Below are positions 1 through 64,000 of a stretch of DNA of 64,000 nucleotides, piece after piece. Each line of letters starts with the position of its first letter. Position 1 is the first letter of the stretch. Position numbers and translations under genes: made by a program. Source of the DNA: Gammaproteobacteria bacterium (GTDB taxonomy: Bacteria > Pseudomonadota > Gammaproteobacteria > G965277405); NCBI GenBank assembly GCA_965277405.1, contig OZ255726.1, positions 1,504,001 through 1,568,000 of the forward strand. The letters run 5' to 3'. The notes beneath the pieces are model-generated. The model had not been told where the DNA came from. It did no database searches and saw only the letters and a program-made list of their open reading frames with translations.

Positions 1-4
1 CTCG

Positions 5-928
5 GTGGCGTTTAAAGTCGTGAAAGCTGGTGTATTGGCGCTAATACAAGATCTGGGACGTCACGGTCAGCAGTCGATTGGTTTAACAACCGGCGGCCCG
101 ATGGATGAAATGGCGTTCCGCTGGGGCAATGCCATCCTCGATAATGACCCCAATGCACCGCAAGTCGAAATCACTTTTGGCATGCTCACATTAGCGGCAC
201 AAGCCGATACCAGCATTGCCATCACAGGAGCGGATTTGGGCGCAACTTTGAATGATATAAGCGTTGCTTCTTGGCAAACTTACAGCATCAAACAAGGTGA
301 TATGTTAGCTTTCAACCAACCTGTTTGGGGCTTACGCGCCTATTTATCAGTAAAAGACGGTTTCCTCTGCAAAGAGATATTGGGCAGTGTCGCTACGGTG
401 ATGCGCGAGAAAATCGGCGGTTTGACTGGGAAAGGCGACAAACTACACAACAACGACTTACTGAGATACTCCCCCTATACCCGCCATAAGCCAAGGGCAG
501 TACCACGCGTAGCAACGCCAAATTATGCGCAAACAGCAATCCCGGTGATGCTGGGGTATCAGTATCAGTCTTTCACGCCAGCGGAACGCGCGCGGTTTTT
601 TTCCAGCAACTATAGAGTATCGTCAGCTAGCGACCGTATGGGGTATCGTCTACAAGGTAGTGCGATTACGAGTGATGTCCAAGGCATCATATCCGAAGGG
701 ATTGCCTACGGTGCCATTCAAATTCCTCAAGACGGGCAGCCAATTGTGTTGCTAAGAGACAGACAAACCATTGGTGGCTACCCCAAAATAGGCTGTGTAA
801 CTAGCTATGGTGGCGGAATTCTATCCCAACAAACAACTGGTGCTGGTATTCAATTTACCCCGATAACAGTCGATCAAGCGCAGCATGAACGCCATTTGGC
901 CATGACCAGACTCTCCCAATGGCGTTAA
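5..928 (+). CDS. pxpC: 5-oxoprolinase subunit C / biotin-dependent carboxyltransferase family (YbgK/KipA-like)
   Basis: Motifs IQDLGR, GGPMD, GLRAYL, SDRMGYRL and GAIQIP-GQPIVLL-DRQTIGGYPKIG are typical of PxpC/KipA; GTG start at the window edge. Confidence 0.9.
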   Translation: MAFKVVKAGVLALIQDLGRHGQQSIGLTTGGPMDEMAFRWGNAILDNDPNAPQVEITFGMLTLAAQADTSIAITGADLGATLNDISVASWQTYSIKQGDMLAFNQPVWGLRAYLSVKDGFLCKEILGSVATVMREKIGGLTGKGDKLHNNDLLRYSPYTRHKPRAVPRVATPNYAQTAIPVMLGYQYQSFTPAERARFFSSNYRVSSASDRMGYRLQGSAITSDVQGIISEGIAYGAIQIPQDGQPIVLLRDRQTIGGYPKIGCVTSYGGGILSQQTTGAGIQFTPITVDQAQHERHLAMTRLSQWR

Positions 929-1256
929 CGCAACTGGTTGCAGTCAAATATCAGATGATTATCTTCACCTGACGCAACACAGCGTCAATATACGATCAAG
1001 CAAAGGTCTGCAAGATATATTTGTAATTGGTTGTTATGCTTGACAGCAACGATAATATCAGTATCGAAGCTATATAGCTCGTTAGCTTGGTCTGTCCGCC
1101 CTGTTGGCGACATGCACAGGCGTTTGCCAGCATACAAAGCATACACCACCAGCAACGACGCGCTAATTTTGGCAAAAGAATACCACAGCGTTGTTGCGAC
1201 CAAAGGTTATCAGCAGAGCTATGAAATTAAGACACCACCACAATGGGGTAACATGC

Positions 1257-2984
1257 ATGTCTACAGTAGCAAGCCAACATACTTTAGCTAACAAAAACGC
1301 CTTAATCACGCGCATTCGTCATGGTGTGATTGGTAGAAATGCTCAAATTAACACGCCTTTTGGCAAGAGAAGGCTGACTTATGCAGATTACACCGCGTCG
1401 GGTCGCAGTTTAGACTTCATCGAAACTGCAATTTTGCAACATGTGCTACCTTTCTACGCTAATACGCATACAGAAGCAAATGCCACAGGCCAGCAAACCA
1501 CGTCATTTCGTGAACAAGCACGCCTGAAAATTGGCGATGCAGTCAACGCTAATCATGACGACCTAGTGTTGTTTTGTGGCAGCGGTGCGACTAGTGCTGT
1601 TAATACGCTTATCAGCCAATTGGGATTGCGCCAAATAAGTCCATCAGAAAAAGCGCAGGTTTGTATTCTAATTGGTCCGTATGAGCATCATTCTAATGAA
1701 TTGCCATGGCGCGAGTTGGGGGTTGAAATCATTCGCATTCCAGAAGCAAACACTGGTGGCGTTTGTCTTGTGTCATTAGCAAGGCGGCTACAAAACAACC
1801 AAGGAAGGCGACTTATCGGTAGTTTCAGCGCAGCTTCTAATGTTACTGGAATTGTATGTGATCAAGATGCTATCACTGCGTTATTGCATCGGTATAACGC
1901 GTTAGCTTGTTGGGATTTTGCCGCTGCCGCTCCTTATATTGCCTTAGACATGAACCCACCAGGCGCGGTGATGCTAGCCAAAGATGCCATCTTTTTTTCT
2001 ACGCATAAATTTATTGGCGGACCGAGTACCCCAGGTATGCTAATCGTAAAAAAAAGGATTATTCAGAATATGGTCCCAAGCGTAGTTGGCGGCGGTACCG
2101 TGTCTTTTGTTACGCCGCATGATCACACTTTCTTAGCTATTAGTGAGCGCCGTGAAGAAGGCGGCACCCCCTCTATTATAGAAGCGATACGAGCTGGATT
2201 AGTATTTCAACTGAAACAAGATGTGGGTGCCAACGTTATACAAGCACGAGAACACCGTCTAGCTGAATTGATAGACAAGCGTTGGCATAATCACCCTTCA
2301 ATACAACTCTTGGGTAAACCTCAATCTGCACGGCTGTCGATTACTGCCTTGCGCATAACAACCGATTTTGGCTATTTGCATCATGGCTTTATTACGGTTC
2401 TGCTGAATGATATGTTTGGCATACAAGTCCGCGGTGGGTGTTCCTGTGCTGGTCCATATGGTCACCAATTATTGCATATTGATACCGCTCAATCCGTGCG
2501 AATTCAACAAGCTTTGCAAGACCAAGAGAAACTGGTAAAGCCCGGCTGGGTACGGTTCAACCTAAATTATTTCCTCACCGATGCAGACGCTAAATTTATT
2601 TTAGCTGCTATAGAGTTTGTAGCGGAACACGGCATAACGATTCTCCCCTACTACGCCTATGATCAAAATTTAGATGTATGGCGTTTTCAAAACCGTGCGA
2701 CTACCCCGCTGTCACTCGACTCGATAATGAAAATCCAGCCAGCGCAAGGCGTTCGTGTGCAAAACGTTTTACCTCAAGATCAAGATATAGATCAAGATAT
2801 AGATATAGATATAGAGGAGCAAGAGAATTATTTCCACCAAGCAAAGTCCATCGTAAAAAAATGTCTCGATGGCGAGTATGAGTTACAGCAACAACCTTTT
2901 AATGCTACCTATAATGACATAAAAGATTTTGTTTTAGTGCAAGACTTGGAAACCTTGGATAAACTCGCTGCACCAGCGACCTAA
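1257..2984 (+). CDS. Class V fold PLP-dependent aminotransferase (cysteine desulfurase-like)
   Basis: YADYTASGR, YANTHTE, EHHSNELPW, FSAASNVTG, DFAAAAPY, FSTHKF (PLP Lys), EEGGTP, RGGCSCAGPY; ATG at 1257 after GGGG preferred over the TTG at 1191. Confidence 0.88.
   Translation: MSTVASQHTLANKNALITRIRHGVIGRNAQINTPFGKRRLTYADYTASGRSLDFIETAILQHVLPFYANTHTEANATGQQTTSFREQARLKIGDAVNANHDDLVLFCGSGATSAVNTLISQLGLRQISPSEKAQVCILIGPYEHHSNELPWRELGVEIIRIPEANTGGVCLVSLARRLQNNQGRRLIGSFSAASNVTGIVCDQDAITALLHRYNALACWDFAAAAPYIALDMNPPGAVMLAKDAIFFSTHKFIGGPSTPGMLIVKKRIIQNMVPSVVGGGTVSFVTPHDHTFLAISERREEGGTPSIIEAIRAGLVFQLKQDVGANVIQAREHRLAELIDKRWHNHPSIQLLGKPQSARLSITALRITTDFGYLHHGFITVLLNDMFGIQVRGGCSCAGPYGHQLLHIDTAQSVRIQQALQDQEKLVKPGWVRFNLNYFLTDADAKFILAAIEFVAEHGITILPYYAYDQNLDVWRFQNRATTPLSLDSIMKIQPAQGVRVQNVLPQDQDIDQDIDIDIEEQENYFHQAKSIVKKCLDGEYELQQQPFNATYNDIKDFVLVQDLETLDKLAAPAT
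2775..2813 (+). repeat. In-frame micro-repeat GATCAAGATATA/GATATA encoding QDQDIDQDIDIDI
   Basis: Read directly. Confidence 0.9.
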
Positions 2985-3082
2985 GCAGCGCTTGCTTATC
3001 TGGATTAGGTTGGCTCGAATAGTCCAGGTAGTTGACTGGGCTCTTGCGTTGCACAAACGGCTATGCAATACTGCGTGCATCA

Positions 3083-3106
3083 AGCGGATACTATAGCGGA
3101 TACTAT
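3083..3106. repeat. 12-bp tandem duplication AGCGGATACTAT x2
   Basis: Read directly. Confidence 0.9.
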
Positions 3107-3387
3107 GTAGTTGCGTGGGCTTGGTACGATTGGTCTAAATACTTCCTACGGATGAGTTGACAACATCGCGATTGATAGTAGGATGCGCGACCTTCTGCCG
3201 TCTCTGGTGCTGTATAGCGCAGGTTTATAGGGGCAAACATCATAATGTCGTTTACACCGTTTGACTGTAAAACGCTTGGCTGCAAATGCTAACAAGCATG
3301 TGGTAAATGTTGTCTGCTGGTTGTTGTTCGGCTGCAGTTATTTTTATATATGATTACAATTAGGAACTACTAGATAGAAGTCGCACA

Positions 3388-3699
3388 ATGCAGAACCAAA
3401 AAATACGAATAAAGCTGAAAGGATTCGATCATCGACTTATTGATGCGTCGACGCAAGCAATTGTTGCTGCGGCAAAGCGCACTGGTGCGCAAGTTACTGG
3501 TCCTATCCCGCTACCTACAAAAAAGGAAAAGTTTACTATTTTGATTTCACCGCATGTGAATAAAGATGCTCGTGATCAGTATGAGATACGCACGCATAAG
3601 CGGATGCTAGAAGTAATTGCACCAACAGATAAAACGGTTGACGCGCTGATGAAATTAGACCTGTCTGCAGGGGTTGAAGTAAACATAAGTTTGGGTTAA
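3388..3699 (+). CDS. rpsJ: 30S ribosomal protein S10
   Basis: [27 protein letters not shown]. Confidence 0.99.
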
Positions 3700-3703
3700 G
3701 AAA

Positions 3704-4354
3704 ATGGTGGCTGGTATTGTTGGTATTAAGCGCGGAATGACGCGAATATTTGATGAGAATGGGGTAGCAACTCCAGTAACGGTTGTGGAAGCACAGCCAA
3801 ATACAGTGGTCCAGTGTAAGACGCAGATAACAGACGGCTATAGCGCCATTCAAGTTAGCCATGGCAGGCAGATGGAAAAACGTATCAGCAAGCCAGTGCT
3901 CAAACATTATGGGCGTCATGGTGTCAGGCCAGGTAGACGCCTGCAAGAAATTCGACTTAACAGTGATAAAGAAACCGCAAATTATAGTAGCGGCGATCAA
4001 CTCACAGTGATGCAATTTACTGATGTGGAGAAAGTTGATGTAACATCTGTTTCCAAGGGAAAAGGTTTTCAAGGAGCGATTAAGCGTTGGCATTTTCGTG
4101 GTCAAGATAGTACCCACGGCAACTCGTTGTCGCATCGTGCACCAGGGAGTATTGGTAATTGCCAGTTTCCAGGAAAAGTTTGGAAAGGCAAAAAAATGGC
4201 AGGAAGAATGGGAAACGCTACTACCACTACACAAAATGTAGGGGTTGTTGGTGTGCGTGAAGCAACAAATGTGTTGTTGTTGCGCGGTCCTGTACCTGGT
4301 CCAAATGGCTCGGCGGTGTTTATCAAGGCTGCTGTAAAATCAATCCAAAAATAG
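3704..4354 (+). CDS. rplC: 50S ribosomal protein L3
   Basis: GMTRIF, SKGKGFQG, HRAPGSIG, KGKKMAGRMG. Confidence 0.99.
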   Translation: MVAGIVGIKRGMTRIFDENGVATPVTVVEAQPNTVVQCKTQITDGYSAIQVSHGRQMEKRISKPVLKHYGRHGVRPGRRLQEIRLNSDKETANYSSGDQLTVMQFTDVEKVDVTSVSKGKGFQGAIKRWHFRGQDSTHGNSLSHRAPGSIGNCQFPGKVWKGKKMAGRMGNATTTTQNVGVVGVREATNVLLLRGPVPGPNGSAVFIKAAVKSIQK

Positions 4355-4360
4355 AGCAAT

Positions 4361-4993
4361 ATGGAACTCCCAATTTATGCAACTAATCAAAGCAAGGTGG
4401 TCACCGAGCAGTTTTTTGGTCGCGAGTATAATTCAGACTTAGTTCATCAAATTTTTGTTAGCTACTTAGCTGGTGCACGCCAAGGCAGTCATGCGCAGCG
4501 CACCCGTAGTGAAGTGCAGGGTGGTGGTAAGAAGCCTTGGCGTCAAAAAGGAACGGGTCGCGCGCGTGCTGGTACTATCCGTAGCCCGTTGTGGCGTGGT
4601 GGCGGCATAACCTTCGCCAAAAAACCGCGAGATTATTCGGTTAAAGTGAATAGAAAAATGTACAGGGCGGGTATTCAGTGCATTTTTTCTCAGCTTGTTC
4701 GCGAACAACGCTTGCATGTTTTTTCAAAGGAGTCGCTGTTGCTGGCTGAGCCAAAAACAAAGGCGTATTTACAGTTTGCAGAGCAGCAAAAAATTGCTGA
4801 TAACGTGTTGATTGTTTTTGAGTCACTCGATGATAATCGGAATCTTGTGTTGGCGTCGAGGAACATGAAGGGCGTTGAAGTGTTACGAATAAGCGAAGTC
4901 AATCCATATAGCCTGGTGGCGCATGATACTGTGCTGGTTGAAGACTCGGTGATAGATAAATTACAAGAGATGTGGTCACATGATGTATCTTGA
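4361..4993 (+). CDS. rplD: 50S ribosomal protein L4
   Basis: KKPWRQKGTGRARAG, SPLWRGGG. Confidence 0.99.
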   Translation: MELPIYATNQSKVVTEQFFGREYNSDLVHQIFVSYLAGARQGSHAQRTRSEVQGGGKKPWRQKGTGRARAGTIRSPLWRGGGITFAKKPRDYSVKVNRKMYRAGIQCIFSQLVREQRLHVFSKESLLLAEPKTKAYLQFAEQQKIADNVLIVFESLDDNRNLVLASRNMKGVEVLRISEVNPYSLVAHDTVLVEDSVIDKLQEMWSHDVS

Positions 4994-5279
4994 TAAGTAC
5001 ACAGTAATTAAGGCGCCGATTAACTCTGAAAAGGCGAGTATGGTTGGTGATAGTGTCAATCAATACGTTTTTAAAGTTGACAGGCGCGCAACAAAAAAAC
5101 AAATCGCTGATGCTGTTACTCAACTGTTTGATGTGCAAGTTGTTGCGGTGAATACCCTCATCAACAAGCCGACAAAAAAGCGCGATATGCGTAGAGGAGG
5201 CACTAGAACAGTAAAAGGTTTTAAGAAGGCTTATGTGCAATTAGCGCCAAGTCAGAGTATTAACTATAATATAGGGTAG
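4980..5279 (+). CDS. rplW: 50S ribosomal protein L23
   Basis: P-NSEKA, FKVD, KKAYV; operon position; start may be 4983. Confidence 0.97.
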   Translation: MMYLDKYTVIKAPINSEKASMVGDSVNQYVFKVDRRATKKQIADAVTQLFDVQVVAVNTLINKPTKKRDMRRGGTRTVKGFKKAYVQLAPSQSINYNIG

Positions 5280-5285
5280 TAGATA

Positions 5286-6116
5286 ATGGCTCTGAAACAT
5301 ACTAAACCGACATCGCCTGGTGTGCGCCAGCAAGTCCGAGTTAAACGCGATGGATTGCATACAGGTCGCCCGCATATGGCGCTTACTGCAGGGCAACATA
5401 AAACTGGGGGACGGAATAATAATGGCAGGATTACTGTTCGCCATCGTGGTGGTGGGCATAAACAGTTGTATCGTATTATAGATTTTAAACGCGACAAAAT
5501 TGATATTGCAGGAGTTGTCGAACGTATTGAATATGACCCAAACAGAACTGCGCGCATTGCGCTTATTAAATATATTGATGGTGACAGGCGTTATATTATA
5601 GCGCCAAAAAACCTGACAGTTGATCAGGAAATACTTTCAGCAGATATTACCCCGATTCAGCTTGGCAACACGATGCCATTGTCAAATATAAAGCTTGGTA
5701 GTGTCGTACATTGTGTAGAGTTAAAGCCTGGCAAGGGCGCGCAAATTGCGCGCAGCGCAGGGGCGGCTGTGCAGTTGGTTGCTCGTGAAGCAGGGTATGC
5801 AACGTTGCGGCTGCGTTCTGGTGAAACAAGAAAAGTTCCTGAAGGATGTCGTGCTACATTGGGTGAAGTTGGCAATGGTGAGCATAGTTTGCAGTCATTA
5901 GGCAAGGCAGGGGCCAAGCGTTGGAGAGGCGTTAGACCGACTGTGCGTGGCGTTGCTATGAACCCTGTCGATCATCCCCATGGTGGAGGTGAAGGGCGGA
6001 CATCTGGTGGTCGCCATCCAGTTTCTCCAACAGGTGTGCCTGCGAAAGGGTATAAAACACGTCATAACAAACGAACGGATAGGCTTATTGTTCGTCGTCG
6101 TAACAAAAAACGTTAG
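5286..6116 (+). CDS. rplB: 50S ribosomal protein L2
   Basis: [28 protein letters not shown]. Confidence 0.99.
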
Positions 6117-6124
6117 GAGTAAAT

Positions 6125-6403
6125 ATGGCTAGATCTTTAAAAAAAGGACCGTTCATTGATATTTCACTCCTCAAAAAAGTTGAGGTGGCGAGAGCATCAG
6201 GCAATAAGAAACCAATTAAAACATGGTCAAGGCGTTCAACTATTCTTCCTGAAATGATTGAGTTAACAATTGCTGTACACAATGGCCGTAAGCATATTCC
6301 AGTATATATTAACGAAGAAATGGTCGGTCACAAATTGGGTGAGTTTGCGTTGACGCGAACATTTAAACAACATGCGGGCGACCGTAAAACAAAAGGGCGG
6401 TAA
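6125..6403 (+). CDS. rpsS: 30S ribosomal protein S19
   Basis: [21 protein letters not shown]. Confidence 0.99.
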
Positions 6404-6406
6404 ATT

Positions 6407-6745
6407 ATGTTGGTTAAGTCAATGCATAGAAATGCGCGTATATCGCCATTAAAGGCAAGAATCGTTGCAAATATTGTCCGTGGCATGAATGCTGAAAAAG
6501 CACAATTCACTTTGGACTATAGTCCGCAGAAAGCAGCTAAGATGTTGGGTAAGGTGTTAAAGTCCGCCTTGTCGAATGCTGAGCATAATCATAATTTAGA
6601 CGTTGATGGCATGAAAATTCATACTATTGAAGTAAACGAAGCCAGAAGTTTGAAAAGAATTAGCCCTAGGGCAAAAGGAAGGGCGGATCGTATAGTAAAG
6701 CGCAACAGCCATCTGACAATTATTTTAGCTGAGGCGCAGGAATAA
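6407..6745 (+). CDS. rplV: 50S ribosomal protein L22
   Basis: [20 protein letters not shown]. Confidence 0.99.
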
Positions 6746-6747
6746 CT

Positions 6748-7443
6748 ATGGGTCAGAAAGTACATCCAATAGGTATTCGCCTCGGCATTGTTCGAGAACA
6801 TAATTCTAACTGGTATGCCAACGGTAAGGAGTATGCAGACAACTTGCATAATGATATTATCTTGCGGCGTAACTTGCACAAGAAATTGAAAGATGCGGCG
6901 GTCAGTAAAATCAAAATTGAATACCTTGCAGATAGAGCAATCGTTACCATCCATTCGGCGCGACCGGGTAAGGTTATTGGTCAAAAAGGTGTTGACGTTG
7001 AAAAATTGCGTACCATTGCAACAAAACAGCTGAAACGTTCAGTACATATTAATATTGCTGAAATTCGCAAGCCAGAACTTGACGCCTTTCTGGTTGCCCA
7101 AAGTATCGCCACCCAGTTAGAGCGCCGGGTGATGTTTCGGCGTGCCATGAAACGAGCAATGCAGAATACTATGCGTGCTGGTGCTGAAGGAGTGCGTATT
7201 CAGGTCAGCGGACGCCTCGGCGGCGCTGAAATTGCGCGCAATGAAAAGTATCATGAAGGCCGTGTGCCACTCCATACATTTCGTGCTGATATCGACTACG
7301 CTGTGTATGAGGCGTTAACAACATATGGAATTTTGGGTGTCAAGGTTTGGATTTCTCGTGGTGAGATTTATGGCGGTATTGCGGCAGCACAATTGCAGCA
7401 GCCACCAACACGTGCTGTTCGTCAACAACGCAGTCGTGGATAG
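6748..7443 (+). CDS. rpsC: 30S ribosomal protein S3
   Basis: [24 protein letters not shown]. Confidence 0.99.
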
Positions 7444-7452
7444 GTATAGATA

Positions 7453-7866
7453 ATGTTACAACCAAAAAAAACTAAATACCGCAAGCAGCAGAAAGGTCGG
7501 AATCGCGGCCTAGCCCATCGCGGCAGCTCTGTAAGCTTTGGAGAATTTGGCTTAAAAGCAACAGGTCGCGGTCGGATGACTTCACGGCAGATTGAGGCTG
7601 GACGGCGTGCGATAACTCGCCATGTTCGTCGTGGTGGGAAAATATGGATTCGTGTTTTCCCAGACAAGCCGATTTCAAAAAAACCATTAGAAGTTCGTCA
7701 AGGAAAAGGCAAAGGCCCAGTTGAATACTGGGTTGCACAAATTAAACCAGGTAAAGTGTTGTATGAAATTGAAGGTGTTGAAGAAGACATTGCTCGCCGC
7801 GCAATGCTGCTTGCAGCGCATAAATTTCCTTTCCCCACAACTTTTGTTTCACGTACTGTTTTATAG
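7453..7866 (+). CDS. rplP: 50S ribosomal protein L16
   Basis: [19 protein letters not shown]. Confidence 0.99.
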
Positions 7867-7871
7867 CGAAT

Positions 7872-8090
7872 ATGAATAAAAAAGAATGGCAACAGATTCA
7901 AGAAGCTCCGCTTGATCGCTTGTTTACTATGCGTGAAGAAGCGAAAAAAGAATTGTTTCAATTTCGTTTGCAGCATGCAACGAATCAGTTGAAACAAACT
8001 CATGTGCTGCGGCAATCGAGAAAAACCATTGCTAAAATTAATACTTTGATTACTGCAAAGCGTAGCACTGTTCATACAACCGTGTCATGA
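7872..8090 (+). CDS. rpmC: 50S ribosomal protein L29
   Basis: ELFQFRLQ-ATNQL, RKTIAKINT; operon position. Confidence 0.95.
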   Translation: MNKKEWQQIQEAPLDRLFTMREEAKKELFQFRLQHATNQLKQTHVLRQSRKTIAKINTLITAKRSTVHTTVS

Positions 8091-8365
8091 ATATGCCAGA
8101 ACAACAAGCCACAAATCCAAGACTGCTTACAGGTACTGTTATCAGCAATAAAGCTGATAAAACCTGTACCGTTGTCGTTCTTCGTCGTATTAAGCACCCA
8201 AAGTATGAAAAGACATTAACGCGTTCTACAAAAGTGCATGCGCATGATGAAAATAATGAATGTCAGATTGGTGATGTCGTTACAGTTGTTGAGTGTCGAC
8301 CAATTTCTAAGTTGAAAACGTGGAAATTGATTACAGTGGTCACGCGTAGCAATCCTGCAGCATAA
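8087..8365 (+). CDS. rpsQ: 30S ribosomal protein S17
   Basis: HPKY, AHDENN, ECRPISK-K-W. Confidence 0.98.
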   Translation: MNMPEQQATNPRLLTGTVISNKADKTCTVVVLRRIKHPKYEKTLTRSTKVHAHDENNECQIGDVVTVVECRPISKLKTWKLITVVTRSNPAA

Positions 8366-8393
8366 CGCTAGCGAGTATTGATAAGGAATAAGA

Positions 8394-8762
8394 ATGATTC
8401 AATCAGAAACAAAGTTAGAAGTTGCAGATAATAGCGGTGCTCGTAAAGTCCAGTGTATTAAAGTGCTGGGCGGCTCTAAGCGTAGATACGCGTATATTGG
8501 TGATGTTATCCGTGTCAGTATTAAAGAGGCTATTCCTAAAGGTAGGGTAAAGAAAGGTCAAGTGGCATTCGCTGTTGTGGTGCGCACCCGCAAAGGCGTG
8601 CGTAGACAAGATGGATCCTTGATTAAGTTTGATACCAATGCATGTGTGCTGTTGAATGCGCAATATGCGCCTATTGGCACGCGTATTTTTGGTCCCGTAA
8701 CACGTGAGTTAAGAAACGAACGCTTTATGCGTATTGTTTCATTGGCTCCTGAAGTGTTGTAA
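8394..8762 (+). CDS. rplN: 50S ribosomal protein L14
   Basis: [22 protein letters not shown]. Confidence 0.99.
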
Positions 8763-8772
8763 TAGGTAAAGT

Positions 8773-9096
8773 ATGAACAAAATTAAAAGAGAAGATGAAG
8801 TCGTCATTCTCGCTGGTAAAGATAAAGGAAAACAAGGCAAAGTCATGCGATTCAAAGGCGATCGTATCTTTGTATCAGGCATAAATATGGTGAAAAAACA
8901 TAGCAAACCGGTACCAGCGTTAAATAAGCCGGGTGGGATTGTCGAGCAGGAATCTTCGTTGCACATCTCTAATGTGGCAATGTATAACCCCACAGCGAAA
9001 AAACACGACAAGGTCGGCTTCTCAATAGAAGAAAAAGACGGTAGGAAAGTTAAATTTCGCATTTTTAAATCAGACGGTAAACGGATAGACTCCTAA
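8773..9096 (+). CDS. rplX: 50S ribosomal protein L24
   Basis: GKDKGK-G, GGIVE-E, HISNVA. Confidence 0.99.
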
Positions 9097-9632
9097 TGTT
9101 GCGCGAAACTTATTACCAGCAATTACGAGTTCAGCTCAAACAACAACTTGAGCTTGATAATATCTTTGCTGTTCCCATGTTGTCTAAGATCACTTTGAAT
9201 ATGGGTGTGGGTGAAGCCCTGCGTGACAAAAAAGTTCTTGAGAATGCTGTCAAAGATATGGAAATGATAGCAGGGCAAAAACCAGTTATTACTAAATCAA
9301 GAATATCTGTTGCCAGTTTTAAATTGCGTGATGGTTGGAATATTGGCTGCAAAGTAACGTTACGGCGCGAGCGCATGTGGGATTTCGTTGATAGACTTGT
9401 GCATATCGCATTGCCGCGTGTGCGCGACTTTCGCGGTTTGAATTTAAAATCATTCGACGGCTTTGGTAATTACAATATGGGGGTGCGTGAGCAAATTATT
9501 TTTCCTGAAATTGACTACGATCGCATCGATAAAATTCGCGGGTTAGATATTGCAATCACCACGACTGCAAACACAGATGAACACGCTCTGGCATTGTTGC
9601 GGGCGCTTAAATTTCCATTTAGGACACAATAA
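9096..9632 (+). CDS. rplE: 50S ribosomal protein L5
   Basis: [25 protein letters not shown]. Confidence 0.99.
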
Positions 9633-9635
9633 CAA

Positions 9636-9941
9636 ATGGCACGTAAATCAATTATTGCACGAGAAAAACGCAAATATAAAACTGTTGCACGGCTTGGTGG
9701 TAAGAGGGAAATATTGCGAGAAACAATAAAAAGCGTGACTGCAACGGATGAAGAAAAGTGGCAGGCACAGTTGCAATTGCAACGGATGCCGCGTAACTCA
9801 AGTTATGTGCGCTTAACGCGCAGATGCAGTTTAACAGGGCGACAGCGAGGCGTGTATCGCAAGTTTGGTTTGTCTAGAAATATGCTGAGGCTGCATGCCA
9901 TGAATGGTGATGTGCCTGGCTTAACAAAATCAAGTTGGTAG
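9636..9941 (+). CDS. rpsN: 30S ribosomal protein S14 (long, zinc-independent type)
   Basis: 101 aa, [21 protein letters not shown]; single Cys. Confidence 0.98.
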
Positions 9942-9951
9942 GAGGAGTGCT

Positions 9952-10347
9952 ATGAGTATGCAAGATCCACTAGCTGATATGTTCACACGTATCCGCAACG
10001 CCCATGCCATGCTTCATCCAAAAGTGAGTATGGCTGGCTCGAAATTAAAAAGTGCTGTTGCCCAAGTGCTGTTGGATGAAGGATATATAAAACATTTTTC
10101 CACAGAAAAAGTCGATGGCAAACCACTGCTTGAAATAGAGTTACAATATATGGATGGACAAAAAGTCATTCAAATGTTGCGGCGAATCAGTAAGCCTAGC
10201 CTGCGAATTTATCGCTCGCATCAACAAATACCTGTGGTAAATAACGGATTAGGTGTAGCGATTGTATCTACTTCACAAGGGGTAATGAGCGACAAGCGCG
10301 CCCGCCAATTGCAGGTAGGTGGCGAAGTTTTAGCAACAGTATTTTAA
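9952..10347 (+). CDS. rpsH: 30S ribosomal protein S8
   Basis: [25 protein letters not shown]. Confidence 0.99.
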
Positions 10348-10360
10348 TTGGTATTATCTG

Positions 10361-10897
10361 ATGTCACGAATTGCAAAAAATCCAGTGCCAATTCCACAAG
10401 GAGTTGAAGTTACTATTAGCGCAACGCAATTACACGCAAAAGGTTTGCTTGGTGAGCGGAGTATGCGAATTGTGACAGGAATTTCTTTGGAGCAAAACGC
10501 CCAGACAATCGTTGTTCATACCCATTCGCAAGCAAAGAAAGTGCGTGCAATGGCAGGAACAACGCGTATGCTTGCTGCAAATTTAGTTATGGGTGTCAGT
10601 CATGGTTTTCAAAAAACACTTGAATTGCGTGGTGTTGGATACAGATGTCAAGTACAAGGTTCCACCATAACGTTGGCCTTAGGGTATTCAAACCCGAGAG
10701 TGTTTACGTTACCAGCTGAAATAACAGCAACAACTTCTAGTCAAACTGTTTTGACAATTAAAGGGAATGACAAGCAGCTTGTTGGTCAAGTTGCTGCTGA
10801 AATCCGCCGGATGAGACCGCCCGAGCCATACAAAGGCAAAGGTGTGCGCTATCTGGGCGAAGTTGTTCGCATCAAAGAAGTTAAAAAGAAAAAATAA
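10361..10897 (+). CDS. rplF: 50S ribosomal protein L6
   Basis: MSRIAK, GVGYR, PEPYKGKGVRY. Confidence 0.99.
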   Translation: MSRIAKNPVPIPQGVEVTISATQLHAKGLLGERSMRIVTGISLEQNAQTIVVHTHSQAKKVRAMAGTTRMLAANLVMGVSHGFQKTLELRGVGYRCQVQGSTITLALGYSNPRVFTLPAEITATTSSQTVLTIKGNDKQLVGQVAAEIRRMRPPEPYKGKGVRYLGEVVRIKEVKKKK

Positions 10898-10917
10898 ATA
10901 GGATATAGAGATTATTC

Positions 10918-11271
10918 ATGGCAGTTACAACGAAAAAACAAAACCGCATCCGCAGAGCGCGTAAAATGCGCGCGAAAGCACGGGAGCTTGGGATTACACG
11001 ACTCGTCGTGTTCAAATCCCAGCGACATTTATACGCGCAAATCATTCAACACGAGAACAAAGGCGATCGTGTGCTTGCCGCAGTCAGTAGTGGGCAGGAA
11101 AAAAACACCAACGCCAATATGACTGTTGCCACAGTGTTAGGAAAAAAAATAGCCAAGCTGGCGCTCGCAAAAGGAGTGGAACGCGTAGCGTTTGACAGAG
11201 GCGGTTTTCGCTATCATGGCAGAATTAAAGCCCTAGCCGACGCAGCTCGTGCACAAGGACTACAACTGTAG
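10918..11271 (+). CDS. rplR: 50S ribosomal protein L18
   Basis: [27 protein letters not shown]. Confidence 0.98.
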
Positions 11272-11279
11272 GAAAAGAT

Positions 11280-11765
11280 ATGGCTGAATCACAATTATAC
11301 GAAAAACTTGTAGCAGTTAACCGCGTTTCCAAAGTGGTAAAAGGCGGTCGTATTTTTTCATTTACTGCGTTAACTGTTGTTGGCGATGGCAACGGACGGG
11401 TCGGCTTTGGTCGCGGTAAAGCCCGCGAAGTGCCTGTTGCTATACAAAAGGCCATGGATGCTGCAAAGCGCAATATGATTCGGGTAAAATTACGTGGTGA
11501 CACCTTGCAATACCCAATTAATGCAAAACATGGTGCTTCAAAAGTTTATATGCAACCAGCTTCAAAGGGTACAGGGATTATTGCTGGTGGCGCGATGCGT
11601 GCGGTGTTAGAACTAGCTGGCGTGCAAAATGTATTGGCAAAAAGCCACGGTTCAACAAATCCTATCAACATTGTCCGTGCTACATTTGATGGGTTGAAGA
11701 ATATGCAATCAGCTAAAGATGTCGCATTTCGCCGTGGTAAACGCATTGACGAAATAGTTTCATAG
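11280..11765 (+). CDS. rpsE: 30S ribosomal protein S5
   Basis: [26 protein letters not shown]. Confidence 0.99.
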
Positions 11766-11790
11766 GCTATTGCTACAGAATGGAATAAAC

Positions 11791-11973
11791 ATGACAAAGA
11801 AAACGCTGCGGGTGCAGATGATTAAATCTAAGATCGGTCGCAAACCAAGACATATTCAAACATTGACAGGTCTTGGCTTACGAAAAATCAATCAAATCGT
11901 CGAACTCGAAGATACGCCAGCAGTACGTGGCATGGTGAATAAAGTTTCATACATGGTGCAAGTCGTTCAATAA
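11791..11973 (+). CDS. rpmD: 50S ribosomal protein L30
   Basis: [18 protein letters not shown]; ATG at 11791 gives the typical 60 aa. Confidence 0.97.
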
Positions 11974-11986
11974 TTGAAATAGAGAT

Positions 11987-12538
11987 ATGGAAAATAGCGT
12001 GAGCACATCAGAAAACACACTTGCAAGTACTGCAGCATCTCAGGGATCACTGCGCTTGAACACCATTGCCTATTCTGCAGGAAGTGGCAAGAAAGCCAAG
12101 CGTGTAGGTCGTGGTATTGGCAGTGGATTTGGAAAAACCTGCGGACGTGGGCATAAAGGTCAAAAGTCGCGTTCAGGGGGGAAAGTCGCGCGTGGCTTTG
12201 AGGGTGGGCAAATGCCTTTGCAACGCCGCCTACCAAAATTTGGTTTCACATCGCGTAAGTCACTGTACGCTACCCAAGTAACACTTGCTGAACTTGATAA
12301 AGTAAAAGACGAGAATGTCTCCCTAGCAACGTTGGTTGCAGCTGGAGTAATAAATCGTAATATTCGCCAAGTGAAAATATTTTTATCAGGCGAAGTGCAA
12401 GGAAAGAAGAGCATTGAATTGGGTGCCATTCGTATTAGTAAAGGCGCACGAACAGCAGTGGAAGCAAAGGGTGGTGTGGTTCATGCCGCACCTGAAAAAG
12501 CTGTATACGCAAAAAAAGTTCTAAATAATGGTAAATAA
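11987..12538 (+). CDS. rplO: 50S ribosomal protein L15 with terminal extensions
   Basis: [33 protein letters not shown]. Confidence 0.98.
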
Positions 12539-13829
12539 CAAAAAAAGTAAATCGTTAAGCGAGCTGTTTAGTCGGTTGCGCTTTGTGTTATTTGCATTGC
12601 TTGCCTATCGTTTTGGTTCACATGTACCTGTTCCTGGGATTGATCCTGAACAACTGCATACTATGTTCCAACAACAACAAGGAACAATTTTAGGATTATT
12701 CAATTTGTTTTCAGGTGGATCACTCGAAAGAATGAGTTTGCTGGCGCTCGGCGTTGTTCCATATATTTCCGCTTCAATTATTATGCAATTGATGACAGCA
12801 GTCGTACCGACACTCGAGCAATTGCGCAAAGAAGGAGAATCTGGACGCAAGAAAATTTCACAATACACGCGGTATGGCGCCATTGGCTTAGCTCTCTTTC
12901 AATCGATGGGCTTAGCTGTTGCTTTAGAAAGTAGCGGAGTAACGTATGTTGTTGGCTTTGCTTTTTTCTTTCCTGCGGTAGTTTCGTTCACGGCAGGCAC
13001 TGCATTTTTGATTTGGCTAGGTGAACAAATTAACGAGCGCGGCATTGGTAATGGTATTTCGCTACTAATTTTCGCTGGTATTGTTTCTTCGTTGCCAAGT
13101 GCCATCGGTCAATCGCTCGAATTGGCACGCCAAGGAGAAATCAACATCATTACGTTACTGACTGTGCTGGTGTGTGGCTTTCTACTGATTGCCTTGATTG
13201 TGTATGTAGAACGTGGCTTGCGCAAGTTAGTGATTAACTATGCTGGGCGTACCAACCAACAAGGTCAATATGCGCAGCAAAGCAGCCATCTACCGTTAAA
13301 AATTAACGTTGCTGGTGTCATCCCGCCAATTTTTGCTTCGAGTATTTTGTTGTTTCCTGCGTCACTTGGTCAATGGTTTGGGCAATCACCAAATATGCAA
13401 TGGTTAGAGACAATTTCATTATCGCTGGCTCCAGGTGAGTTTTTATACGCGATATTATTTGGCCTCGGGGTGATTTTCTTTTGCTTTTTCTATACCGCAG
13501 TGGTGTTCAACCCAAGGGATGTAGCGCAAAACCTGAAGCGCTCAAATGGCTTTATACCAGGCATTCGACCTGGCGATCAAACTGCACATTACATAGACAC
13601 TGTTTTGACCAGACTGACTGTGTTCGGTGCAATATACATAACATTTGTTTCATTATTGCCACAACAGGCATTAGTGCGACTTGGGCTGTTTTTGAATTTT
13701 GGCGGAACGTCAATTTTAATTATGGTTGTTGTAGTAATGGACTTTATCTCACAAGTACAGTCACACTTGGTTTCGCACCAATATGCTGGAATGATGAAAA
13801 AGGCTAATCTCGTCAATTACGGTAGGTAA
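12528..13829 (+). CDS. secY: Preprotein translocase subunit SecY
   Basis: [39 protein letters not shown]. Confidence 0.99.
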
Positions 13830-13830
13830 T

Positions 13831-13944
13831 ATGAAAATTAAACCATCGGTCAAGAAAATGTGCCGCAACTGCCGAGTGATTCGCCGTCACGGTCGGGTGC
13901 GGGTGATTTGTACTGACCCAAAACATAAACAAAGGCAGGGCTAA
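13831..13944 (+). CDS. rpmJ: 50S ribosomal protein L36 (zinc-ribbon type); below the ORF-track length cutoff
   Basis: Translated by hand: [37 protein letters not shown]; its TAA overlaps the rpsM ATG. Confidence 0.98.
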
Positions 13945-14300
13945 TGGCACGTATTGCAAACGTCAATATTCCAGACAATAAACATACTGTAATTGCGCTT
14001 ACGCATATTTACGGAATTGGACTACCCACGGCTCAAAAAATTTGTGAGGCACTGCAAATTGATCCGGCGACAAAAATTCGCGAGTTAAATGAACAAATTC
14101 TTGGTAGATTACGTACTGAAGTAGCAACGTATAGCATTGAAGGCGAGTTACGCAGAAATGTTCAATTGAGCATCAAGCGATTGCTAGATCTTGGTTGTTT
14201 TCGCGGTATTCGTCATAGAAAAGGTCTGCCTGTACGCGGTCAAAGGACCAAGACAAATGCTCGTACTCGCAAAGGAAAAAAGCGTTCAGCTAACAAATAA
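13944..14300 (+). CDS. rpsM: 30S ribosomal protein S13
   Basis: [23 protein letters not shown]. Confidence 0.99.
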
Positions 14301-14326
14301 TTATGTGCTAAAGATTAGGAGTTATC

Positions 14327-14710
14327 ATGGCAATACAAAAAGGGAAAAAGAAAGAAAAACGTAAAGTTGTTGAAGGAATTGCTCACATTCAGGCGTCATT
14401 TAATAATACTATTATCACAATTAGCGATCGTCAAGGCAATGTCATCGCCTGGGCCACTGCTGGCGGTAGCGGCTTTCGTGGCTCAAGGAAAAGCACGCCA
14501 TTTGCCGCACAGGTTGCATCTGAAAAATGCGGAAAAGCCGCGCAAGAGCTTGGTTTGCAAGCTGTTGATGTTCGAGTGAAAGGTCCAGGCCCTGGCCGTG
14601 ATTCTTCTGTTCGCGCATTAAATGCATTGGGGATTAAAATTTTAAGTATCAGTGATGTCACGCCGATTGCACATAACGGCTGTCGTCCACCTAAAAAACG
14701 TAGAGTATAA
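14327..14710 (+). CDS. rpsK: 30S ribosomal protein S11
   Basis: [26 protein letters not shown]. Confidence 0.99.
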
Positions 14711-14711
14711 T

Positions 14712-15332
14712 ATGGCACGATATACAGGACCACGCTGCAAGCAATCACGCCGCGAAGGCGTTGAACTTGATTTACTCAGTGGTGTTCGTTCATTTGAAAG
14801 CAAATGTCATTCTAAATCCACCCCAGGGCAGCACGGTGCACGGCGTGGACGATTATCTGACTACGGACTGCAATTGCGAGAAAAGCAAAAAGTGCGCAGA
14901 ATTTATGGTGTGCTTGAGAAACAATTTCATAATTACTATGTTGAGGCGGTACGCCAACGCGGTACAACTGGTGAAAACTTATTGCAGATGCTAGAGTCAC
15001 GTCTTGATAACGTTGCCTATCGAATGGGCTATGCGGTAACACGGCGTGAAGCACGTCAATTAGTAGGGCATAAATCAATCCAAGTCAACGGTATAACTGT
15101 ATCTATTCCTTCATATCAAGTGCGCTCTGGTGATGTGGTCAGCGTTGTTGAGAAATCAAAAAAACAATTACGCATTCAAGCAGCACGAGAACTTTCTGAC
15201 CAAAAACCTGAAGTAGTGTGGGTTAATGTGGATGGCAGCACTTTATCTGGCATATATACACAAGCGCCAAGTCGCGATATGCTCTCAAGCGAAATTAATG
15301 AAAACTTGATAGTCGAGTTGTACTCGAAATAA
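14712..15332 (+). CDS. rpsD: 30S ribosomal protein S4
   Basis: [29 protein letters not shown]; the true start is the ATG at 14712. Confidence 0.99.
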
Positions 15333-15353
15333 TTATAAATCCGAAGAAAAAAT

Positions 15354-16385
15354 ATGACAACAACGCAAAATTCTATAAACGAATTCTTGATACCTGAAAA
15401 CATTCACATCAACGATGTTACCTCCAGTGAAAGCGGCAAGGCATATCATTCTGAAATCACCTTAGAGCCGTTTGAGCGTGGGTTTGGTCACACCCTTGGC
15501 AATGCCTTGCGCAGAATTTTGATATCTTCGATGCCTGGAGCCGCGATTACTGAAGTTGAAATCGAAGGGGTAAAACACGAATACGATCGAATTGCTGGGG
15601 TTAAAGAAGATGTATTGCAAATACTTCTAAACCTCAAAGAACTTGCCTTGCAAATGAATGAAGGCGACAGCGCAACGATTGAATTGCATGCAAGTGGCTC
15701 TGGAGTTGCTACAGCTGCTGATTTTATTCTGCCACACAATGTCGACATTGCAAATCCTGATCTGGTGATTGCCCACTTAGAAGAAAACGCAAAACTAGAT
15801 TTAATTGCATATGTCAATGTGGGGCGTGGCTACCAAACAATTGAAAGCAGGCATATAGAACAAGAAGAAAACCTATTGGATGATGCTCCTGTAGTCACTC
15901 GCTTACAACTTGATGCAACTTATAGTCCGATCAAACGGGTGGTATACCGCGTTGAAAGCGCACGGGTTGAGCAGCGCACGGATCTTGATAAACTTATTAT
16001 AGAAATTGAGTCCAACGGTACGATTGACTCCGATTATGCAATCCGCCGTGCGGCAACAATATTGCAACAGCAATTAACCAAGTTTGCAGATTTAGAAGCG
16101 AGTGATTTGAATCAACCCAACATGCCAGAAGAGCAAATTGAACCAATTTACTTGAAGCCTGTTGATGATTTAGAACTAACGGTTCGTTCAGCAAACTGTT
16201 TGAAATCCGAGCGTATTTACTACATTGGTGACCTTGTGCAACGGACTGAAAGTCATTTGCTCAAAACACCAAATCTAGGTAAAAAATCTCTCAATGAAAT
16301 AAAAGATGTACTCAACCAATTTGGGCTGCGCTTAGGCATACACATAGAACATTGGCCGCCCCATAACATAGTTAAACGAAATTAG
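15354..16385 (+). CDS. rpoA: DNA-directed RNA polymerase subunit alpha
   Basis: [46 protein letters not shown]. Confidence 0.99.
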
Positions 16386-16393
16386 GAAACAGC

Positions 16394-16951
16394 ATGCGTC
16401 ACCGTAAAAGCGGGGTAAAACTCAATAGGAATAGTTCACATCGCAAAGCGCTTTTTAGAAATTTGTCGATTGCTTTTATCGAGCATAAAATTATTAAAAC
16501 AACCGTTGTGAAGGCGAAGGAATTGCGCCGCCATATCGAACCATTGATTACGTTGACAAAAATTGACAGCGTGGCAAGTCGACGCAACGCGTATCGGTAT
16601 TTGAATAACAAGACCGCTGTTGGCGTGTTATTTCAAGACTTTTCCCAATATACCGGTTTTCGCAATGGTGGGTATACCCGCGTTGTCAAAGCTGGAGCGC
16701 GGGCTGGAGACAATGCGCCACTTGCGTATATAGAGTGGGTGGACAGACAAGCATTTGCCAATGGTGAGAAAGCACAGCCAATTCCATCTAAAAGCAAGAC
16801 AAAGAAAAAAATTAAACCCGTAATTGAAAAAATTACAGCAGCAGCTAACAACAACGATACTAGCTTGGCAGCAGATCCAGCGCCAGAACGAACAACAGCA
16901 ACGTCTCCTGCACCAACAAACACGGCAACTGCAACAGATGCTGAAAAATAG
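16394..16951 (+). CDS. rplQ: 50S ribosomal protein L17 with long C-terminal tail
   Basis: MRHRK, KAKELR, GGYTR, GDNAP. Confidence 0.98.
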
Positions 16952-16999
16952 TCACCAACGCAGAGCTTAGCGCCGCTACATCACACAACAAAATGTATT

Positions 17000-18124
17000 G
17001 TGGGAGTACAACGGCGGAAATTATCAGCAACTTCACGTCACTGGGTTTTTAAAGTCGGGAGTGCGATTGTCACCAATGCTGGTGAGTACTTGGCGGAAGA
17101 ATGGCTAGATTCAGTTGTTAACCAGTTAGCCAATATTATCGCCAAAGGCTATAAACCCGTTGTTGTTTCTTCAGGTGCAATTGCACTTGGGCGGATAGCT
17201 TTAGGCATAGACACAGCAACTATCCAAAATTCTCAAGTGTGTGCTGCTGTCGGTCAAATGAGCCTGACACAGGCATATCAAACGCGATTTACTCTATATG
17301 GACTGCGCAGCGGGCAGGTATTATTAACCCATGATGATTTAGCAAATAGACGCCGTTACTTAAACGCGCGCGCAACCATGCAGCATATGTTAAAATTGGG
17401 CGTTATCCCAATTGTCAACGAGAACGACTCGGTCGCAACACAAGAGATCGGCGTTGGTGATAACGACTCACTTGCAGCAAGTATTTGTAACTTGGTTGCA
17501 GCAGACTGCATGGTGTTATTAACGGATCAACAAGGCGTATATGATGCTGATCCGCGTGGCAATCCAAATGCTACATTTATTGAAGAAATACAAGCTGATG
17601 ACCCTTTGCTACAAACCTTAGCCGTTCCCAGCAAAGGCGTGTTGGGTAAAGGCGGAATGGCTACAAAAATTAAGGCAGCAAAATTAGCCGCACGTTCTGG
17701 CACCAGCACCATCATTGCCGATGGCAATGCCAACAATGTTGTAGAGAAATGTGTTGCAGGGGAAAAAATCGGTACGCTTATTCGAGCAACTATTACACCG
17801 AGCAATGCGCGCAGACAATGGCTTGCCAGTCAACTAAAACCAAAAGGCATGCTGCGACTTGATGGCGGCGCTATCCACGCATTGCGATATAATAACGCCA
17901 GCGTCCTTGCAGTTGGTGTTATTGAGTGCGCAGGCGTGTTTGGACGTGGCGATTTAGTTGAATGTGTCAACCCAGCAGGTGTGCCAGTAGCGCGGGGGTT
18001 GATCAATTATTCGCAACAAGAAGTTGCAAAAATTATTGGGAAAAAAAGTTCAGAAATCAGCAATATGCTCGGCTACAGCAATGAACCTGAGCTCATCGAC
18101 AGAACTAATTTTGTAATGGTATGA
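17000..18124 (+). CDS. proB: Glutamate 5-kinase with PUA domain
   Basis: KVGS, VSSGA, AAVGQ, PIVNENDSV, GDND, GGM-TK; C-terminal PUA. Confidence 0.97.
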   Translation: MGVQRRKLSATSRHWVFKVGSAIVTNAGEYLAEEWLDSVVNQLANIIAKGYKPVVVSSGAIALGRIALGIDTATIQNSQVCAAVGQMSLTQAYQTRFTLYGLRSGQVLLTHDDLANRRRYLNARATMQHMLKLGVIPIVNENDSVATQEIGVGDNDSLAASICNLVAADCMVLLTDQQGVYDADPRGNPNATFIEEIQADDPLLQTLAVPSKGVLGKGGMATKIKAAKLAARSGTSTIIADGNANNVVEKCVAGEKIGTLIRATITPSNARRQWLASQLKPKGMLRLDGGAIHALRYNNASVLAVGVIECAGVFGRGDLVECVNPAGVPVARGLINYSQQEVAKIIGKKSSEISNMLGYSNEPELIDRTNFVMV

Positions 18125-18969
18125 TTGCTGCAACAATAGCGAATCCTCGCAGCAATTTCATCGTTGCTGTCGCTCAATTAAACAGCGGTATTGGTGAACA
18201 CGAGAACGCTGCAACGGTGGTAGAGTTGATGCGCCAGGCGAGCGCAGCAGGCGCTGATATTGTAAGTTTTCCTGAATGCTGCAATGCGCTTGATAGACAG
18301 CAGCAAAACACATATACGCTACAAGCTGAAAATTTATTCTTACAACAAGTCTGCTCCCAAGCACGCGATTTAGCAATTTGGGTGCATCTTGGGTCGCTTG
18401 TTTTACAGTGCCCACACAGCAACAAACTCCTGAATCGCAGCATGGTGATTACCGCAACAGGTGAGATTCAGGATGTATATGACAAAATTCACTTGTTTGA
18501 CGTCGTCTTGGGCGGGGACGAGCAATACCGTGAATCTGACGCATATCTGCGCGGCAACCAAACTGTTGTCAGTCAATTGCCGTGGTGCGCGGCAGGGCTA
18601 GCGATTTGCTATGATGTGCGTTTTCCGTATTTATTCCGTAAACTTGTAGCTGACGGAGCGCAGGTTATCTGTATCCCAGCTGCATTCACGTATACAACAG
18701 GAAAAGCCCATTGGGAGATATTATTACGCGCCAGAGCCATTGAAAATAGCGTGTATGTTATAGCCGCAGCTCAAGTTGGCAGGCATCAAGATGGGCGGCA
18801 TACCTGGGGTCATTCGATGGTAATAAACCCATGGGGTGAGGTGGAATGTGACGCAGCTAAGACGGTAAATTCAATCCAGCTGGCGACGATTGATTTGGAA
18901 AAAATCGCATCTTGCCGTCGAGCAATTCCAGCGTGGTCGGTGGATAATAGCGATATTGGCAATATGTAG
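18121..18969 (+). CDS. Carbon-nitrogen hydrolase (Nit1 / deaminated-glutathione amidase-like)
   Basis: E-K-C triad in FPE, YDKIHLFD and ICYDVRFP; TG-AHW--LLRARAIEN; GHSM-I-PWG. Confidence 0.93.
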   Translation: MIAATIANPRSNFIVAVAQLNSGIGEHENAATVVELMRQASAAGADIVSFPECCNALDRQQQNTYTLQAENLFLQQVCSQARDLAIWVHLGSLVLQCPHSNKLLNRSMVITATGEIQDVYDKIHLFDVVLGGDEQYRESDAYLRGNQTVVSQLPWCAAGLAICYDVRFPYLFRKLVADGAQVICIPAAFTYTTGKAHWEILLRARAIENSVYVIAAAQVGRHQDGRHTWGHSMVINPWGEVECDAAKTVNSIQLATIDLEKIASCRRAIPAWSVDNSDIGNM

Positions 18970-18975
18970 CAGTTA

Positions 18976-19779
18976 GTGGCTAAGCAACGAACGCTGGTTT
19001 TCACCCAACCTGTAGCTACAGCAGGCAGATTGCTGCAAGCCCTTTGCGAATATGTCGGCGGGGCACAGCAGCTGCAAGTAAATACAATATTTGCCGCGAT
19101 GTTGCACAATCAACCGCTGCAACAGACGGTGGGTAAATATCATGCTGCGATTGATGCAGTAATTGTAACTAGCCCAGCATCGGCGCAATGGTTTGCAGCG
19201 CAGCTACCTAGTATAGCCGATTGGTATGCAGTGGGTCAGTCAACCGCTGCAACGCTGCAGGCACGAGGGATTGCAGCGCATTGTCCGCAGGAATGGGGTG
19301 GCGACGGGGTGTTGCGGATGTTAAGGCAACATCATGCCGATAAGCTCAATGTTTTACTCGTACAAGGGAGACATGCGCGACCCTTATTGCGGCAACAGTT
19401 GCAAAAACTCGGGCATACGGTGACGGTGTGTGAGGTGTATACAACGCATACATATAGCTATTCAACAGCATTTAAGCACCATGTTGCCGCTGCGTTGACA
19501 GCCGATGACTTGGTGGTGTTTTCGAGCATTATTGCGCTGGAAAACTGGGATAATTGGATGACCCATACCAACTATACATTGGCAGTCACCAGTTCCAGAA
19601 TTGCCAGCATTGCAGCACAGCTTGGCTATACAGCGGTGGTGTTGATAGGCAGCAGCAACCATCAAAATATCTGCAAGGTTGTAGCAGGTTTCCTCTGCGT
19701 TGGCTTGAGTATTATGGAATGTATAGCACCCATAAAATCAAATGATAACGCGTCGACATTAAAGGGTGAAGGGCTATAG
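18976..19779 (+). CDS. hemD: Uroporphyrinogen-III synthase
   Basis: IVTSP-SA, AVG-STA--L, G---R--L---L---G, EVY, TSSRIA; upstream of hemX/hemY-like genes. Confidence 0.85.
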   Translation: MAKQRTLVFTQPVATAGRLLQALCEYVGGAQQLQVNTIFAAMLHNQPLQQTVGKYHAAIDAVIVTSPASAQWFAAQLPSIADWYAVGQSTAATLQARGIAAHCPQEWGGDGVLRMLRQHHADKLNVLLVQGRHARPLLRQQLQKLGHTVTVCEVYTTHTYSYSTAFKHHVAAALTADDLVVFSSIIALENWDNWMTHTNYTLAVTSSRIASIAAQLGYTAVVLIGSSNHQNICKVVAGFLCVGLSIMECIAPIKSNDNASTLKGEGL

Positions 19780-19812
19780 TATCAGCAACACGGATTTACA
19801 CATAAAGAGGTT

Positions 19813-20838
19813 ATGGATAAAAATTTACCAGTAAAGCATTTAGGTCTCCGCGCACCAGTTTCGTTGTCGTATAAAGCACCGTTATTGGTAGTTGTTATAC
19901 TGTTCGCTGCTGTGTGTGCGACAATGGGCTATTGGGGTTTTGCCAACCAACAACTAACAATGAATGCAATCCACTCTTTGCAGCAGCAATCGACATTGCA
20001 AGAGAAGTTTTATACCCAGCAAGTGGCTACATTAACAAATATTATTGAGCATAGAACCGCAGCGTTGCAACCAGAATACATTGCTGCAAAACTACAATTG
20101 CAACAAGAATTAGTAGATGAAATTCAGAAAAAAAATAAAACATTTGCAACTGAGCTAGAACGCATTGCCGCTGTATTGCAACAATCAGCTGATGACACGT
20201 GGTTTGTTACAGCGCAACGGATGATGGTGCATGAATTAGTGTATGTGGCACAGCAACATGCATTGTCGGTAGCAGATAGAAGTTCTGTACGCTCGGTATT
20301 GCAACATGCGCAGGATATTAACAACCAGATACGTGACCAAGCATCGTTAGTGCTTGGCAAGGCAATAACAATTGATATACAGCGGGCGGAGCAGTTAGAA
20401 AAGCAGGATAATAATGAAGCATTCCAGCTGATTCGTGGTTTTAGATCGCAGTTGATGGAATTACATTTTGTTGACCCTATTCGCAGCAAAGCCACAGTAG
20501 CTGCTGGCGGGTTTATGTCACACGTTGAGCAATTGTTAAATAAGTTTTTGGTAGTCAGCAAGGTCAATGTATCACCAGCTGCAAATCAACAGACCTTTGC
20601 GCTCGCCCGCTTATATATTGTCAATGAATTGCAGTTTGCCCAATCAGCATTATACAATAACGATGGAGCGGCATATGCCAATGCAATTGCCAATGCTACT
20701 GATATATTTCAGCAGTATTTATATCGCTATGCCTCTGCAACCATACTCAAGAGTATGGAACGTCTGGCAGCTGTAACCGTCATACAACCGCAGCAGTGGC
20801 GGTTGCAATCAGCACAAACATTGTCAGTAAGCGAGTAA
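19813..20838 (+). CDS. hemX: HemX-like membrane-anchored coiled-coil protein
   Basis: One N-terminal TM, Q-rich helical body, L--AQ-AL----Y motif; position between hemD and hemY. Confidence 0.65.
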   Translation: MDKNLPVKHLGLRAPVSLSYKAPLLVVVILFAAVCATMGYWGFANQQLTMNAIHSLQQQSTLQEKFYTQQVATLTNIIEHRTAALQPEYIAAKLQLQQELVDEIQKKNKTFATELERIAAVLQQSADDTWFVTAQRMMVHELVYVAQQHALSVADRSSVRSVLQHAQDINNQIRDQASLVLGKAITIDIQRAEQLEKQDNNEAFQLIRGFRSQLMELHFVDPIRSKATVAAGGFMSHVEQLLNKFLVVSKVNVSPAANQQTFALARLYIVNELQFAQSALYNNDGAAYANAIANATDIFQQYLYRYASATILKSMERLAAVTVIQPQQWRLQSAQTLSVSE

Positions 20839-20841
20839 GCT

Positions 20842-21990
20842 GTGCAACAACTTATCAAGCTGCTATTTATCATTTTTCTACCCTTAATTGGTGGCGCACT
20901 GCTGGCATTTGGCGATAATCAGCGCAGCGGCTATGTGCTGATCTTGCTTGGGCAATATAGTATAGAAACCAATATTTGGATATTGCTCGCAGCGATTGTC
21001 ATAGTCACAGCATTACTTTGGTTGGTGCTAGGGTTCACCAATAGCATTACTGCCACAGTGAAATCGGTGTTTATATGGCAGCGCCGCCGTCAAGCAAGTA
21101 AACAACTGCAATGGCTGAATGAATCGCTGAATGCCCTGATTGTTGATGAGCCGCAACGGGCGATAAAACTACTAAAGAAAATTGATGAAACATCGCTGAG
21201 TCCTGCGGTAAACAAAGCATTGCAATCGTATGTGTGGATGCGCCACCGTGATGGTGATAAAGCAACTGGTGCACTGCGTCAGTTCAATCAACTCGCGCTT
21301 GCAAGCCCAAGCCGTGTCCAGGAAACACTGGCGATAGAGAGTGCGTATATTAACGGAAATTACCAAGTTGTCGTTGATATCATTGCCCCAGCATTGGCGC
21401 ACAAAACAGTGAAAACAACGTGGCGATTAAGATATTTGCAAAGTGTTATAGCGCTTAAAAAAATTGATCTTGTCGCGGCTGGTCTGCCGAAAAAAGCAAC
21501 AGGCGGGGTGGAGTTTAAAGCGGTGTACACCAAATTGTTGCAAGAAAAGACTAGCGAAGCAGATCTAGTATGGAACTCAATGAACCAAAGCATGCAGGCA
21601 GATGTTGAGGTTGCTGCCTTGTATCTGCAACGGTTAATTGACAGCGAAGCATTCCAGCAAGCCGATGCATTCCTATTAGCCCACACCCAGCGAGAGCTGT
21701 TTGCGTATGTCGGCAGCTACCCGCACATCAATGTCAAAAGCATATTCGACAAGTTTAATGGACTGCTCCAAGGCGATGGCGCCGATAGTAGTGCCAGTGA
21801 GTATGCAGCACTTGGAAAAGTAGCGTTGCAACAGCAACTTTGGGGTCAGGCAATCGAGTTATTACAAACGTCGTTGCAACAAGACCCGCGGCAGCAGGAT
21901 ACTGCTTGGACATTACTGATGGCGTATAAATTAAGCAACCAGCCCCAGCAAATCGAGCAACTCATCAGTAGCAGTGTGAGTAATCGCTAG
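20842..21990 (+). CDS. hemY: HemY-like protein (HemY N-terminal domain plus TPR)
   Basis: GYVLI-LGQYSIET N-terminal motif, two TMs, C-terminal TPR-like ALGKVALQQQLWGQA. Confidence 0.75.
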   Translation: MQQLIKLLFIIFLPLIGGALLAFGDNQRSGYVLILLGQYSIETNIWILLAAIVIVTALLWLVLGFTNSITATVKSVFIWQRRRQASKQLQWLNESLNALIVDEPQRAIKLLKKIDETSLSPAVNKALQSYVWMRHRDGDKATGALRQFNQLALASPSRVQETLAIESAYINGNYQVVVDIIAPALAHKTVKTTWRLRYLQSVIALKKIDLVAAGLPKKATGGVEFKAVYTKLLQEKTSEADLVWNSMNQSMQADVEVAALYLQRLIDSEAFQQADAFLLAHTQRELFAYVGSYPHINVKSIFDKFNGLLQGDGADSSASEYAALGKVALQQQLWGQAIELLQTSLQQDPRQQDTAWTLLMAYKLSNQPQQIEQLISSSVSNR

Positions 21991-22044
21991 CCGCCGTTGC
22001 CTACTGACTGCTGAATTTTAATTCACAATGCAGCCGTGAGATGT

Positions 22045-23658
22045 TTATTCAGCGCCCTCTGGGCTATCTTCATCAATACGGTCGATAAGCGCATTGGCAA
22101 CTTCTAGCAGTTTTTTTGAGTTAATACCATGATGCGTAGCTGTATACGAGATAAATAAGTTCTCATTGGCGCTAAAGCCGTTGCGCACATACCATGCTAT
22201 CGCTGCTTGATTGTCTTCTTTGCTATTGTGTTGGGGAAAATGTTCCCAAAGCAACACAGACCCTTTTGGCGTAATAACCGTGAAGGTTGGGTGCATTTCT
22301 CCAAGCGCATGAATCCCTGTTATTTTTCTTTCATATGTATAGGAAATACCAAGACTAAATAGTAAGTTTGCTATCACCAACTCAGATGCTCTGCGCACTT
22401 TATCACCAGCGAAAGTCGTGTGTATTAACTGCTCAGGATAAATTAAAGGAGTGTCAGGGGTAATAAAAGCTTGTTGGGTTTCGTCGTTAGGTAATTTATG
22501 CCTGAAGGCAGTGTTGACGTGCTCTTCTTCATTTTCTCTGTTCATTGCATCTGCTTGTGGTGATGGTGTAGCTAAATTTTCTGTATTGGTTTGGTGGTGC
22601 TGCAAAGGTTCTTTGCTGGTAAATAACTCAGTAGACACACCTGTATTGCTCTTTGCTGCTGGAGCTATTGTTGGTAATGATCCTGAGGCAGACGCGCTTG
22701 CAAAATCTTTTGTTGTGACATCAATTGCTGGGGCATTGCCCGAGGATGATGGGTTTGCAGTAGCTTGCAAATTGTTAGAATCTGTTGCTTTGTTGGCGTC
22801 ATTTTCTGTGTTACTTGTTGCTGCTGTTGCTGCTGTTGCTGCTGTATGGCCATTGTCAAAAATTGGCGTAATATCAATTGGTAAATCGTTGTGTTCGCTG
22901 TCGGCGTCTTTGGAAAATCGCAGTGGCTGCTCTGCCCCACTACTATAGTTGTGAGTTGGGGTTGTTGGTTGGTTTGGCTCAAGCGCAGACGTGTACATTG
23001 CATCATTGATTTCTGGAATATGATTGATCATTGCCGCAGCAACGTGTTTTTCATCGAATTGGAGTTTGACCTCGCCGCGAAGGCTAATAAAATAATCAGC
23101 AACGTCAGTGAGCAAGATTTTTTTGCCAAGTTCGTATGGCGTTAAACCATCATCGTTGCGTGCATTGACGAGCGCGCCAAGTTCAATCAACTCAGCAATA
23201 GCTGCTACAGAGTTATTCCATACCGCATAATGCAATGTGGACGATCCATCAGGTGTCCGCGAGTTGATAATGGCGCCAAATTTGATAAGCTCACGGATAC
23301 ATTGCACATTGTTATTCCATGCAGCAAGCGTCAGCGGCGTCAAACCTGTATCGTCTTTGATGTTTGGATTTGCTCCATTATTCAATAGCTTTGACGTAAC
23401 ATGTTTTGCATCAGCCCATACCGCACAATGCAATGGCGACACACCGTTTGCATTACAAATTTTGGTGTTGGCATTTGCAGTGAGCAATATGTCAGTTATT
23501 TCAGATAAATTTAGCTGGGAACTTAAATGGAGCGCGGTCCAATTATACGAATTTAATTCATCAATGTCTGTAGCTGCCTTATTTACAAGGGCTGCGACAC
23601 GGTCACTATCGTTCTGAATAACTGCTTGATGGAGTGAATAGTTTGGTTCTGCAATCAT
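22045..23658 (-). CDS. Ankyrin-repeat protein with low-complexity linker and C-terminal degenerate nuclease-like domain
   Basis: About 5 ANK repeats (WTALH, GVSPLH, GLTPLTLAA, GSSTLHYA, GLTP); start at ATG 23658 or TTG 23697. Confidence 0.85.
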   Translation of the reverse strand: MIAEPNYSLHQAVIQNDSDRVAALVNKAATDIDELNSYNWTALHLSSQLNLSEITDILLTANANTKICNANGVSPLHCAVWADAKHVTSKLLNNGANPNIKDDTGLTPLTLAAWNNNVQCIRELIKFGAIINSRTPDGSSTLHYAVWNNSVAAIAELIELGALVNARNDDGLTPYELGKKILLTDVADYFISLRGEVKLQFDEKHVAAAMINHIPEINDAMYTSALEPNQPTTPTHNYSSGAEQPLRFSKDADSEHNDLPIDITPIFDNGHTAATAATAATSNTENDANKATDSNNLQATANPSSSGNAPAIDVTTKDFASASASGSLPTIAPAAKSNTGVSTELFTSKEPLQHHQTNTENLATPSPQADAMNRENEEEHVNTAFRHKLPNDETQQAFITPDTPLIYPEQLIHTTFAGDKVRRASELVIANLLFSLGISYTYERKITGIHALGEMHPTFTVITPKGSVLLWEHFPQHNSKEDNQAAIAWYVRNGFSANENLFISYTATHHGINSKKLLEVANALIDRIDEDSPEGAE

Positions 23659-23794
23659 GTGAAATATCGTATAATAGTTAATACAGTGAGTGAACAAAAA
23701 TATCGTGTATGAGCCTTGGTATGCAACGATTCAGTAAATATCAATAATAACAGCGGTAAGCGGTGTATGCTAAATTATGCGGTGTTGGAATGTG

Positions 23795-23860
23795 CTTGTG
23801 CTATATAATGTACTTGTGCTATATCTTGTGCTATATCTTGTGCTATATCTTGTGCTATAT
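23795..23860. repeat. CTTGTGCTATAT x5 (four perfect tandem copies at 23813-23860 plus one at 23795-23806)
   Basis: Read directly. Confidence 0.95.
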
Positions 23861-23972
23861 AAAGTAGCGTAGGCTTACAATCAGTGCCTTTTGCTAGCAA
23901 ACGCGCGAATAGGATTTACTGCTGATTTGCTGTATTGGTTAGTTGGTCTAACTCACAGGTTGCACATACCAC

Positions 23973-24000
23973 TTGACATTGATACTGTAAAATTTAGATT
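23973..24000 (+). promoter_or_regulatory. Possible sigma70 promoter TTGACA-16 bp-TAGATT
   Basis: Perfect -35, 4/6 match at -10; motif match only. Confidence 0.3.
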
Positions 24001-24044
24001 TTTGTTATTATGCGGTTGCATCAGAGGCATCAGCAGTTCCCTAA

Positions 24045-25272
24045 GGAAGCTCTGATTAAGACGCTCATATACTCCAATAACTCGCATATACTCCAAAAAA
24101 ATAATAGCAATAATTTTCAATGGTCAATATTTGATCATTTCGCTGATCTTCGTGTTGCTGTTTTACTGTTTTTTACTGTTTTTTACTGTTTTTATTGTTT
24201 TTTACTGTTTTTCTTGAATTTTGGGCGGTTCTATCCTGTTAGTCGTCCTCGCAGCATGTATAAGTTCGTCAATGCAAGCAAAGAAAATACTTGTACTCGA
24301 TTCTTTTCTAGTCCTTTGTAGCGAGCTTTCTTATAACCAAACTGACATTTGATTACCCGAAAACAGTGCTCAATCCGGGCGCGCACCTTAGAGTTCTGTC
24401 TATTGCGTTTGCGCTGCGAGGTGCTCATTTGCTGCTTTGGTTTACGTTTATCATTCACGCGCCAATCTATCCCAAGGTGACGCGAGCCGCGTTTATAACT
24501 GTCGCTCGTATATCCTGCATCGGCAAAGATAACCTTATCTGTTTCACGCAGCAATTTGGGGAGTTCATTGATGTCAGCTTCATTCGCGGCTGTAACTGTC
24601 GCGCTATGAATCATATTACTATTAGCGTCAGTTCCTATATGAATCTTCATGCCAAAATACCACTGATTGCCTTTGCGGGTTTGATGCATTTCAGGATCCC
24701 GTTTTTTCTCTTTATTCTTCGTAGATGATGGCGCATTGATGGTCGTGGCATCAACCATTGTCCCTTGTGAGATTATTATATTATTTTCCATACAATACTC
24801 ATTCACGACAGCAAGTATCTTGACGCTGAGTTGATGTTTTTCTATGATCCTGCGGAAGTTCAAGATGGTGGTTTCATCAGGGATGGCATCGTCTATCAGC
24901 TCTATATGGGCAAAACGCCGCATGCTTTCCATGTCATATAGTGCTTCTTCTACCCCTGGGTCTGATAAGTTGTACCATTGCTGTAAAAAATAAATGCGTA
25001 ACATGGTCTGCATATTAATCGGTGGGCGGCCATTCCCTTTCTTGGGATAATGCGGTTCTATTAACTCTAACAACTGTTGCCATGGAGCTAATTTGTCCAT
25101 TAACTGCAAGAATTTTTCACGTTTTGTTGTTACTTTCTTGTGGTCGTATGCAGCACTGGCAAAAGTTGTTTGTTTCATAAGATTATCCGCTTATTCAAAT
25201 ATTCAAATAGATTCACCATTGTATATCTTTGTAGCTGATATTGCTGTTGTTTGGGACTTAATCAGAGATTCC
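24045..25272 (-). mobile_element. IS5-family insertion sequence, 1228 bp
   Basis: TIRs GGAAGCTCTGATTAAG (24045-24060) and CTTAATCAGAGATTCC (25257-25272), 15/16 match; flanked by YTAR tetranucleotides CTAA and TTAG; encodes a transposase. Confidence 0.95.
24231..25178 (-). CDS. IS5-family DDE transposase, apparently intact
   Basis: LSDP-EEALYD, PDETTIL-FR, VDAT-I-APSSTKN, RDPEM, FGMK-H-G-D, DAGY, R--IEH-F--IK-QFG. Confidence 0.97.
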   Translation of the reverse strand: MKQTTFASAAYDHKKVTTKREKFLQLMDKLAPWQQLLELIEPHYPKKGNGRPPINMQTMLRIYFLQQWYNLSDPGVEEALYDMESMRRFAHIELIDDAIPDETTILNFRRIIEKHQLSVKILAVVNEYCMENNIIISQGTMVDATTINAPSSTKNKEKKRDPEMHQTRKGNQWYFGMKIHIGTDANSNMIHSATVTAANEADINELPKLLRETDKVIFADAGYTSDSYKRGSRHLGIDWRVNDKRKPKQQMSTSQRKRNRQNSKVRARIEHCFRVIKCQFGYKKARYKGLEKNRVQVFSLLALTNLYMLRGRLTG

Positions 25273-25276
25273 TTAG

Positions 25277-25560
25277 GGAACCTCTGATTAAGTCGCTGAT
25301 GGAGCGAGTTTGATGGCAATTGCTGATGATTGCAAGGCGCATTCCGCAGGCGCATGCTGTAGCATATACGCCAAGGGATGCAACACAGCAAGTACCGCTA
25401 CCATCAAACCGTTGTATATTCAACAGAAGGACGGGAAAAAACGCTGCGCTAACGTCGTTGCAGCACTTAATAATACCACCAGTATTATCTGCGCACTGCG
25501 TCTAGTTATCATCAGCGTTTTTTCTCCGTCTCGCCCATCATGGACTTAATCAGAGCTTCC
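25277..25560 (+). mobile_element. MITE copy 1 (284 bp, IS5-type ends), directly abutting the IS
   Basis: Ends GGAACCTCTGATTAAG and CTTAATCAGAGCTTCC, followed by CTAA; interior similar to 27523-27817 (inverted) and 29246-29537. Confidence 0.92.
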
Positions 25561-25591
25561 CTAATTAACTCAACTACTAACACCATAAAAA

Positions 25592-25750
25592 ATGAATGTC
25601 AATTGTCCGAGTTGTAACGCCGTAGTTGAGTGGGACGAAAAAAACCACAACAGACCTTTTTGCAGTGAAAAATGCCACCTGTTGGATTTAGGAAAATGGG
25701 CGAATGACGAGCATGTTACCAGCACAGAAAACGATTTAAGCAACCTCTGA
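25592..25750 (+). CDS. yacG: DNA gyrase inhibitor YacG (52 aa; not in the ORF track)
   Basis: Translated by hand: MNVNCPSCNAVVEWDEKNHNRPFCSEKCHLLDLGKWANDEH...; CPxC...RPFCSxxC...DLGxWA signature. Confidence 0.93.
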   Translation: MNVNCPSCNAVVEWDEKNHNRPFCSEKCHLLDLGKWANDEHVTSTENDLSNL

Positions 25751-25841
25751 TTAATTCCATGATGGGCGAGACGGAGCAACAACAATGACGATCAGCAATT
25801 GCAGGCAAACGCGCTCCAGCAGCGAGTTAATCAGAGCTTCT
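25740..25841 (-). mobile_element. Internally deleted MITE relic (about 102 bp)
   Basis: Ends GCAACCTCTGATTAAT and GTTAATCAGAGCTTCT; subterminal TCCATGATGGGCGAGACGGAG and CTCCAGCAGCGAG resemble both ends of MITE copy 2. Confidence 0.82.
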
Positions 25842-25867
25842 ATAAGTAAGTACAAAGAATAACCCAG

Positions 25868-26674
25868 ATGGAAGCATGGAATAGTATCTGGTTATTGTAT
25901 TACGCTGGGTTGGGTTTATTCGTTGGCGTTATAGCTGGTCTGTTTGGTATAGGCGGAGGAGTTGTGCTGGTACCCATGCTGATAATGATGTTTAGCGCAC
26001 AGCAGTTTCCAGCGGAGCATGTCGTGCACATCGCGCTGGCAACGACGATGTCCACAATTATATTCACCTCAATTTCTAGTACAATCGCGCATCGACGTAG
26101 AAAATCTGTGCGTGCTAATATTGTGGTATCAATGTTACCAGGGCTAGTGTTGAGTACCCTGAGTGCAACATACGTCGTTCTATTGATCGACAGCAGGTAT
26201 TTAGCATGGTTTTTTGCAGTGTTTATTGGCTTTGTCGCTGTGGGGATGTGGCGCAACACCACAGCCAAACCGGGTCGCGTACTGCCTGGATTATTTGGCA
26301 TCAATGTTGCTAGTTTTGCAATCGGGACGGTGGCTTCATTAGTAGCTATTGGTGGGGGAGCTTTAATTGTACCGTACCTAATTTACAATAACATTGAGCA
26401 TAAGTCGGCGATTGGCACGTCTTCATCAATTGGTGTGCCGTTGGCAATATTGGCAACAATTGGCTACGGCTACCATGGCTGGGGTGAGGTTGATGGCTTC
26501 GGCTTGGCGGGACTTATATACCTGCCGGCCGCATTGATCATCGCGGTGGCGTCGATGTTGACCGCACCGATCGGTGCGAAACTCGCCCACGCCTTGCCAA
26601 CGGCGATGCTGGCAAGGTTGATGGCTATACTGCTTATTGGTTTGGCATGCAAAACAGTAATCTCACAAATCTAG
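25868..26674 (+). CDS. Sulfite exporter TauE/SafE (TSUP) family membrane protein
   Basis: GLFGIGGGVVLVP, A-ATT, IGGGALIVPYL, AIGTS; about 8 TMs. Confidence 0.92.
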   Translation: MEAWNSIWLLYYAGLGLFVGVIAGLFGIGGGVVLVPMLIMMFSAQQFPAEHVVHIALATTMSTIIFTSISSTIAHRRRKSVRANIVVSMLPGLVLSTLSATYVVLLIDSRYLAWFFAVFIGFVAVGMWRNTTAKPGRVLPGLFGINVASFAIGTVASLVAIGGGALIVPYLIYNNIEHKSAIGTSSSIGVPLAILATIGYGYHGWGEVDGFGLAGLIYLPAALIIAVASMLTAPIGAKLAHALPTAMLARLMAILLIGLACKTVISQI

Positions 26675-26707
26675 AACTTTTTAAGATTTCACCATACAAG
26701 GGAAGCT

Positions 26708-27571
26708 ATGTATCAAACACTTATCACCCCAGAGCAACTGCACAATATCCACGAAGACTGCGTTATATTCGATGTGAGTTACGATTTAACTACCCCTAAC
26801 CTTGGCCGTAGCCAATATGCAACCGAGCATATTGCTGGGGCGCAATACTTGGATTTGCGCGCAGATTTATCGGCAACAACTCCGCTGCAACACGCCTACC
26901 AAGGCGGTCGACATCCGCTGCCATTGCCGCAGGACTGGATTGCACTGCTGCAGTCGTATGGCGTGGATAACGATACACAACTGGTAGTGTATGACCGACA
27001 AAATACCATGTACGCCCCTAGATTGTGGTGGATGTGTCGTTGGGTAGGACACGCTAATATCGCCGTGCTCGATGGCGGACTACCAGCATGGAAAACTCTG
27101 TATCAAACCACTGCGGCTGGATCGCAGCTGCGGAGTTTGGGGACGATTGCGCTGCGGGCAACGACGCACGCCGTGCTTGACCGCGCACAAGTGCATGCGC
27201 GCCAACCAACAGATGTCTTGATTGATGCCAGATCAGCACATCGCTATCGTGGTGCTGAAGAAACCATCGATGCGCGGGCTGGACATATTCCAGGTGCGCT
27301 CAATCAACCATTTACCACGCTGTGGGAAGACGGAAAGCTGCGCGGCTGTGACGCAGTACACCGTGCATTTGACCGCTATATGGGTGCAACTAGCGTCATC
27401 CATTATTGTGGTTCAGGGGTTACTGCTGCGGTTAATATTTTAGCGATGCAGCACTGCATGCCAGATGTGGCAACGGCCTTATACGCAGGGTCATGGAGCG
27501 ACTGGAGCGCAACAATGCCTAAGGAAGCTCTGATTAAGTCCATGACGGGCGAGACGGAGAAAAAACGCTGA
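26708..27571 (+). CDS. sseA: Tandem-domain rhodanese / 3-mercaptopyruvate sulfurtransferase
   Basis: HI-GA, GRHPLP, LDGGL-AW, IDARS--RY, GHIPGA-N, YCGSGVTA active-site loop, LY-GSWSDW; last 15 aa come from a MITE. Confidence 0.9.
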   Translation: MYQTLITPEQLHNIHEDCVIFDVSYDLTTPNLGRSQYATEHIAGAQYLDLRADLSATTPLQHAYQGGRHPLPLPQDWIALLQSYGVDNDTQLVVYDRQNTMYAPRLWWMCRWVGHANIAVLDGGLPAWKTLYQTTAAGSQLRSLGTIALRATTHAVLDRAQVHARQPTDVLIDARSAHRYRGAEETIDARAGHIPGALNQPFTTLWEDGKLRGCDAVHRAFDRYMGATSVIHYCGSGVTAAVNILAMQHCMPDVATALYAGSWSDWSATMPKEALIKSMTGETEKKR

Positions 27572-27817
27572 TGATAACTAGACGCAGTGCGCAGATAATA
27601 CTGGTGGTCTTGTGGGTGTTGCCAAGTGCTGCAACGACGTTAGCGCAGCGTTTTTTCCCGTCCTTCTGTTGAATATACTTTGGGTTTGCTGCCATTGCTG
27701 CGCTTGCTGTGTTGCATCCCTTGGCGTATAGCTGGGCATGCGCTTAGCGGTTTGCGCCTTGCAATCATCAGCAATGGCAGGCAAACTCGCTCCATCAGCG
27801 ACTTAATCAGAGATTCC
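27523..27817 (-). mobile_element. MITE copy 2 (295 bp) with intact CTAA target-site duplication
   Basis: CTAA at 27519-27522, GGAAGCTCTGATTAAG ... CTTAATCAGAGATTCC, CTAA at 27818-27821; both TIRs identical to those of the IS. Confidence 0.95.
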
Positions 27818-27848
27818 CTAAGTAGACCTGTATTGAAAACGGTCAAGA

Positions 27849-29153
27849 TTATGCGAGTTCACCCCAAAATGAATTCGGTTTTGCTGTGATAATTTGCACG
27901 TCAACTATTTGTCCGATGAGTGTCATATCGTCACTGGCAAAATTTACAATTCTGTTATTTGTGGTGCGCCCTTGTAAATGGCTGAGGTTTTTTTTAGAAA
28001 AATCATTGACTAAAATTGACTGAGTGCTGCCTACCATTGCGCTGCTAATCGCAGCTGCTTGGGAGTTGAGGATGTTCTGGAGGTGTCTCAAGCGTTGTTT
28101 TTTGGTGGCGGCGCTGGTCGAATCTGCTAATAGTGCCGCGGGAGTACCGGGGCGTGGGCTGAAAATAAAACTGTATGAAATATCAAAGCCTATGCGTTCA
28201 ATCAGGTCGATGGTTTGCATGAATTCAGCTTCGCTTTCATTCGGAAAACCAACAATAAAGTCTGAAGACATCTGGATGTCAGGGCGTGCTTGACGAATAC
28301 GCTCGAGTAAATCTAAATATATTTCTCGCGTATAGCCGCGTTTCATCGCTTGTAGAATAGTATTCGAGCCGCTTTGTACGGGTAAATGCAGGTGACTCAC
28401 CAGTTTTGGGACATCTTTGTACACGTCGACAATGCGTTGCGACATTTCTTTTGGGTGTGAGGTTGTAAAGCGAATTCTTGCAATACCTGCAAGTAGCGCA
28501 ACTGCGCGGATGACATCGGCCATATCCGCGCCATCGTGGCGGTAGGCATTGACATTTTGTCCTAGCAAGTTGACTTCACGAACGCCTTGGTCTGCTAAAT
28601 GCTGCACTTCTTCAATAATGCTTGGCAGCGGGCGGCTGACTTCTTTGCCGCGGGTGTACGGCACCACACAGTAGCTACAAAACTTACTGCATCCTTCCAT
28701 AATTGATACAAAGCCACTCACCCCAGTCGCGTGTGGTTTTGGCAGGTTATCAAACTTTTCTATTTCGGGAAACGTGACGTCTACACAGGGGATTCCAGCA
28801 GATTGGCGCTTATATAACTCAGGGAGACGATGGATGGTTTGTGGTCCAAAAATAATGTCGACATACGGAGCGCGTTTTTTAATTGTGTCGCCATACTGGC
28901 TGGCAACGCAGCCACCAACTGCAATTGTGACATGTTTTCCTTTGGTGCGTTTGCGAATGCGCCCAAGTTCACTGAATACTTTTTCTTCTGCTTTTTCACG
29001 AATTGCGCAAGTGTTGAGGACAATAATATCCGCATCGTCGATTGAGTCTACTCGTTCAGAGACGATGTCTGTGCTAAGAGCATCTACGATTCTGTTTGAG
29101 TCGTAGACATTCATTTGGCAGCCGTATGTCTTAACGAATAGTTTTTTATTCAT
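27849..29153 (-). CDS. miaB: tRNA-2-methylthio-N6-dimethylallyladenosine synthase
   Basis: [30 protein letters not shown] radical-SAM motif, [19 protein letters not shown] domain. Confidence 0.98.
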
Positions 29154-29245
29154 ACATGTGATTTTGAACACTGATTATGAAAAAGATGTGGGGTTACTAA
29201 ACTGAGCGTACCATAGTAATGAAATAGTATCAAAATGAAGCATTG

Positions 29246-29537
29246 GCAAGTTCTGATTAACTCGTTGATGGAGCGAGTTTGATGGCAATTGCTGATGATT
29301 GCAAGGCGCAAACCGCTGAGCGCATCACCTAGCTATACGCCAAGGGATGCAATACAGCAAGTACCGCTGCAGAAAACCCAAAGTATATGCAACACAACGA
29401 CGGGAAAAAACGCTGTGCACCGTCGTTGCAGCAGTTGGTAATACCCAGAAGACCCACCAGTATTGGCTGCGCACTGCGCTATAAGTGTCAGCAGCGTTTT
29501 TTCCGTGTCGCCCATCATGGCATTAATCAGAGCTATC
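29246..29537 (+). mobile_element. MITE copy 3, degenerate (about 292 bp)
   Basis: Both TIRs match 13/16; interior GATGGAGCGAGTTTGATGGCAATTGCTGATGATTGCAAGGCGCA is shared with copy 1; no recognisable TSD. Confidence 0.88.
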
Positions 29538-29858
29538 TATAGCCGTGACAACTGTAACTAAGTTAAAAACAATAGAGAACTCATATTATCGACACAATCA
29601 CCGCAGATAAGATAATTATATTGAATGAAGGCAATCAATAAAAATTGTTTATTACACAAAAACCAAACCGCTATGCTTGCTTTATGTTGGGGTTATTGGT
29701 TACTATGGGCGTTGAATTTATTTCATAATGCTTACGGGCACGCTAGAACACCAATATCAATACTGAAGCAGCGTTGCAACAAAATAACATGCAATAGCAC
29801 CAGGTATTGCTGCCGAAAAAAACATTATTGTAAGCAGTCATTCCAACAGGAAATATTC

Positions 29859-32800
29859 ATGCTATTGCGCCTTATGCGACAAAATTATGTCATTTATGGC
29901 ATTATCATGTTGTTATTCGGCTTAGTGGCAGGCTGTCAGGATAATGCGCCGAGTGAAGATGAACTTTTGGCTGCTGGTCTGTTAACTGGAGATGCATATA
30001 GTCCACAGCCAACGGTATTTAAAGTAATCAAAGAATGTGTTGGTAACATAACAGATCCAGTAGACCCGCAACAGGAATGTGCCTCATTGGGTAATGACGT
30101 TCCGATTGCTAGGGAATCCTTTAATACAGGCACGCTAAATGGCAAGGAAAACCCGCTGTTGCTGTATCTTGAGTTTGACCATCCAGTGTATTTTAATGAG
30201 GCGCGCCAAGCTAAAATACAACTAACCAACGCCCAATGGACAAACGCTGGTGCGGCCACTAAATTGATTAAACCAGTCAAGATCAATGAGAAGGGTGAGT
30301 TTAGTAGTGTTATCGATAATATTGATATGCCGCAAGCATATCAACACTTTATATTGGGCTTGCTGCATGGTGAGTCTGATGGCGATAGCGTCACTGTAGT
30401 TGTTCCTGCTGATTTTGTCTACCGCAAGACGGATTCTGGCTACATTGCGTATAATTCCGTTACAATAAAGCTGTCGTTTATTGAGGATAGATCGCCGCCA
30501 ACGGCAACGTTTGAGTTTACAGACGGGATGGAATATCTAAATAATGATAAGTATATTGGTGTCGACTACGAGCAATATGGGGAAATAGAATTTGATGTTG
30601 TTTTGTCGGAAAACGTGTGGATAGGTGCTGAGGTTAGCTCAGACGCAGCAGATTTTGATGAAAATAGTTTTAGCAGCTTTTTTAGAAATAAACCTCGGAA
30701 AAGGACAGGATCCTATATTAAAAAAAACTCTGACTTGTATCGAGCAAGTACTATAAATAATGCAAGAGAATTGGAGGATGGTGTAAGAAAACTAACGTTC
30801 AAGCTCAAAAACACTAATGATGCTGAGGGTGGTTCTGATGGTTATATAGCGATTGCTGATGGCAGTTTGCCAACGCATGGTGGTGATTACGGCTTTCAAT
30901 TGAAAAAAAACACCTTGTGTGACGAGGCGGGTAATTGTGTTGATTCTTTAGCAAAACAGTTAATTGTTGACTCAAAACCGCCAAAAATTAAGGCAGTTAC
31001 GGCGAGCTTGGGTGCTGGTGCTACCGCTAAACTTAACGCGGGTTCAGTGTTAATGGTGGGGGTGTGGTTCGATGAGGAAGTGGTGAAGCCGACTGGGATG
31101 CGGCTTAAGTTTGCGATTGGCAACGGGGCTGAAGGGCTTGGTGACAAACCAAGATATTTGACTGTTACTGGTGCTGCTTGTGACGACGGTGATGAGGAAT
31201 GTAAGCAGAGTGACGCTGATAATGATTTTTGGCAGTATAGCTATACTGTTAGCTCAGGTGACGGCACCAATAAGGCTGGGTATATTTATGATAACAGTGA
31301 TGTAGCTGCCTGTGATGCTGTTGATGATGACAGTGGTGTAGAGACCTGCAATGCTGCCGACGACAACAGTGCTGTCGCTGCACAATGGTCAAGTGATATC
31401 AACAACATGCTGCAGCTGGTACCAGGTGAGCAGGAATCGTTTGCTGGGGAGCAGCCCCAGTTTGCAGAAGTTGTTGATGCGTATGGAAATGTGATGCAGG
31501 TTGCTGAGGATATTGTTATTACGCATGGCTATATACCAACAGATAACAACCTGTATTTCACCAAGAGGCCAACCGTTGATGTTGATATAGCGGTTTTTAA
31601 TAGTAAAAAAATTGATGCTATTGCACCAAGATTAGATTTTCCAATAAATGGCGACGCTATTAAACTTAATTATGTCTCGACGGTCATGTCTGGTAGTCAG
31701 TCGACAGCTGCGGGTGATAACAGGGTTATAGGAGTGTATGCCCAAGCAGAAAAAAACACATTACGTAGTGGTGAATTTATCAGTATAGCTGTGCCATTTA
31801 CAGAAAAGCTGTCGATTAAGAGGGATGCGAGTGGTCAACCAATCCTCGCTAATTGGAGTGATCCATCAGCGTGGGGGATAACAGACTTAGTTATTAGCGG
31901 GCGCTCAGGCGTGGGTGAGCCGCTGCAAGAGTATGTGCTAGATTATACTGCAGACCTTACTGCTCAAGTGATTAGTGGTAGCAGAGGCGATGAGGATATT
32001 GATGTTACTGGTGAAATCTTGTTTGTGGAATACCCAGGCATTGAACAAGACGTTACTGCTGATAGAAAATATCTTGTATATAGCAAGGAGATCTCAGAGA
32101 CGGTTTTTGGGGAAGGTTTGATGAGGACTAGTTTCGTCGTCAAGCATATCCGCAATTTTGCTCAGGTAACTGATATGCATGGCAATACAATCGTTGGAGT
32201 TGATGGCAAGGAGCTTGCTGCAGATAACCTGTTGCAGATAGATGTGCCAAGAAGCGAGCTCAAATTGGTTACCTCACCGTTTAAAATCGATACGGTGGCA
32301 CTGTATCGATACGATGAGCAAGAAGATACAGATAATCATAATCATAAATATCTCAGAAAAGTGACTGATGCATCAGCCTCAAAAATTGAATATATGGGAT
32401 TGACAGCAACCTCGCCATATACATATTTTGTTGGGATTCATTTTACTGATGAAGTAGCGCAATCCACTGATGTGGGCTCTTGGCAGCCGTATCAAGAGTT
32501 TGCAAGATTGTCGCCGCTACGCTTGAGGGTCGGAGTGAATGGTGATGATAATGGCAAGGTATTTACCATTGTCCCTAGCAGAGATGGAGGGGGGAGCGCT
32601 AATAGGTACACTATAAAAAAAGGTATAAATGATGATGAACTTGTGCGTAATCCAGCAGACGGTAACGTCAATAACTGGGTGTTTTATCGCATTGATATTA
32701 CTAATGATTTGCGAGGCTACCAAGATGATGATGGACTTGAAATACTAACAGCAACAATCGGTGTTGATGGGGCGGGTGATAATCAGATTTTTACTGCTGA

Positions 32801-35800
32801 TAACATTCCGTTAGTCGGGGCGTTTGATACAGGCTCAAACGAACATTATGTGCTGAGGTTTGCAGTTATTGATACTATTGCGCCTGTTTGTAATACGATA
32901 TATTTGACCGATGACGGTGGCGGCGGTCAAAAGATTGCAAAAGATGGTGAGAGCAATTCGATTCCTCGTAATAAGCGGCTATACGGGACATCGCTGCAAA
33001 ACAGTGCGCACAGAGAAATATATTTGATTTTTAGCTGCGATAAGCAGCTTAAATCAATAACTAATGATGCTGCAACTGATTTATTCGGTATACCGCTCAA
33101 GTATGGTCCAAATCAGAGATTGGTTTCTTATTTTCAGTATAAGAAATTGATTACTGATAACGATGATAACTCAATGATCGTGTATCAGCATAAGTTTCAG
33201 CAAAACAGTGTCGCCGCGCAAATAGGGGATGTATCAGGCGATTTTTCTCTAGGTAAAGATCAAGATCAAAACCCGCTAAGGTATAAGTATGATGTTGAGA
33301 CTAACTCAATTCAGGTGACAACAGACTCTATATTTAAAGACGCTGCCTTTAATGATGCCGCAGTTGCCAGCGCTGTGTTTAATGATCTAAGTTTTACCGC
33401 GTATAATCCCACTACAGATGCCGCAACGGAACAATACGTGCAGTTTGGCGCAGTGGATAGAGAGTTTAATACATTTGTTATCGATTCAAGAGCGCATCCG
33501 GTGCGGCTGGATTGGTCCACAGATAGTGGCGTATATAATACCACTGACCGTAATAAAATATATTTAAAGGTGTATTTTGGGTCTGAGGATAAAATAGCAG
33601 AGAATGTTACCTATCGACATATTCATAAAATAACTGACTTTGATACCAGCAGCCAAGTAACAATAAAATTAGATCTTACCAATACAGACGCAGATAATGA
33701 ATTTGTATTTGATAGTTTTATAAATAAACATGGTGATAGCATCGATGATGCGCATGAATCTGCAGCTGTCGGGATACGCTTTGTCTACAATATAACAGCA
33801 GATGCTTCTCGTGGTTTAAAGAAAATTGACTCACTGGGTGCAAGTGTATTAAACACTATGCCTAGAGGCTTATATGCAACAGGTGAATTTATAAAATTTG
33901 ATGGTAGTACGGTTGATGTTTCATCAGAACTTGATTATAAAATAAATGATAAATATATAAATGAAGTGAGTGAAGATGTTGATAAAGTTAGTATTGATAG
34001 CTTTGTCCCCAAAGTTATATTGCCAGATTTAACGTCTGATAGAAATCAACAACTACCGATAGAGGTGTATTCGCGGCGATATAAGACGGAAGGAAGGTCA
34101 AACATTAAATTGCAATATAGACATAACGACAACGCTAAGATAAATCCAGATATAACGTTTAGTGAATTAGTGTTTAAATTAAATTTTAATCAACAGGTCA
34201 ATAAATTTAATACAGATGATGAAAGTAATGAATTAGATGCGTATTTGGGAAAAAATATAAAGTTATATTTTCATATAACTACTGACGAAGACAATGCTAT
34301 GCAGCAAACAGCGCGGTATTTGCCTATATTAGAGTATAAAGAAATGTTTGATAAAAGCGGTGATAATAATCGATTGGCGTATAGTAATCAATCGTTGTAT
34401 TTTATTTATAACTTTAATACACGTGGTCAGATCGGAGTTGGCATTGATTTTAACGGTATTGAGATAAAAAATGAATCTGGTGGTATTTTTTACGATATTA
34501 AAGATATAAATCGCAATAAATGGGATTATTCTAGTTTACAAAGTAACATTGATTTTGCTTATAAAGTAAATATGGTAAGAGGTGTTATTGTTGAAAGTAT
34601 TGACATAACCCCAGATATAACTAATGATGTTGTAAGGTATGATACACCGACTGATATTGTAGTTAAACTTAATAAAAGACTGTTTATTGGTGAAGATGTT
34701 ACCGCTGAGATTGCTATCAAGCTGGTGATGAATATTGCTGAAGATTTAAGTTTAGATTTAAGGCAAGATACCTATGCTATACTTGTGCGTTCAAGTTTAA
34801 ATGCAGGTTCAGAACCAACTAATGACATTAGTAATAATGCTGACGCCGATGGTTCAAGCGAATTATTGTTTCGCTTCCGCTTAGATCAAGAAGTTGACGA
34901 TGATAGGCTGGATGATGCTGATGGTGGTATTACCATTGCCCCTGACTTATATATATGTAGTAACAATAATGAACAAGTGCGCCATAGCGCAGAAAATTGT
35001 ACTGCTTATGTGTCATCTAACGATGAATCGGCAGATGAGTCGTTGAAGCGTAACGACTTGTATTTTAAAACCTATAAAGACCTTGATAATGATCCTAATA
35101 CAGCCAAAACTAAACAACTAGAGAACTTTGACACCTTAGATGCTAAACTAGACGATTTTAACTACACATATGGGGCTAACTCAAGGCTGCATAGGGTGGT
35201 AGCAGTCAATAGCGATAATCTAGATGATTCGATACGACTATATTATAAGGATGCTGCTACTGATAAATTAACGCTAGCTGATACTAACAGCGCGCATGTA
35301 TTTAGAAAAAATGCACAAGTATATTTAGGCGCAAAATTTAACTTAAGTAGAAGCGTTAACCCAGATTTAACGGCGAATAAATTTGACGCAGCCAGTTTAA
35401 ACAATAGCAACATACAATTCAAAGTGGTATTGTACGATCCTGCTGATGAAGATGCGATTACAGAAAAACCACTACTGTTTGATTTTTATAAAGTAAGTAA
35501 AGTTGCTGATTTTGCTGTTGCAGATAACCCTGGTGATAACGCACAGTGGCTACTTTTTAATGCCACGCTTGATGGTGGTTATTTTGCTACGCCAGTTACT
35601 GGTGATAAATCGATTAAAGTTGATTTTACTGATAATATTCAATATTCTAACGCTAGTGAACTATACGCATTTAGTACGATTTATCATAAAAGTATCAATG
35701 CGGGCTTGCTTAAAGTGAATACTGTAAGTCAGGAAGAGAGTATAACGGTTGTAACAGCAAGAAGTCAGCCGCTACTAGGCTATAGCATTGATTCGCGTCC

Positions 35801-38800
35801 ATATGTGCTAAGTGTTGAGAACATTAGCGACTATACGAATGACGTAATAAGCAAAAGAGACACCTTAAAGTTTAAATTAGTTTTCAGTGAGCCGATAATG
35901 TGGGTTGGTGATGCTACGAGTGACACTACAGTCCATGCTAAGTTAACAATAACAAAACGAAATGATTCAAGTTATTCTGCAGTTAAAGATATAACTTTTG
36001 CTGTCACAGCATTAGCTAGTGATGCTACTGCTAATAATGCAATACAAATCGAATTCAATCATTGGTCCCAATCCCAATTGCTAATAGATACCCAAGCCGA
36101 CGACTACGAAACAAATTTAGAATTTAGCAATATTGTATATTCGACAGATGCTAGATTAAAGTCTGCAGATACTAGTGCGATAGTTGCGCCTAATTTAACC
36201 GATATAAGATATAACGAAAAATTGAGAATTTATACAAAAAAAATTGAGTTAGATAAAGAAAATATTAAATATGGCGTTGTTCCAGTTGCTGGGAACACCT
36301 GTGTAGAAAAGAGAGTAATATATTATAACAATCGCTTTTGTATTGAGATATCGTTTAAGGGCGGAGCTGGCAATGAAAGATTTCAATATAATTATGGCAA
36401 TAATGTTGAGAGTGCAGGGATTAGGATAACAGCGAAAAAACCAAACAGTAGTCAGCTCGCGGTTGATGATTTTTTATTTGGCATGTCGATAGATGCTAGT
36501 TTAGTCACAAACATACCGTCCGATACAATTGTGTTTACGGTAGCTACCGCTCAATTCAATGTAGGGCTGAGCAATATTAACCCCTATAATGGAGAGTCAA
36601 TACCGCCTGCAAGTTTTACCTTAATAGATTCTAGTATAAAGATAGATGGCTATGGCACTCTTACTAGCTATTTAGGCGATTTAGATAACGGCGATACGAC
36701 AGCTGATTTTCCTGCAACATTACAAATTGATAGCAGACCGCAGGTAGACAATAATGATATTAGCATTTTACCAACAACCAAATGGCTACCTGCAACTAAT
36801 ATTACAATCACATTACCATTACATCAATCTTCTAGCGATGGTTACAGTTTATATCAATCAGGAGATGCCGAGTATGCAAATTATTATTTAGAAGCGTATT
36901 TGTTGAATACATCTGAACAAATAGAGCATAGTTCAAATACTATAAAGCTACCACTAAAAGAAATCAGTGGAGACTCGTTAGTGTTTAGTGGTGTGCCACC
37001 GCAAGGTATAGCTAATGGTAGATATTATTTAAAAATTGAAGAGCATATACGCAGAGAAGATGAAGATGGCAGCAATATTATTAATGATGATAATTATATT
37101 ATAAATTACAAGTCTTTTGAAAGCTATATATCGCCTGCTATCGAAATAGATACAAGTAAAAGGGAGTTTAATGAGGTTGAATTATCGTATGCAAACGCAA
37201 TTGACGACGTCTGGGGTAACAGCGTTATACATGAAATCAAGCCTTCAAATAACCGTTTGATTTTAAGAAATGGTAGTTATTTGGTTTTTGATTTTAGAAC
37301 AAATATTGGTAGTTTTTCTGCAAATGATAGTATACAAATAGCAGATCAAGAAATTTACACTGGTTTATCTATAACAGCATTGATTAACGGAGTTGAGCGG
37401 AATGTTGACAGTAAGGTATTATTAAATGATAATGCAACTACAACGCTGAATACAAGCAATAACTCAACGGACGCAACAGTACTGCGTTTTTATTATCAAC
37501 TTACAGCTGCAGATTATTCAACTGATGCATCTGGTAATCCAATTACAACTATTGAATTACAACAGAATAGCTTTATAACTGATCATTCTCATGATGCATT
37601 TACATATGACGATGAAAATCATATTGTTTTTTCTAGTGTGTTAGCTTATAGCTATACATACAACCATGTTAATAATTCTGGTGAATTAACTAATAAGACA
37701 GTTATTGATACCCGCCCGTATATTAAGGCTATTTGTTTTTCTAATAATACCGATATTTGCTTTGCTAATAATACCGATGATAGACAAAGTGCACAGCACT
37801 TAATTGCTAAAGACAATTCGCACGACTTGTCCTTGCTTGTTGCATTTAGCGGCAATATTGGCTATAGCGACGTCACGGGCGATGTTACGGTTGATTTTGC
37901 ATTTATTGATGGAGACAACAACAGCAGCCCACTGCGATATGCAGACAATGAAATAATAACAGGCACTTATAAACTGTCTTTTCTTAATTCGGATATATCC
38001 AACAATCGGCTCAGGCTTGATGTTATACAGCTTCCTGCTGGTATCGATACTAGAACAAATATCAACGTTTTAAAACTGTCTAATTTTGTGTTTAGTGCTG
38101 CTGCGGCGACAAGCATAGTTTCAAATGAAACAGGACAAAACAACACAACTTTAGATTTCAGTGATCAGGTTGCAGCTATGAAAACTGGAACAGTACATTC
38201 GGTGTATACTAAAGAGCTGCAGCTTGCGGCTGCAAATCCATATGTTTGGAAGTATTCCAATTGTAACGATAATGGGTCTCTTGCAGCTATAGATGAAAAT
38301 GTAAATATGTATGATAAATGTTTAGTGCTTGGCATAACATTTGCATTAAACGCTAATACTAGTATAACTGGTATAAACGATGATGATGATTCATTAAATG
38401 CCACAATAAGCGTTAGTGGCGATGGTGTTCAAGGTACTCCCATAACTTTAGCATACCATAGCTTAACTGCAGTAGGTTCATTTGTGAATGATCGTATCTA
38501 TTTACAGTCAGAGCAATTGAAAAATGCTCATGCTAATTACAGCTATAACTCCAATAATTATTTAAAACTTAGCATTAGTGAACCTGAAAATTTCATCCAA
38601 ACAGTGTTTTATAATATAGACAATAATAACGACACAACCACAACAAAAAACTTACCATTGATATTTGATTTAACAATTGCTGAGTTGCCAGATGTGACCA
38701 TAGATACAAGAATGCTGTTAACTGATATTACCGTAGATGATGGGCTAATATATACAGCCACTGATACAATTGCGGTACATTATGTATTTAGCCAAATATT

Positions 38801-41800
38801 AAGCAACTGGAGTAGTATTGCTAATGCTGTAGTTGCTCGTTTTCACATATATGATCCATCAGAGCCAACTATAGTTATTGCTGATATTACGGCAGATATT
38901 ACTACAGATATAGAATATCAAGATAATTATGCTTTAAAGTCTAGTATTAACATTAGCGACATAAGTGGCGACTCAATGAATTATAATACTTTAAATGCAG
39001 GTGGATATGCCCTTAAACTTGTCGATATAACAATTGATTCATCAGGCTCAGCTGCTGACTATACCTCAGTTAATGGAAATTTTTATAACTTTGATGCAGC
39101 TGTTGCTATAGTTAAACAAGGGTTAAAAATTCAAAAGGTAGCAACTAATATAACTAGCATCACTGTTAAATTTAAGAGGGAAAATTCATCAGAAATTAGT
39201 GATTTTATCCATGAAACGCAAGTATTAACTGCAGGAGATACATTGATATTTGAATTAGATACCAACACTAACACGCACGATAGTAATGGTCTAAAGCAAA
39301 ATACTAACCTCAAGTATAAATTTTTACTAGCAGGAACTGAAAAAACTACTGATGCGGCAGAGTTTGTCAGCAGCAGTAATAATAATAATAATTTTGATAA
39401 GGTTAGGTTTGCATATCGTATAGCAAGTGGCGATTATGCTAATATTAGCGTGAATGAATCTCTTGCATTTACTCATGTTGAGTTAAATGCATATGCGGAT
39501 ATGTTTGATAATGGCGTGCTATTGGCTGCTGATGGAGACGTAACCGTTGCCTTGTCAACTCAAGGGGCAGCAAGTATTGTAGCATTCAACACTCGTGAAG
39601 ATGCCGATAACCCATTTATACGTATCAATACGGCGGTTAAATTTTCAAACATTAGCATGCGCAGTGTTGGCGCGCTACAAGCTAACGGCAGGACAACAGA
39701 TTATTTATATCCACCAGGCTATAGCCATCAACTGTGTTTAGCTGATTCGCAAAGTTCAAGAAACACGTTGCAAATATCGTTAACGCTACCAGCGGGATAT
39801 AACTTTAAAATTGGCAGTGAACCTAGTACAGTTACTAATGATAATTCGACAAAACTAGTAATTGATTTAAGTCCTGACTCTGGTGGCGGTATTGTGACTA
39901 AAGAACTCATATTATATAATTATAATGTTGGATCTAAAACGTTAGACTTTAGTGCGGATTTATCTGATTTATCTGATGATAAAGAATATAAATATGCTGT
40001 AAAACTTAAAGCGGTAACAAATCTTGGTGGAGATGCAGGGATAGTTGTCAATGGCAGTGGTGGTAATGCTAACAATGCCGAGTTTTTAGATCAAATTTTC
40101 TTAAATTACGGCCAAGGTATATTAAGTGGATATACGGTAACAACGGACAAAGTTTCGCCAGCCAGCATTACTGTTTTATCATCTAATCGAGATGAAAATC
40201 ACATAGCTGTGTATAACGTTAAGAATAATAACCTAACTGATGACAGTAAATACTATCAGCTGACTGAGGCTGTAGTCAACGATGGCTCATTGTATGAAAC
40301 GATAACCCTTACAGTTGTAGATGATGGTTTTAATGCAGATGCCAATCCATCTAATTTTAAATTATTAGGTGCTCTTGCTGCACTCTATACGATTGATAGC
40401 GCAACTCCCATGTTGACTAATTCAAAAAAATTAATTATTCACATATCTCCAAAATTAAATATAGATGATTTGACTGCGGCAAACAATAACACAATACAAA
40501 TAGCTGCATTAGATAACGTGTTTGAAAATACTGCATGTAGCGCTACAGTGCTTAATTCTATCATGCCATTTAATGTTAAATACGGCGACCTTAGTCTTGC
40601 TGTCGCGGAAGAGGACCAAAGCCAATTTGCAATAATTGAACAGGAAAATGCTGATGGTGGATATAAAGATGTTGGTTTGTTTAATCATAAGATTGTTTTA
40701 CAGATAAATACCGCAGCAGGCTTAAACGAACAGTGGAATAAAATCCAGTATTCAAATACCCAAGATGTATTAAATAACTTTCTCGATACAGCTAATTTAC
40801 TTTTAGATGGGCTAATTCCAACGGTTACCCAAAAATCTGCTACACAACTTACCTATAAATTATCTGGAAATGTTACCCCGCATAGTTCTGATCGCGCTAG
40901 TGATACAGCTAAAGGTTTTAGTTTCGTTCAACCTAATATAACTGAATTAAAATTTCTGCTTCAAGGTGAAACTGAAGATATAATTATTAAGAATGTAAAA
41001 ATTGACTCAATACATGATGGGTTTAGATATATTTTTAAGGATTTTATTGATGTAATAAAAAACGTTACAGTTGACTTAATAACAAGTTCAAGTGCACGAC
41101 TTAATTTTAATAAAATATTTGAACCTAGTGGTGCATCAGTCACTAAATATGAGGTCGAGTATACAGATAGCCACAACAATGTTAATACGTTGACAACATC
41201 ACACATTGCTGCTGGTAGATCAGTCCATCTCACGGGGCTGTCTGCCAATGAACAGTATTCCGTAAAAATTCAATATACCCTTACCGATGCAAGTGGCGAC
41301 ACACCATCTGGTTATTCTCGCAGCTCAAGGTTTATCACACCTGCGGCGCTAGATGATGCGCTGTTTAATCCTGTGGGCTATGTATATCCAAATATCCATG
41401 GCAGTAGATCAATAGATATTGCCACTCTAAATACAACTGTATTTAGTATTTATAAAACATTTAATTCAGCGCGTAATAAGGTGACTGGCTCTGTAATAAC
41501 AGATAATGATTATGTGCCAGGATTTAAAAGTGCAACCATAGCTGCGAATAGCATACAGAGTATTACTTTTGACGAAGCAAGTGCCGTAAACAAACAATAC
41601 TTTATTCACTCAGATAATCCATTGCAAATTATCGGGTATCGATATCGAACAGTTCCTAAAAGTTCATATATGTTTGTCAATATATTGCCAGATATAAAAC
41701 ATTCAGCAGACGAATTGGTATACGTTAACCCCAGACCTGATCAAGATATTTATGAGTCAGAGTTATCTGTATTGTCGAGCGAGGAATGGATCCTAAAGAT

Positions 41801-43346
41801 GAAAATTATAGCTGGCGATAGTACTTTAACAAATAAATCAATACCACTTGACCGTGGACCGAATGTTATAAAATTTGCGGAGCATAACTTACCGGTTAAT
41901 TTTAAAGCATTACATTTAAAAATAGATTCAGAGACTGCGCAGCCACCACCAAGAATCTTAGCATCGTTATATTATACATATCAAACTGGTCAAACCGTGA
42001 GTATTGAACTGCAACAACCCGCCGCGAGGAATAGAAAATTTGCATCGCCTACGCATACACGCGGCGTTAAGATTACAGCTAGTAGCACTCCAGCGTTCCA
42101 ATTATATAACAACATTAACAATACTATTAAATGGTACAGGAATAACAATGCCAACAATGCCACTGCAATACTTGGTAATTGGCCAACACCATATGGTAAT
42201 CTTGCAGCAGCAGCAGGTGATAATGGTACTGGCTTTAATAATGGTTCGGACTTTATACTAACAACGCAAATAGAAGACGTATCTCCTAGTTCACAATATG
42301 CCGCATTTGCTGCCAATGGCTACCGTTTTGATGAATTTGTAGATAATAGTTTTGATATTTATCCAGCTACCGTTAGCGTTGATAAATATGCCTACGGCTA
42401 TATAATTCCCAATACTTTTAGCACATTGTATGCATCTGGGCTAGATGCAACGAAGACTAAAATAGTATTATATAATTCCGCCATGGATGCTGTGCTGGAT
42501 ACTATTACAACAACAGCACTTGCGAACCCCAGTGGTGCTGATGGCAGTGAAGTCAGCACCAGCGCAGCCAGCGCACGCATTAAACCATATTTTTTGCCTA
42601 ATGGTGGTGTGTATTATGTGATTGCAGATAACCCGATTGCCTTGTGGGCAAACATTTATAACAGCAATCTAAATAGTGATGAATATAATCAAAGATATAC
42701 GGTAAACCTTATTGGTTCAAATACTATTTCTAACACAAATAGCTTGTTTAGAATAACCAGTCCAATACCTGAGGTTACAAATGACTATGAATATGGTGTT
42801 GTCCGCGCTGACGCAGCGTATAAAAAAATCTCTTGGAACTATAAAGATATTGTGGCACCACCCGCCTTGATTACCCATTATGCTGTTTTTGTTGAAAGCA
42901 CAAATACAGGTGAACACAGTAGTGATCAGTGGATATCACAACGAAAGGTGCTGGTTGCGGCGATACAACCAGTTGCCGATGTTGCTGATAACAGTATGGA
43001 ATTCAATGTTGCAGATACTAATAATAGAACATGCAAAGTTTTATCTTATTATAGTTCTAGGGAGAGTGCTGATGATAGTCCCACGGATAGTGCTGAAACT
43101 GTTAATTCGTTTGATTACATTCAATTTAAGAATAATTATAATAACGCATCATGTGCTACTGGAATAATCCCCCCACAACCAGCTGATACTGGCTCTATTT
43201 TTAGTATTACTGTATTTGGACTGTCTTCACAAATTTCTAACATTGCAAATATTAGGGCAAACGTGATAGACAGTAAGGAATTTTACACGACGTATTCCAA
43301 TCAAATAACTACACAAACATCAATGAATTTCACGTATGAGAATTAA
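29859..43346 (+). CDS. Giant predicted lipoprotein A (about 4495 aa): Ig-like repeats, FN3, IgGFc-binding-like and PEBP-like C-terminal domains; probable surface adhesin
   Basis: 13.5-kb ORF; ATG at 29859 after AGGA; hydrophobic signal with lipobox LVAG-C26; beta-strand-type, D/N/S/T-rich sequence; recurring ID[ST]RP junction motifs. Confidence 0.85.
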   Translation: MLLRLMRQNYVIYGIIMLLFGLVAGCQDNAPSEDELLAAGLLTGDAYSPQPTVFKVIKECVGNITDPVDPQQECASLGNDVPIARESFNTGTLNGKENPLLLYLEFDHPVYFNEARQAKIQLTNAQWTNAGAATKLIKPVKINEKGEFSSVIDNIDMPQAYQHFILGLLHGESDGDSVTVVVPADFVYRKTDSGYIAYNSVTIKLSFIEDRSPPTATFEFTDGMEYLNNDKYIGVDYEQYGEIEFDVVLSENVWIGAEVSSDAADFDENSFSSFFRNKPRKRTGSYIKKNSDLYRASTINNARELEDGVRKLTFKLKNTNDAEGGSDGYIAIADGSLPTHGGDYGFQLKKNTLCDEAGNCVDSLAKQLIVDSKPPKIKAVTASLGAGATAKLNAGSVLMVGVWFDEEVVKPTGMRLKFAIGNGAEGLGDKPRYLTVTGAACDDGDEECKQSDADNDFWQYSYTVSSGDGTNKAGYIYDNSDVAACDAVDDDSGVETCNAADDNSAVAAQWSSDINNMLQLVPGEQESFAGEQPQFAEVVDAYGNVMQVAEDIVITHGYIPTDNNLYFTKRPTVDVDIAVFNSKKIDAIAPRLDFPINGDAIKLNYVSTVMSGSQSTAAGDNRVIGVYAQAEKNTLRSGEFISIAVPFTEKLSIKRDASGQPILANWSDPSAWGITDLVISGRSGVGEPLQEYVLDYTADLTAQVISGSRGDEDIDVTGEILFVEYPGIEQDVTADRKYLVYSKEISETVFGEGLMRTSFVVKHIRNFAQVTDMHGNTIVGVDGKELAADNLLQIDVPRSELKLVTSPFKIDTVALYRYDEQEDTDNHNHKYLRKVTDASASKIEYMGLTATSPYTYFVGIHFTDEVAQSTDVGSWQPYQEFARLSPLRLRVGVNGDDNGKVFTIVPSRDGGGSANRYTIKKGINDDELVRNPADGNVNNWVFYRIDITNDLRGYQDDDGLEILTATIGVDGAGDNQIFTADNIPLVGAFDTGSNEHYVLRFAVIDTIAPVCNTIYLTDDGGGGQKIAKDGESNSIPRNKRLYGTSLQNSAHREIYLIFSCDKQLKSITNDAATDLFGIPLKYGPNQRLVSYFQYKKLITDNDDNSMIVYQHKFQQNSVAAQIGDVSGDFSLGKDQDQNPLRYKYDVETNSIQVTTDSIFKDAAFNDAAVASAVFNDLSFTAYNPTTDAATEQYVQFGAVDREFNTFVIDSRAHPVRLDWSTDSGVYNTTDRNKIYLKVYFGSEDKIAENVTYRHIHKITDFDTSSQVTIKLDLTNTDADNEFVFDSFINKHGDSIDDAHESAAVGIRFVYNITADASRGLKKIDSLGASVLNTMPRGLYATGEFIKFDGSTVDVSSELDYKINDKYINEVSEDVDKVSIDSFVPKVILPDLTSDRNQQLPIEVYSRRYKTEGRSNIKLQYRHNDNAKINPDITFSELVFKLNFNQQVNKFNTDDESNELDAYLGKNIKLYFHITTDEDNAMQQTARYLPILEYKEMFDKSGDNNRLAYSNQSLYFIYNFNTRGQIGVGIDFNGIEIKNESGGIFYDIKDINRNKWDYSSLQSNIDFAYKVNMVRGVIVESIDITPDITNDVVRYDTPTDIVVKLNKRLFIGEDVTAEIAIKLVMNIAEDLSLDLRQDTYAILVRSSLNAGSEPTNDISNNADADGSSELLFRFRLDQEVDDDRLDDADGGITIAPDLYICSNNNEQVRHSAENCTAYVSSNDESADESLKRNDLYFKTYKDLDNDPNTAKTKQLENFDTLDAKLDDFNYTYGANSRLHRVVAVNSDNLDDSIRLYYKDAATDKLTLADTNSAHVFRKNAQVYLGAKFNLSRSVNPDLTANKFDAASLNNSNIQFKVVLYDPADEDAITEKPLLFDFYKVSKVADFAVADNPGDNAQWLLFNATLDGGYFATPVTGDKSIKVDFTDNIQYSNASELYAFSTIYHKSINAGLLKVNTVSQEESITVVTARSQPLLGYSIDSRPYVLSVENISDYTNDVISKRDTLKFKLVFSEPIMWVGDATSDTTVHAKLTITKRNDSSYSAVKDITFAVTALASDATANNAIQIEFNHWSQSQLLIDTQADDYETNLEFSNIVYSTDARLKSADTSAIVAPNLTDIRYNEKLRIYTKKIELDKENIKYGVVPVAGNTCVEKRVIYYNNRFCIEISFKGGAGNERFQYNYGNNVESAGIRITAKKPNSSQLAVDDFLFGMSIDASLVTNIPSDTIVFTVATAQFNVGLSNINPYNGESIPPASFTLIDSSIKIDGYGTLTSYLGDLDNGDTTADFPATLQIDSRPQVDNNDISILPTTKWLPATNITITLPLHQSSSDGYSLYQSGDAEYANYYLEAYLLNTSEQIEHSSNTIKLPLKEISGDSLVFSGVPPQGIANGRYYLKIEEHIRREDEDGSNIINDDNYIINYKSFESYISPAIEIDTSKREFNEVELSYANAIDDVWGNSVIHEIKPSNNRLILRNGSYLVFDFRTNIGSFSANDSIQIADQEIYTGLSITALINGVERNVDSKVLLNDNATTTLNTSNNSTDATVLRFYYQLTAADYSTDASGNPITTIELQQNSFITDHSHDAFTYDDENHIVFSSVLAYSYTYNHVNNSGELTNKTVIDTRPYIKAICFSNNTDICFANNTDDRQSAQHLIAKDNSHDLSLLVAFSGNIGYSDVTGDVTVDFAFIDGDNNSSPLRYADNEIITGTYKLSFLNSDISNNRLRLDVIQLPAGIDTRTNINVLKLSNFVFSAAAATSIVSNETGQNNTTLDFSDQVAAMKTGTVHSVYTKELQLAAANPYVWKYSNCNDNGSLAAIDENVNMYDKCLVLGITFALNANTSITGINDDDDSLNATISVSGDGVQGTPITLAYHSLTAVGSFVNDRIYLQSEQLKNAHANYSYNSNNYLKLSISEPENFIQTVFYNIDNNNDTTTTKNLPLIFDLTIAELPDVTIDTRMLLTDITVDDGLIYTATDTIAVHYVFSQILSNWSSIANAVVARFHIYDPSEPTIVIADITADITTDIEYQDNYALKSSINISDISGDSMNYNTLNAGGYALKLVDITIDSSGSAADYTSVNGNFYNFDAAVAIVKQGLKIQKVATNITSITVKFKRENSSEISDFIHETQVLTAGDTLIFELDTNTNTHDSNGLKQNTNLKYKFLLAGTEKTTDAAEFVSSSNNNNNFDKVRFAYRIASGDYANISVNESLAFTHVELNAYADMFDNGVLLAADGDVTVALSTQGAASIVAFNTREDADNPFIRINTAVKFSNISMRSVGALQANGRTTDYLYPPGYSHQLCLADSQSSRNTLQISLTLPAGYNFKIGSEPSTVTNDNSTKLVIDLSPDSGGGIVTKELILYNYNVGSKTLDFSADLSDLSDDKEYKYAVKLKAVTNLGGDAGIVVNGSGGNANNAEFLDQIFLNYGQGILSGYTVTTDKVSPASITVLSSNRDENHIAVYNVKNNNLTDDSKYYQLTEAVVNDGSLYETITLTVVDDGFNADANPSNFKLLGALAALYTIDSATPMLTNSKKLIIHISPKLNIDDLTAANNNTIQIAALDNVFENTACSATVLNSIMPFNVKYGDLSLAVAEEDQSQFAIIEQENADGGYKDVGLFNHKIVLQINTAAGLNEQWNKIQYSNTQDVLNNFLDTANLLLDGLIPTVTQKSATQLTYKLSGNVTPHSSDRASDTAKGFSFVQPNITELKFLLQGETEDIIIKNVKIDSIHDGFRYIFKDFIDVIKNVTVDLITSSSARLNFNKIFEPSGASVTKYEVEYTDSHNNVNTLTTSHIAAGRSVHLTGLSANEQYSVKIQYTLTDASGDTPSGYSRSSRFITPAALDDALFNPVGYVYPNIHGSRSIDIATLNTTVFSIYKTFNSARNKVTGSVITDNDYVPGFKSATIAANSIQSITFDEASAVNKQYFIHSDNPLQIIGYRYRTVPKSSYMFVNILPDIKHSADELVYVNPRPDQDIYESELSVLSSEEWILKMKIIAGDSTLTNKSIPLDRGPNVIKFAEHNLPVNFKALHLKIDSETAQPPPRILASLYYTYQTGQTVSIELQQPAARNRKFASPTHTRGVKITASSTPAFQLYNNINNTIKWYRNNNANNATAILGNWPTPYGNLAAAAGDNGTGFNNGSDFILTTQIEDVSPSSQYAAFAANGYRFDEFVDNSFDIYPATVSVDKYAYGYIIPNTFSTLYASGLDATKTKIVLYNSAMDAVLDTITTTALANPSGADGSEVSTSAASARIKPYFLPNGGVYYVIADNPIALWANIYNSNLNSDEYNQRYTVNLIGSNTISNTNSLFRITSPIPEVTNDYEYGVVRADAAYKKISWNYKDIVAPPALITHYAVFVESTNTGEHSSDQWISQRKVLVAAIQPVADVADNSMEFNVADTNNRTCKVLSYYSSRESADDSPTDSAETVNSFDYIQFKNNYNNASCATGIIPPQPADTGSIFSITVFGLSSQISNIANIRANVIDSKEFYTTYSNQITTQTSMNFTYEN
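37731..37778 (+). repeat. 24-bp in-frame duplication (ICFSNNTD/ICFANNTD)
   Basis: Read directly. Confidence 0.85.
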
Positions 43347-43371
43347 GCGAGTTCATATATGAGAATTAAGC
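43325..43371 (+). repeat. About 23-bp tandem duplication at the A/B junction (core TATGAGAATTAAGC x2)
   Basis: 43335-43348 is identical to 43358-43371. Confidence 0.9.
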
Positions 43372-46300
43372 AAATGGCAAGTTCACTGGCATATACCAAA
43401 CAATATATTTGGAGATCTACGGCTATCGCCTTGCTGTTTATGCTCTCAGCGTGTACGGATGGCGCAGGTACAGTAACAGAGGAAAATTTAAGGCAGGCAG
43501 GGTTATTAACAAAAGCTGTTATTACTCCTGTTATCACTGATATTGTATTAGAAAAAATATGCACGGCTGCAGATTATACCGCTTGTAATAATAGCAATAA
43601 TCTTATTGATCCGTTTGCAGTAAATCAAACTACCATACAGGGTGATGCATTTGTTTATATCTTTAAAGTGGTATTTGATAGCAACAACGAACCTTTTCTC
43701 AACAAGGCAACATTGCGCACAGTTGAATTAGATAATGCCGAATTTGCTGATGCCACAATCCCTGTAAGCTCGCTTGCAGATGTTAATAAACAAGCAGATG
43801 ATGAAGATCCAAACAATGCAACAGCTACCGAGTTATATGCACAGCCTGCGTTTGAGGACAGATATACATACGCTATTTTAAAACCAATTGCCTTTACGGG
43901 TTCGGCTACTACTGGTAGTGGCTTAACTATTACCATCCCTGCAGGCTGGGTGTTTACGGTGAGTGGCAAAGGTGAGCCGATTTTTAATTCGGCATCATTT
44001 AGCAAAACCTTTACCATAGATTTGCTCCAACCTAAAATATCTGCGATATCTTTTGATCCGCCAACTGTCGGCGAATTGGTTAATAATGGCTATATTGGAA
44101 TTACTGATGCATTTAATAAGATTAATATATATATTACATTCAATAAAAATATGTATAAAAAAATTATTAAAGATAAAGATGATAAATATCATAAAAATAT
44201 AGACACAAATGATGATTTATTAGAGTGGGGAGATGTTAGTCACTCATCGATAAAAAAGTATGAGTTTCAATATAAAAGCGGGCTGACGGGAAGCAATGTT
44301 TTAATATTTACACTGTCAATAACTCCAAGTGCTGCGTCTGCATTGCAACACGATACTAAATTTAGCTTGCATCTTGCCAGTGATGCATTGGTAGATGCGG
44401 TTGGTAATGTCTTAGGTGGCATAGATCAAAATGATGATTTAAATATCTATTATCAAGATGATACCAGCAACACAATATTCACTGTAGATGCGCTAAAACC
44501 CCAATTACAGATTCCGGCACTGGCTGCACCACAAGTTCACAATGATGATGTTTACGACGGACGCACTGAAGTACTTGGAATTGGTGATAGCGTAAGTGTT
44601 GTATTAACATTTACTGAAAAGGTAACTTTTAATAATCACAATAACTTGCGTTTTAAAGTATTAGTAAGTGAGAATAATTATTCTAGTATAAATCCAAAAT
44701 ATTTTGTATTGACCTCTCCCGTTAAACAAGGAATACAACCGCTCGAATCATCTGACAAATTTACACTGACATATACTGTTAAAGAAGGTGATGGTGATAA
44801 CAATATAAATAGTGAAGATGGAAGACATTTTGCTAATAGTTCAGGATGGAACAGTGATCTTGCTGATAGAATTGATTTGCCTGAACAAAACTTGGTTGTT
44901 TATGATCAAGCGGGAAACTCTGTTGCAAATCTTTTGATAAATAGCTTGGAGTTGCCAGTTAATGGAGAAATTGATCAAGTTATAATTGATGGTAAACGAC
45001 CACAGCTTGGAGTTGATGGTATAACCAGCCGATTAAGCCGATTTATGAGCGGTGTACTAGGCGTTGAATCAGTTTATATTCAACAAAATGATAAGCTAGT
45101 TGTCGGAGTATATAGTAGCGAAAAACTAAAAACTAAAATCGACGGTAGCAATTATGACTTCAGGAGTGGTTCGATTTTAACCAGCGCCACGGCAATTGTA
45201 GACTTTTATAACACAGCTGGTGAATCGTTAAACAACCCCATCACCTTGGAGTATGACGCAGAACTATCGAAAATAAATATTCCTCATTCAAGCACAACAA
45301 CTATAGATGGCTCAAGCGATGTCCATAAAGATTTACGTGAAAAAATACACAAGGAAATATTTGGAGGTGATGCAACTAGTTTTGGTGTTGCTGATTTTAA
45401 ATATCCAATTAATAGGCTAGTTTTTTACAGTGCTCTTATGCCTGATCGCGAAGAGGCTGCGCAGTTACAACTTACCTCGATGCAGTTCAATAACACTGAT
45501 GTAACTAATCTGGTCGATTTTGCAGGTAATACATTGCAAGACCTTGATCCAGGGGGTTCATCTGTTCAGCTTAATCAACCAATTGACATGGGCTCACTCC
45601 AAGGTGATTTTTCAATCGAAGGATTCAATGCCTACCAGATGAATGACGCTGGAACAATGACTGCAGTCACAACGAACAGTAAGCACCGCTACAAAGACTA
45701 TGAATTAATTGCCGATACAATGTTTGTAGCACTGCATCTGAGTAGAGATATCGGTAGCGCGTCTACCAATATTGACTCGATGTCGATGATTGCCACTATT
45801 GATACATCTAATGATATATCTAATACACCTGCTAGCAATACCATAAATGTAATAAGCGAGGCAGCTGAATTAGGTACGGAATATGATTCGTCATATACTA
45901 ATATGATATTTTTTCCGTTTAAGTTGCCCAAACAAGCTGATCAACGGTTGCTAGATACCGACGGAATATCAGTTAAAATACAATGGGGTGATGGTATTCG
46001 GGTTGCAAAAATTAAAGATGAACTAGGCAACTGGCTGGCTGAATCTGGTATTTATTATAATGGCTCACATCTTATGCAGGACATGTTGGTCGATAATATT
46101 GATCCCGTCTGTGAATATAAACTTTCAGGAAAGCAGCTTAGCTATGCCACGCCGATTTTATTTTCATTAGCTGAAAACCACAATGCCCTCTATTTTCATT
46201 TAGTCTGTAATGAGGAAATCGGCTATAAGTACGCAGCTGATATTGCTAAAATACCATTTATCGAAACAGCCTTTGGTTTTGCAACAAATAATACCGATGA

Positions 46301-49300
46301 TACCCCCGACTTTGTCGTCCGTACAGATTTTCAGCAATTGTCGCCAAACAATAACCTGGTGTTTTCGTTGCCTGTAAAACCTGGGTATCAAGCGTACGGT
46401 CATAAACTGCGTATCCGCAACAAATCAGTGCAAAGGTATTATGATGTGACAGCTAACGAAGTTAAAAAAGAACGGATATTTACAGATGCTGCTGGCAATC
46501 CAATCACTACCTATTTTGCTACAGCACCAAACGATAGGTATATAACGCCAAGTGAATTTACAACATATGAGCAGACAGATAGTCCTGCTATTGTTACCAA
46601 CGTCGATATCGTTTTCGATACTCGAGCGTATCCAAAAACTGTTACTTTTTATCGAGCGTCAGCAGGATATCCAAAAGATCACCCAGCAGATACGTCTGGA
46701 AAAATATTGGTATCAACAAGGTATAAACAGTTTGGTGTAGAAATTACATTTAGTGACAAAACAGGCACGGACCGAAACATTGATGTTGCCGGACTAAATC
46801 AAGATGCGCAATTCGACTATTCGCTACCAATGCAGATGACAGACTCGAATCTGGCTGTTACGTTAGCCAGTAAAGTCGTTAATATTGCTGCAAATAGCAA
46901 GACAGTAAAGTTTGTTTTTGATTTGGATGACTTCCCAGGTACAATATATGAAAACCTAAAATTTGATACTGCAAGCATTCATGCATTAATAGATAACAAT
47001 GCAATTCCCAAAATTAAAACAATAAATAATTTCACAAATATTTCTGGAACAAAATATTCGATAACTCAACCTGTTTCTTTATTGTTTCAAGATACAGACA
47101 TTTCTAATGATTTTTTCAATAAAGTTCAAGTAAATAATGTCGTGCCAGAATTTGAAGACAATGTTAAAATTTATTATATTGAAAAACAAGACCCCTCCAG
47201 TGACACTGACCCGTTATACCAAGAGTTAGATATAAGAGCAGATAATGGTGATTTGAATTATGGCACATTCTATATTGCGCTAAGAACTGATGCTGCATTA
47301 ACGGTTAGGCCTAAGATATGGGATGTTGAAAGTGAAGAATTCGTAGAACATGACGTGCAAAATGTAATGTTAAATTTTTATGCTGCTGATTTACCCGTTA
47401 CTGCAAACTATGTGTTACCGACAGAGTTTCATGAAAAAACAGGCAGTACCAGTAGTGATGCGCAGATGATGTATTTTGCATTTGACTTTAATGCAGTGGC
47501 TCAGGCTGGGCGTGATTTTAAATTTTATCAGGCATCTGCAACAACTACAACTGACCGGGCAACCTACATCAGTGGCAATGATACAGCATACCTAGTAGAC
47601 AGATTTCACAATAGCATTGATGTTACCAGTCTCAGTAATGCGTTTTCGTTAGATAAGACATATACAGTTAATCTTGTAGCAACCAAAAATATTGTCAATG
47701 TTGAGTTTGTCGATGATGACTTTGTCACATATCAGTTTGATAATGGCAGACCGTTTTATAGCAATGGCGACACAATTAAATTGAGAGTTGATTTTAATAC
47801 GCTAATAACTTATGCAGAATTTGATAACGAAGTATATGCTATAGATATTGAAGTTGCCGACCAAGATAATTCATCGGATAAAAAGAAACTTTTTTTAGAG
47901 AAAACACTATCAGGAATTAGCACAGATGCATCTGGGAATTTGCATTCGTATTTGATATTTAGTAAACGTATTACAGATTCCATGGAGTTTAATGCTGACA
48001 GCAGGTCATCAGCATTTAAGCTCATCACGGTGAGTGACAATATTTATCTGTGTGCACGGAATGAAATCGACAACACCGAAGTCGCGAACAGCGAACCTCA
48101 TCTTGATTGTGCAAATTCAATGCTAGTAAAGGCAGCTAGTGTGGATGGCAGTGGTGCCCCGCTAAGTTCGCGATTTTCACAACAACAAGTGGACACAATT
48201 GAAAGGTTGCGGATTAACTCAAAACTCAACTATGTGCGCGATGATGGCAACGATAAACCAGTTGTTGCTGCGTATACTAGAGAAAAAGACAGTAGCAATA
48301 CATTAGTAGCAGATAGTGAAAATAAGGTAGTAGCGCTTGATGCAAGCAAGCCATTGCGTCACGGCGATAAGTTATTGTTTGAATTTATTGTAGATTTAGA
48401 TCAAATATATGACTTTACCAGTGCCTCATTGCCAACAAACAGGTTAGTGGTTAAAGAAAATAATGAAAATCTAGCTAAATTAAATATTCAAATTGCAAGG
48501 AGCAGTAATGGTTATGATCTTTTGCCAGTAACGATAGCACTCAACGAAAATTCATCAGAATATAATGATAGTGCAGTTTTATTTGAATATACGGTAAAAA
48601 AAGGGGATCTGAGTAATATCCAAATAACAAAACCATCTAATCAGCATATCAGCGTTGACACACTAACAATTAATACAGCAGATTTATTTGTTGCTAAAAC
48701 TGCAATTGTTGACGAAATACACCAGAATCATATTGACAGCAAATTTGAGAATCCAGTCGACGTTACCTTCGATTTTATTATTGATACCCGCCCATACATT
48801 ACAGCTATTAAAGTTGTCAATAACTTTAATAACACTATATATACTAAAAATGATCAGTTAAAAGTTCAGTTAACTTTTGATCAGTTGGTTATGCCATCAG
48901 CTGCTGTCAGCACCACAACCTCTATGTTGAAAGTGAATTTATCGAGTGATTCCTTAGCTGCTACTTGCCGAGCAGAATTTGCGCTTGCTTATAACAACCA
49001 TAGCGGCAATACAATTGATTTCCAAGGAGCACTGCCCGCGGATTGCCATCAATATGATACAGCGGCACAACTAGTCGTAGCTGAGTTTTATAACAATATA
49101 ACTGCTGATTTAAGTACTAGCGCATATTGGTATTCTGCTGAAATAAGCGTTGCTGCAACCAGTGATAGATTATTGGTAGACCAGCGCCTTGATGTAAGTG
49201 TAGCTGATGGCGGTATTAAACTGTATACCAAACCATTAACATTTGTATCAGCGCAGATTGGCAAAGTAGCGACTACAAATCACAGCTGTTCTGCTGCGCC

Positions 49301-52300
49301 GTCACTACCACCAATCAAAATAAAAATAAACGATACCCTTTGTGTGCAGCTATCAACTCAAAATAACACAGCAACTAACAATGATACTCCCCCCCTCTAC
49401 CTCGTCACAGAGAATAACTCCCCGCAACTGATATTGCAGGGCTTTGGTGTCGATGGAATGCCGCAAGAAATTGCATTCACCCAGCCACAGGTGATTAACG
49501 GTGCAAATGCTACCGATACATCAACTGATATTGTGTTTACTCATACCATAACAAGTAATTCTGCTTGGTTAACAAATCCAGCAAATACAAAATATACATA
49601 CATATATAATGGTGCAGTCAAATTGTTTAACGCGGATAACGCTGATAACGCTGGAGAGCTAACTGCGCCAGCCGACCACCATTATGTCAGGCACGTAAAT
49701 AGCATTCAGGTGCTTGGCAGCGATATCAATACCCCGTCATTCAACTTAGTGGCAAGTGCAGATGCAATACAGCGAGCGTTAACTGCGTTTAATACCAACT
49801 TCTATGTTGATACACGCTCTATATACTACACTATAGACACAAGCACAATACAACCAGTTTCAGCACCATATCTGTTGCAAGATAAGATTACCTTCACCAT
49901 GAATATGAGTGGTGATGAGCAGATTGGTGAACGCTCAATTGGTGATTTTAGATTGCTTGCCGACCTTAGCTCCGACAGAGCGGACACAGCAACATTGGAG
50001 ATTGAATTTGCACTGATTGATACTCCAACAGCAACATTAAAGTTCGTATCCGTAGCATTACCTCCAGACAATAACGGTAGCTATACGCTTAGAAATTTCC
50101 GACCAAAACCCAATACTTCAGATTTAATCAGCAACAGTACTAGAGCGACAATAAATTACGATAAATTCAACGATATTGCAGCTAATATAAAGCTCAATAC
50201 AGGTACCATCGCCTTAGATAGCATTGCCTTACAATTAACTAACAACAGCGATGATGTGAATATCGCCAGCTATCTAGCCAATGTAACTTCATATATTGAC
50301 CTTGCGAATCAACCGCAACTACTCACAACAGCTGATATTGGCAAGTATCTGCTGTTTACAGTATCATCTAGTGAGGCAAATACCAAAGAAACACCCCTGA
50401 AAAAACCCGAGTTAGAGCTAGGACTACGCTTTGTGTTAGACAGGTCAAACGACATAATAAGCCACAGGACAGCTGAATTTGTTGACCTGATACAGCAGGA
50501 AAATGACGACTACACTGCAGACGCTATTTTTAAATATCAAATTCAAGATGGTGATTACAGCAATACCACAGTCAATGACACGCTATTATTTGGTAAAATA
50601 CAATTCAACACAGCCAATGCTGAATTATTGTTTGCTGGAATAACTGATGATAATTATTTTTCTGCTGATGGCGGTTCAGCGGTTGCACTGGATACAACAA
50701 ATTTAAACACCAGTATTGAGGCATTTGCTGACAATTTGCAGATTAATACAGCGAATGACTTTGCCAGCCTAACCATTATAGCTGAAGACGGTGGTGTAAC
50801 CCGAGCCAGCACTGTCTACGTTCAGGAAGAGTCAATATACCTTACATTGGACTCACAACCAGCGTTGCTATATTTCGATCCAGCTACAGCTACGCAACAG
50901 CACGCATATCTTGATGTATCGGTAGACGGTGTCAATGCGCAAGGCTCCACCACGTCAAGCACCTTGCGTTTTCAATTGCAATCATTTGCAACTACTGGGG
51001 AACAGCGCATTAAGTTTAAAGCAAATGTCGCTGCTTTACTCGCGCAATACAACGGCATTACCCCAGATAATCCCCTCACATTCAAATTTTCTACAGCCAC
51101 AATTACCATGCCTGCATCTGCAACAGGCACAACGGTGCAGATATATAGGCAAGTAAATGGTAAAAAAACATATTTGCATAACAAGCTCTGCCACGCAGCC
51201 GCTAACAACTGCAGTATTCAAAATAAATCACTCAGTTTTAACCTAAACAAACTCAAAATTACAGCTATCGCCATTAAAGGCGCACATGCGCCAACTGTTG
51301 TTGCTGATACTCCTGCAGCAGAAATTGCAGCGATTGAGGAAAATTATAATACCTCAGCTTCAGTTGTAGTTAATAACCAACCTGCACGCAATGGTGATGA
51401 TTTACGCACTGGCGATTATTTAATATTTGAAGTTACCACCAATGCCGATGATATCTCGGCTGATTTAGCTAATGACCAACAACTGAAATATGTAACATTC
51501 ACTATTGAGGATTATCAACAACAACCAAAAATATTAAGCTCAATTCTACCAACAGCATTGGCGCAGTATGCCACATACCGTAGGCCCATTATCCAAGCCA
51601 ATACAACGATAGGGTTTCGCTTCTATTACAAAATACAACGTGGTGTGTTTGCTAACATCGCATTTCAAGAAAAAGACTACCCCAATATTAGCATTGGCTA
51701 TAGCGCAGCTGACAACAGCACCTTTATGCCCCATGGGGTTGCAGGCGCGCTGGTAGCCCGATCATTCCATCCCAATGGTAATAATCTGACAGAGAAAGTG
51801 CTCAAACTTACCTCTGAACGCAATCAATTTAACGTAAGCAATGACGCATTGGTTGTCGACACCAGAATACGCGTGACCGCTGTAGCAATTGATGCCGCTT
51901 ATAATCGTGCCACGCAGCTGATAGGGACGCACCCAGATTCAGACAAGACAATAACCGTAACTCTGGATCATAGGGTTACCGCAGGTACTGGTTTTGCGGC
52001 AACAGCTGTGAGGCTCCATGCTGATTTTGCTAATTTTACACCAAATATTGTAGGCGGCACAGACTACAGCACAGACTTTTGGATACAGGAAGATAATAGA
52101 ACCAGATTTACTAGTGGAGTGAACTCAAGCGATACAATTCAATTTACCTTAACTGGGCGGCATGGGCGCGCAGGACCGCATACACGCGTATTAGATTATG
52201 CACAAGACACAGTTAATGCTGAGGGTAATGCTGAGGGATATACGCTCACTTTCAATTCCCTTGCAATCAATACCATCGATTTGTATTGGGAAGAAGAAGA

Positions 52301-55300
52301 TGAGCTGCGCACATTTGTTGACTGGTCGATAGATATTGATGGCAACAATTCAAACAGCAATATAATTCAAGGCATTAAAATTACTGCAAATGCCGCAGAG
52401 CTACAGACAATCGAAGTATCAACAGACGCAAGCAATCAGCCGTTGCAAGTTGGCGATAACATCGTGCTATTGGCAAAAATAGCCACTGAGTCAGGTTTTG
52501 ACCTGACTATAGACGCTACTACAGACCTTAGCCTTAAATTCAAAATTCAATCGTTTACCAAGGAAAATCAAGGAGAGCTTGTTAGTAAAACCGCAGCATT
52601 TGCTAGTTGGATTACAGACGATACTGTGGACGACACTTTAGACGACACGCCAGCAAAAAACATCGGCGCAAAATTTGTATATACCGTCGCAGCGGGAGAT
52701 TTATATAATCTTAGGTTTCCTATGTTGCAGCAAAACACTGCTGTTCAAGCTCTGTATACAATTGGGGCTGATTTGTCTTTTGACGTAGCGAGATTATTCA
52801 ACAAACCGATCGATTCAGGTAACGGCAACCCAATCAATACAACAGCAACAACACTTGCTAACCCCGCTTCAATATCAATAAATACTGCCCCAACAGCCAC
52901 TGGTATGCAGCTGAACTCTGCTTTTAATAGCGCGGTTGAATATGTTGATAATGCCAACGCCAATACCCTATACGTAACCCTCACATATCCAGATGACAGC
53001 ATCGATGTGGCTAAAACCAGGGCGTATAGCAACTCAGCGCTGCACGTTACAGTCAACGGCCATGACAGAACCTTCGATAGCATTCCGTCAAATACTTTCA
53101 AGGTTGGTGCCAATGATGTTGCTGAATTTACAGCGAACACTTTAAGCTATCAATACGTATTCGACATTTCAGCAGATAATAACGATTTCTCCACTGATAC
53201 ATTATTGACAGTTCAACCAGTGCGCATGGTATTCGATAATAATGGAGTGATTGAGAACAGCGACAAATATGCTGGTATGACGGAAGTATTGACCCAACAA
53301 GGTCAGGGCTTCATGCCGTTGTTTAATGACTTTACTGCTATGCCAGCCGCAGATATTTTTAGTGAAGACTATGATTTTAGAGCAGGTGTGTTTGAATTTT
53401 CTACAGATGTGCTACTTGACTATAGCGAAAATAGCGAAAATGACAGCGACAATATCCACTCTACCGCTACCGAAAACAGCGAAAATGGCAGCGACGATTT
53501 AATATACTTAGGGGAGCGAGACGTTCTCCACATTTATATAAGCACCACAACAGCTAATAACAACCTTCGTTCGTTTACCCAAGTAAGTGAAGATAATCAA
53601 GATAACCAAGATAACCAAGAACCAACAGCAGAAATCAACACTATTATGCTACGCATGGCGAGCGGCACGTTAATCGCCCGCCAAGCAACGCAATCCGTAT
53701 GCTTTGCAAACGGTATGCAGACTGCAGCAACAGCAACGTGTAACTTTATGCGCTTTGATGTCACCTTACCAAACTATGCAGACAGCTCTACCGATGCCGC
53801 TAATTGCATCAGTATCGGTTCGGCAACATGCGGCGTATCAAACGTAGCGTCGCTACTGATTCAGGATCAAGGCAATACAGAATATACCACATCGTTAGTT
53901 GTTGAGCAGCTAACACCAAGCGCTGCTAGCGCTGCTAACGCTGATTTTACCACGCGCCACGCCATCCGTAACCATATAAAAACTGGTAACGAGTATGGGG
54001 TTAGCTTAGCAGATCGTATTGTTGTAGAACCAACGCCTGCCAGAGTATCGCCAACATTTGATGTAGATACCGTAGCGGAATTTAAGGTTAGCTGGCAAGA
54101 TGTAGCACACGCAAGTAAGTACATACTAACGTATAATGTCAGTGGCGACAGTGATGCAACAACAGATATTATTGCTTTTAATTCAGATTCGGAAAATAAC
54201 GATATAACCTTCGCTGGCATTGCTGGTAAAATGTATATTATTAGCATTACAGCAGTCAATGCAGCAGGCAAATATCTGCCACCACTTCCCAATTATCGCA
54301 CATTAACACAGTATGCCTCGTTACCAACAATAGCCGATGTATCAATCGACGTGCTTACCAAAGCAGGAGAGACTAAAACCGTAGCAGCCGATAACAAATA
54401 TCAGCTAGTGGCAGGTGAAAAAATTCAATTTACATTTCAGCTAAACATAGACATCAGCGGTGACCCAAGCACTCGGCAGGAATTTAATACCAATATCGGC
54501 GGCAAGCGCTTTGCCATACAGTTTTATTTTGGCGATAAACTGCGCAGTTTATCCAATCTAGCGATTGCAGAAGCTACAGATCACAAAAAACTGTATTTTC
54601 AATATACGGTGCAACAAGACGATGTTGCTGAATATGTGACTTTAGCCAATCCAGTGGCAATTAGTTTGCTTGATAGCGGCTTTCCGCTGCAAAATATCAA
54701 AGGTACAAATATTATAAATTACACAATACCACTCGATGATGCAGATACAGCGCAACTAGGCAGACTCAATGTTGCCAATACATCCCCAACAGTTATCGCG
54801 ATACAAACCAGTGAAAACGTCGCGTATAGCACCGAAGCCAACGCCAATGGCTTGATTGATATCTGGGTGTATTTTAACAAAGCAATTAGCTACGCTAGCC
54901 CAAATAATAATGCCGCGCCATCGATTACCTTTACTGCCGATATAGAAGGAGAAGATAATACAGCGCAAGACTTGCAGGCAAGGTATCAAAGCATCAGCGG
55001 CAATACTGCGTTATTTAGAATTGACCTTGCCGCAGCTGATAATGACAAAAATTGGTCGTCAAATGAATTGCGCCTCACAGCCAACGAAATTGCTAACCAT
55101 AATTCCCTCCAAAACGCAGATAAAACCCAGAGTATCAACCCAGATATAGCATTATTCAAAAAAGACTTCATAGTAACGCTGCAACATGTACAACAAGATG
55201 CAGAGTCTGCAAGTGATGTTGTTATTACTCAAACATCATCACGTGCAGGGATTTTTGGTGTTGGGGAATTGCTCACGTTTACAGTCGCAACGAAAACACC

Positions 55301-58300
55301 AGTCATGGTATGGGCAGGTGAACTGTTGCTCCACGCCACCTTTAATAACGCAGCTAATAACGCAGCTAATAACGCAGCTAATAACGCAGCTAGCACTGAT
55401 GGCACGCGGCGTATTCCATATTTGTATTCAACACATGCTGGCACACAACATGTATTTGGCTATAGAACCAAAACCGCAGATATAGGTACCAGCAGTATTG
55501 ATATTAACCGCGTTCAATCGTATGTAATGGGGAGGTATAGCGGCACAGGCGATATTTTTGTAACGCAGTCAACGGCACAGTCGCCAATTCAAACAACTGG
55601 TGCCAACGCAGCTGTTGCCTTTGCTAAAACTATAAACAAGAACTTTGTGATTCAGATAGTTGCCACAGCTGGCGATAGTAATAGCAGCGCCTACAAACTC
55701 ATCAGTGCCATAAAATTTGATGGCTCTAGTGTTACAACATGTGGTGGCACAGCACCTATTTGCGCCATCACTGATACCGCCAACAACGGCAAATATCAAA
55801 CGGTTACAGTTAATGACAATGACAATGACAATGGCAGTGACAATGTTGATGCCACGGTTAGCACGAGTAATGGAGCTTATGTGTTTGCAGGTAGCGCATT
55901 AAAGGCAGAAAACACTATAAATGTAGCAGCAAAGCCCAAACTAACCATTGTTGCCGTGCTCAGCAATGTTACATTTGCCAACACAGAGCATCCTCCAACC
56001 CACACCGTATTCAAAAACCCGCTGCTATCATTTATAGGTATTGGCGAACTGGGAACAGAATACACTATTGCGCTTGATGTCCAAAAAGACCGCTCGCATG
56101 GTCTGGGGCTATACTGCGGTGGCGGCTGTTATATATCTTACAGATTATCAACATTGCAACAAGATTCGTTGGCAGGGGATGACAAAAACATCTTGGTTAT
56201 CGAACACTATAGCGGCGCAGCTGATCAAACTCGTTTTCAAGCACAAGATATTAGTATCAGTCTCAATGGAGATAGCCTAACCATTGTCCAAGATAGCCAA
56301 CACGCCAACTCTAATATTGCCATCAGTAATTTCGCAACATATATCGGCGGGCGAGCAATATTTAGTAGTAGTCCGCTGACGGCAGTCAAGCCAGCGATTG
56401 ATGACACACTCAACACGATTGCGTTAGGTAGCTTTCATTTATATGACTTCAGCGTATTTACTGCAGCAATGGGTAGTTTATTGCCGTGTTATATCGATGT
56501 ATTGGGGCGCAAATACGCAAGCGTGGCAAAATGGCAATCCACGCTTGTCGATCAATCAGTTTGCAATGTCAGGCAAAGTATTGCGGCAGGTGTTGCTGCA
56601 GCAAACCTCGTGCTATGGCTGGATCCGGACCCCACATACTTGGATTTTAGCAGCGACGGCAGGGTAGATACCTGGCTGGATAGATCAGGAAGAAACCACC
56701 ATGCCAGCGTTGACATTGTTCGTACCCGCAACATGCGCTCTATTGCCGCTAAGTTCTCAAATGGACAATCCCTGCTAATTACAGACGCATCAAGCGCAAC
56801 TGGCAGCGCTAACAGGGAATATTTCGAAAATGCGTTGACCAATGACCAACGCAGCACAATAAATTTTGCAACAGCAAACCGTGCTGCTGGTGAGACAATT
56901 TATACAGCTGCAAATTACTTTCAGCAAGACGTGCACCGCTATTATCATGGCGTGTTTAGCGAGGATGACTTTAGCGAAGATAGCCAACAACTCACCGCAT
57001 TTGCGGTATTTATCACCCCAACCAGCAACAGCAAGCCGCAGCCGCGCAGCTTGTTTTTACTCGATAACGAACCTGATGACAGCGCATATAGAGCATTAAC
57101 TCCTAATAGTTTTGAAGTATTTCGCTTTGGTTCAAACTACCCACAACAAATTCTTGGAACCTTTGATGCCAACACCATCATTGGCTATCCACATGGTTTA
57201 TATGCAGGTAAAACCGTGCCAGTACCGCTGATGCGTACTTTGGCTACTAAATATTATGCAACTGAGAATAGCGACCCATTCAGCACCTATTCAACGGAAA
57301 AACCACGGCTGATTGCCAAAGAATATAGCTGGCAGCAGTATGCAACTTCGCAAATAACAACGCTTGCCGTGCGGGTAAATCTTGCCAACAGCCCCGCCAA
57401 TAGCTATCAATATTCGATAAATGGCTCAGACTTTATTACAGATTTTGATAGCGCTGCGCGTGCTACATCGTTCAATGGCTACGCGCTGGGTTTATTGCAA
57501 GATGCCCAAGGTGCCGTGTTTGATAACTCATACGACACCGGCATCGCCTGGGGCGATGTGCTGGTCTACGACACAGCATTATCAAATACCCAGCTGCGCC
57601 AGGTCTTCCAATATTTGCAATTAAAATATGCAAGCCATTTTACCCAATCGGTTTTTGCCAGCAATTTACCCAATATTTTAACCAGTGAAGGACTGCTTAT
57701 TTATGCTACAGCAAACACAGAATTTCTTAACAAGTACAAAAACAACACCGCAATCGGGCGCGATGATCAACAAGGATTTTATAAAGTTTGGGGACAGGCT
57801 AATGAAAACTGGAGTCTCGACCAAGATCATTTTCGTGGCTATACCGAAGGTTTTTCCGCAGGTGGCGTCCCTGGTAAATTATGGGTGAACTCGCTGACCG
57901 GCTCAGACAGCCGCAGCAATCAATATGGCGACTACCGCAAGCCAGACTCATTGTTTGTCACCATTGCCGATACCAGCCAACTCGATAATCGTGAGTTTTT
58001 AACGTGGAGCTATAAAGACAGCTCGTATAACTTCCCAACTTCAAAATATATCGGAGTGGAAGGCAACTATGACGTTGAGCGCATCCAGCGGATATATAAA
58101 TTCGCTGAAATTGGCGAAGTTGGTCTCATTAGTCTCAAATATATCAACGGGATTAACTCGCGTGGTTTTTCCAAAAATGTACGGATTATTATCGCCGCAA
58201 ATGAAGCGTTTACGCAAAACGTCCGTAAGCAGGATTTACGCGCCATCCAAACGTCAACAAGTAATTCTCGTCATGTATACGGAACAGCAGCACCAATACA

Positions 58301-61300
58301 AATCAATAATGGAGAATTTGTTGCGGTTGAATTTTTAACGCCGAGCAAGCAGCTCAACTATGCCGAGAATATTTGGTTTTCATTTTCACCAGATAAAGTT
58401 GAATATAATCAACAGCTAGAGTTGTTAGATGCAACAGTAAGATCGTTCCAAAACATTCCAAACCTCAGCGTTATCGCTTGCCCATCCTGCGTACTTTCGT
58501 CACGGCCTGCTGGCAACAAACAAGGACTACATGCCCCAACAGCAGCTGCAAATGGCTTTACGTATACAGATGCTAACTTGGGAGAATCAGCAACACAGGT
58601 TGCTGAAAAAAACCTATTGATTGCGTTTGGCATCGGCAGCAATGGCTGTACTCCACAGGCGGTAACCCACCTATACCAAGAAACAAACCCAGCCGCATCA
58701 ACAGTCGATATAGCCGTTATCTGCGCCGCTAGCCAAGCAAGCAACCCACAACTATCAATCACCCTCACAGCCGCAGGATTTGGTTTTAGCGATTTTAGCC
58801 AAGGGGTTGGCGGTGATAATCAAAATTTGAGTCAAAATTCCAGCGCAAATACCCATACATTTACCGTCGATATTTCCGCAGATTCAGACCACTTACTTGG
58901 GTTAGTGTTAGAGCCGAATTCCCGATATCTGCTTACTATTGATGACCAAATATTGGTAGACAGCACCAGCACATGGGGGACTGGGGTATTTAAACCTTGG
59001 AGTCCAGCGACAAATCAAACACATGGATTAAACCATGCCCCAGCTCAAACCAACCAGCAAGCACTAGCTATTTGGCTATATGAACTGCGCGTTATTTACG
59101 CCAGCCCATACACCAATGCCACCAGCGAGTTTGCCCGCCATTTGAACGCGATGGCTATTGAGCATGGTTTTCCAGTGCCCAAGTCTATTGCCTTTGCATA
59201 CGAGAATTTTTCTTGGAATAGAGCGCATGACTTGTTTGCCAACAACCCAGTTTTCCTTGCTAATACAGGTAAATACCAAGGAAAATCTACCACGATAGCC
59301 AGCGATGCAGATATCAGTTTTAGTGTTGATGAAAGTCTGTTTCAAGGCAAGCAGCAGCAGTTTTTGATATACGCAGATAATGGTAATTCTTTTACACAAG
59401 CGGCTAATATAGCGGATAATTTTACCCCGCAAGCAATCGCCAACATTAGCGCTGTCAGCAACAAAGGCTGGCGGTTTTTTAGCAACGTCTCATTGGGCAC
59501 TACCACCGTTACCATGCCAAGCCCATCAGACAGTCATAGCAATTCATATGTATTGGTGCTCGATGCCAATAACAATGGGGTAGATGCTGCCGATAGGCGT
59601 ATCCCGCTATCATCAACGCATGCAACAGCAACGAATACTCCACATAAACTGTTTGGACAGCTCCCCATTAGCGCGGGCAGGAGCAGCGTCTATGTTGCGA
59701 TAATCAACCCAGCAATATATACATCAGCCCAAGCTCTGCTGGTTACGCCAGGGTCATATACCACAGGTAGCAAGATTGAAGCTACACTGACATTAGCCAA
59801 ACCTGTAGACATTAGCTATGATGCTACAGTCACAAACGCTAGCCCTGCGACGCTTGACTTTATTTTCTCAAATGCAGGCGGCGACAATCCACAGCCGCAA
59901 CAAGCGACGTTGAACTATCCTCTCGCAGCTAGCACAGAGTTGGTATTTAGCTATACCGTACTAGCGGGTGATAGCAATGCCAACGGTGCAGTGCTGTTGC
60001 CAGCTAACCCCGCGATCAACTGGGGAACAGGTTTAGTTATTACCAAGCCGAGCACTACTGCTGGAGTAACAGTGCTACCATCTTTGGCTGGGATAACATT
60101 TACTGGCACACGGGTGTATGTTAATACAAGCCCACCACAACCTGTGGCGGTGCATGTTGAAAACAACCAAATATGGTACGGACTCGATGCAAAAATTGCT
60201 ATTGGCGTACTATTTGACAAATATGTAACAATAGCTACTACAGCTGCTACAGCTAACAACCCAGCAATAGCCTTGACTATCGACAAAAAAGACGGCACAA
60301 CTACAACTGTTCAAGCAATAGCCACTAGAGCAGATGATAAAAAAATAATTTTTGAGTATGTTGTCGAGACAGGGCTATTTGATAGCGACGGCATAACCTT
60401 GCAACAACAACAAACAGAAGAAGTAACGATCAGCAACTTTGCCAACATCACCACGTATGGCCTAGCAGCGACAACTGGCAATATCACAGCACTGGCAAGT
60501 GGTATCGGCAGACAAATAAAAGTTGATAGCCAAGCGCCAATATTGACATCCGCAAGGTTTGATGTAGCAGATTACACCCTCACTATTGGCGACACCTTAG
60601 CTGTTGCTCTTGAATTTTCAGAGGAGGTTGCCCTGACCAACGCTGGTATTAAACTAAGACTACCAAATATAGACGGCAGTCGCGCCCTATCCTTAACCGC
60701 TATCAGCGCCCGCGATACATTAGCAAGCACGCATAGATTTATGCTTGCCGTTACCGATAGTAATTTTATTTTTCCATCACCGCCACAGCTGCAAGTTGTC
60801 AACGCCACTGCAATCCACGATATTGCTGGCAATCAACTCGCTGCACATACAGCCAAAACCATTGCAGGAACAGCAGTTGGCTTTGAAAACACCACCAAAG
60901 CAACCATTATCCAAGCACAGGTGCTAGCCCCACCATTTGCAGATGGCCACTATGTGCTGGCACTCACGTATAACCGCGCAGTGCATGTCCAACCAAATGC
61001 AGTATTATCAGTAGCGCTCAATATTGGTGTGAATAATGCAGGCGCAACACCAGCAACACGCTCCATGGCGGCACTTGTTAATCACCACACGCTCGAATTT
61101 AACCTCGGCAGCAACGTCACCGCGTTATCAGCTAACGACACCCAGTTGAGCATTATTAGCAGCAACCCTTGCCAAGCTACCGCCGCCACCACAACCGCTG
61201 CAGCTGTCGCCACAACCACCGCCTGTATTGTCGATAGCGCCAAGCAAGCCGCGGACTATTCGTTTGCAGCCTTTGCCAGCAATATTGCTTTGGACAAAAT

Positions 61301-64000
61301 CATCCCAACAACCAACGCACTGCCAATACAAGGCTTGCAAGGCTGGTATTATCCAAGTGATGACCAAGGATTTGTCGCCACAGCAGGCTGTGAATCTGCT
61401 AGCAATGCGCTGAGTTGCCTGCGTGATATCCATGGTGCCAATCATGTTGAATTTTTAGACCCTGCTGTGTCGCCAAACATAACAAACACCCACAAACCAA
61501 CATTTGTATCGCCAGGGCTGGTATTTCATAACTCGGTTGGCATAGCCAAAAATGAGTTTGATGCAACCAATGGCATTACCATCGCCGCGGTGTTTGTACC
61601 CAGCCAAGACGCAACAGCGGATAGTTGCCTGCTCGCAGTAGGCGATGCTAATAACAGCATGCGCCTGTGTTATCAATATACGTCCAGCACAGACTCAATT
61701 CACACCTATACCATTACCGCAACTAACGGTAATAATACCGCCACAATTGCTGCCACCACAGCTGCCGCAATAGCTGACGCAGCAATATTCACAGTCGTCA
61801 GCGCAACAGCTACAACGCTGACGCTGGCAACAAGCGCCAACGTGACAGATGATGATACCTCAGCCGCGGCTGCGTTGCCTGTAGCAGCCCAGCTAGTGCT
61901 TGGTCATGCCAGTGCAGCTGGAGGCGCCGCAATACAGCAACCATTTATCGGCAGCTTGCAAGAATTAGTCGTCTACAACAGCGGTAAAAATAGCTGCGAA
62001 ATTGCCAATATAGCCAGCGCGATGCGTAGCAAACCAACTAGCTTGCCGTGTGTCACTAATTTAGCAGGGCTTACTGATGCCGAAATCTCAGCTAATGATA
62101 CAACGCCAAGTATTGCCTTTTGGCTGCGACCAGAAGATCTCAACTTCAACGCCGATCGCTCGTATACCTGGCGCGCCAACACCCACACTGATAGCCCGAC
62201 TGCAATTACCTCTAAGCCAAAGCTAACAAGTTTACGCCAGTTATCAAAAGATCCAGTTTTTGGTGGACTGCGCGTTGGTAACGATGATCCAAGTGGTGAT
62301 TATCAATGGCAACATGAAGCAGAGGAACACCGTAACCCTGCCTTAACAATCCCAGGCCCCCTGATGGGCGTCGGCTTAACCGTAGCGAATAACATTATTT
62401 ATATAGTTGCTAAATTTAAGGCAAAAGGCTGTTTGCTAATATTGGGCTATGTAGATGAAATATCCGACCATCAAGAAAGAGAAAATAATGTTATTCCTTG
62501 TGGGATGTCTAGTCACAGAATGAAAACACCATTTGCAGTTGCACAAACTGTTATAGCAGCCAAGAACTTGCTTTTAAATACCGACGTAGTCACCGCAAGA
62601 ATGGGAAATATTCGCAATGCACAATGGTTCCCTGCGCAAATAATTACTATTGATGGTCGATATCGCCAAGGCCAAACAGGTGGTTTATCAATAAATGGCT
62701 ATACCAATAATCAAACATTTAGACACCAAGGAAATGCAGGTTATGGGACTATAATACATGACTATAGCGCATTCACCCGTGGCGGCGGCACCCTCAACGA
62801 GATTATCGTCATCAACAACGCTGCAGACAATCTAGCTACCCAGCAGCTCGCAACCAAAATAGCTACCTACTTGTCAGTCAAATACGGGGTTGTTGCCGAT
62901 AATCGCTATGGAGATATAGCAGATCAAAGTGTCGATCTAAGCACCATCCGCTCCAGTACGGGAATGCTGTTGTCAAATACCAACGAGCGATATACATATT
63001 TTTCACAGCAAAATATGCCAAGAACGATGGCAAGCAACGACCGTTATTCATTTGCAGTGCTAGGCAGCGACGCTGGCTTGGGAATCAACAACCTCAAGGC
63101 AGTATTGACAGATTCTCCCAATGTCCATTTTGAGGCGCATTTACTCGCAGCAACAAATAACTTGATTGCATTTAACGGCAGAATACTCAACCAAGGTGGG
63201 GAAAGGTTGGCAGATTATGAGGTGGATTGGACGTATCTTAAATCGTTTGTTGATGATATTACCCCAATTAAATATTCAATAGCCCAACAGTATGAATTCC
63301 CACTCCATGTTTACCAAACCACCACCGCTGCTGCCACAACAGTCCATTTTGATGCATATGTTGCCAGGCAGAAATATCTACTTGGCTTTGATTATGCGCT
63401 ATATGTGTATGATGGCGATGGCGATGGCGATGGTGATATTTCGTTAGCGGGTACCTTCTACCCAATGACAAAACATGAATACATTAGTGATAGCAACAAT
63501 GATCTGTATCAAAAACAACGCCTGAGCGCTACCGTTACCTTAAGCGATAAGCAGTTTTTTACAGTCGCGCGCATCCGCACTGGCAGCAACAGGCCAGCAA
63601 TCTGGCTCAAAGCCGCAGACGTGGATATTGTCAACAGAAAATGGAAAAATGCTGGCGCGCTACCGCTAACCTTAGCGTTTGACCCAGCCGCGCACATAGA
63701 AATTTTGCAACAAAGCAATGGTATGGCTGCCCTCAATATTCAACAATATCGAGGACGGCAAGGAATAACACCGCTGCGCGTGGCAGATAATTTTGCTGGG
63801 CATGATATGCCGCATCTGTATGCAGTTATTAAAAACGACGTAAATGCCGTGCCTGCGGCACAGCGTAATAAATATTTTTGGCAAGGTTCGAGTAACGTTA
63901 ATCTCTTCGCTATCATCCCCCAAGGGCAGAACTTTAGCGCAGCAGCCAGCAGCCAAGACGTCGCCTGGTATTATGATAAAAGCTGGAGTGAGGATGTTGC
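43359..64000 (+). CDS. Giant predicted lipoprotein B (over 6880 aa, runs off the window end): Ig-like repeats, FN3, several LamG-like modules
   Basis: Starts MRIKQMASSLAYTKQYIWRSTAIALLFMLSA-C (lipobox Cys at 43452); spot translations at 43.4, 54, 56.6, 57.5, 61-63.5 and 63.96 kb are open; the track lists no ORF in this frame, consistent with no stop codon. Confidence 0.88.
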   Translation, partial: MRIKQMASSLAYTKQYIWRSTAIALLFMLSACTDGAGTVTEENLRQAGLLTKAVITPVITDIVLEKICTAADYTACNNSNNLIDPFAVNQTTIQGDAFVYIFKVVFDSNNEPFLNKATLRTVELDNAEFADATIPVSSLADVNKQADDEDPNNATATELYAQPAFEDRYTYAILKPIAFTGSATTGSGLTITIPAGWVFTVSGKGEPIFNSASFSKTFTIDLLQPKISAISFDPPTVGELVNNGYIGITDAFNKINIYITFNKNMYKKIIKDKDDKYHKNIDTNDDLLEWGDVSHSSIKKYEFQYKSGLTGSNVLIFTLSITPSAASALQHDTKFSLHLASDALVDAVGNVLGGIDQNDDLNIYYQDDTSNTIFTVDALKPQLQIPALAAPQVHNDDVYDGRTEVLGIGDSVSVVLTFTEKVTFNNHNNLRFKVLVSENNYSSINPKYFVLTSPVKQGIQPLESSDKFTLTYTVKEGDGDNNINSEDGRHFANSSGWNSDLADRIDLPEQNLVVYDQAGNSVANLLINSLELPVNGEIDQVIIDGKRPQLGVDGITSRLSRFMSGVLGVESVYIQQNDKLVVGVYSSEKLKTKIDGSNYDFRSGSILTSATAIVDFYNTAGESLNNPITLEYDAELSKINIPHSSTTTIDGSSDVHKDLREKIHKEIFGGDATSFGVADFKYPINRLVFYSALMPDREEAAQLQLTSMQFNNTDVTNLVDFAGNTLQDLDPGGSSVQLNQPIDMGSLQGDFSIEGFNAYQMNDAGTMTAVTTNSKHRYKDYELIADTMFVALHLSRDIGSASTNIDSMSMIATIDTSNDISNTPASNTINVISEAAELGTEYDSSYTNMIFFPFKLPKQADQRLLDTDGISVKIQWGDGIRVAKIKDELGNWLAESGIYYNGSHLMQDMLVDNIDPVCEYKLSGKQLSYATPILFSLAENHNALYFHLVCNEEIGYKYAADIAKIPFIETAFGFATNNTDDTPDFVVRTDFQQLSPNNNLVFSLPVKPGYQAYGHKLRIRNKSVQRYYDVTANEVKKERIFTDAAGNPITTYFATAPNDRYITPSEFTTYEQTDSPAIVTNVDIVFDTRAYPKTVTFYRASAGYPKDHPADTSGKILVSTRYKQFGVEITFSDKTGTDRNIDVAGLNQDAQFDYSLPMQMTDSNLAVTLASKVVNIAANSKTVKFVFDLDDFPGTIYENLKFDTASIHALIDNNAIPKIKTINNFTNISGTKYSITQPVSLLFQDTDISNDFFNKVQVNNVVPEFEDNVKIYYIEKQDPSSDTDPLYQELDIRADNGDLNYGTFYIALRTDAALTVRPKIWDVESEEFVEHDVQNVMLNFYAADLPVTANYVLPTEFHEKTGSTSSDAQMMYFAFDFNAVAQAGRDFKFYQASATTTTDRATYISGNDTAYLVDRFHNSIDVTSLSNAFSLDKTYTVNLVATKNIVNVEFVDDDFVTYQFDNGRPFYSNGDTIKLRVDFNTLITYAEFDNEVYAIDIEVADQDNSSDKKKLFLEKTLSGISTDASGNLHSYLIFSKRITDSMEFNADSRSSAFKLITVSDNIYLCARNEIDNTEVANSEPHLDCANSMLVKAASVDGSGAPLSSRFSQQQVDTIERLRINSKLNYVRDDGNDKPVVAAYTREKDSSNTLVADSENKVVALDASKPLRHGDKLLFEFIVDLDQIYDFTSASLPTNRLVVKENNENLAKLNIQIARSSNGYDLLPVTIALNENSSEYNDSAVLFEYTVKKGDLSNIQITKPSNQHISVDTLTINTADLFVAKTAIVDEIHQNHIDSKFENPVDVTFDFIIDTRPYITAIKVVNNFNNTIYTKNDQLKVQLTFDQLVMPSAAVSTTTSMLKVNLSSDSLAATCRAEFALAYNNHSGNTIDFQGALPADCHQYDTAAQLVVAEFYNNITADLSTSAYWYSAEISVAATSDRLLVDQRLDVSVADGGIKLYTKPLTFVSAQIGKVATTNHSCSAAPSLPPIKIKINDTLCVQLSTQNNTATNNDTPPLYLVTENNSPQLILQGFGVDGMPQEIAFTQPQVINGANATDTSTDIVFTHTITSNSAWLTNPANTKYTYIYNGAVKLFNADNADNAGELTAPADHHYVRHVNSIQVLGSDINTPSFNLVASADAIQRALTAFNTNFYVDTRSIYYTIDTSTIQPVSAPYLLQDKITFTMNMSGDEQIGERSIGDFRLLADLSSDRADTATLEIEFALIDTPTATLKFVSVALPPDNNGSYTLRNFRPKPNTSDLISNSTRATINYDKFNDIAANIKLNTGTIALDSIALQLTNNSDDVNIASYLANVTSYIDLANQPQLLTTADIGKYLLFTVSSSEANTKETPLKKPELELGLRFVLDRSNDIISHRTAEFVDLIQQENDDYTADAIFKYQIQDGDYSNTTVNDTLLFGKIQFNTANAELLFAGITDDNYFSADGGSAVALDTTNLNTSIEAFADNLQINTANDFASLTIIAEDGGVTRASTVYVQEESIYLTLDSQPALLYFDPATATQQHAYLDVSVDGVNAQGSTTSSTLRFQLQSFATTGEQRIKFKANVAALLAQYNGITPDNPLTFKFSTATITMPASATGTTVQIYRQVNGKKTYLHNKLCHAAANNCSIQNKSLSFNLNKLKITAIAIKGAHAPTVVADTPAAEIAAIEENYNTSASVVVNNQPARNGDDLRTGDYLIFEVTTNADDISADLANDQQLKYVTFTIEDYQQQPKILSSILPTALAQYATYRRPIIQANTTIGFRFYYKIQRGVFANIAFQEKDYPNISIGYSAADNSTFMPHGVAGALVARSFHPNGNNLTEKVLKLTSERNQFNVSNDALVVDTRIRVTAVAIDAAYNRATQLIGTHPDSDKTITVTLDHRVTAGTGFAATAVRLHADFANFTPNIVGGTDYSTDFWIQEDNRTRFTSGVNSSDTIQFTLTGRHGRAGPHTRVLDYAQDTVNAEGNAEGYTLTFNSLAINTIDLYWEEEDELRTFVDWSIDIDGNNSNSNIIQGIKITANAAELQTIEVSTDASNQPLQVGDNIVLLAKIATESGFDLTIDATTDLSLKFKIQSFTKENQGELVSKTAAFASWITDDTVDDTLDDTPAKNIGAKFVYTVAAGDLYNLRFPMLQQNTAVQALYTIGADLSFDVARLFNKPIDSGNGNPINTTATTLANPASISINTAPTATGMQLNSAFNSAVEYVDNANANTLYVTLTYPDDSIDVAKTRAYSNSALHVTVNGHDRTFDSIPSNTFKVGANDVAEFTANTLSYQYVFDISADNNDFSTDTLLTVQPVRMVFDNNGVIENSDKYAGMTEVLTQQGQGFMPLFNDFTAMPAADIFSEDYDFRAGVFEFSTDVLLDYSENSENDSDNIHSTATENSENGSDDLIYLGERDVLHIYISTTTANNNLRSFTQVSEDNQDNQDNQEPTAEINTIMLRMASGTLIARQATQSVCFANGMQTAATATCNFMRFDVTLPNYADSSTDAANCISIGSATCGVSNVASLLIQDQGNTEYTTSLVVEQLTPSAASAANADFTTRHAIRNHIKTGNEYGVSLADRIVVEPTPARVSPTFDVDTVAEFKVSWQDVAHASKYILTYNVSGDSDATTDIIAFNSDSENNDITFAGIAGKMYIISITAVNAAGKYLPPLPNYRTLTQYASLPTIADVSIDVLTKAGETKTVAADNKYQLVAGEKIQFTFQLNIDISGDPSTRQEFNTNIGGKRFAIQFYFGDKLRSLSNLAIAEATDHKKLYFQYTVQQDDVAEYVTLANPVAISLLDSGFPLQNIKGTNIINYTIPLDDADTAQLGRLNVANTSPTVIAIQTSENVAYSTEANANGLIDIWVYFNKAISYASPNNNAAPSITFTADIEGEDNTAQDLQARYQSISGNTALFRIDLAAADNDKNWSSNELRLTANEIANHNSLQNADKTQSINPDIALFKKDFIVTLQHVQQDAESASDVVITQTSSRAGIFGVGELLTFTVATKTPVMVWAGELLLHATFNNAANNAANNAANNAASTDGTRRIPYLYSTHAGTQHVFGYRTKTADIGTSSIDINRVQSYVMGRYSGTGDIFVTQSTAQSPIQTTGANAAVAFAKTINKNFVIQIVATAGDSNSSAYKLISAIKFDGSSVTTCGGTAPICAITDTANNGKYQTVTVNDNDNDNGSDNVDATVSTSNGAYVFAGSALKAENTINVAAKPKLTIVAVLSNVTFANTEHPPTHTVFKNPLLSFIGIGELGTEYTIALDVQKDRSHGLGLYCGGGCYISYRLSTLQQDSLAGDDKNILVIEHYSGAADQTRFQAQDISISLNGDSLTIVQDSQHANSNIAISNFATYIGGRAIFSSSPLTAVKPAIDDTLNTIALGSFHLYDFSVFTAAMGSLLPCYIDVLGRKYASVAKWQSTLVDQSVCNVRQSIAAGVAAANLVLWLDPDPTYLDFSSDGRVDTWLDRSGRNHHASVDIVRTRNMRSIAAKFSNGQSLLITDASSATGSANREYFENALTNDQRSTINFATANRAAGETIYTAANYFQQDVHRYYHGVFSEDDFSEDSQQLTAFAVFITPTSNSKPQPRSLFLLDNEPDDSAYRALTPNSFEVFRFGSNYPQQILGTFDANTIIGYPHGLYAGKTVPVPLMRTLATKYYATENSDPFSTYSTEKPRLIAKEYSWQQYATSQITTLAVRVNLANSPANSYQYSINGSDFITDFDSAARATSFNGYALGLLQDAQGAVFDNSYDTGIAWGDVLVYDTALSNTQLRQVFQYLQLKYASHFTQSVFASNLPNILTSEGLLIYATANTEFLNKYKNNTAIGRDDQQGFYKVWGQANENWSLDQDHFRGYTEGFSAGGVPGKLWVNSLTGSDSRSNQYGDYRKPDSLFVTIADTSQLDNREFLTWSYKDSSYNFPTSKYIGVEGNYDVERIQRIYKFAEIGEVGLISLKYINGINSRGFSKNVRIIIAANEAFTQNVRKQDLRAIQTSTSNSRHVYGTAAPIQINNGEFVAVEFLTPSKQLNYAENIWFSFSPDKVEYNQQLELLDATVRSFQNIPNLSVIACPSCVLSSRPAGNKQGLHAPTAAANGFTYTDANLGESATQVAEKNLLIAFGIGSNGCTPQAVTHLYQETNPAASTVDIAVICAASQASNPQLSITLTAAGFGFSDFSQGVGGDNQNLSQNSSANTHTFTVDISADSDHLLGLVLEPNSRYLLTIDDQILVDSTSTWGTGVFKPWSPATNQTHGLNHAPAQTNQQALAIWLYELRVIYASPYTNATSEFARHLNAMAIEHGFPVPKSIAFAYENFSWNRAHDLFANNPVFLANTGKYQGKSTTIASDADISFSVDESLFQGKQQQFLIYADNGNSFTQAANIADNFTPQAIANISAVSNKGWRFFSNVSLGTTTVTMPSPSDSHSNSYVLVLDANNNGVDAADRRIPLSSTHATATNTPHKLFGQLPISAGRSSVYVAIINPAIYTSAQALLVTPGSYTTGSKIEATLTLAKPVDISYDATVTNASPATLDFIFSNAGGDNPQPQQATLNYPLAASTELVFSYTVLAGDSNANGAVLLPANPAINWGTGLVITKPSTTAGVTVLPSLAGITFTGTRVYVNTSPPQPVAVHVENNQIWYGLDAKIAIGVLFDKYVTIATTAATANNPAIALTIDKKDGTTTTVQAIATRADDKKIIFEYVVETGLFDSDGITLQQQQTEEVTISNFANITTYGLAATTGNITALASGIGRQIKVDSQAPILTSARFDVADYTLTIGDTLAVALEFSEEVALTNAGIKLRLPNIDGSRALSLTAISARDTLASTHRFMLAVTDSNFIFPSPPQLQVVNATAIHDIAGNQLAAHTAKTIAGTAVGFENTTKATIIQAQVLAPPFADGHYVLALTYNRAVHVQPNAVLSVALNIGVNNAGATPATRSMAALVNHHTLEFNLGSNVTALSANDTQLSIISSNPCQATAATTTAAAVATTTACIVDSAKQAADYSFAAFASNIALDKIIPTTNALPIQGLQGWYYPSDDQGFVATAGCESASNALSCLRDIHGANHVEFLDPAVSPNITNTHKPTFVSPGLVFHNSVGIAKNEFDATNGITIAAVFVPSQDATADSCLLAVGDANNSMRLCYQYTSSTDSIHTYTITATNGNNTATIAATTAAAIADAAIFTVVSATATTLTLATSANVTDDDTSAAAALPVAAQLVLGHASAAGGAAIQQPFIGSLQELVVYNSGKNSCEIANIASAMRSKPTSLPCVTNLAGLTDAEISANDTTPSIAFWLRPEDLNFNADRSYTWRANTHTDSPTAITSKPKLTSLRQLSKDPVFGGLRVGNDDPSGDYQWQHEAEEHRNPALTIPGPLMGVGLTVANNIIYIVAKFKAKGCLLILGYVDEISDHQERENNVIPCGMSSHRMKTPFAVAQTVIAAKNLLLNTDVVTARMGNIRNAQWFPAQIITIDGRYRQGQTGGLSINGYTNNQTFRHQGNAGYGTIIHDYSAFTRGGGTLNEIIVINNAADNLATQQLATKIATYLSVKYGVVADNRYGDIADQSVDLSTIRSSTGMLLSNTNERYTYFSQQNMPRTMASNDRYSFAVLGSDAGLGINNLKAVLTDSPNVHFEAHLLAATNNLIAFNGRILNQGGERLADYEVDWTYLKSFVDDITPIKYSIAQQYEFPLHVYQTTTAAATTVHFDAYVARQKYLLGFDYALYVYDGDGDGDGDISLAGTFYPMTKHEYISDSNNDLYQKQRLSATVTLSDKQFFTVARIRTGSNRPAIWLKAADVDIVNRKWKNAGALPLTLAFDPAAHIEILQQSNGMAALNIQQYRGRQGITPLRVADNFAGHDMPHLYAVIKNDVNAVPAAQRNKYFWQGSSNVNLFAIIPQGQNFSAAASSQDVAWYYDKSWSEDV
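55344..55391 (+). repeat. AATAACGCAGCT x4 in frame (NNAA x4)
   Basis: Read directly. Confidence 0.95.

Follow-up and report, generated by a model that had tools for sequence, protein, structure and literature searches.

In textbook accounts, the giant adhesins of Proteobacteria are secreted by type I (T1SS) or type V (T5SS) systems, and the known surface lipoproteins of the phylum are small. Two adjacent genes, here A and B, in a 64,000-nucleotide stretch (the window) of the genome of an uncultured gammaproteobacterium encode giant proteins that begin with lipoprotein signals, which raises the question of what these proteins are, where in the cell they end up and what they do there. We give about an even chance to the reading that A and B are co-transcribed, anciently duplicated giant lipoproteins, displayed at the cell surface as lipid-anchored fibres with a binding function.

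Two intact giant genes among housekeeping genes

An ORF scan of the window found two co-oriented ORFs on the forward strand, at 29625-43346 (4573 aa from the first ATG) and 43359-63998 (3' end open). The start of gene A is likely the ATG at 29859, with a Shine-Dalgarno-like AGGAAA (29848-29853, +) read from the sequence 5 nt ahead of it, giving a gene (29859-43346, +) for a 4495-aa precursor and a mature protein of ~493 kDa with a pI of 4.56. Gene B (43359-64000 in the window, +) has the first 6880 of its 9036 codons in the window and ends, in the whole genome, at the window-equivalent position 70469, 6.5 kb outside it; its mature product would be ~979 kDa with a pI of 4.84. The preliminary description of the window had reported two adjacent co-oriented ORFs covering over 34 kb, with products of about 4500 aa and over 6880 aa. 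The arrangement was confirmed, the pair in fact spanning 40.6 kb, or 1.9% of a genome of 2.17 Mb, and the figure for B had been an understatement. Only 12 nt separate the genes, and a 14-nt direct repeat read from the sequence, TATGAGAATTAAGC (43335-43371, +), has one copy containing the stop codon of gene A (43335-43348) and a second containing the start codon of gene B (43358-43371). Between miaB (minus strand) and gene A lies a spacer of 687 bp with a copy of the genome's ~290-bp MITE (29245-29535, no strand assigned); blastn of 29172-29858 against the genome gave ~200 matches over the MITE stretch and a single one, to itself, over the remainder. A consensus scan placed a promoter-like site, TCGACA-16 nt-GATAAT, upstream of gene A (29589-29616, +; 10 of 12 matches), which is weak evidence, and such sites were not enriched in the region upstream of A (3 found versus 2.7 expected). 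The flanks consist of housekeeping genes, namely those for TauE, a rhodanese, MiaB, a GT2 glycosyltransferase and pseudouridine metabolism.

Genes of this kind might be relics under relaxed selection with little or no expression, their frames open by chance or through recent origin. GC3 was 0.29 in A and in the first 1500 codons of B versus 0.42 ± 0.065 in 828 other ORFs of the same genome, and protein, metagenome-contig and genome-contig searches returned no homologues (below). Another run of the same study yielded a contig over window positions 29500-49499 that differed by 16 substitutions; in A, the two samples differed by 11 non-synonymous versus 5 synonymous substitutions, a ratio compatible with either relaxed or diversifying selection. 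These features are compatible with a relic, but the two assemblies showed no indels over 20 kb, stop-free frames of 13.5 and 27.1 kb cannot last by chance, and Cys pairs, linker motifs and an N-terminal motif are kept despite an identity of only ~25% between the paralogues. We consider decay very improbable.

A and B are strongly diverged tandem paralogues

Judged by their sequences, A and B are a tandem, colinear pair of paralogues. Full alignment of A residues 16-3341 (29904-39881, +) with B residues 23-3274 (43425-53180, +) gave 742 identical positions in 2895 columns (25.6%), with similarity strong up to about residue 2100 and weaker up to about 3300. A Smith-Waterman comparison of A 1-2300 with B 1-2100 scored 380 against 66.2 ± 7.5 for 60 shuffles (z ~42; z 26 with shuffles preserving local composition), which disposes of the possibility, raised in the preliminary description, that no significant A-B alignment exists. 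Six successive colinear blocks all stood above shuffles (z 13.7, 4.7, 7.6, 11.0, 5.2 and 3.2), and six off-register block pairs gave z between -0.3 and 1.4. Cysteines occupy common positions in three pairs and half of a fourth. Plain blastp of A against B returned three weak HSPs only (best E 9e-9), and a search of the source genome with the first 600 aa of A did not recover B at E <= 0.001. All ten motif pairs that had first suggested colinearity were found, in the same order, and the proposed extent of at least 2000 aa despite strong divergence was borne out. The distal parts, described as different from the outset, indeed showed no similarity (A 3342-4495 versus B 3275-9036: score 76, shuffles 69.5 ± 7.9, z 0.8).

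Putative divergent Ig-like modules in both proteins

Across the ~13,500 residues of A and B, Pfam recognised one domain, a fibronectin type III domain in A (PF00041; residues 3733-3817, 41055-41309, +) that scored 35.5 bits when the whole protein was searched and 37.9 bits when a piece was (cut-off 25), with no such match in B. Neither Big_2 (PF02368) nor any other Pfam Ig family matched A or B, and the best score for Big_5 (PF13205, cut-off 23.6 bits) in the genome was only 17 bits, at A 3739-3820, the position of the fn3 domain. Profile searches point to a divergent, Big_5-type Ig-like domain, with 3 copies in A and 13 in B. This remote link was made with A3, a profile built from 11 of the A/B modules: on contig C492 of genome G436, A3 and Big_5 matches coincided for six of eight A3 matches and six of seven Big_5 matches. 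The putative modules of A lie at residues 370-500 (30966-31358, +) and 1977-2091 (35787-36131, +), both from an iterated HMM, and at 3095-3218 (39141-39512, +; HMM), the last overlapping the best blastp HSP to B. Those of B, likewise on the forward strand, comprise five at residues 383-502, 938-1035, 1444-1573, 1674-1781 and 1808-1922 (44505-49124; HMM), three at 3653-3768, 3805-3923 and 3944-4064 (54315-55550; iterated HMM), three in tandem at 5452-5563, 5588-5706 and 5722-5844 (59712-60890; iterated HMM), and two at 7576-7682 and 8182-8298, outside the window (HMM). Each module is preceded by an (I/V)D(S/T)xxP linker. Internal repeats were few (windowed blastp gave four off-diagonal pairs, three of them A-B), and repeats at the DNA level were trivial. 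The shared Ig-like shaft of the preliminary description survives as a common proximal stalk with putative Big_5-type modules, while most of both proteins remains unassigned.

Past the stalk, the distal ~680 residues of A (41310-43343, +) had no assigned fold by Pfam and no similarity to B by Smith-Waterman, and the distal region specific to B, beginning at residue 4370 (56466-64000, +), had no Pfam, NCBIfam or PHROGs match. A candidate fn3 domain at B ~3560-3645 was rejected, with neither Pfam detection nor blastp similarity of the A domain to B 3530-3670. LamG/jelly-roll modules read by eye in distal B (W-x-D-x-SG, VY-x-x-LS) were also dropped: with a 20-sequence LamG profile, hhalign gave E 0.012-0.19 for five B modules and 0.066 and 0.23 for two stalk controls, no better than these controls. 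Laminin_G_3 (PF13385) had no match in the source genome and had matches in 48 of 120 other genomes of the class, G038 included. Separately, two related discoidin-like families hit the same stretch of B (~7214-7252) at sub-threshold E values of 0.056 and 0.17. IgGFc_binding (PF17517) gave no hit in the source genome, nor did it give one in the control.

At the level of the whole protein, A and B appear to be orphans. When 1.84 billion proteins were searched with a profile, the sole hits were A itself and a repeat protein with the common module, and the N-terminal 1000 residues had no relative among 1.84 billion representative proteins. A 1-700 found A itself and no other homologue among proteins of 2472-7867 aa; B 4350-5400 as a separate query, and B 3275-6880 against proteins of 3784-12040 aa, found none. 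Forty relatives, all of the same class, held no homologue, and no related loci were found in metagenome contigs and genome contigs. For 19 overlapping pieces of A and B, NCBIfam and PHROGs gave no match at E <= 0.01, and the best E in a PDB sequence search with both proteins was only 0.14. A full-length match to a characterised adhesin family, which the preliminary description had named as evidence against a new system, was therefore not found by Pfam, NCBIfam, PDB or profile searches.

Lipoprotein signals and predicted location

The N-terminus of A has two Arg and a 16-residue h-region ahead of the lipobox LVAG-C at residue 26 (signal peptide 29859-29936, +), followed by Q-D-N-A-P; that of B has Arg/Lys and a 12-residue h-region ahead of LSA-C at residue 32 (43359-43454, +), followed by T-D-G-A-G. 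Under a sequence rule that combines a positive n-region, a hydrophobic h-region and [LVI][ASTVI][GAS]C within ~35 residues, both are predicted lipoproteins (Sec/SPII substrates), in agreement with the type II signal peptides proposed earlier. The genome encodes LspA (131.7 bits, cut-off 73.95), and a LolB-like ORF scored 22.3 bits, below the cut-off of 59.6. In Escherichia coli, Asp at +2 is the rule for retention in the inner membrane; neither A nor B has one, so Lol would hand both to the outer membrane. Shortly after the lipobox, residues 32-43 of A, SEDELLAAGLLT (29952-29987, +), have their counterpart in residues 40-51 of B, TEENLRQAGLLT (43476-43511, +). The near-identical motif noticed in the preliminary description is thus real, with the form E-x-x-L-x-x-AGLLT, and occurs at such a position nowhere else in the genome. 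Acidic residues stand near the Cys in A (C-QDNAPSEDE), in B (C-TDGAGTVTEEN) and in most other giant lipobox ORFs of the genome; D/E at +2 to +6 was present in six of the seven lipobox ORFs of at least 1000 aa versus 10 of 28 shorter ones, a weak bias.

Apart from the lipobox residue, 20 of 22 cysteines in A and 40 of 42 in B had a partner within 50 residues, against means of 8.4 and 15.6 and maxima of 18 and 30, respectively, in 2000 trials of random placement. This pairing argues for export to an oxidising compartment. No transmembrane segments were found in A or B apart from the signal peptide. At ~4-5 nm per beta-sandwich domain, the mature chains of 4470 (A) and 9005 (B) residues would be roughly 100-300 nm long, far exceeding a periplasm of 20-30 nm. 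Anchoring in the inner or outer membrane toward the periplasm, in a structural or tethering role, would be equally compatible with the paired cysteines, and a lipobox alone says nothing about surface exposure, as the review PMC7857515 points out. Mostly extended chains of this length, however, would have to be folded back repeatedly to fit, and the lack of Asp at +2 is at odds with inner-membrane retention, so that confinement to the envelope seems quite improbable to us. Our preferred reading is that A and B are probably very long lipid-anchored surface fibres that are megadalton in scale, acidic and disulfide-stapled.

Secretion features and the export question

Most giant Gram-negative adhesins, such as LapA, SiiE and FHA, are T1SS or T5SS substrates without a lipid anchor. 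The RTX nonapeptide GGxGxD occurs nowhere in A or B, DUF4347 had no Pfam match in either, and the flanks hold no T1SS genes (ABC transporter, membrane fusion protein, TolC) and no TpsB-type partner gene. The T5SS hallmarks, a C-terminal beta-barrel translocator and a TPS domain, had no Pfam match at E <= 1 in 19 overlapping pieces. The initial view that A and B are unlike T1SS and T5SS adhesins is upheld.

To our knowledge, no route is known that moves a lipoprotein of 0.5-1 MDa through Lol and across the proteobacterial outer membrane, and the known surface-lipoprotein substrates of Slam, T2SS and Bam are below ~120 kDa. In Proteobacteria, TbpB, PulA and RcsF are described as Slam-, T2SS- or Bam-dependent surface lipoproteins (PMC7857515). 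Three genes of the source genome encode Slam (PF04575; 148-153 bits), and their distances from gene A are 155 kb, 164 kb and 1.18 Mb. All three are preceded by a gene for a ~1100-aa protein read by eye as a TonB-dependent receptor, and two of the three cassettes also encode a 280-aa protein bearing an SPI-type signal peptide (non-lipidated). Since they are distant and sit in receptor cassettes, the Slam genes look committed to other substrates, and we rejected Slam as the exporter of A and B.

The proteins might also be lipidated and then released to act off the cell, through outer-membrane vesicles or the T2SS, as in the case of pullulanase. The secretin GspD is encoded in the genome (486 bits), and T2SS export of the lipoprotein PulA has been described (PMC7857515). 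Against this, the T2SS genes have no link to the locus, the secretin lying ~1.24 Mb away. The T2SS moves folded proteins, and none of its substrates known to us is a megadalton chain of many domains. Release from the cell is in our view improbable, and attachment at the surface remains the preferred reading.

Comparison with related giants and known systems

The Ig-like module was also found elsewhere in the phylum; of 15 large ORFs carrying it that were examined, none had a lipobox and 11 had an N-terminal LE(P/A)RxxxD(G/A)A motif. DUF4347 was present in three of four such proteins scanned with Pfam. We take these large LE(P/A)R/DUF4347 proteins to be of the T1SS-adhesin type. LapA, SiiE and MpIBP depend on the T1SS, and giant adhesins of this type resemble A and B in being megadalton, acidic, long beta-sandwich chains with varied distal domains; the module of A and B likewise occurs in LE(P/A)R-DUF4347 proteins of the sampled genomes. 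Unlike T1SS adhesins, A and B have a Sec/SPII lipobox and lack DUF4347, RTX repeats and neighbouring transporter genes.

The source genome has other giant lipobox ORFs, of He_PIG and RCC1 types. Altogether eight such ORFs of at least three unrelated architectures occupy ~4.7% of this small genome (two of the other ORFs lay outside the domain scan). Such an investment might build a surface lipoprotein coat or spacer, a dense brush or S-layer-like canopy against phages, grazers or particles, in which two lengths would make two layers. The very acidic character of A and B (pI 4.6-4.8) would suit a coat, as would the fact that no ligand-binding domain was recognisable in the distal part of A or B by Pfam or LamG hhalign, the discoidin hits being sub-threshold. 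The module is, however, mostly found elsewhere in adhesin-type giants with DUF4347, Calx-beta and LRR domains, and the complete difference between the two distal parts is easier to reconcile with different targets than with a uniform coat. A coat is thus a rather unlikely function, and binding is favoured.

A comparable pair, of 8651 and 11272 aa, exists in another gammaproteobacterium (G126). These proteins have the lipoboxes LLAA-C-GDD and ILAA-C-GSE and are colinear paralogues as A and B are; the Ig-like module of A and B occurs in them 16 and 15 times, respectively, their first ~5000-5900 residues have no Pfam domain, and their genes are flanked by housekeeping genes. Unlike A and B, the two genes are ~1.5 Mb apart, and the AGLLT motif is absent. 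No blastp HSP linked them to A or B at E <= 1e-3, and an A/B N-terminal profile matched them at the module only (E 0.026 and 0.75 for the whole sequences).

Lig proteins of Leptospira are ~1200-1900 aa long, have an N-terminal lipobox and, in LigA and LigB, a common proximal region. They are described as surface-exposed (PMC3012076), and LigA has 13 Big domains (PMC3236721). As in A and B, a lipobox is followed by an Ig-like chain in paralogues, and LigB has a distal part of its own. The Lig proteins come from spirochaetes and consist of near-regular, Pfam-recognised Big_2 repeats, whereas A and B are gammaproteobacterial, without Big_2, 3 to 7 times longer, encoded by non-repetitive DNA and with few protein repeats by windowed blastp. 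By analogy, A and B may work like Lig proteins; they are not members of the Lig family. In Apilactobacillus kunkeei, five consecutive genes (Giant1-5) encode extracellular proteins of 3000-8000 aa that take up 6% of a 1.5-Mb genome and are paralogous, elongated, lineage-restricted and diversifying by recombination (PMC12863079). They differ from A and B in their Gram-positive host and N-terminal beta-solenoid, and the abstract mentions no lipobox anchor (PMC12863079). Our literature search, confined to main articles, found none on a giant proteobacterial lipoprotein, and the phrase 'giant lipoprotein' was absent from the papers checked for it. No characterised family gave a full-length match, but to call the pair an undescribed system overstates its novelty as a type of protein: adhesins with a lipobox and an Ig-like chain are known from Leptospira, the source genome has other giant lipobox ORFs, and G126 has a comparable pair.

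Proposed mechanism and significance

We propose that A and B would be exported by Sec, lipidated at Cys26 and Cys32, respectively, cleaved by signal peptidase II and passed by Lol to the outer membrane. Displayed outside the cell, they would form long, acidic, mostly beta, multi-domain fibres with local disulfide staples. The first ~2100-3300 residues would be the common stalk with its Big_5-type Ig-like modules, past which A would continue into the fn3 domain and a ~680-aa head, and B into ~5700 residues of further Ig-like and unassigned modules. Most likely, their function would be to bind, at two distances from the cell, to a host, to other cells or to particles.

How such chains might leave the cell can be addressed by analogy. 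The lipoprotein export signal of Bacteroidetes, which directs proteins to the surface, consists of a polar residue and then acidic residues directly after the Cys (PMC5080379). Acidic residues likewise stand near the Cys in A and B, where the analogous segment would consist of these followed by L-x-x-A-G-L-L-T. We know of no such post-Cys export signal in Gammaproteobacteria. A tentative and rather doubtful extension is that a lipoprotein route replaced the T1SS for megadalton fibres of the same module in the source lineage and in G126, with the post-Cys segment as export or tether signal. If true, this would mean an undescribed transport of lipoproteins of 0.5-1 MDa via Lol and across the proteobacterial outer membrane.

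A 979-kDa lipoprotein, if truly lipidated and displayed, poses the question of how Lol copes with it and what carries it across the outer membrane. A and B also illustrate extreme drift, with a single Pfam domain between them and yet a module common to large DUF4347-bearing proteins. For an uncultured organism whose giant lipobox ORFs together take up ~4.7% of the genome DNA, the ~1.9% of a 2.2-Mb genome spent on A and B points to a central role in the contact between the cell and its surroundings.

Two adjacent giant genes encode predicted lipoproteins

The source genome was a single contig of 2,174,577 bp (44.8% G+C), whose nearest relatives in the GTDB sample shared only its class. On the plus strand, two ORFs occupied the coordinates that the preliminary description had given to a pair of giant genes. 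Gene A (29859-43346, plus strand) encoded 4495 aa, with the ATG at 29859 as its most likely start; an AGGAAA lay 5 nt before this ATG, and the 78 codons 5' of it appeared to be non-coding, being Cys/Lys-rich and without signal features. Gene B began 12 nt after the end of A and ran on the same strand from 43359 past the end of the window to window-equivalent 70469. Sizes of about 4500 and over 6880 aa had been proposed, in agreement with 4495 aa for A and 9036 aa for B in the whole genome. The two genes accounted for 40.6 kb, or 1.9% of the genome, and the computed masses of the mature proteins were ~493 kDa (pI 4.56) for A and ~979 kDa (pI 4.84) for B.

The stretch was present in three DNA sequencing runs from a single study, with no RNA runs among them. 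In a second run, one contig covered window positions 29500-49499 with 16 substitutions relative to the assembly and no insertions or deletions. All 16 fell in gene A (32572-42729), 11 of them non-synonymous and five synonymous. The second run shows that the long frames did not arise by chance in assembling a single data set. This support is limited, because the assembly may itself derive from the best-matching run and the runs all come from the same study. Substitutions between the two samples were concentrated at 32572-35808 and 40784-41171, and none fell within B, of which the contig covered the initial 6.1 kb. Two identical copies of a 14-nt direct repeat, TATGAGAATTAAGC, lay 23 nt apart at the junction of the genes (43335-43371), the first holding the stop codon of A (TAA) and the second the start codon of B (ATG); the repeat could be a scar left by the duplication or by minor slippage. 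Within B, a perfect 12-nt tandem repeat of 4.2 copies (55343-55392), read in frame as Asn-Asn-Ala-Ala units, is possibly a spot of variable length.

Read from the sequence, the N terminus of A was MLLRLMRQNYVIYGIIMLLFGLVAG followed by CQD, and that of B was MRIKQMASSLAYTKQYIWRSTAIALLFMLSA followed by CTD; both satisfied the lipobox rule [LVI][ASTVI][GAS]C. Signal peptidase II was encoded in the genome (131.7 bits), as was a LolB-like ORF scoring under its cut-off. The cysteine was followed by the motif SEDELLAAGLLT in A and TEENLRQAGLLT in B, found at that position in no further ORF of the genome. Neither protein had another hydrophobic segment of transmembrane character or a visible C-terminal sorting signal.

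A and B are colinear paralogues with different distal parts

All ten motif pairs listed in the preliminary description were present in A and B in the same order. By blastp, A and B shared only three weak HSPs. Smith-Waterman alignment was decisive: A 1-2300 with B 1-2100 scored 380, compared to 66 +/- 7.5 for shuffled sequences, and reached z 26 against shuffles preserving local composition. The full alignment paired A16-3341 with B23-3274 over 2895 columns, of which 25.6% were identical. Six colinear blocks all exceeded shuffles (z 13.7, 4.7, 7.6, 11.0, 5.2 and 3.2), whereas off-register pairs of blocks did not (z -0.3 to 1.4). Up to A2161/B1995, the lipobox cysteine, three Cys pairs and half of a fourth were aligned; past this point no aligned cysteines were found. 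On the strength of the Smith-Waterman, block and cysteine alignments, we regard colinearity as firm over ~2100 residues and probable to ~3300. The proposal of colinear paralogy was thus borne out by the alignment and block tests, and that of differing distal parts by comparison of the last 1150 residues of A with the last 5760 of B, which revealed no similarity (z 0.8).

Domain content and a putative divergent Ig-like module

An fn3 domain at residues 3733-3817 was the sole Pfam domain in A, and B yielded none even at E <= 1 (19 overlapping pieces of A and B were scanned). NCBIfam, PHROGs and PDB sequences gave no matches to either protein at E <= 0.01. Our exhaustive HMMER search used a profile that covered the N-terminal ~1000 residues of A and B, and matched two of 1.84 billion representative proteins: A itself and P0004 (16 matched stretches, E 1.1e-8). 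The 3219 aa of P0004 form a series of repeats, each of ~130 residues, that neither Pfam nor PDB recognised. Shared-word searches with A 1-700, B 4350-5400 and B 3275-6880, which were length-restricted and insensitive, retrieved no homologue besides A itself.

When seeded from the P0004 repeats and run iteratively over A and B, a module HMM converged at 11 instances; once enlarged to 99 instances with module copies of further genomes, the HMM found three in A and 13 in B, making up ~8% and ~17% of their length. The proteins were not repetitive, giving only four off-diagonal matches in windowed blastp, and their DNA held no long repeats. A partner within 50 residues was found for 20 of 22 cysteines in A and 40 of 42 in B, compared to maxima of 18 and 30 in 2000 trials of random placement; such pairing would be expected of disulfide-bonded extracytoplasmic domains. 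A reading of the distal modules of B as LamG fared no better than its controls, and hints of discoidin domains were sub-threshold.

Outside the source genome, A3, the profile built from the 11 module copies, had matches in eight of 299 genomes sampled from the class and, at E <= 1e-6, in 39 of 400 from the phylum, where they nearly always lay in ORFs of 1000-8000 aa. Among 15 such large ORFs whose N termini were inspected, none had a lipobox and 11 began with the motif LE(P/A)RxxxD(G/A)A. Pfam found DUF4347 in three of four searched, together with Big_5, Big_12/13, Calx-beta and PATR, an architecture associated with giant adhesins exported by type I secretion. On one contig of another sampled genome (G436), six of eight A3 matches coincided with six of seven Pfam Big_5 matches, suggesting that the A/B module is a divergent Big_5 relative, beyond reach of Pfam's own Big_5 model.

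Another genome of the class (G126) encoded two giant lipobox ORFs (loci L023-L029) of 8651 and 11272 aa (C1 2351549-2377504, plus strand, and 804015-837833, minus strand), with 16 and 15 module copies in colinear positions. Pfam found no domains in the ~5000-5900 residues scanned, the neighbours were housekeeping genes, and no global similarity to A or B was detectable. These ORFs appear to be a second, independent 'dark' pair of predicted giant lipoproteins.

Genomic setting and composition

No secretion or helper genes flanked A and B. Upstream of A were genes for ribosomal proteins and rpoA, proB, heme genes, TauE, a sulfurtransferase, miaB, an ankyrin-repeat protein and an IS5 transposase; downstream of B were genes for a GT2 glycosyltransferase and for pseudouridine metabolism. 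The 550-aa ankyrin-repeat protein (22045-23697, minus strand) adjoined the IS5-family transposase (24231-25178, minus strand). Ankyrin proteins are frequently linked to life with eukaryotic hosts; similarities of this one to Legionella Dot/Icm Ank effectors were far below cut-off and owed to the ankyrin repeats only. A ~290-bp repeat copy lay between miaB and A (29245-29535), ~320 bp before the start codon of A; the genome held about 200 copies, and the dozen best matches listed were 85-88% identical.

GC3 was 0.29 in A and in the first 1500 codons of B, two standard deviations under the genome's ORFs (0.42 +/- 0.065 in 828 others), and rose along a gradient (30000-48000 versus 56000-64000) to the genome mean in the distal half of B. 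Since GC3 differs, the shared stalk and the distal part of B may differ in history; the gradient may reflect mosaic origin or differing selection on codon use.

Other giant lipobox ORFs and Slam cassettes

Six further large lipobox ORFs were found on the source contig. Those of 9576 aa (596925-625655, minus strand, 27 He_PIG stretches by Pfam), 3457 aa (about 1-10372, minus strand) and 2985 aa (15513-24470, minus strand, 20 He_PIG stretches) had the near-identical signal peptide LLLLTS-C in common. Those of 2171 aa (544194-550709, plus strand) and 1327 aa (1482112-1486095, plus strand), both with LAIAG-C, contained RCC1-like repeats, fn3 and a discoidin domain, and one of 1111 aa lay at 137509 (plus strand). 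All giant lipobox ORFs summed to roughly 4.7% of the genome, and predicted lipid-anchored giants seem to be a habit of it. A six-ORF lipobox family (122 to 2129 aa; 789716, 1480173, 1482256, 1486490, 1491435 and 544320) had the signal peptide (L/T)LAIAG-C, followed in five of six by a low-complexity N-x-x-SSSDSETNS tether. In Bacteroidetes, according to PMC5080379, lipoprotein export is signalled by a polar residue and then acidic ones behind the cysteine; the giant lipobox ORFs here showed a weak bias in this direction, which is no more than a lead.

The genome also encoded a T2SS secretin and three genes for the surface lipoprotein exporter Slam (PF04575, 148-153 bits), 155 kb to 1.18 Mb distant from A and B. 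These lay in near-identical cassettes (1364974-1372050, 1373944-1380681 and 348299-355379), each with a TPR lipoprotein and a ~1100-aa protein (a TonB-dependent receptor by eye), and two of them with a ~280-aa secreted non-lipoprotein bearing an SPI-type signal peptide. The cassettes presumably resemble Slam-dependent hemophore systems.

Possible role of A and B

The most economical reading of the sequences is a pair of lipid-anchored surface fibres: A and B would be anchored by an N-terminal lipid and displayed on the surface, with a stalk in common and different distal parts. A beta-sandwich domain measures 4-5 nm and the periplasm 20-30 nm, so tens of such domains would exceed the periplasm and display outside the cell may be expected. 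Routes to the surface for proteobacterial lipoproteins named in passages of PMC7857515 are Slam, T2SS (PulA) and Bam (RcsF), and the same passages note that a lipobox tells little on location.

The company that the module keeps in proteins elsewhere suggests an adhesin function by analogy. A serious rival is that A and B serve as a coat or spacer, because no binding domain was identifiable in either. Host attachment, proposed in the preliminary description, drew no support from our observations.

As a lipid-anchored fibre pair, A and B would be similar in design to the Lig proteins, at five times the scale. Within their phylum, such modules normally go by type I secretion. The main text of a giant-gene preprint (10.1101/2023.11.21.568195) does not contain the word lipoprotein. 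A Gram-positive parallel, described in PMC12863079, is the A. kunkeei Giant1-5 cluster, in which paralogous giant genes lie in tandem and the genome is small. A and B are orphan in sequence and unusual in scale and phylum, with a design that is familiar.

Follow-up and report, generated by a model that had tools for sequence, protein, structure and literature searches.

The last 20 kb of this window, a 64,000-nucleotide stretch at contig positions 1504001-1568000 of a single-contig genome (2,174,577 bp, 44.8% GC), raise the question of whether one giant gene lies beneath the short plus-strand frames listed there and, if so, what kind of protein it would encode. A sequence-only reading of the window had proposed a real gene of more than 20.6 kb, stop-free from an ATG at 43359 to base 64000 and with its C-terminus outside the window. 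Translation bears this out: the frame runs from 43359 to 63998 on the plus strand (6,880 codons, 3'-open) with no in-frame stop between 43359 and 64000. Upon extending the frame through the genome sequence, we found its stop at contig positions 1574467-1574469, equivalent to window positions 70467-70469 and 6.5 kb past the window end, which gives a gene of 9,036 codons and 27,111 nt with the stop (27.1 kb), here called G2. None of its 9,036 codons is a stop, whereas in the other five frames stops make up 3.4-10.2% of codons, and the chance of an open run of this length, calculated from base composition, is about 1e-236. When open-ended frames are excluded, 12 plus-strand ORFs of 60-99 aa are listed across G2; as had been claimed, these are shadows in another frame, all of them starting 1 mod 3 while G2 starts 0 mod 3. 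G2 itself is missing from the track because a frame still open at the window end is left out of ORF lists, a practice that hides genes of this kind. G2 is a real, intact gene.

A second giant gene, G1, ends just upstream of G2, and the features that frame the pair are these:

29859..43346, plus strand: G1, upstream giant lipoprotein gene, 4,495 aa, with ATG 29859, AGGA 8 nt upstream of it and lipobox V-A-G-C.
33459..49358, plus strand: low-GC3 block from about aa 1200 of G1 to about aa 2000 of G2, GC3 0.24-0.33 against 0.42 +/- 0.07 for the genome.
43335..43371, plus strand: 14-nt direct repeat TATGAGAATTAAGC, copies 23 nt apart, the first holding the G1 stop and the second the G2 start codon.
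43359..64000, plus strand: G2, giant lipoprotein gene, in-window codons 1-6880, continuing to the stop beyond the window.
43359..43454, plus strand: G2 lipoprotein signal peptide, aa 1-32, with a basic n-region, the hydrophobic stretch AIALLFM and lipobox L-S-A-C32.

The longest ORF of G1 spans 29625-43346 and opens 78 codons before the likely true start at ATG 29859. Its N-terminal signal ends ...IIMLLFGLVAGC, and Pfam matches it only once, with an fn3 domain at aa 3811-3895 (long-form numbering). Over their first ~480 aa, G1 and G2 are colinear (BLASTP 46 bits, E 1e-9, 21% identity), with more weak colinear matches further downstream, and both carry after the lipobox the motif E[ED]xLxxAGLLT, which in that context occurs nowhere else in the genome. 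The two genes are thus tandem paralogs, old or fast-evolving, each with its own signal. They also share a reading frame with only the TAA and four codons between them, an arrangement that, along with the 14-nt repeat at the junction, would suit a single gene of about 13,600 codons broken by a recent or read-through TAA. We consider a single gene very improbable: the presence of a separate signal on each protein argues against read-through, G2 has a complete signal of its own and an N-terminal region colinear with that of G1, as tandem paralogs do, and a lipobox in mid-protein would have no use. Moreover, neighbouring ORFs fall in the same frame one time in three by chance, and the TAA stop of G1 is seen in the sequencing-run contigs that cover the junction.

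The DNA had been described as AT-rich, which holds for the 5' end of G2, at 36% GC, but not further on, where GC climbs to 45-48%; beyond the low-GC3 block, the GC3 of G2 is typical of the genome. The block suggests a mosaic origin, for instance an imported or recombined tract across parts of G1 and G2. Comparable recombination tracts spanning neighbouring giant genes are described for giant4-5 of A. kunkeei (PMC12863079), and giant genes are generally said to differ from their own genomes in oligonucleotide usage (a statement cited in PMC11573180).

Three runs of one study contain G2 DNA, and the unitig contigs of two of them were compared with the assembly over window positions 43000-62999. 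The compared runs may be the assembly's own source, and their agreement is therefore one of consistency and not independent proof. Run X2 covers the region in two long pieces (43000-55372 and 55363-62999) that match the assembly with 0 differences; their sole link is a 38-nt unitig lying at a 12-nt coding repeat. The pieces of run X1 show 5 single-base differences. No single piece in the compared runs spans the whole of 43000-62999, and the short-read unitigs break at two in-frame coding repeats, both of them likely hotspots of length variation:

55343-55392: 12-nt in-frame coding repeat, 4.2 copies, NNAA units, a short-read unitig break point.
55812-55845: 6-nt in-frame coding repeat, 5.7 copies, ND units, a short-read unitig break point.

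The frame might instead be an artefact of assembly or have no function, in keeping with which no contig of the compared runs spans the stretch and the unitigs break at short coding repeats. We find this scarcely credible, since the probability of the open run is so small, the contigs of both runs agree with the assembly to the extent just given, and the signal peptide and cysteine pairing of G2 are features of a protein.

In the third run, which is of low depth, an 18-nt insertion (6 codons) lies in a DNQ repeat near aa 3411 (window 53589), and a 1,932-nt contig skips 351 nt, or 117 codons (window 58688-59038; aa 5110-5227); both indels (+18 nt and -351 nt) are multiples of 3. The SNPs in G2 (4 synonymous, 5 non-synonymous, 0 nonsense) number nine, too few for a selection test. 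Purifying selection had been proposed for this frame; the direct evidence for it is thin, being made up of the open frame itself, the frame-keeping indels and the lack of nonsense SNPs. As a separate observation, the contig carrying the deletion has a depth of 22.6, compared with about 2-6 in neighbouring contigs of the same run.

Given an intact gene, we asked where its product would reside. The N-terminus of G2 is MRIKQMASSLAYTKQYIWRSTAIALLFMLSAC, in which the signal reads ...RSTAIALLFMLSAC32, and Met6 at 43374 offers an alternative start. Under a lipobox criterion of [LVI][ASTVI][GAS]C following a basic n-region and a hydrophobic h-region, applied as a crude regex with inspection, both G1 and G2 have the sequence of Sec/SPII substrates. 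The genome encodes LspA (Peptidase_A8, 140.6 bits), LolA (135.4 bits) and a DsbA-family protein. Residue +2 is Thr in G2 and Gln in G1, neither being the Asp of the E. coli Lol +2 rule, which may not hold in this lineage. The mature G2 protein has 9,005 aa, a mass of 979 kDa and an acidic pI of 4.8.

Taken in order and leaving out Cys32, the 42 cysteines of G2 make 21 consecutive pairs. In 20 of these the partners lie within 50 aa of each other, and the median spacing is 18 aa inside pairs versus 398 aa between pairs. Not one of 100,000 random placements matched these 20 close pairs (maximum 13), and for G1, in which 10 of 11 consecutive pairs lie within 50 aa, again 0 of 100,000 placements equalled the count. 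On this spacing, the paired cysteines of G2 look like disulfide-stapled extracytoplasmic modules. A scan of the protein for RTX motifs, GGxGxD nonapeptides and LPXTG found 0, and no internal membrane segment was convincing, there being two weak Ala/Ile-rich stretches only. The beta/alpha hydrophobic-moment ratio of G2, a crude index, is 1.06, which is like that of known beta-rich proteins of the genome (1.02-1.14) and unlike that of a TPR protein (0.73). We also note that the 117-codon deletion in the third run would take out Cys5122 of the pair 5097/5122.

Searches of G2 against known families and structures returned little. It had been supposed that the product is not a PKS or NRPS, and neither Pfam nor NCBIfam places a PKS/NRPS domain in it; Pfam gives no match at E <= 1 anywhere in G2, and NCBIfam none at E <= 0.1. 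In the PDB, single-sequence searches over all parts of G2 gave nothing below E 0.29, and profiles built from its own modules gave no sequence match. Word-seeded searches of 5.8 billion clustered proteins, in which G2 1-5000 was queried against near-length targets and 4300-6880 and 1-2700 against shorter ones, found no relative of residues 1-6880. Six-frame searches with residues 1-3000 were likewise negative in the 40 nearest genomes, all of which share only the class, and in 399 other genomes of the class, one of them unscored. No relative emerged from metagenome contig scans with residues 1882-6880 and 1-1881 or from a species-genome contig scan with the N-terminal alignment of G1 and G2. 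Among the genomes compared, the genome itself has no relative nearer than class level.

An exhaustive HMMER search with the last 1,200 aa of G2 (7837-9036) against 1.84 billion representatives returned 36 matches at E <= 1e-3, the best at 70 bits. These sort into two zones, query 213-522, matched by Big_5 proteins, and query 800-929, matched by Laminin_G_3 proteins, and the ten best are all unnamed or 'hypothetical protein'. Matches in the LamG zone overlap an annotated Laminin_G_3 in P0019 and a Sialidase-N LamG-like region in P0009, and fall outside the best annotated domain stretch in P0016, P0020 and P0007. As far as such alignments indicate, the external similarity of the C-terminal region is weak and module-level.

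In Pfam, the Big_5 model (PF13205) is not matched by G2 above cut-off, and Laminin_G_3 (PF13385) has no direct match. A Big_5 profile seeded from residues 120-228 of P0014 (Pfam Big_5, 118 bits) finds seven modules in G2 at i-E 3e-9 to 3e-18, with 0 in G1 and 0 in reversed controls. HH-suite assigns 92-99% to these seven modules, scores that are circular because the modules are part of the profile, and 70-76% to a marginal candidate at 407-482. A LamG profile built from the C-terminal module and its external matches scores 36.8 + 68.1 bits on G2. The putative modules, identified transitively, are as follows:

48783..49025, plus strand: Big_5-like Ig module 1, aa 1809-1889, transitive profile, i-E 2.8e-9.
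54777..55115, plus strand: Big_5-like Ig module 2, aa 3807-3919, transitive profile.
56571..57635, plus strand: LamG-like module, aa 4405-4759, profile search.
59712..60833, plus strand: three consecutive Big_5-like Ig modules, aa 5452-5557, 5590-5696 and 5723-5825.
61509..62000, plus strand: LamG-like stretch (third, marginal), aa 6051-6214, 7.4 bits where reversed sequences reach at most 0.7.
Past the window: two Big_5-like Ig modules, aa 7577-7675 and 8189-8289 of G2.
Past the window: second LamG-like module, aa 8300-8790 of G2.

The Big_5-like and LamG-like modules together cover ~1,720 aa, about 19% of G2, and the other ~81% is unassigned. Several candidates picked by eye were not supported by Pfam or profile searches: LamG-like modules near aa 5236 and 6252-6620, a stretch resembling fn3 near aa 3600-3690, and a proposed kinship of 'post-LamG tails'.

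G2 is large, presumably exported, lineage-specific and compositionally mosaic, traits that would also suit a giant toxin or a protein that delivers effectors, for instance a polymorphic toxin. We regard a toxin as improbable, as neither Pfam and NCBIfam nor the flanks show a signature of a toxin, an enzyme, RHS/YD, haemagglutinin, RTX or an immunity gene.

We then considered the ~81% of G2 that carries no assignment. The blastp self-comparison at 1e-5 shows no internal repeat, and the blastp and phmmer self-comparisons together give 0-5 weak matches. Iterating 222 window seeds against G1 and G2 added a second member to 6 of them, always the counterpart in the other protein, and these window-seeded profiles produced no de novo module family within G2. 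The BLOSUM62 diagonal autocorrelation over 680 offsets has its maximum at z 3.6 in G2 and z 3.1 in G1, whereas the same measure on two giants of the genome with He_PIG repeats, G3 and G4, reaches z 86 and 64 at 92-96 aa. The unassigned part of G2 is not cryptically repetitive.

Together with G1 and G2, these repeat proteins belong to a set of six giant ORFs that take about 4.3% of the 2.17-Mb genome, the other four being (contig coordinates):

596925-625655, minus strand: G3, He_PIG Ig-repeat lipobox protein, 9,576 aa.
15513-24470, minus strand: G4, He_PIG Ig-repeat lipobox protein, 2,985 aa.
140789-148891, plus strand: G5, He_PIG repeats with Peptidase_S8 and a P-domain, 2,700 aa.
544194-550709, plus strand: G6, RCC1-repeat lipobox protein, 2,171 aa.

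G3, G4 and G5 resemble G2 in being giant (2,700-9,576 aa), in having Ig-like modules and in being presumably at the surface, and G3, G4 and G6 share the lipobox. Unlike G2, which gives no He_PIG match, G3-G5 score 241-622 bits with Pfam He_PIG over 7-25 stretches; the sole cross-match of G2 to the He_PIG giants is marginal (G2 ~6001 versus G3/G4 ~101, E 1e-3 to 2e-4).

How such a protein might leave the cell was approached through the gene content of the flanks and of the genome. Upstream of G1 and G2 lies a divergent MiaB/RimO-type radical-SAM enzyme; downstream are a GT2 glycosyltransferase, pseudouridine-metabolism genes, a glutamine synthetase-type enzyme and ArgG. The genes downstream of G2, which the sequence-only reading had proposed to inspect along with the stop, are of a housekeeping nature, and the flanks of the pair, housekeeping throughout, yielded no secretion genes. 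RTX/type I giant adhesins (LapA, SiiE, MpIBP) are megadalton-scale, acidic, Ig-module fibres on Gram-negative surfaces, made without a Sec signal, ending in RTX repeats and a T1SS signal, and encoded beside ABC/MFP genes. In contrast, G2 has a lipoprotein signal, 0 RTX nonapeptides and housekeeping flanks, and apart from a TolC-type protein nothing else in the genome points to a T1SS.

The genome holds T2SS components (secretins, GspL) and three Slam/T11SS genes, at contig positions 349605, 1369869 and 1378842, a family that is present in 0 of 14 control genomes. With the Slam genes and GspL, the cell is equipped to display surface lipoproteins. Each Slam lies beside its own HphA and TonB-dependent receptor, in three paralogous cassettes (contig coordinates):

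1364974-1372050, plus strand: TonB-dependent receptor-HphA hemophore-Slam-TPR cassette.
1373944-1380681, plus strand: TonB-dependent receptor-HphA hemophore-Slam-TPR cassette.
348299-355379, minus strand: TonB-dependent receptor-HphA hemophore-Slam-TPR cassette.

By analogy, these cassettes suggest heme scavenging, as in host-associated bacteria. G1 and G2 (1533625-1574469) are ~154 kb from the nearest Slam. Slam/T11SS cargo proteins (TbpB, fHbp, HphA) are proteobacterial surface lipoproteins that cross the outer membrane, and are defined, in the account of 10.1101/2024.09.26.615229, by a C-terminal 8-stranded barrel and usually encoded next to a Slam; by sequence and gene position, G2 shows neither trait. 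At the sequence level, the last 2,155 aa of G2 have no Pfam match at E <= 1 that would indicate a T11SS cargo barrel, and phmmer comparison of the G2 tails with the three HphA proteins of the genome gives nothing at E <= 1.

We favour, with some confidence, the explanation that G2 is an intact, lipid-anchored, exported protein of ~979 kDa displayed as a surface fibre, and we read both G1 and G2, from the features predicted in them, as giant surface-anchored binding proteins; G2 is probably a cell-surface fibre or adhesin. In this scheme G1 and G2 would very probably be co-transcribed, and the 9,036-residue G2 precursor would be exported through Sec, lipid-modified at Cys32 and then cleaved by signal peptidase II (LspA). 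Outside the cytoplasm, about 21 short-range disulfides would stabilise it. For the most part, the mature protein would be a string of modules that are each unique and bear no recognisable likeness to one another, interspersed with a few divergent Ig-like and LamG-like lectin-type ones and presumably with no enzyme, toxin, RTX or membrane-spanning part. Lol would sort it to the outer membrane, where it may form a long displayed fibre, tethered by its lipid, that attaches to a host or particle surface via its lectin-like modules, or else coats the cell. If expressed, G2 probably dominates the contact of the cell with its surroundings or host.

Most proteobacterial lipoproteins face the periplasm by default. 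This general expectation, the lack of a surface-export partner beside G1 and G2 and the undetected T11SS cargo barrel would also accommodate an envelope-internal lipoprotein, held in the inner leaflet of the outer membrane or in the inner membrane as a periplasmic scaffold or spacer. We judge a periplasmic location unlikely: a ~979-kDa chain of extended modules should greatly exceed the width of the periplasm, modules of the LamG-like and Ig-like kinds typically occur in extracellular binding proteins, and the other giants of the genome are likewise lipobox proteins of Ig repeats. Somewhat less likely again is a matrix or coat protein whose anchor is transient and which is shed or secreted into an extracellular layer or biofilm matrix, for example through release by G5, which bears Peptidase_S8 and a P-domain. 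Giant proteins of A. kunkeei are reported to occur in cell-free supernatant (PMC12863079), but G2 gives no sign of cleavage or release, and shedding departs from surface display only in the steps after export.

The A. kunkeei proteins are also the closest parallel to the tethered surface fibre that we propose. As described in PMC12863079, Giant1-5, of 3,000-8,000 aa, are encoded in tandem by giant genes which, like G1 and G2, take up several percent of a small genome, and they share with G2 an N-terminal Sec signal, an atypical Asn/Ala-rich composition and a narrow phyletic range. Long imperfect internal repeats, a C-terminal DUF5776, an SPI signal and a Gram-positive host are features of the A. 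kunkeei giants only (PMC12863079); G2 differs from them in having no periodicity, no Pfam domain, an SPII lipobox and a proteobacterial-type class, and there is no sequence relation between the two.

G2 had been called unusually large, and in this respect the description must be qualified, as its length is documented elsewhere and it is the architecture and isolation of the protein that are unusual. The catalogued proteins with 5,000 aa or more number over 41,000, with surface proteins given as the second bacterial class after NRPS/PKS (PMC11573180), and proteins of >10,000 and even >30,000 aa are documented, the latter in Omnitrophota (10.1101/2023.11.21.568195). The size of G2 alone is unremarkable. 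A survey of the open-access full-text literature by title and start of abstract returned no giant lipid-anchored adhesin, which does not prove absence. Giant bacterial surface proteins as such are known, but to our knowledge nearly all consist of repeats of a recognisable domain and leave the cell by T1SS, T5SS or T9SS. G2 differs in being at once lipobox-anchored, aperiodic and, within the searches described, almost without relatives.

A bolder reading, which we hold only tentatively, is that G1 and G2 form a private family of non-repetitive megadalton lipoproteins, each with ~80 different disulfide-stapled modules, mounted on the outer membrane by none of T1SS, T5SS and T9SS and perhaps by neither Slam nor T2SS. 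If so, the family would be a rich source of unseen extracellular folds and would point to an undescribed export route for very large lipoproteins. For structure prediction, G2 would supply some 7,000 residues of extracellular sequence that no class yet covers.

Lastly, Rfam has 0 matches within the window, and promoter and terminator scans return sites that are no more numerous than in shuffles. At window positions 22045-25178 on the minus strand, a few kb upstream of G1 and G2, there are a 550-aa ankyrin-repeat protein and an IS5-type DDE transposase.
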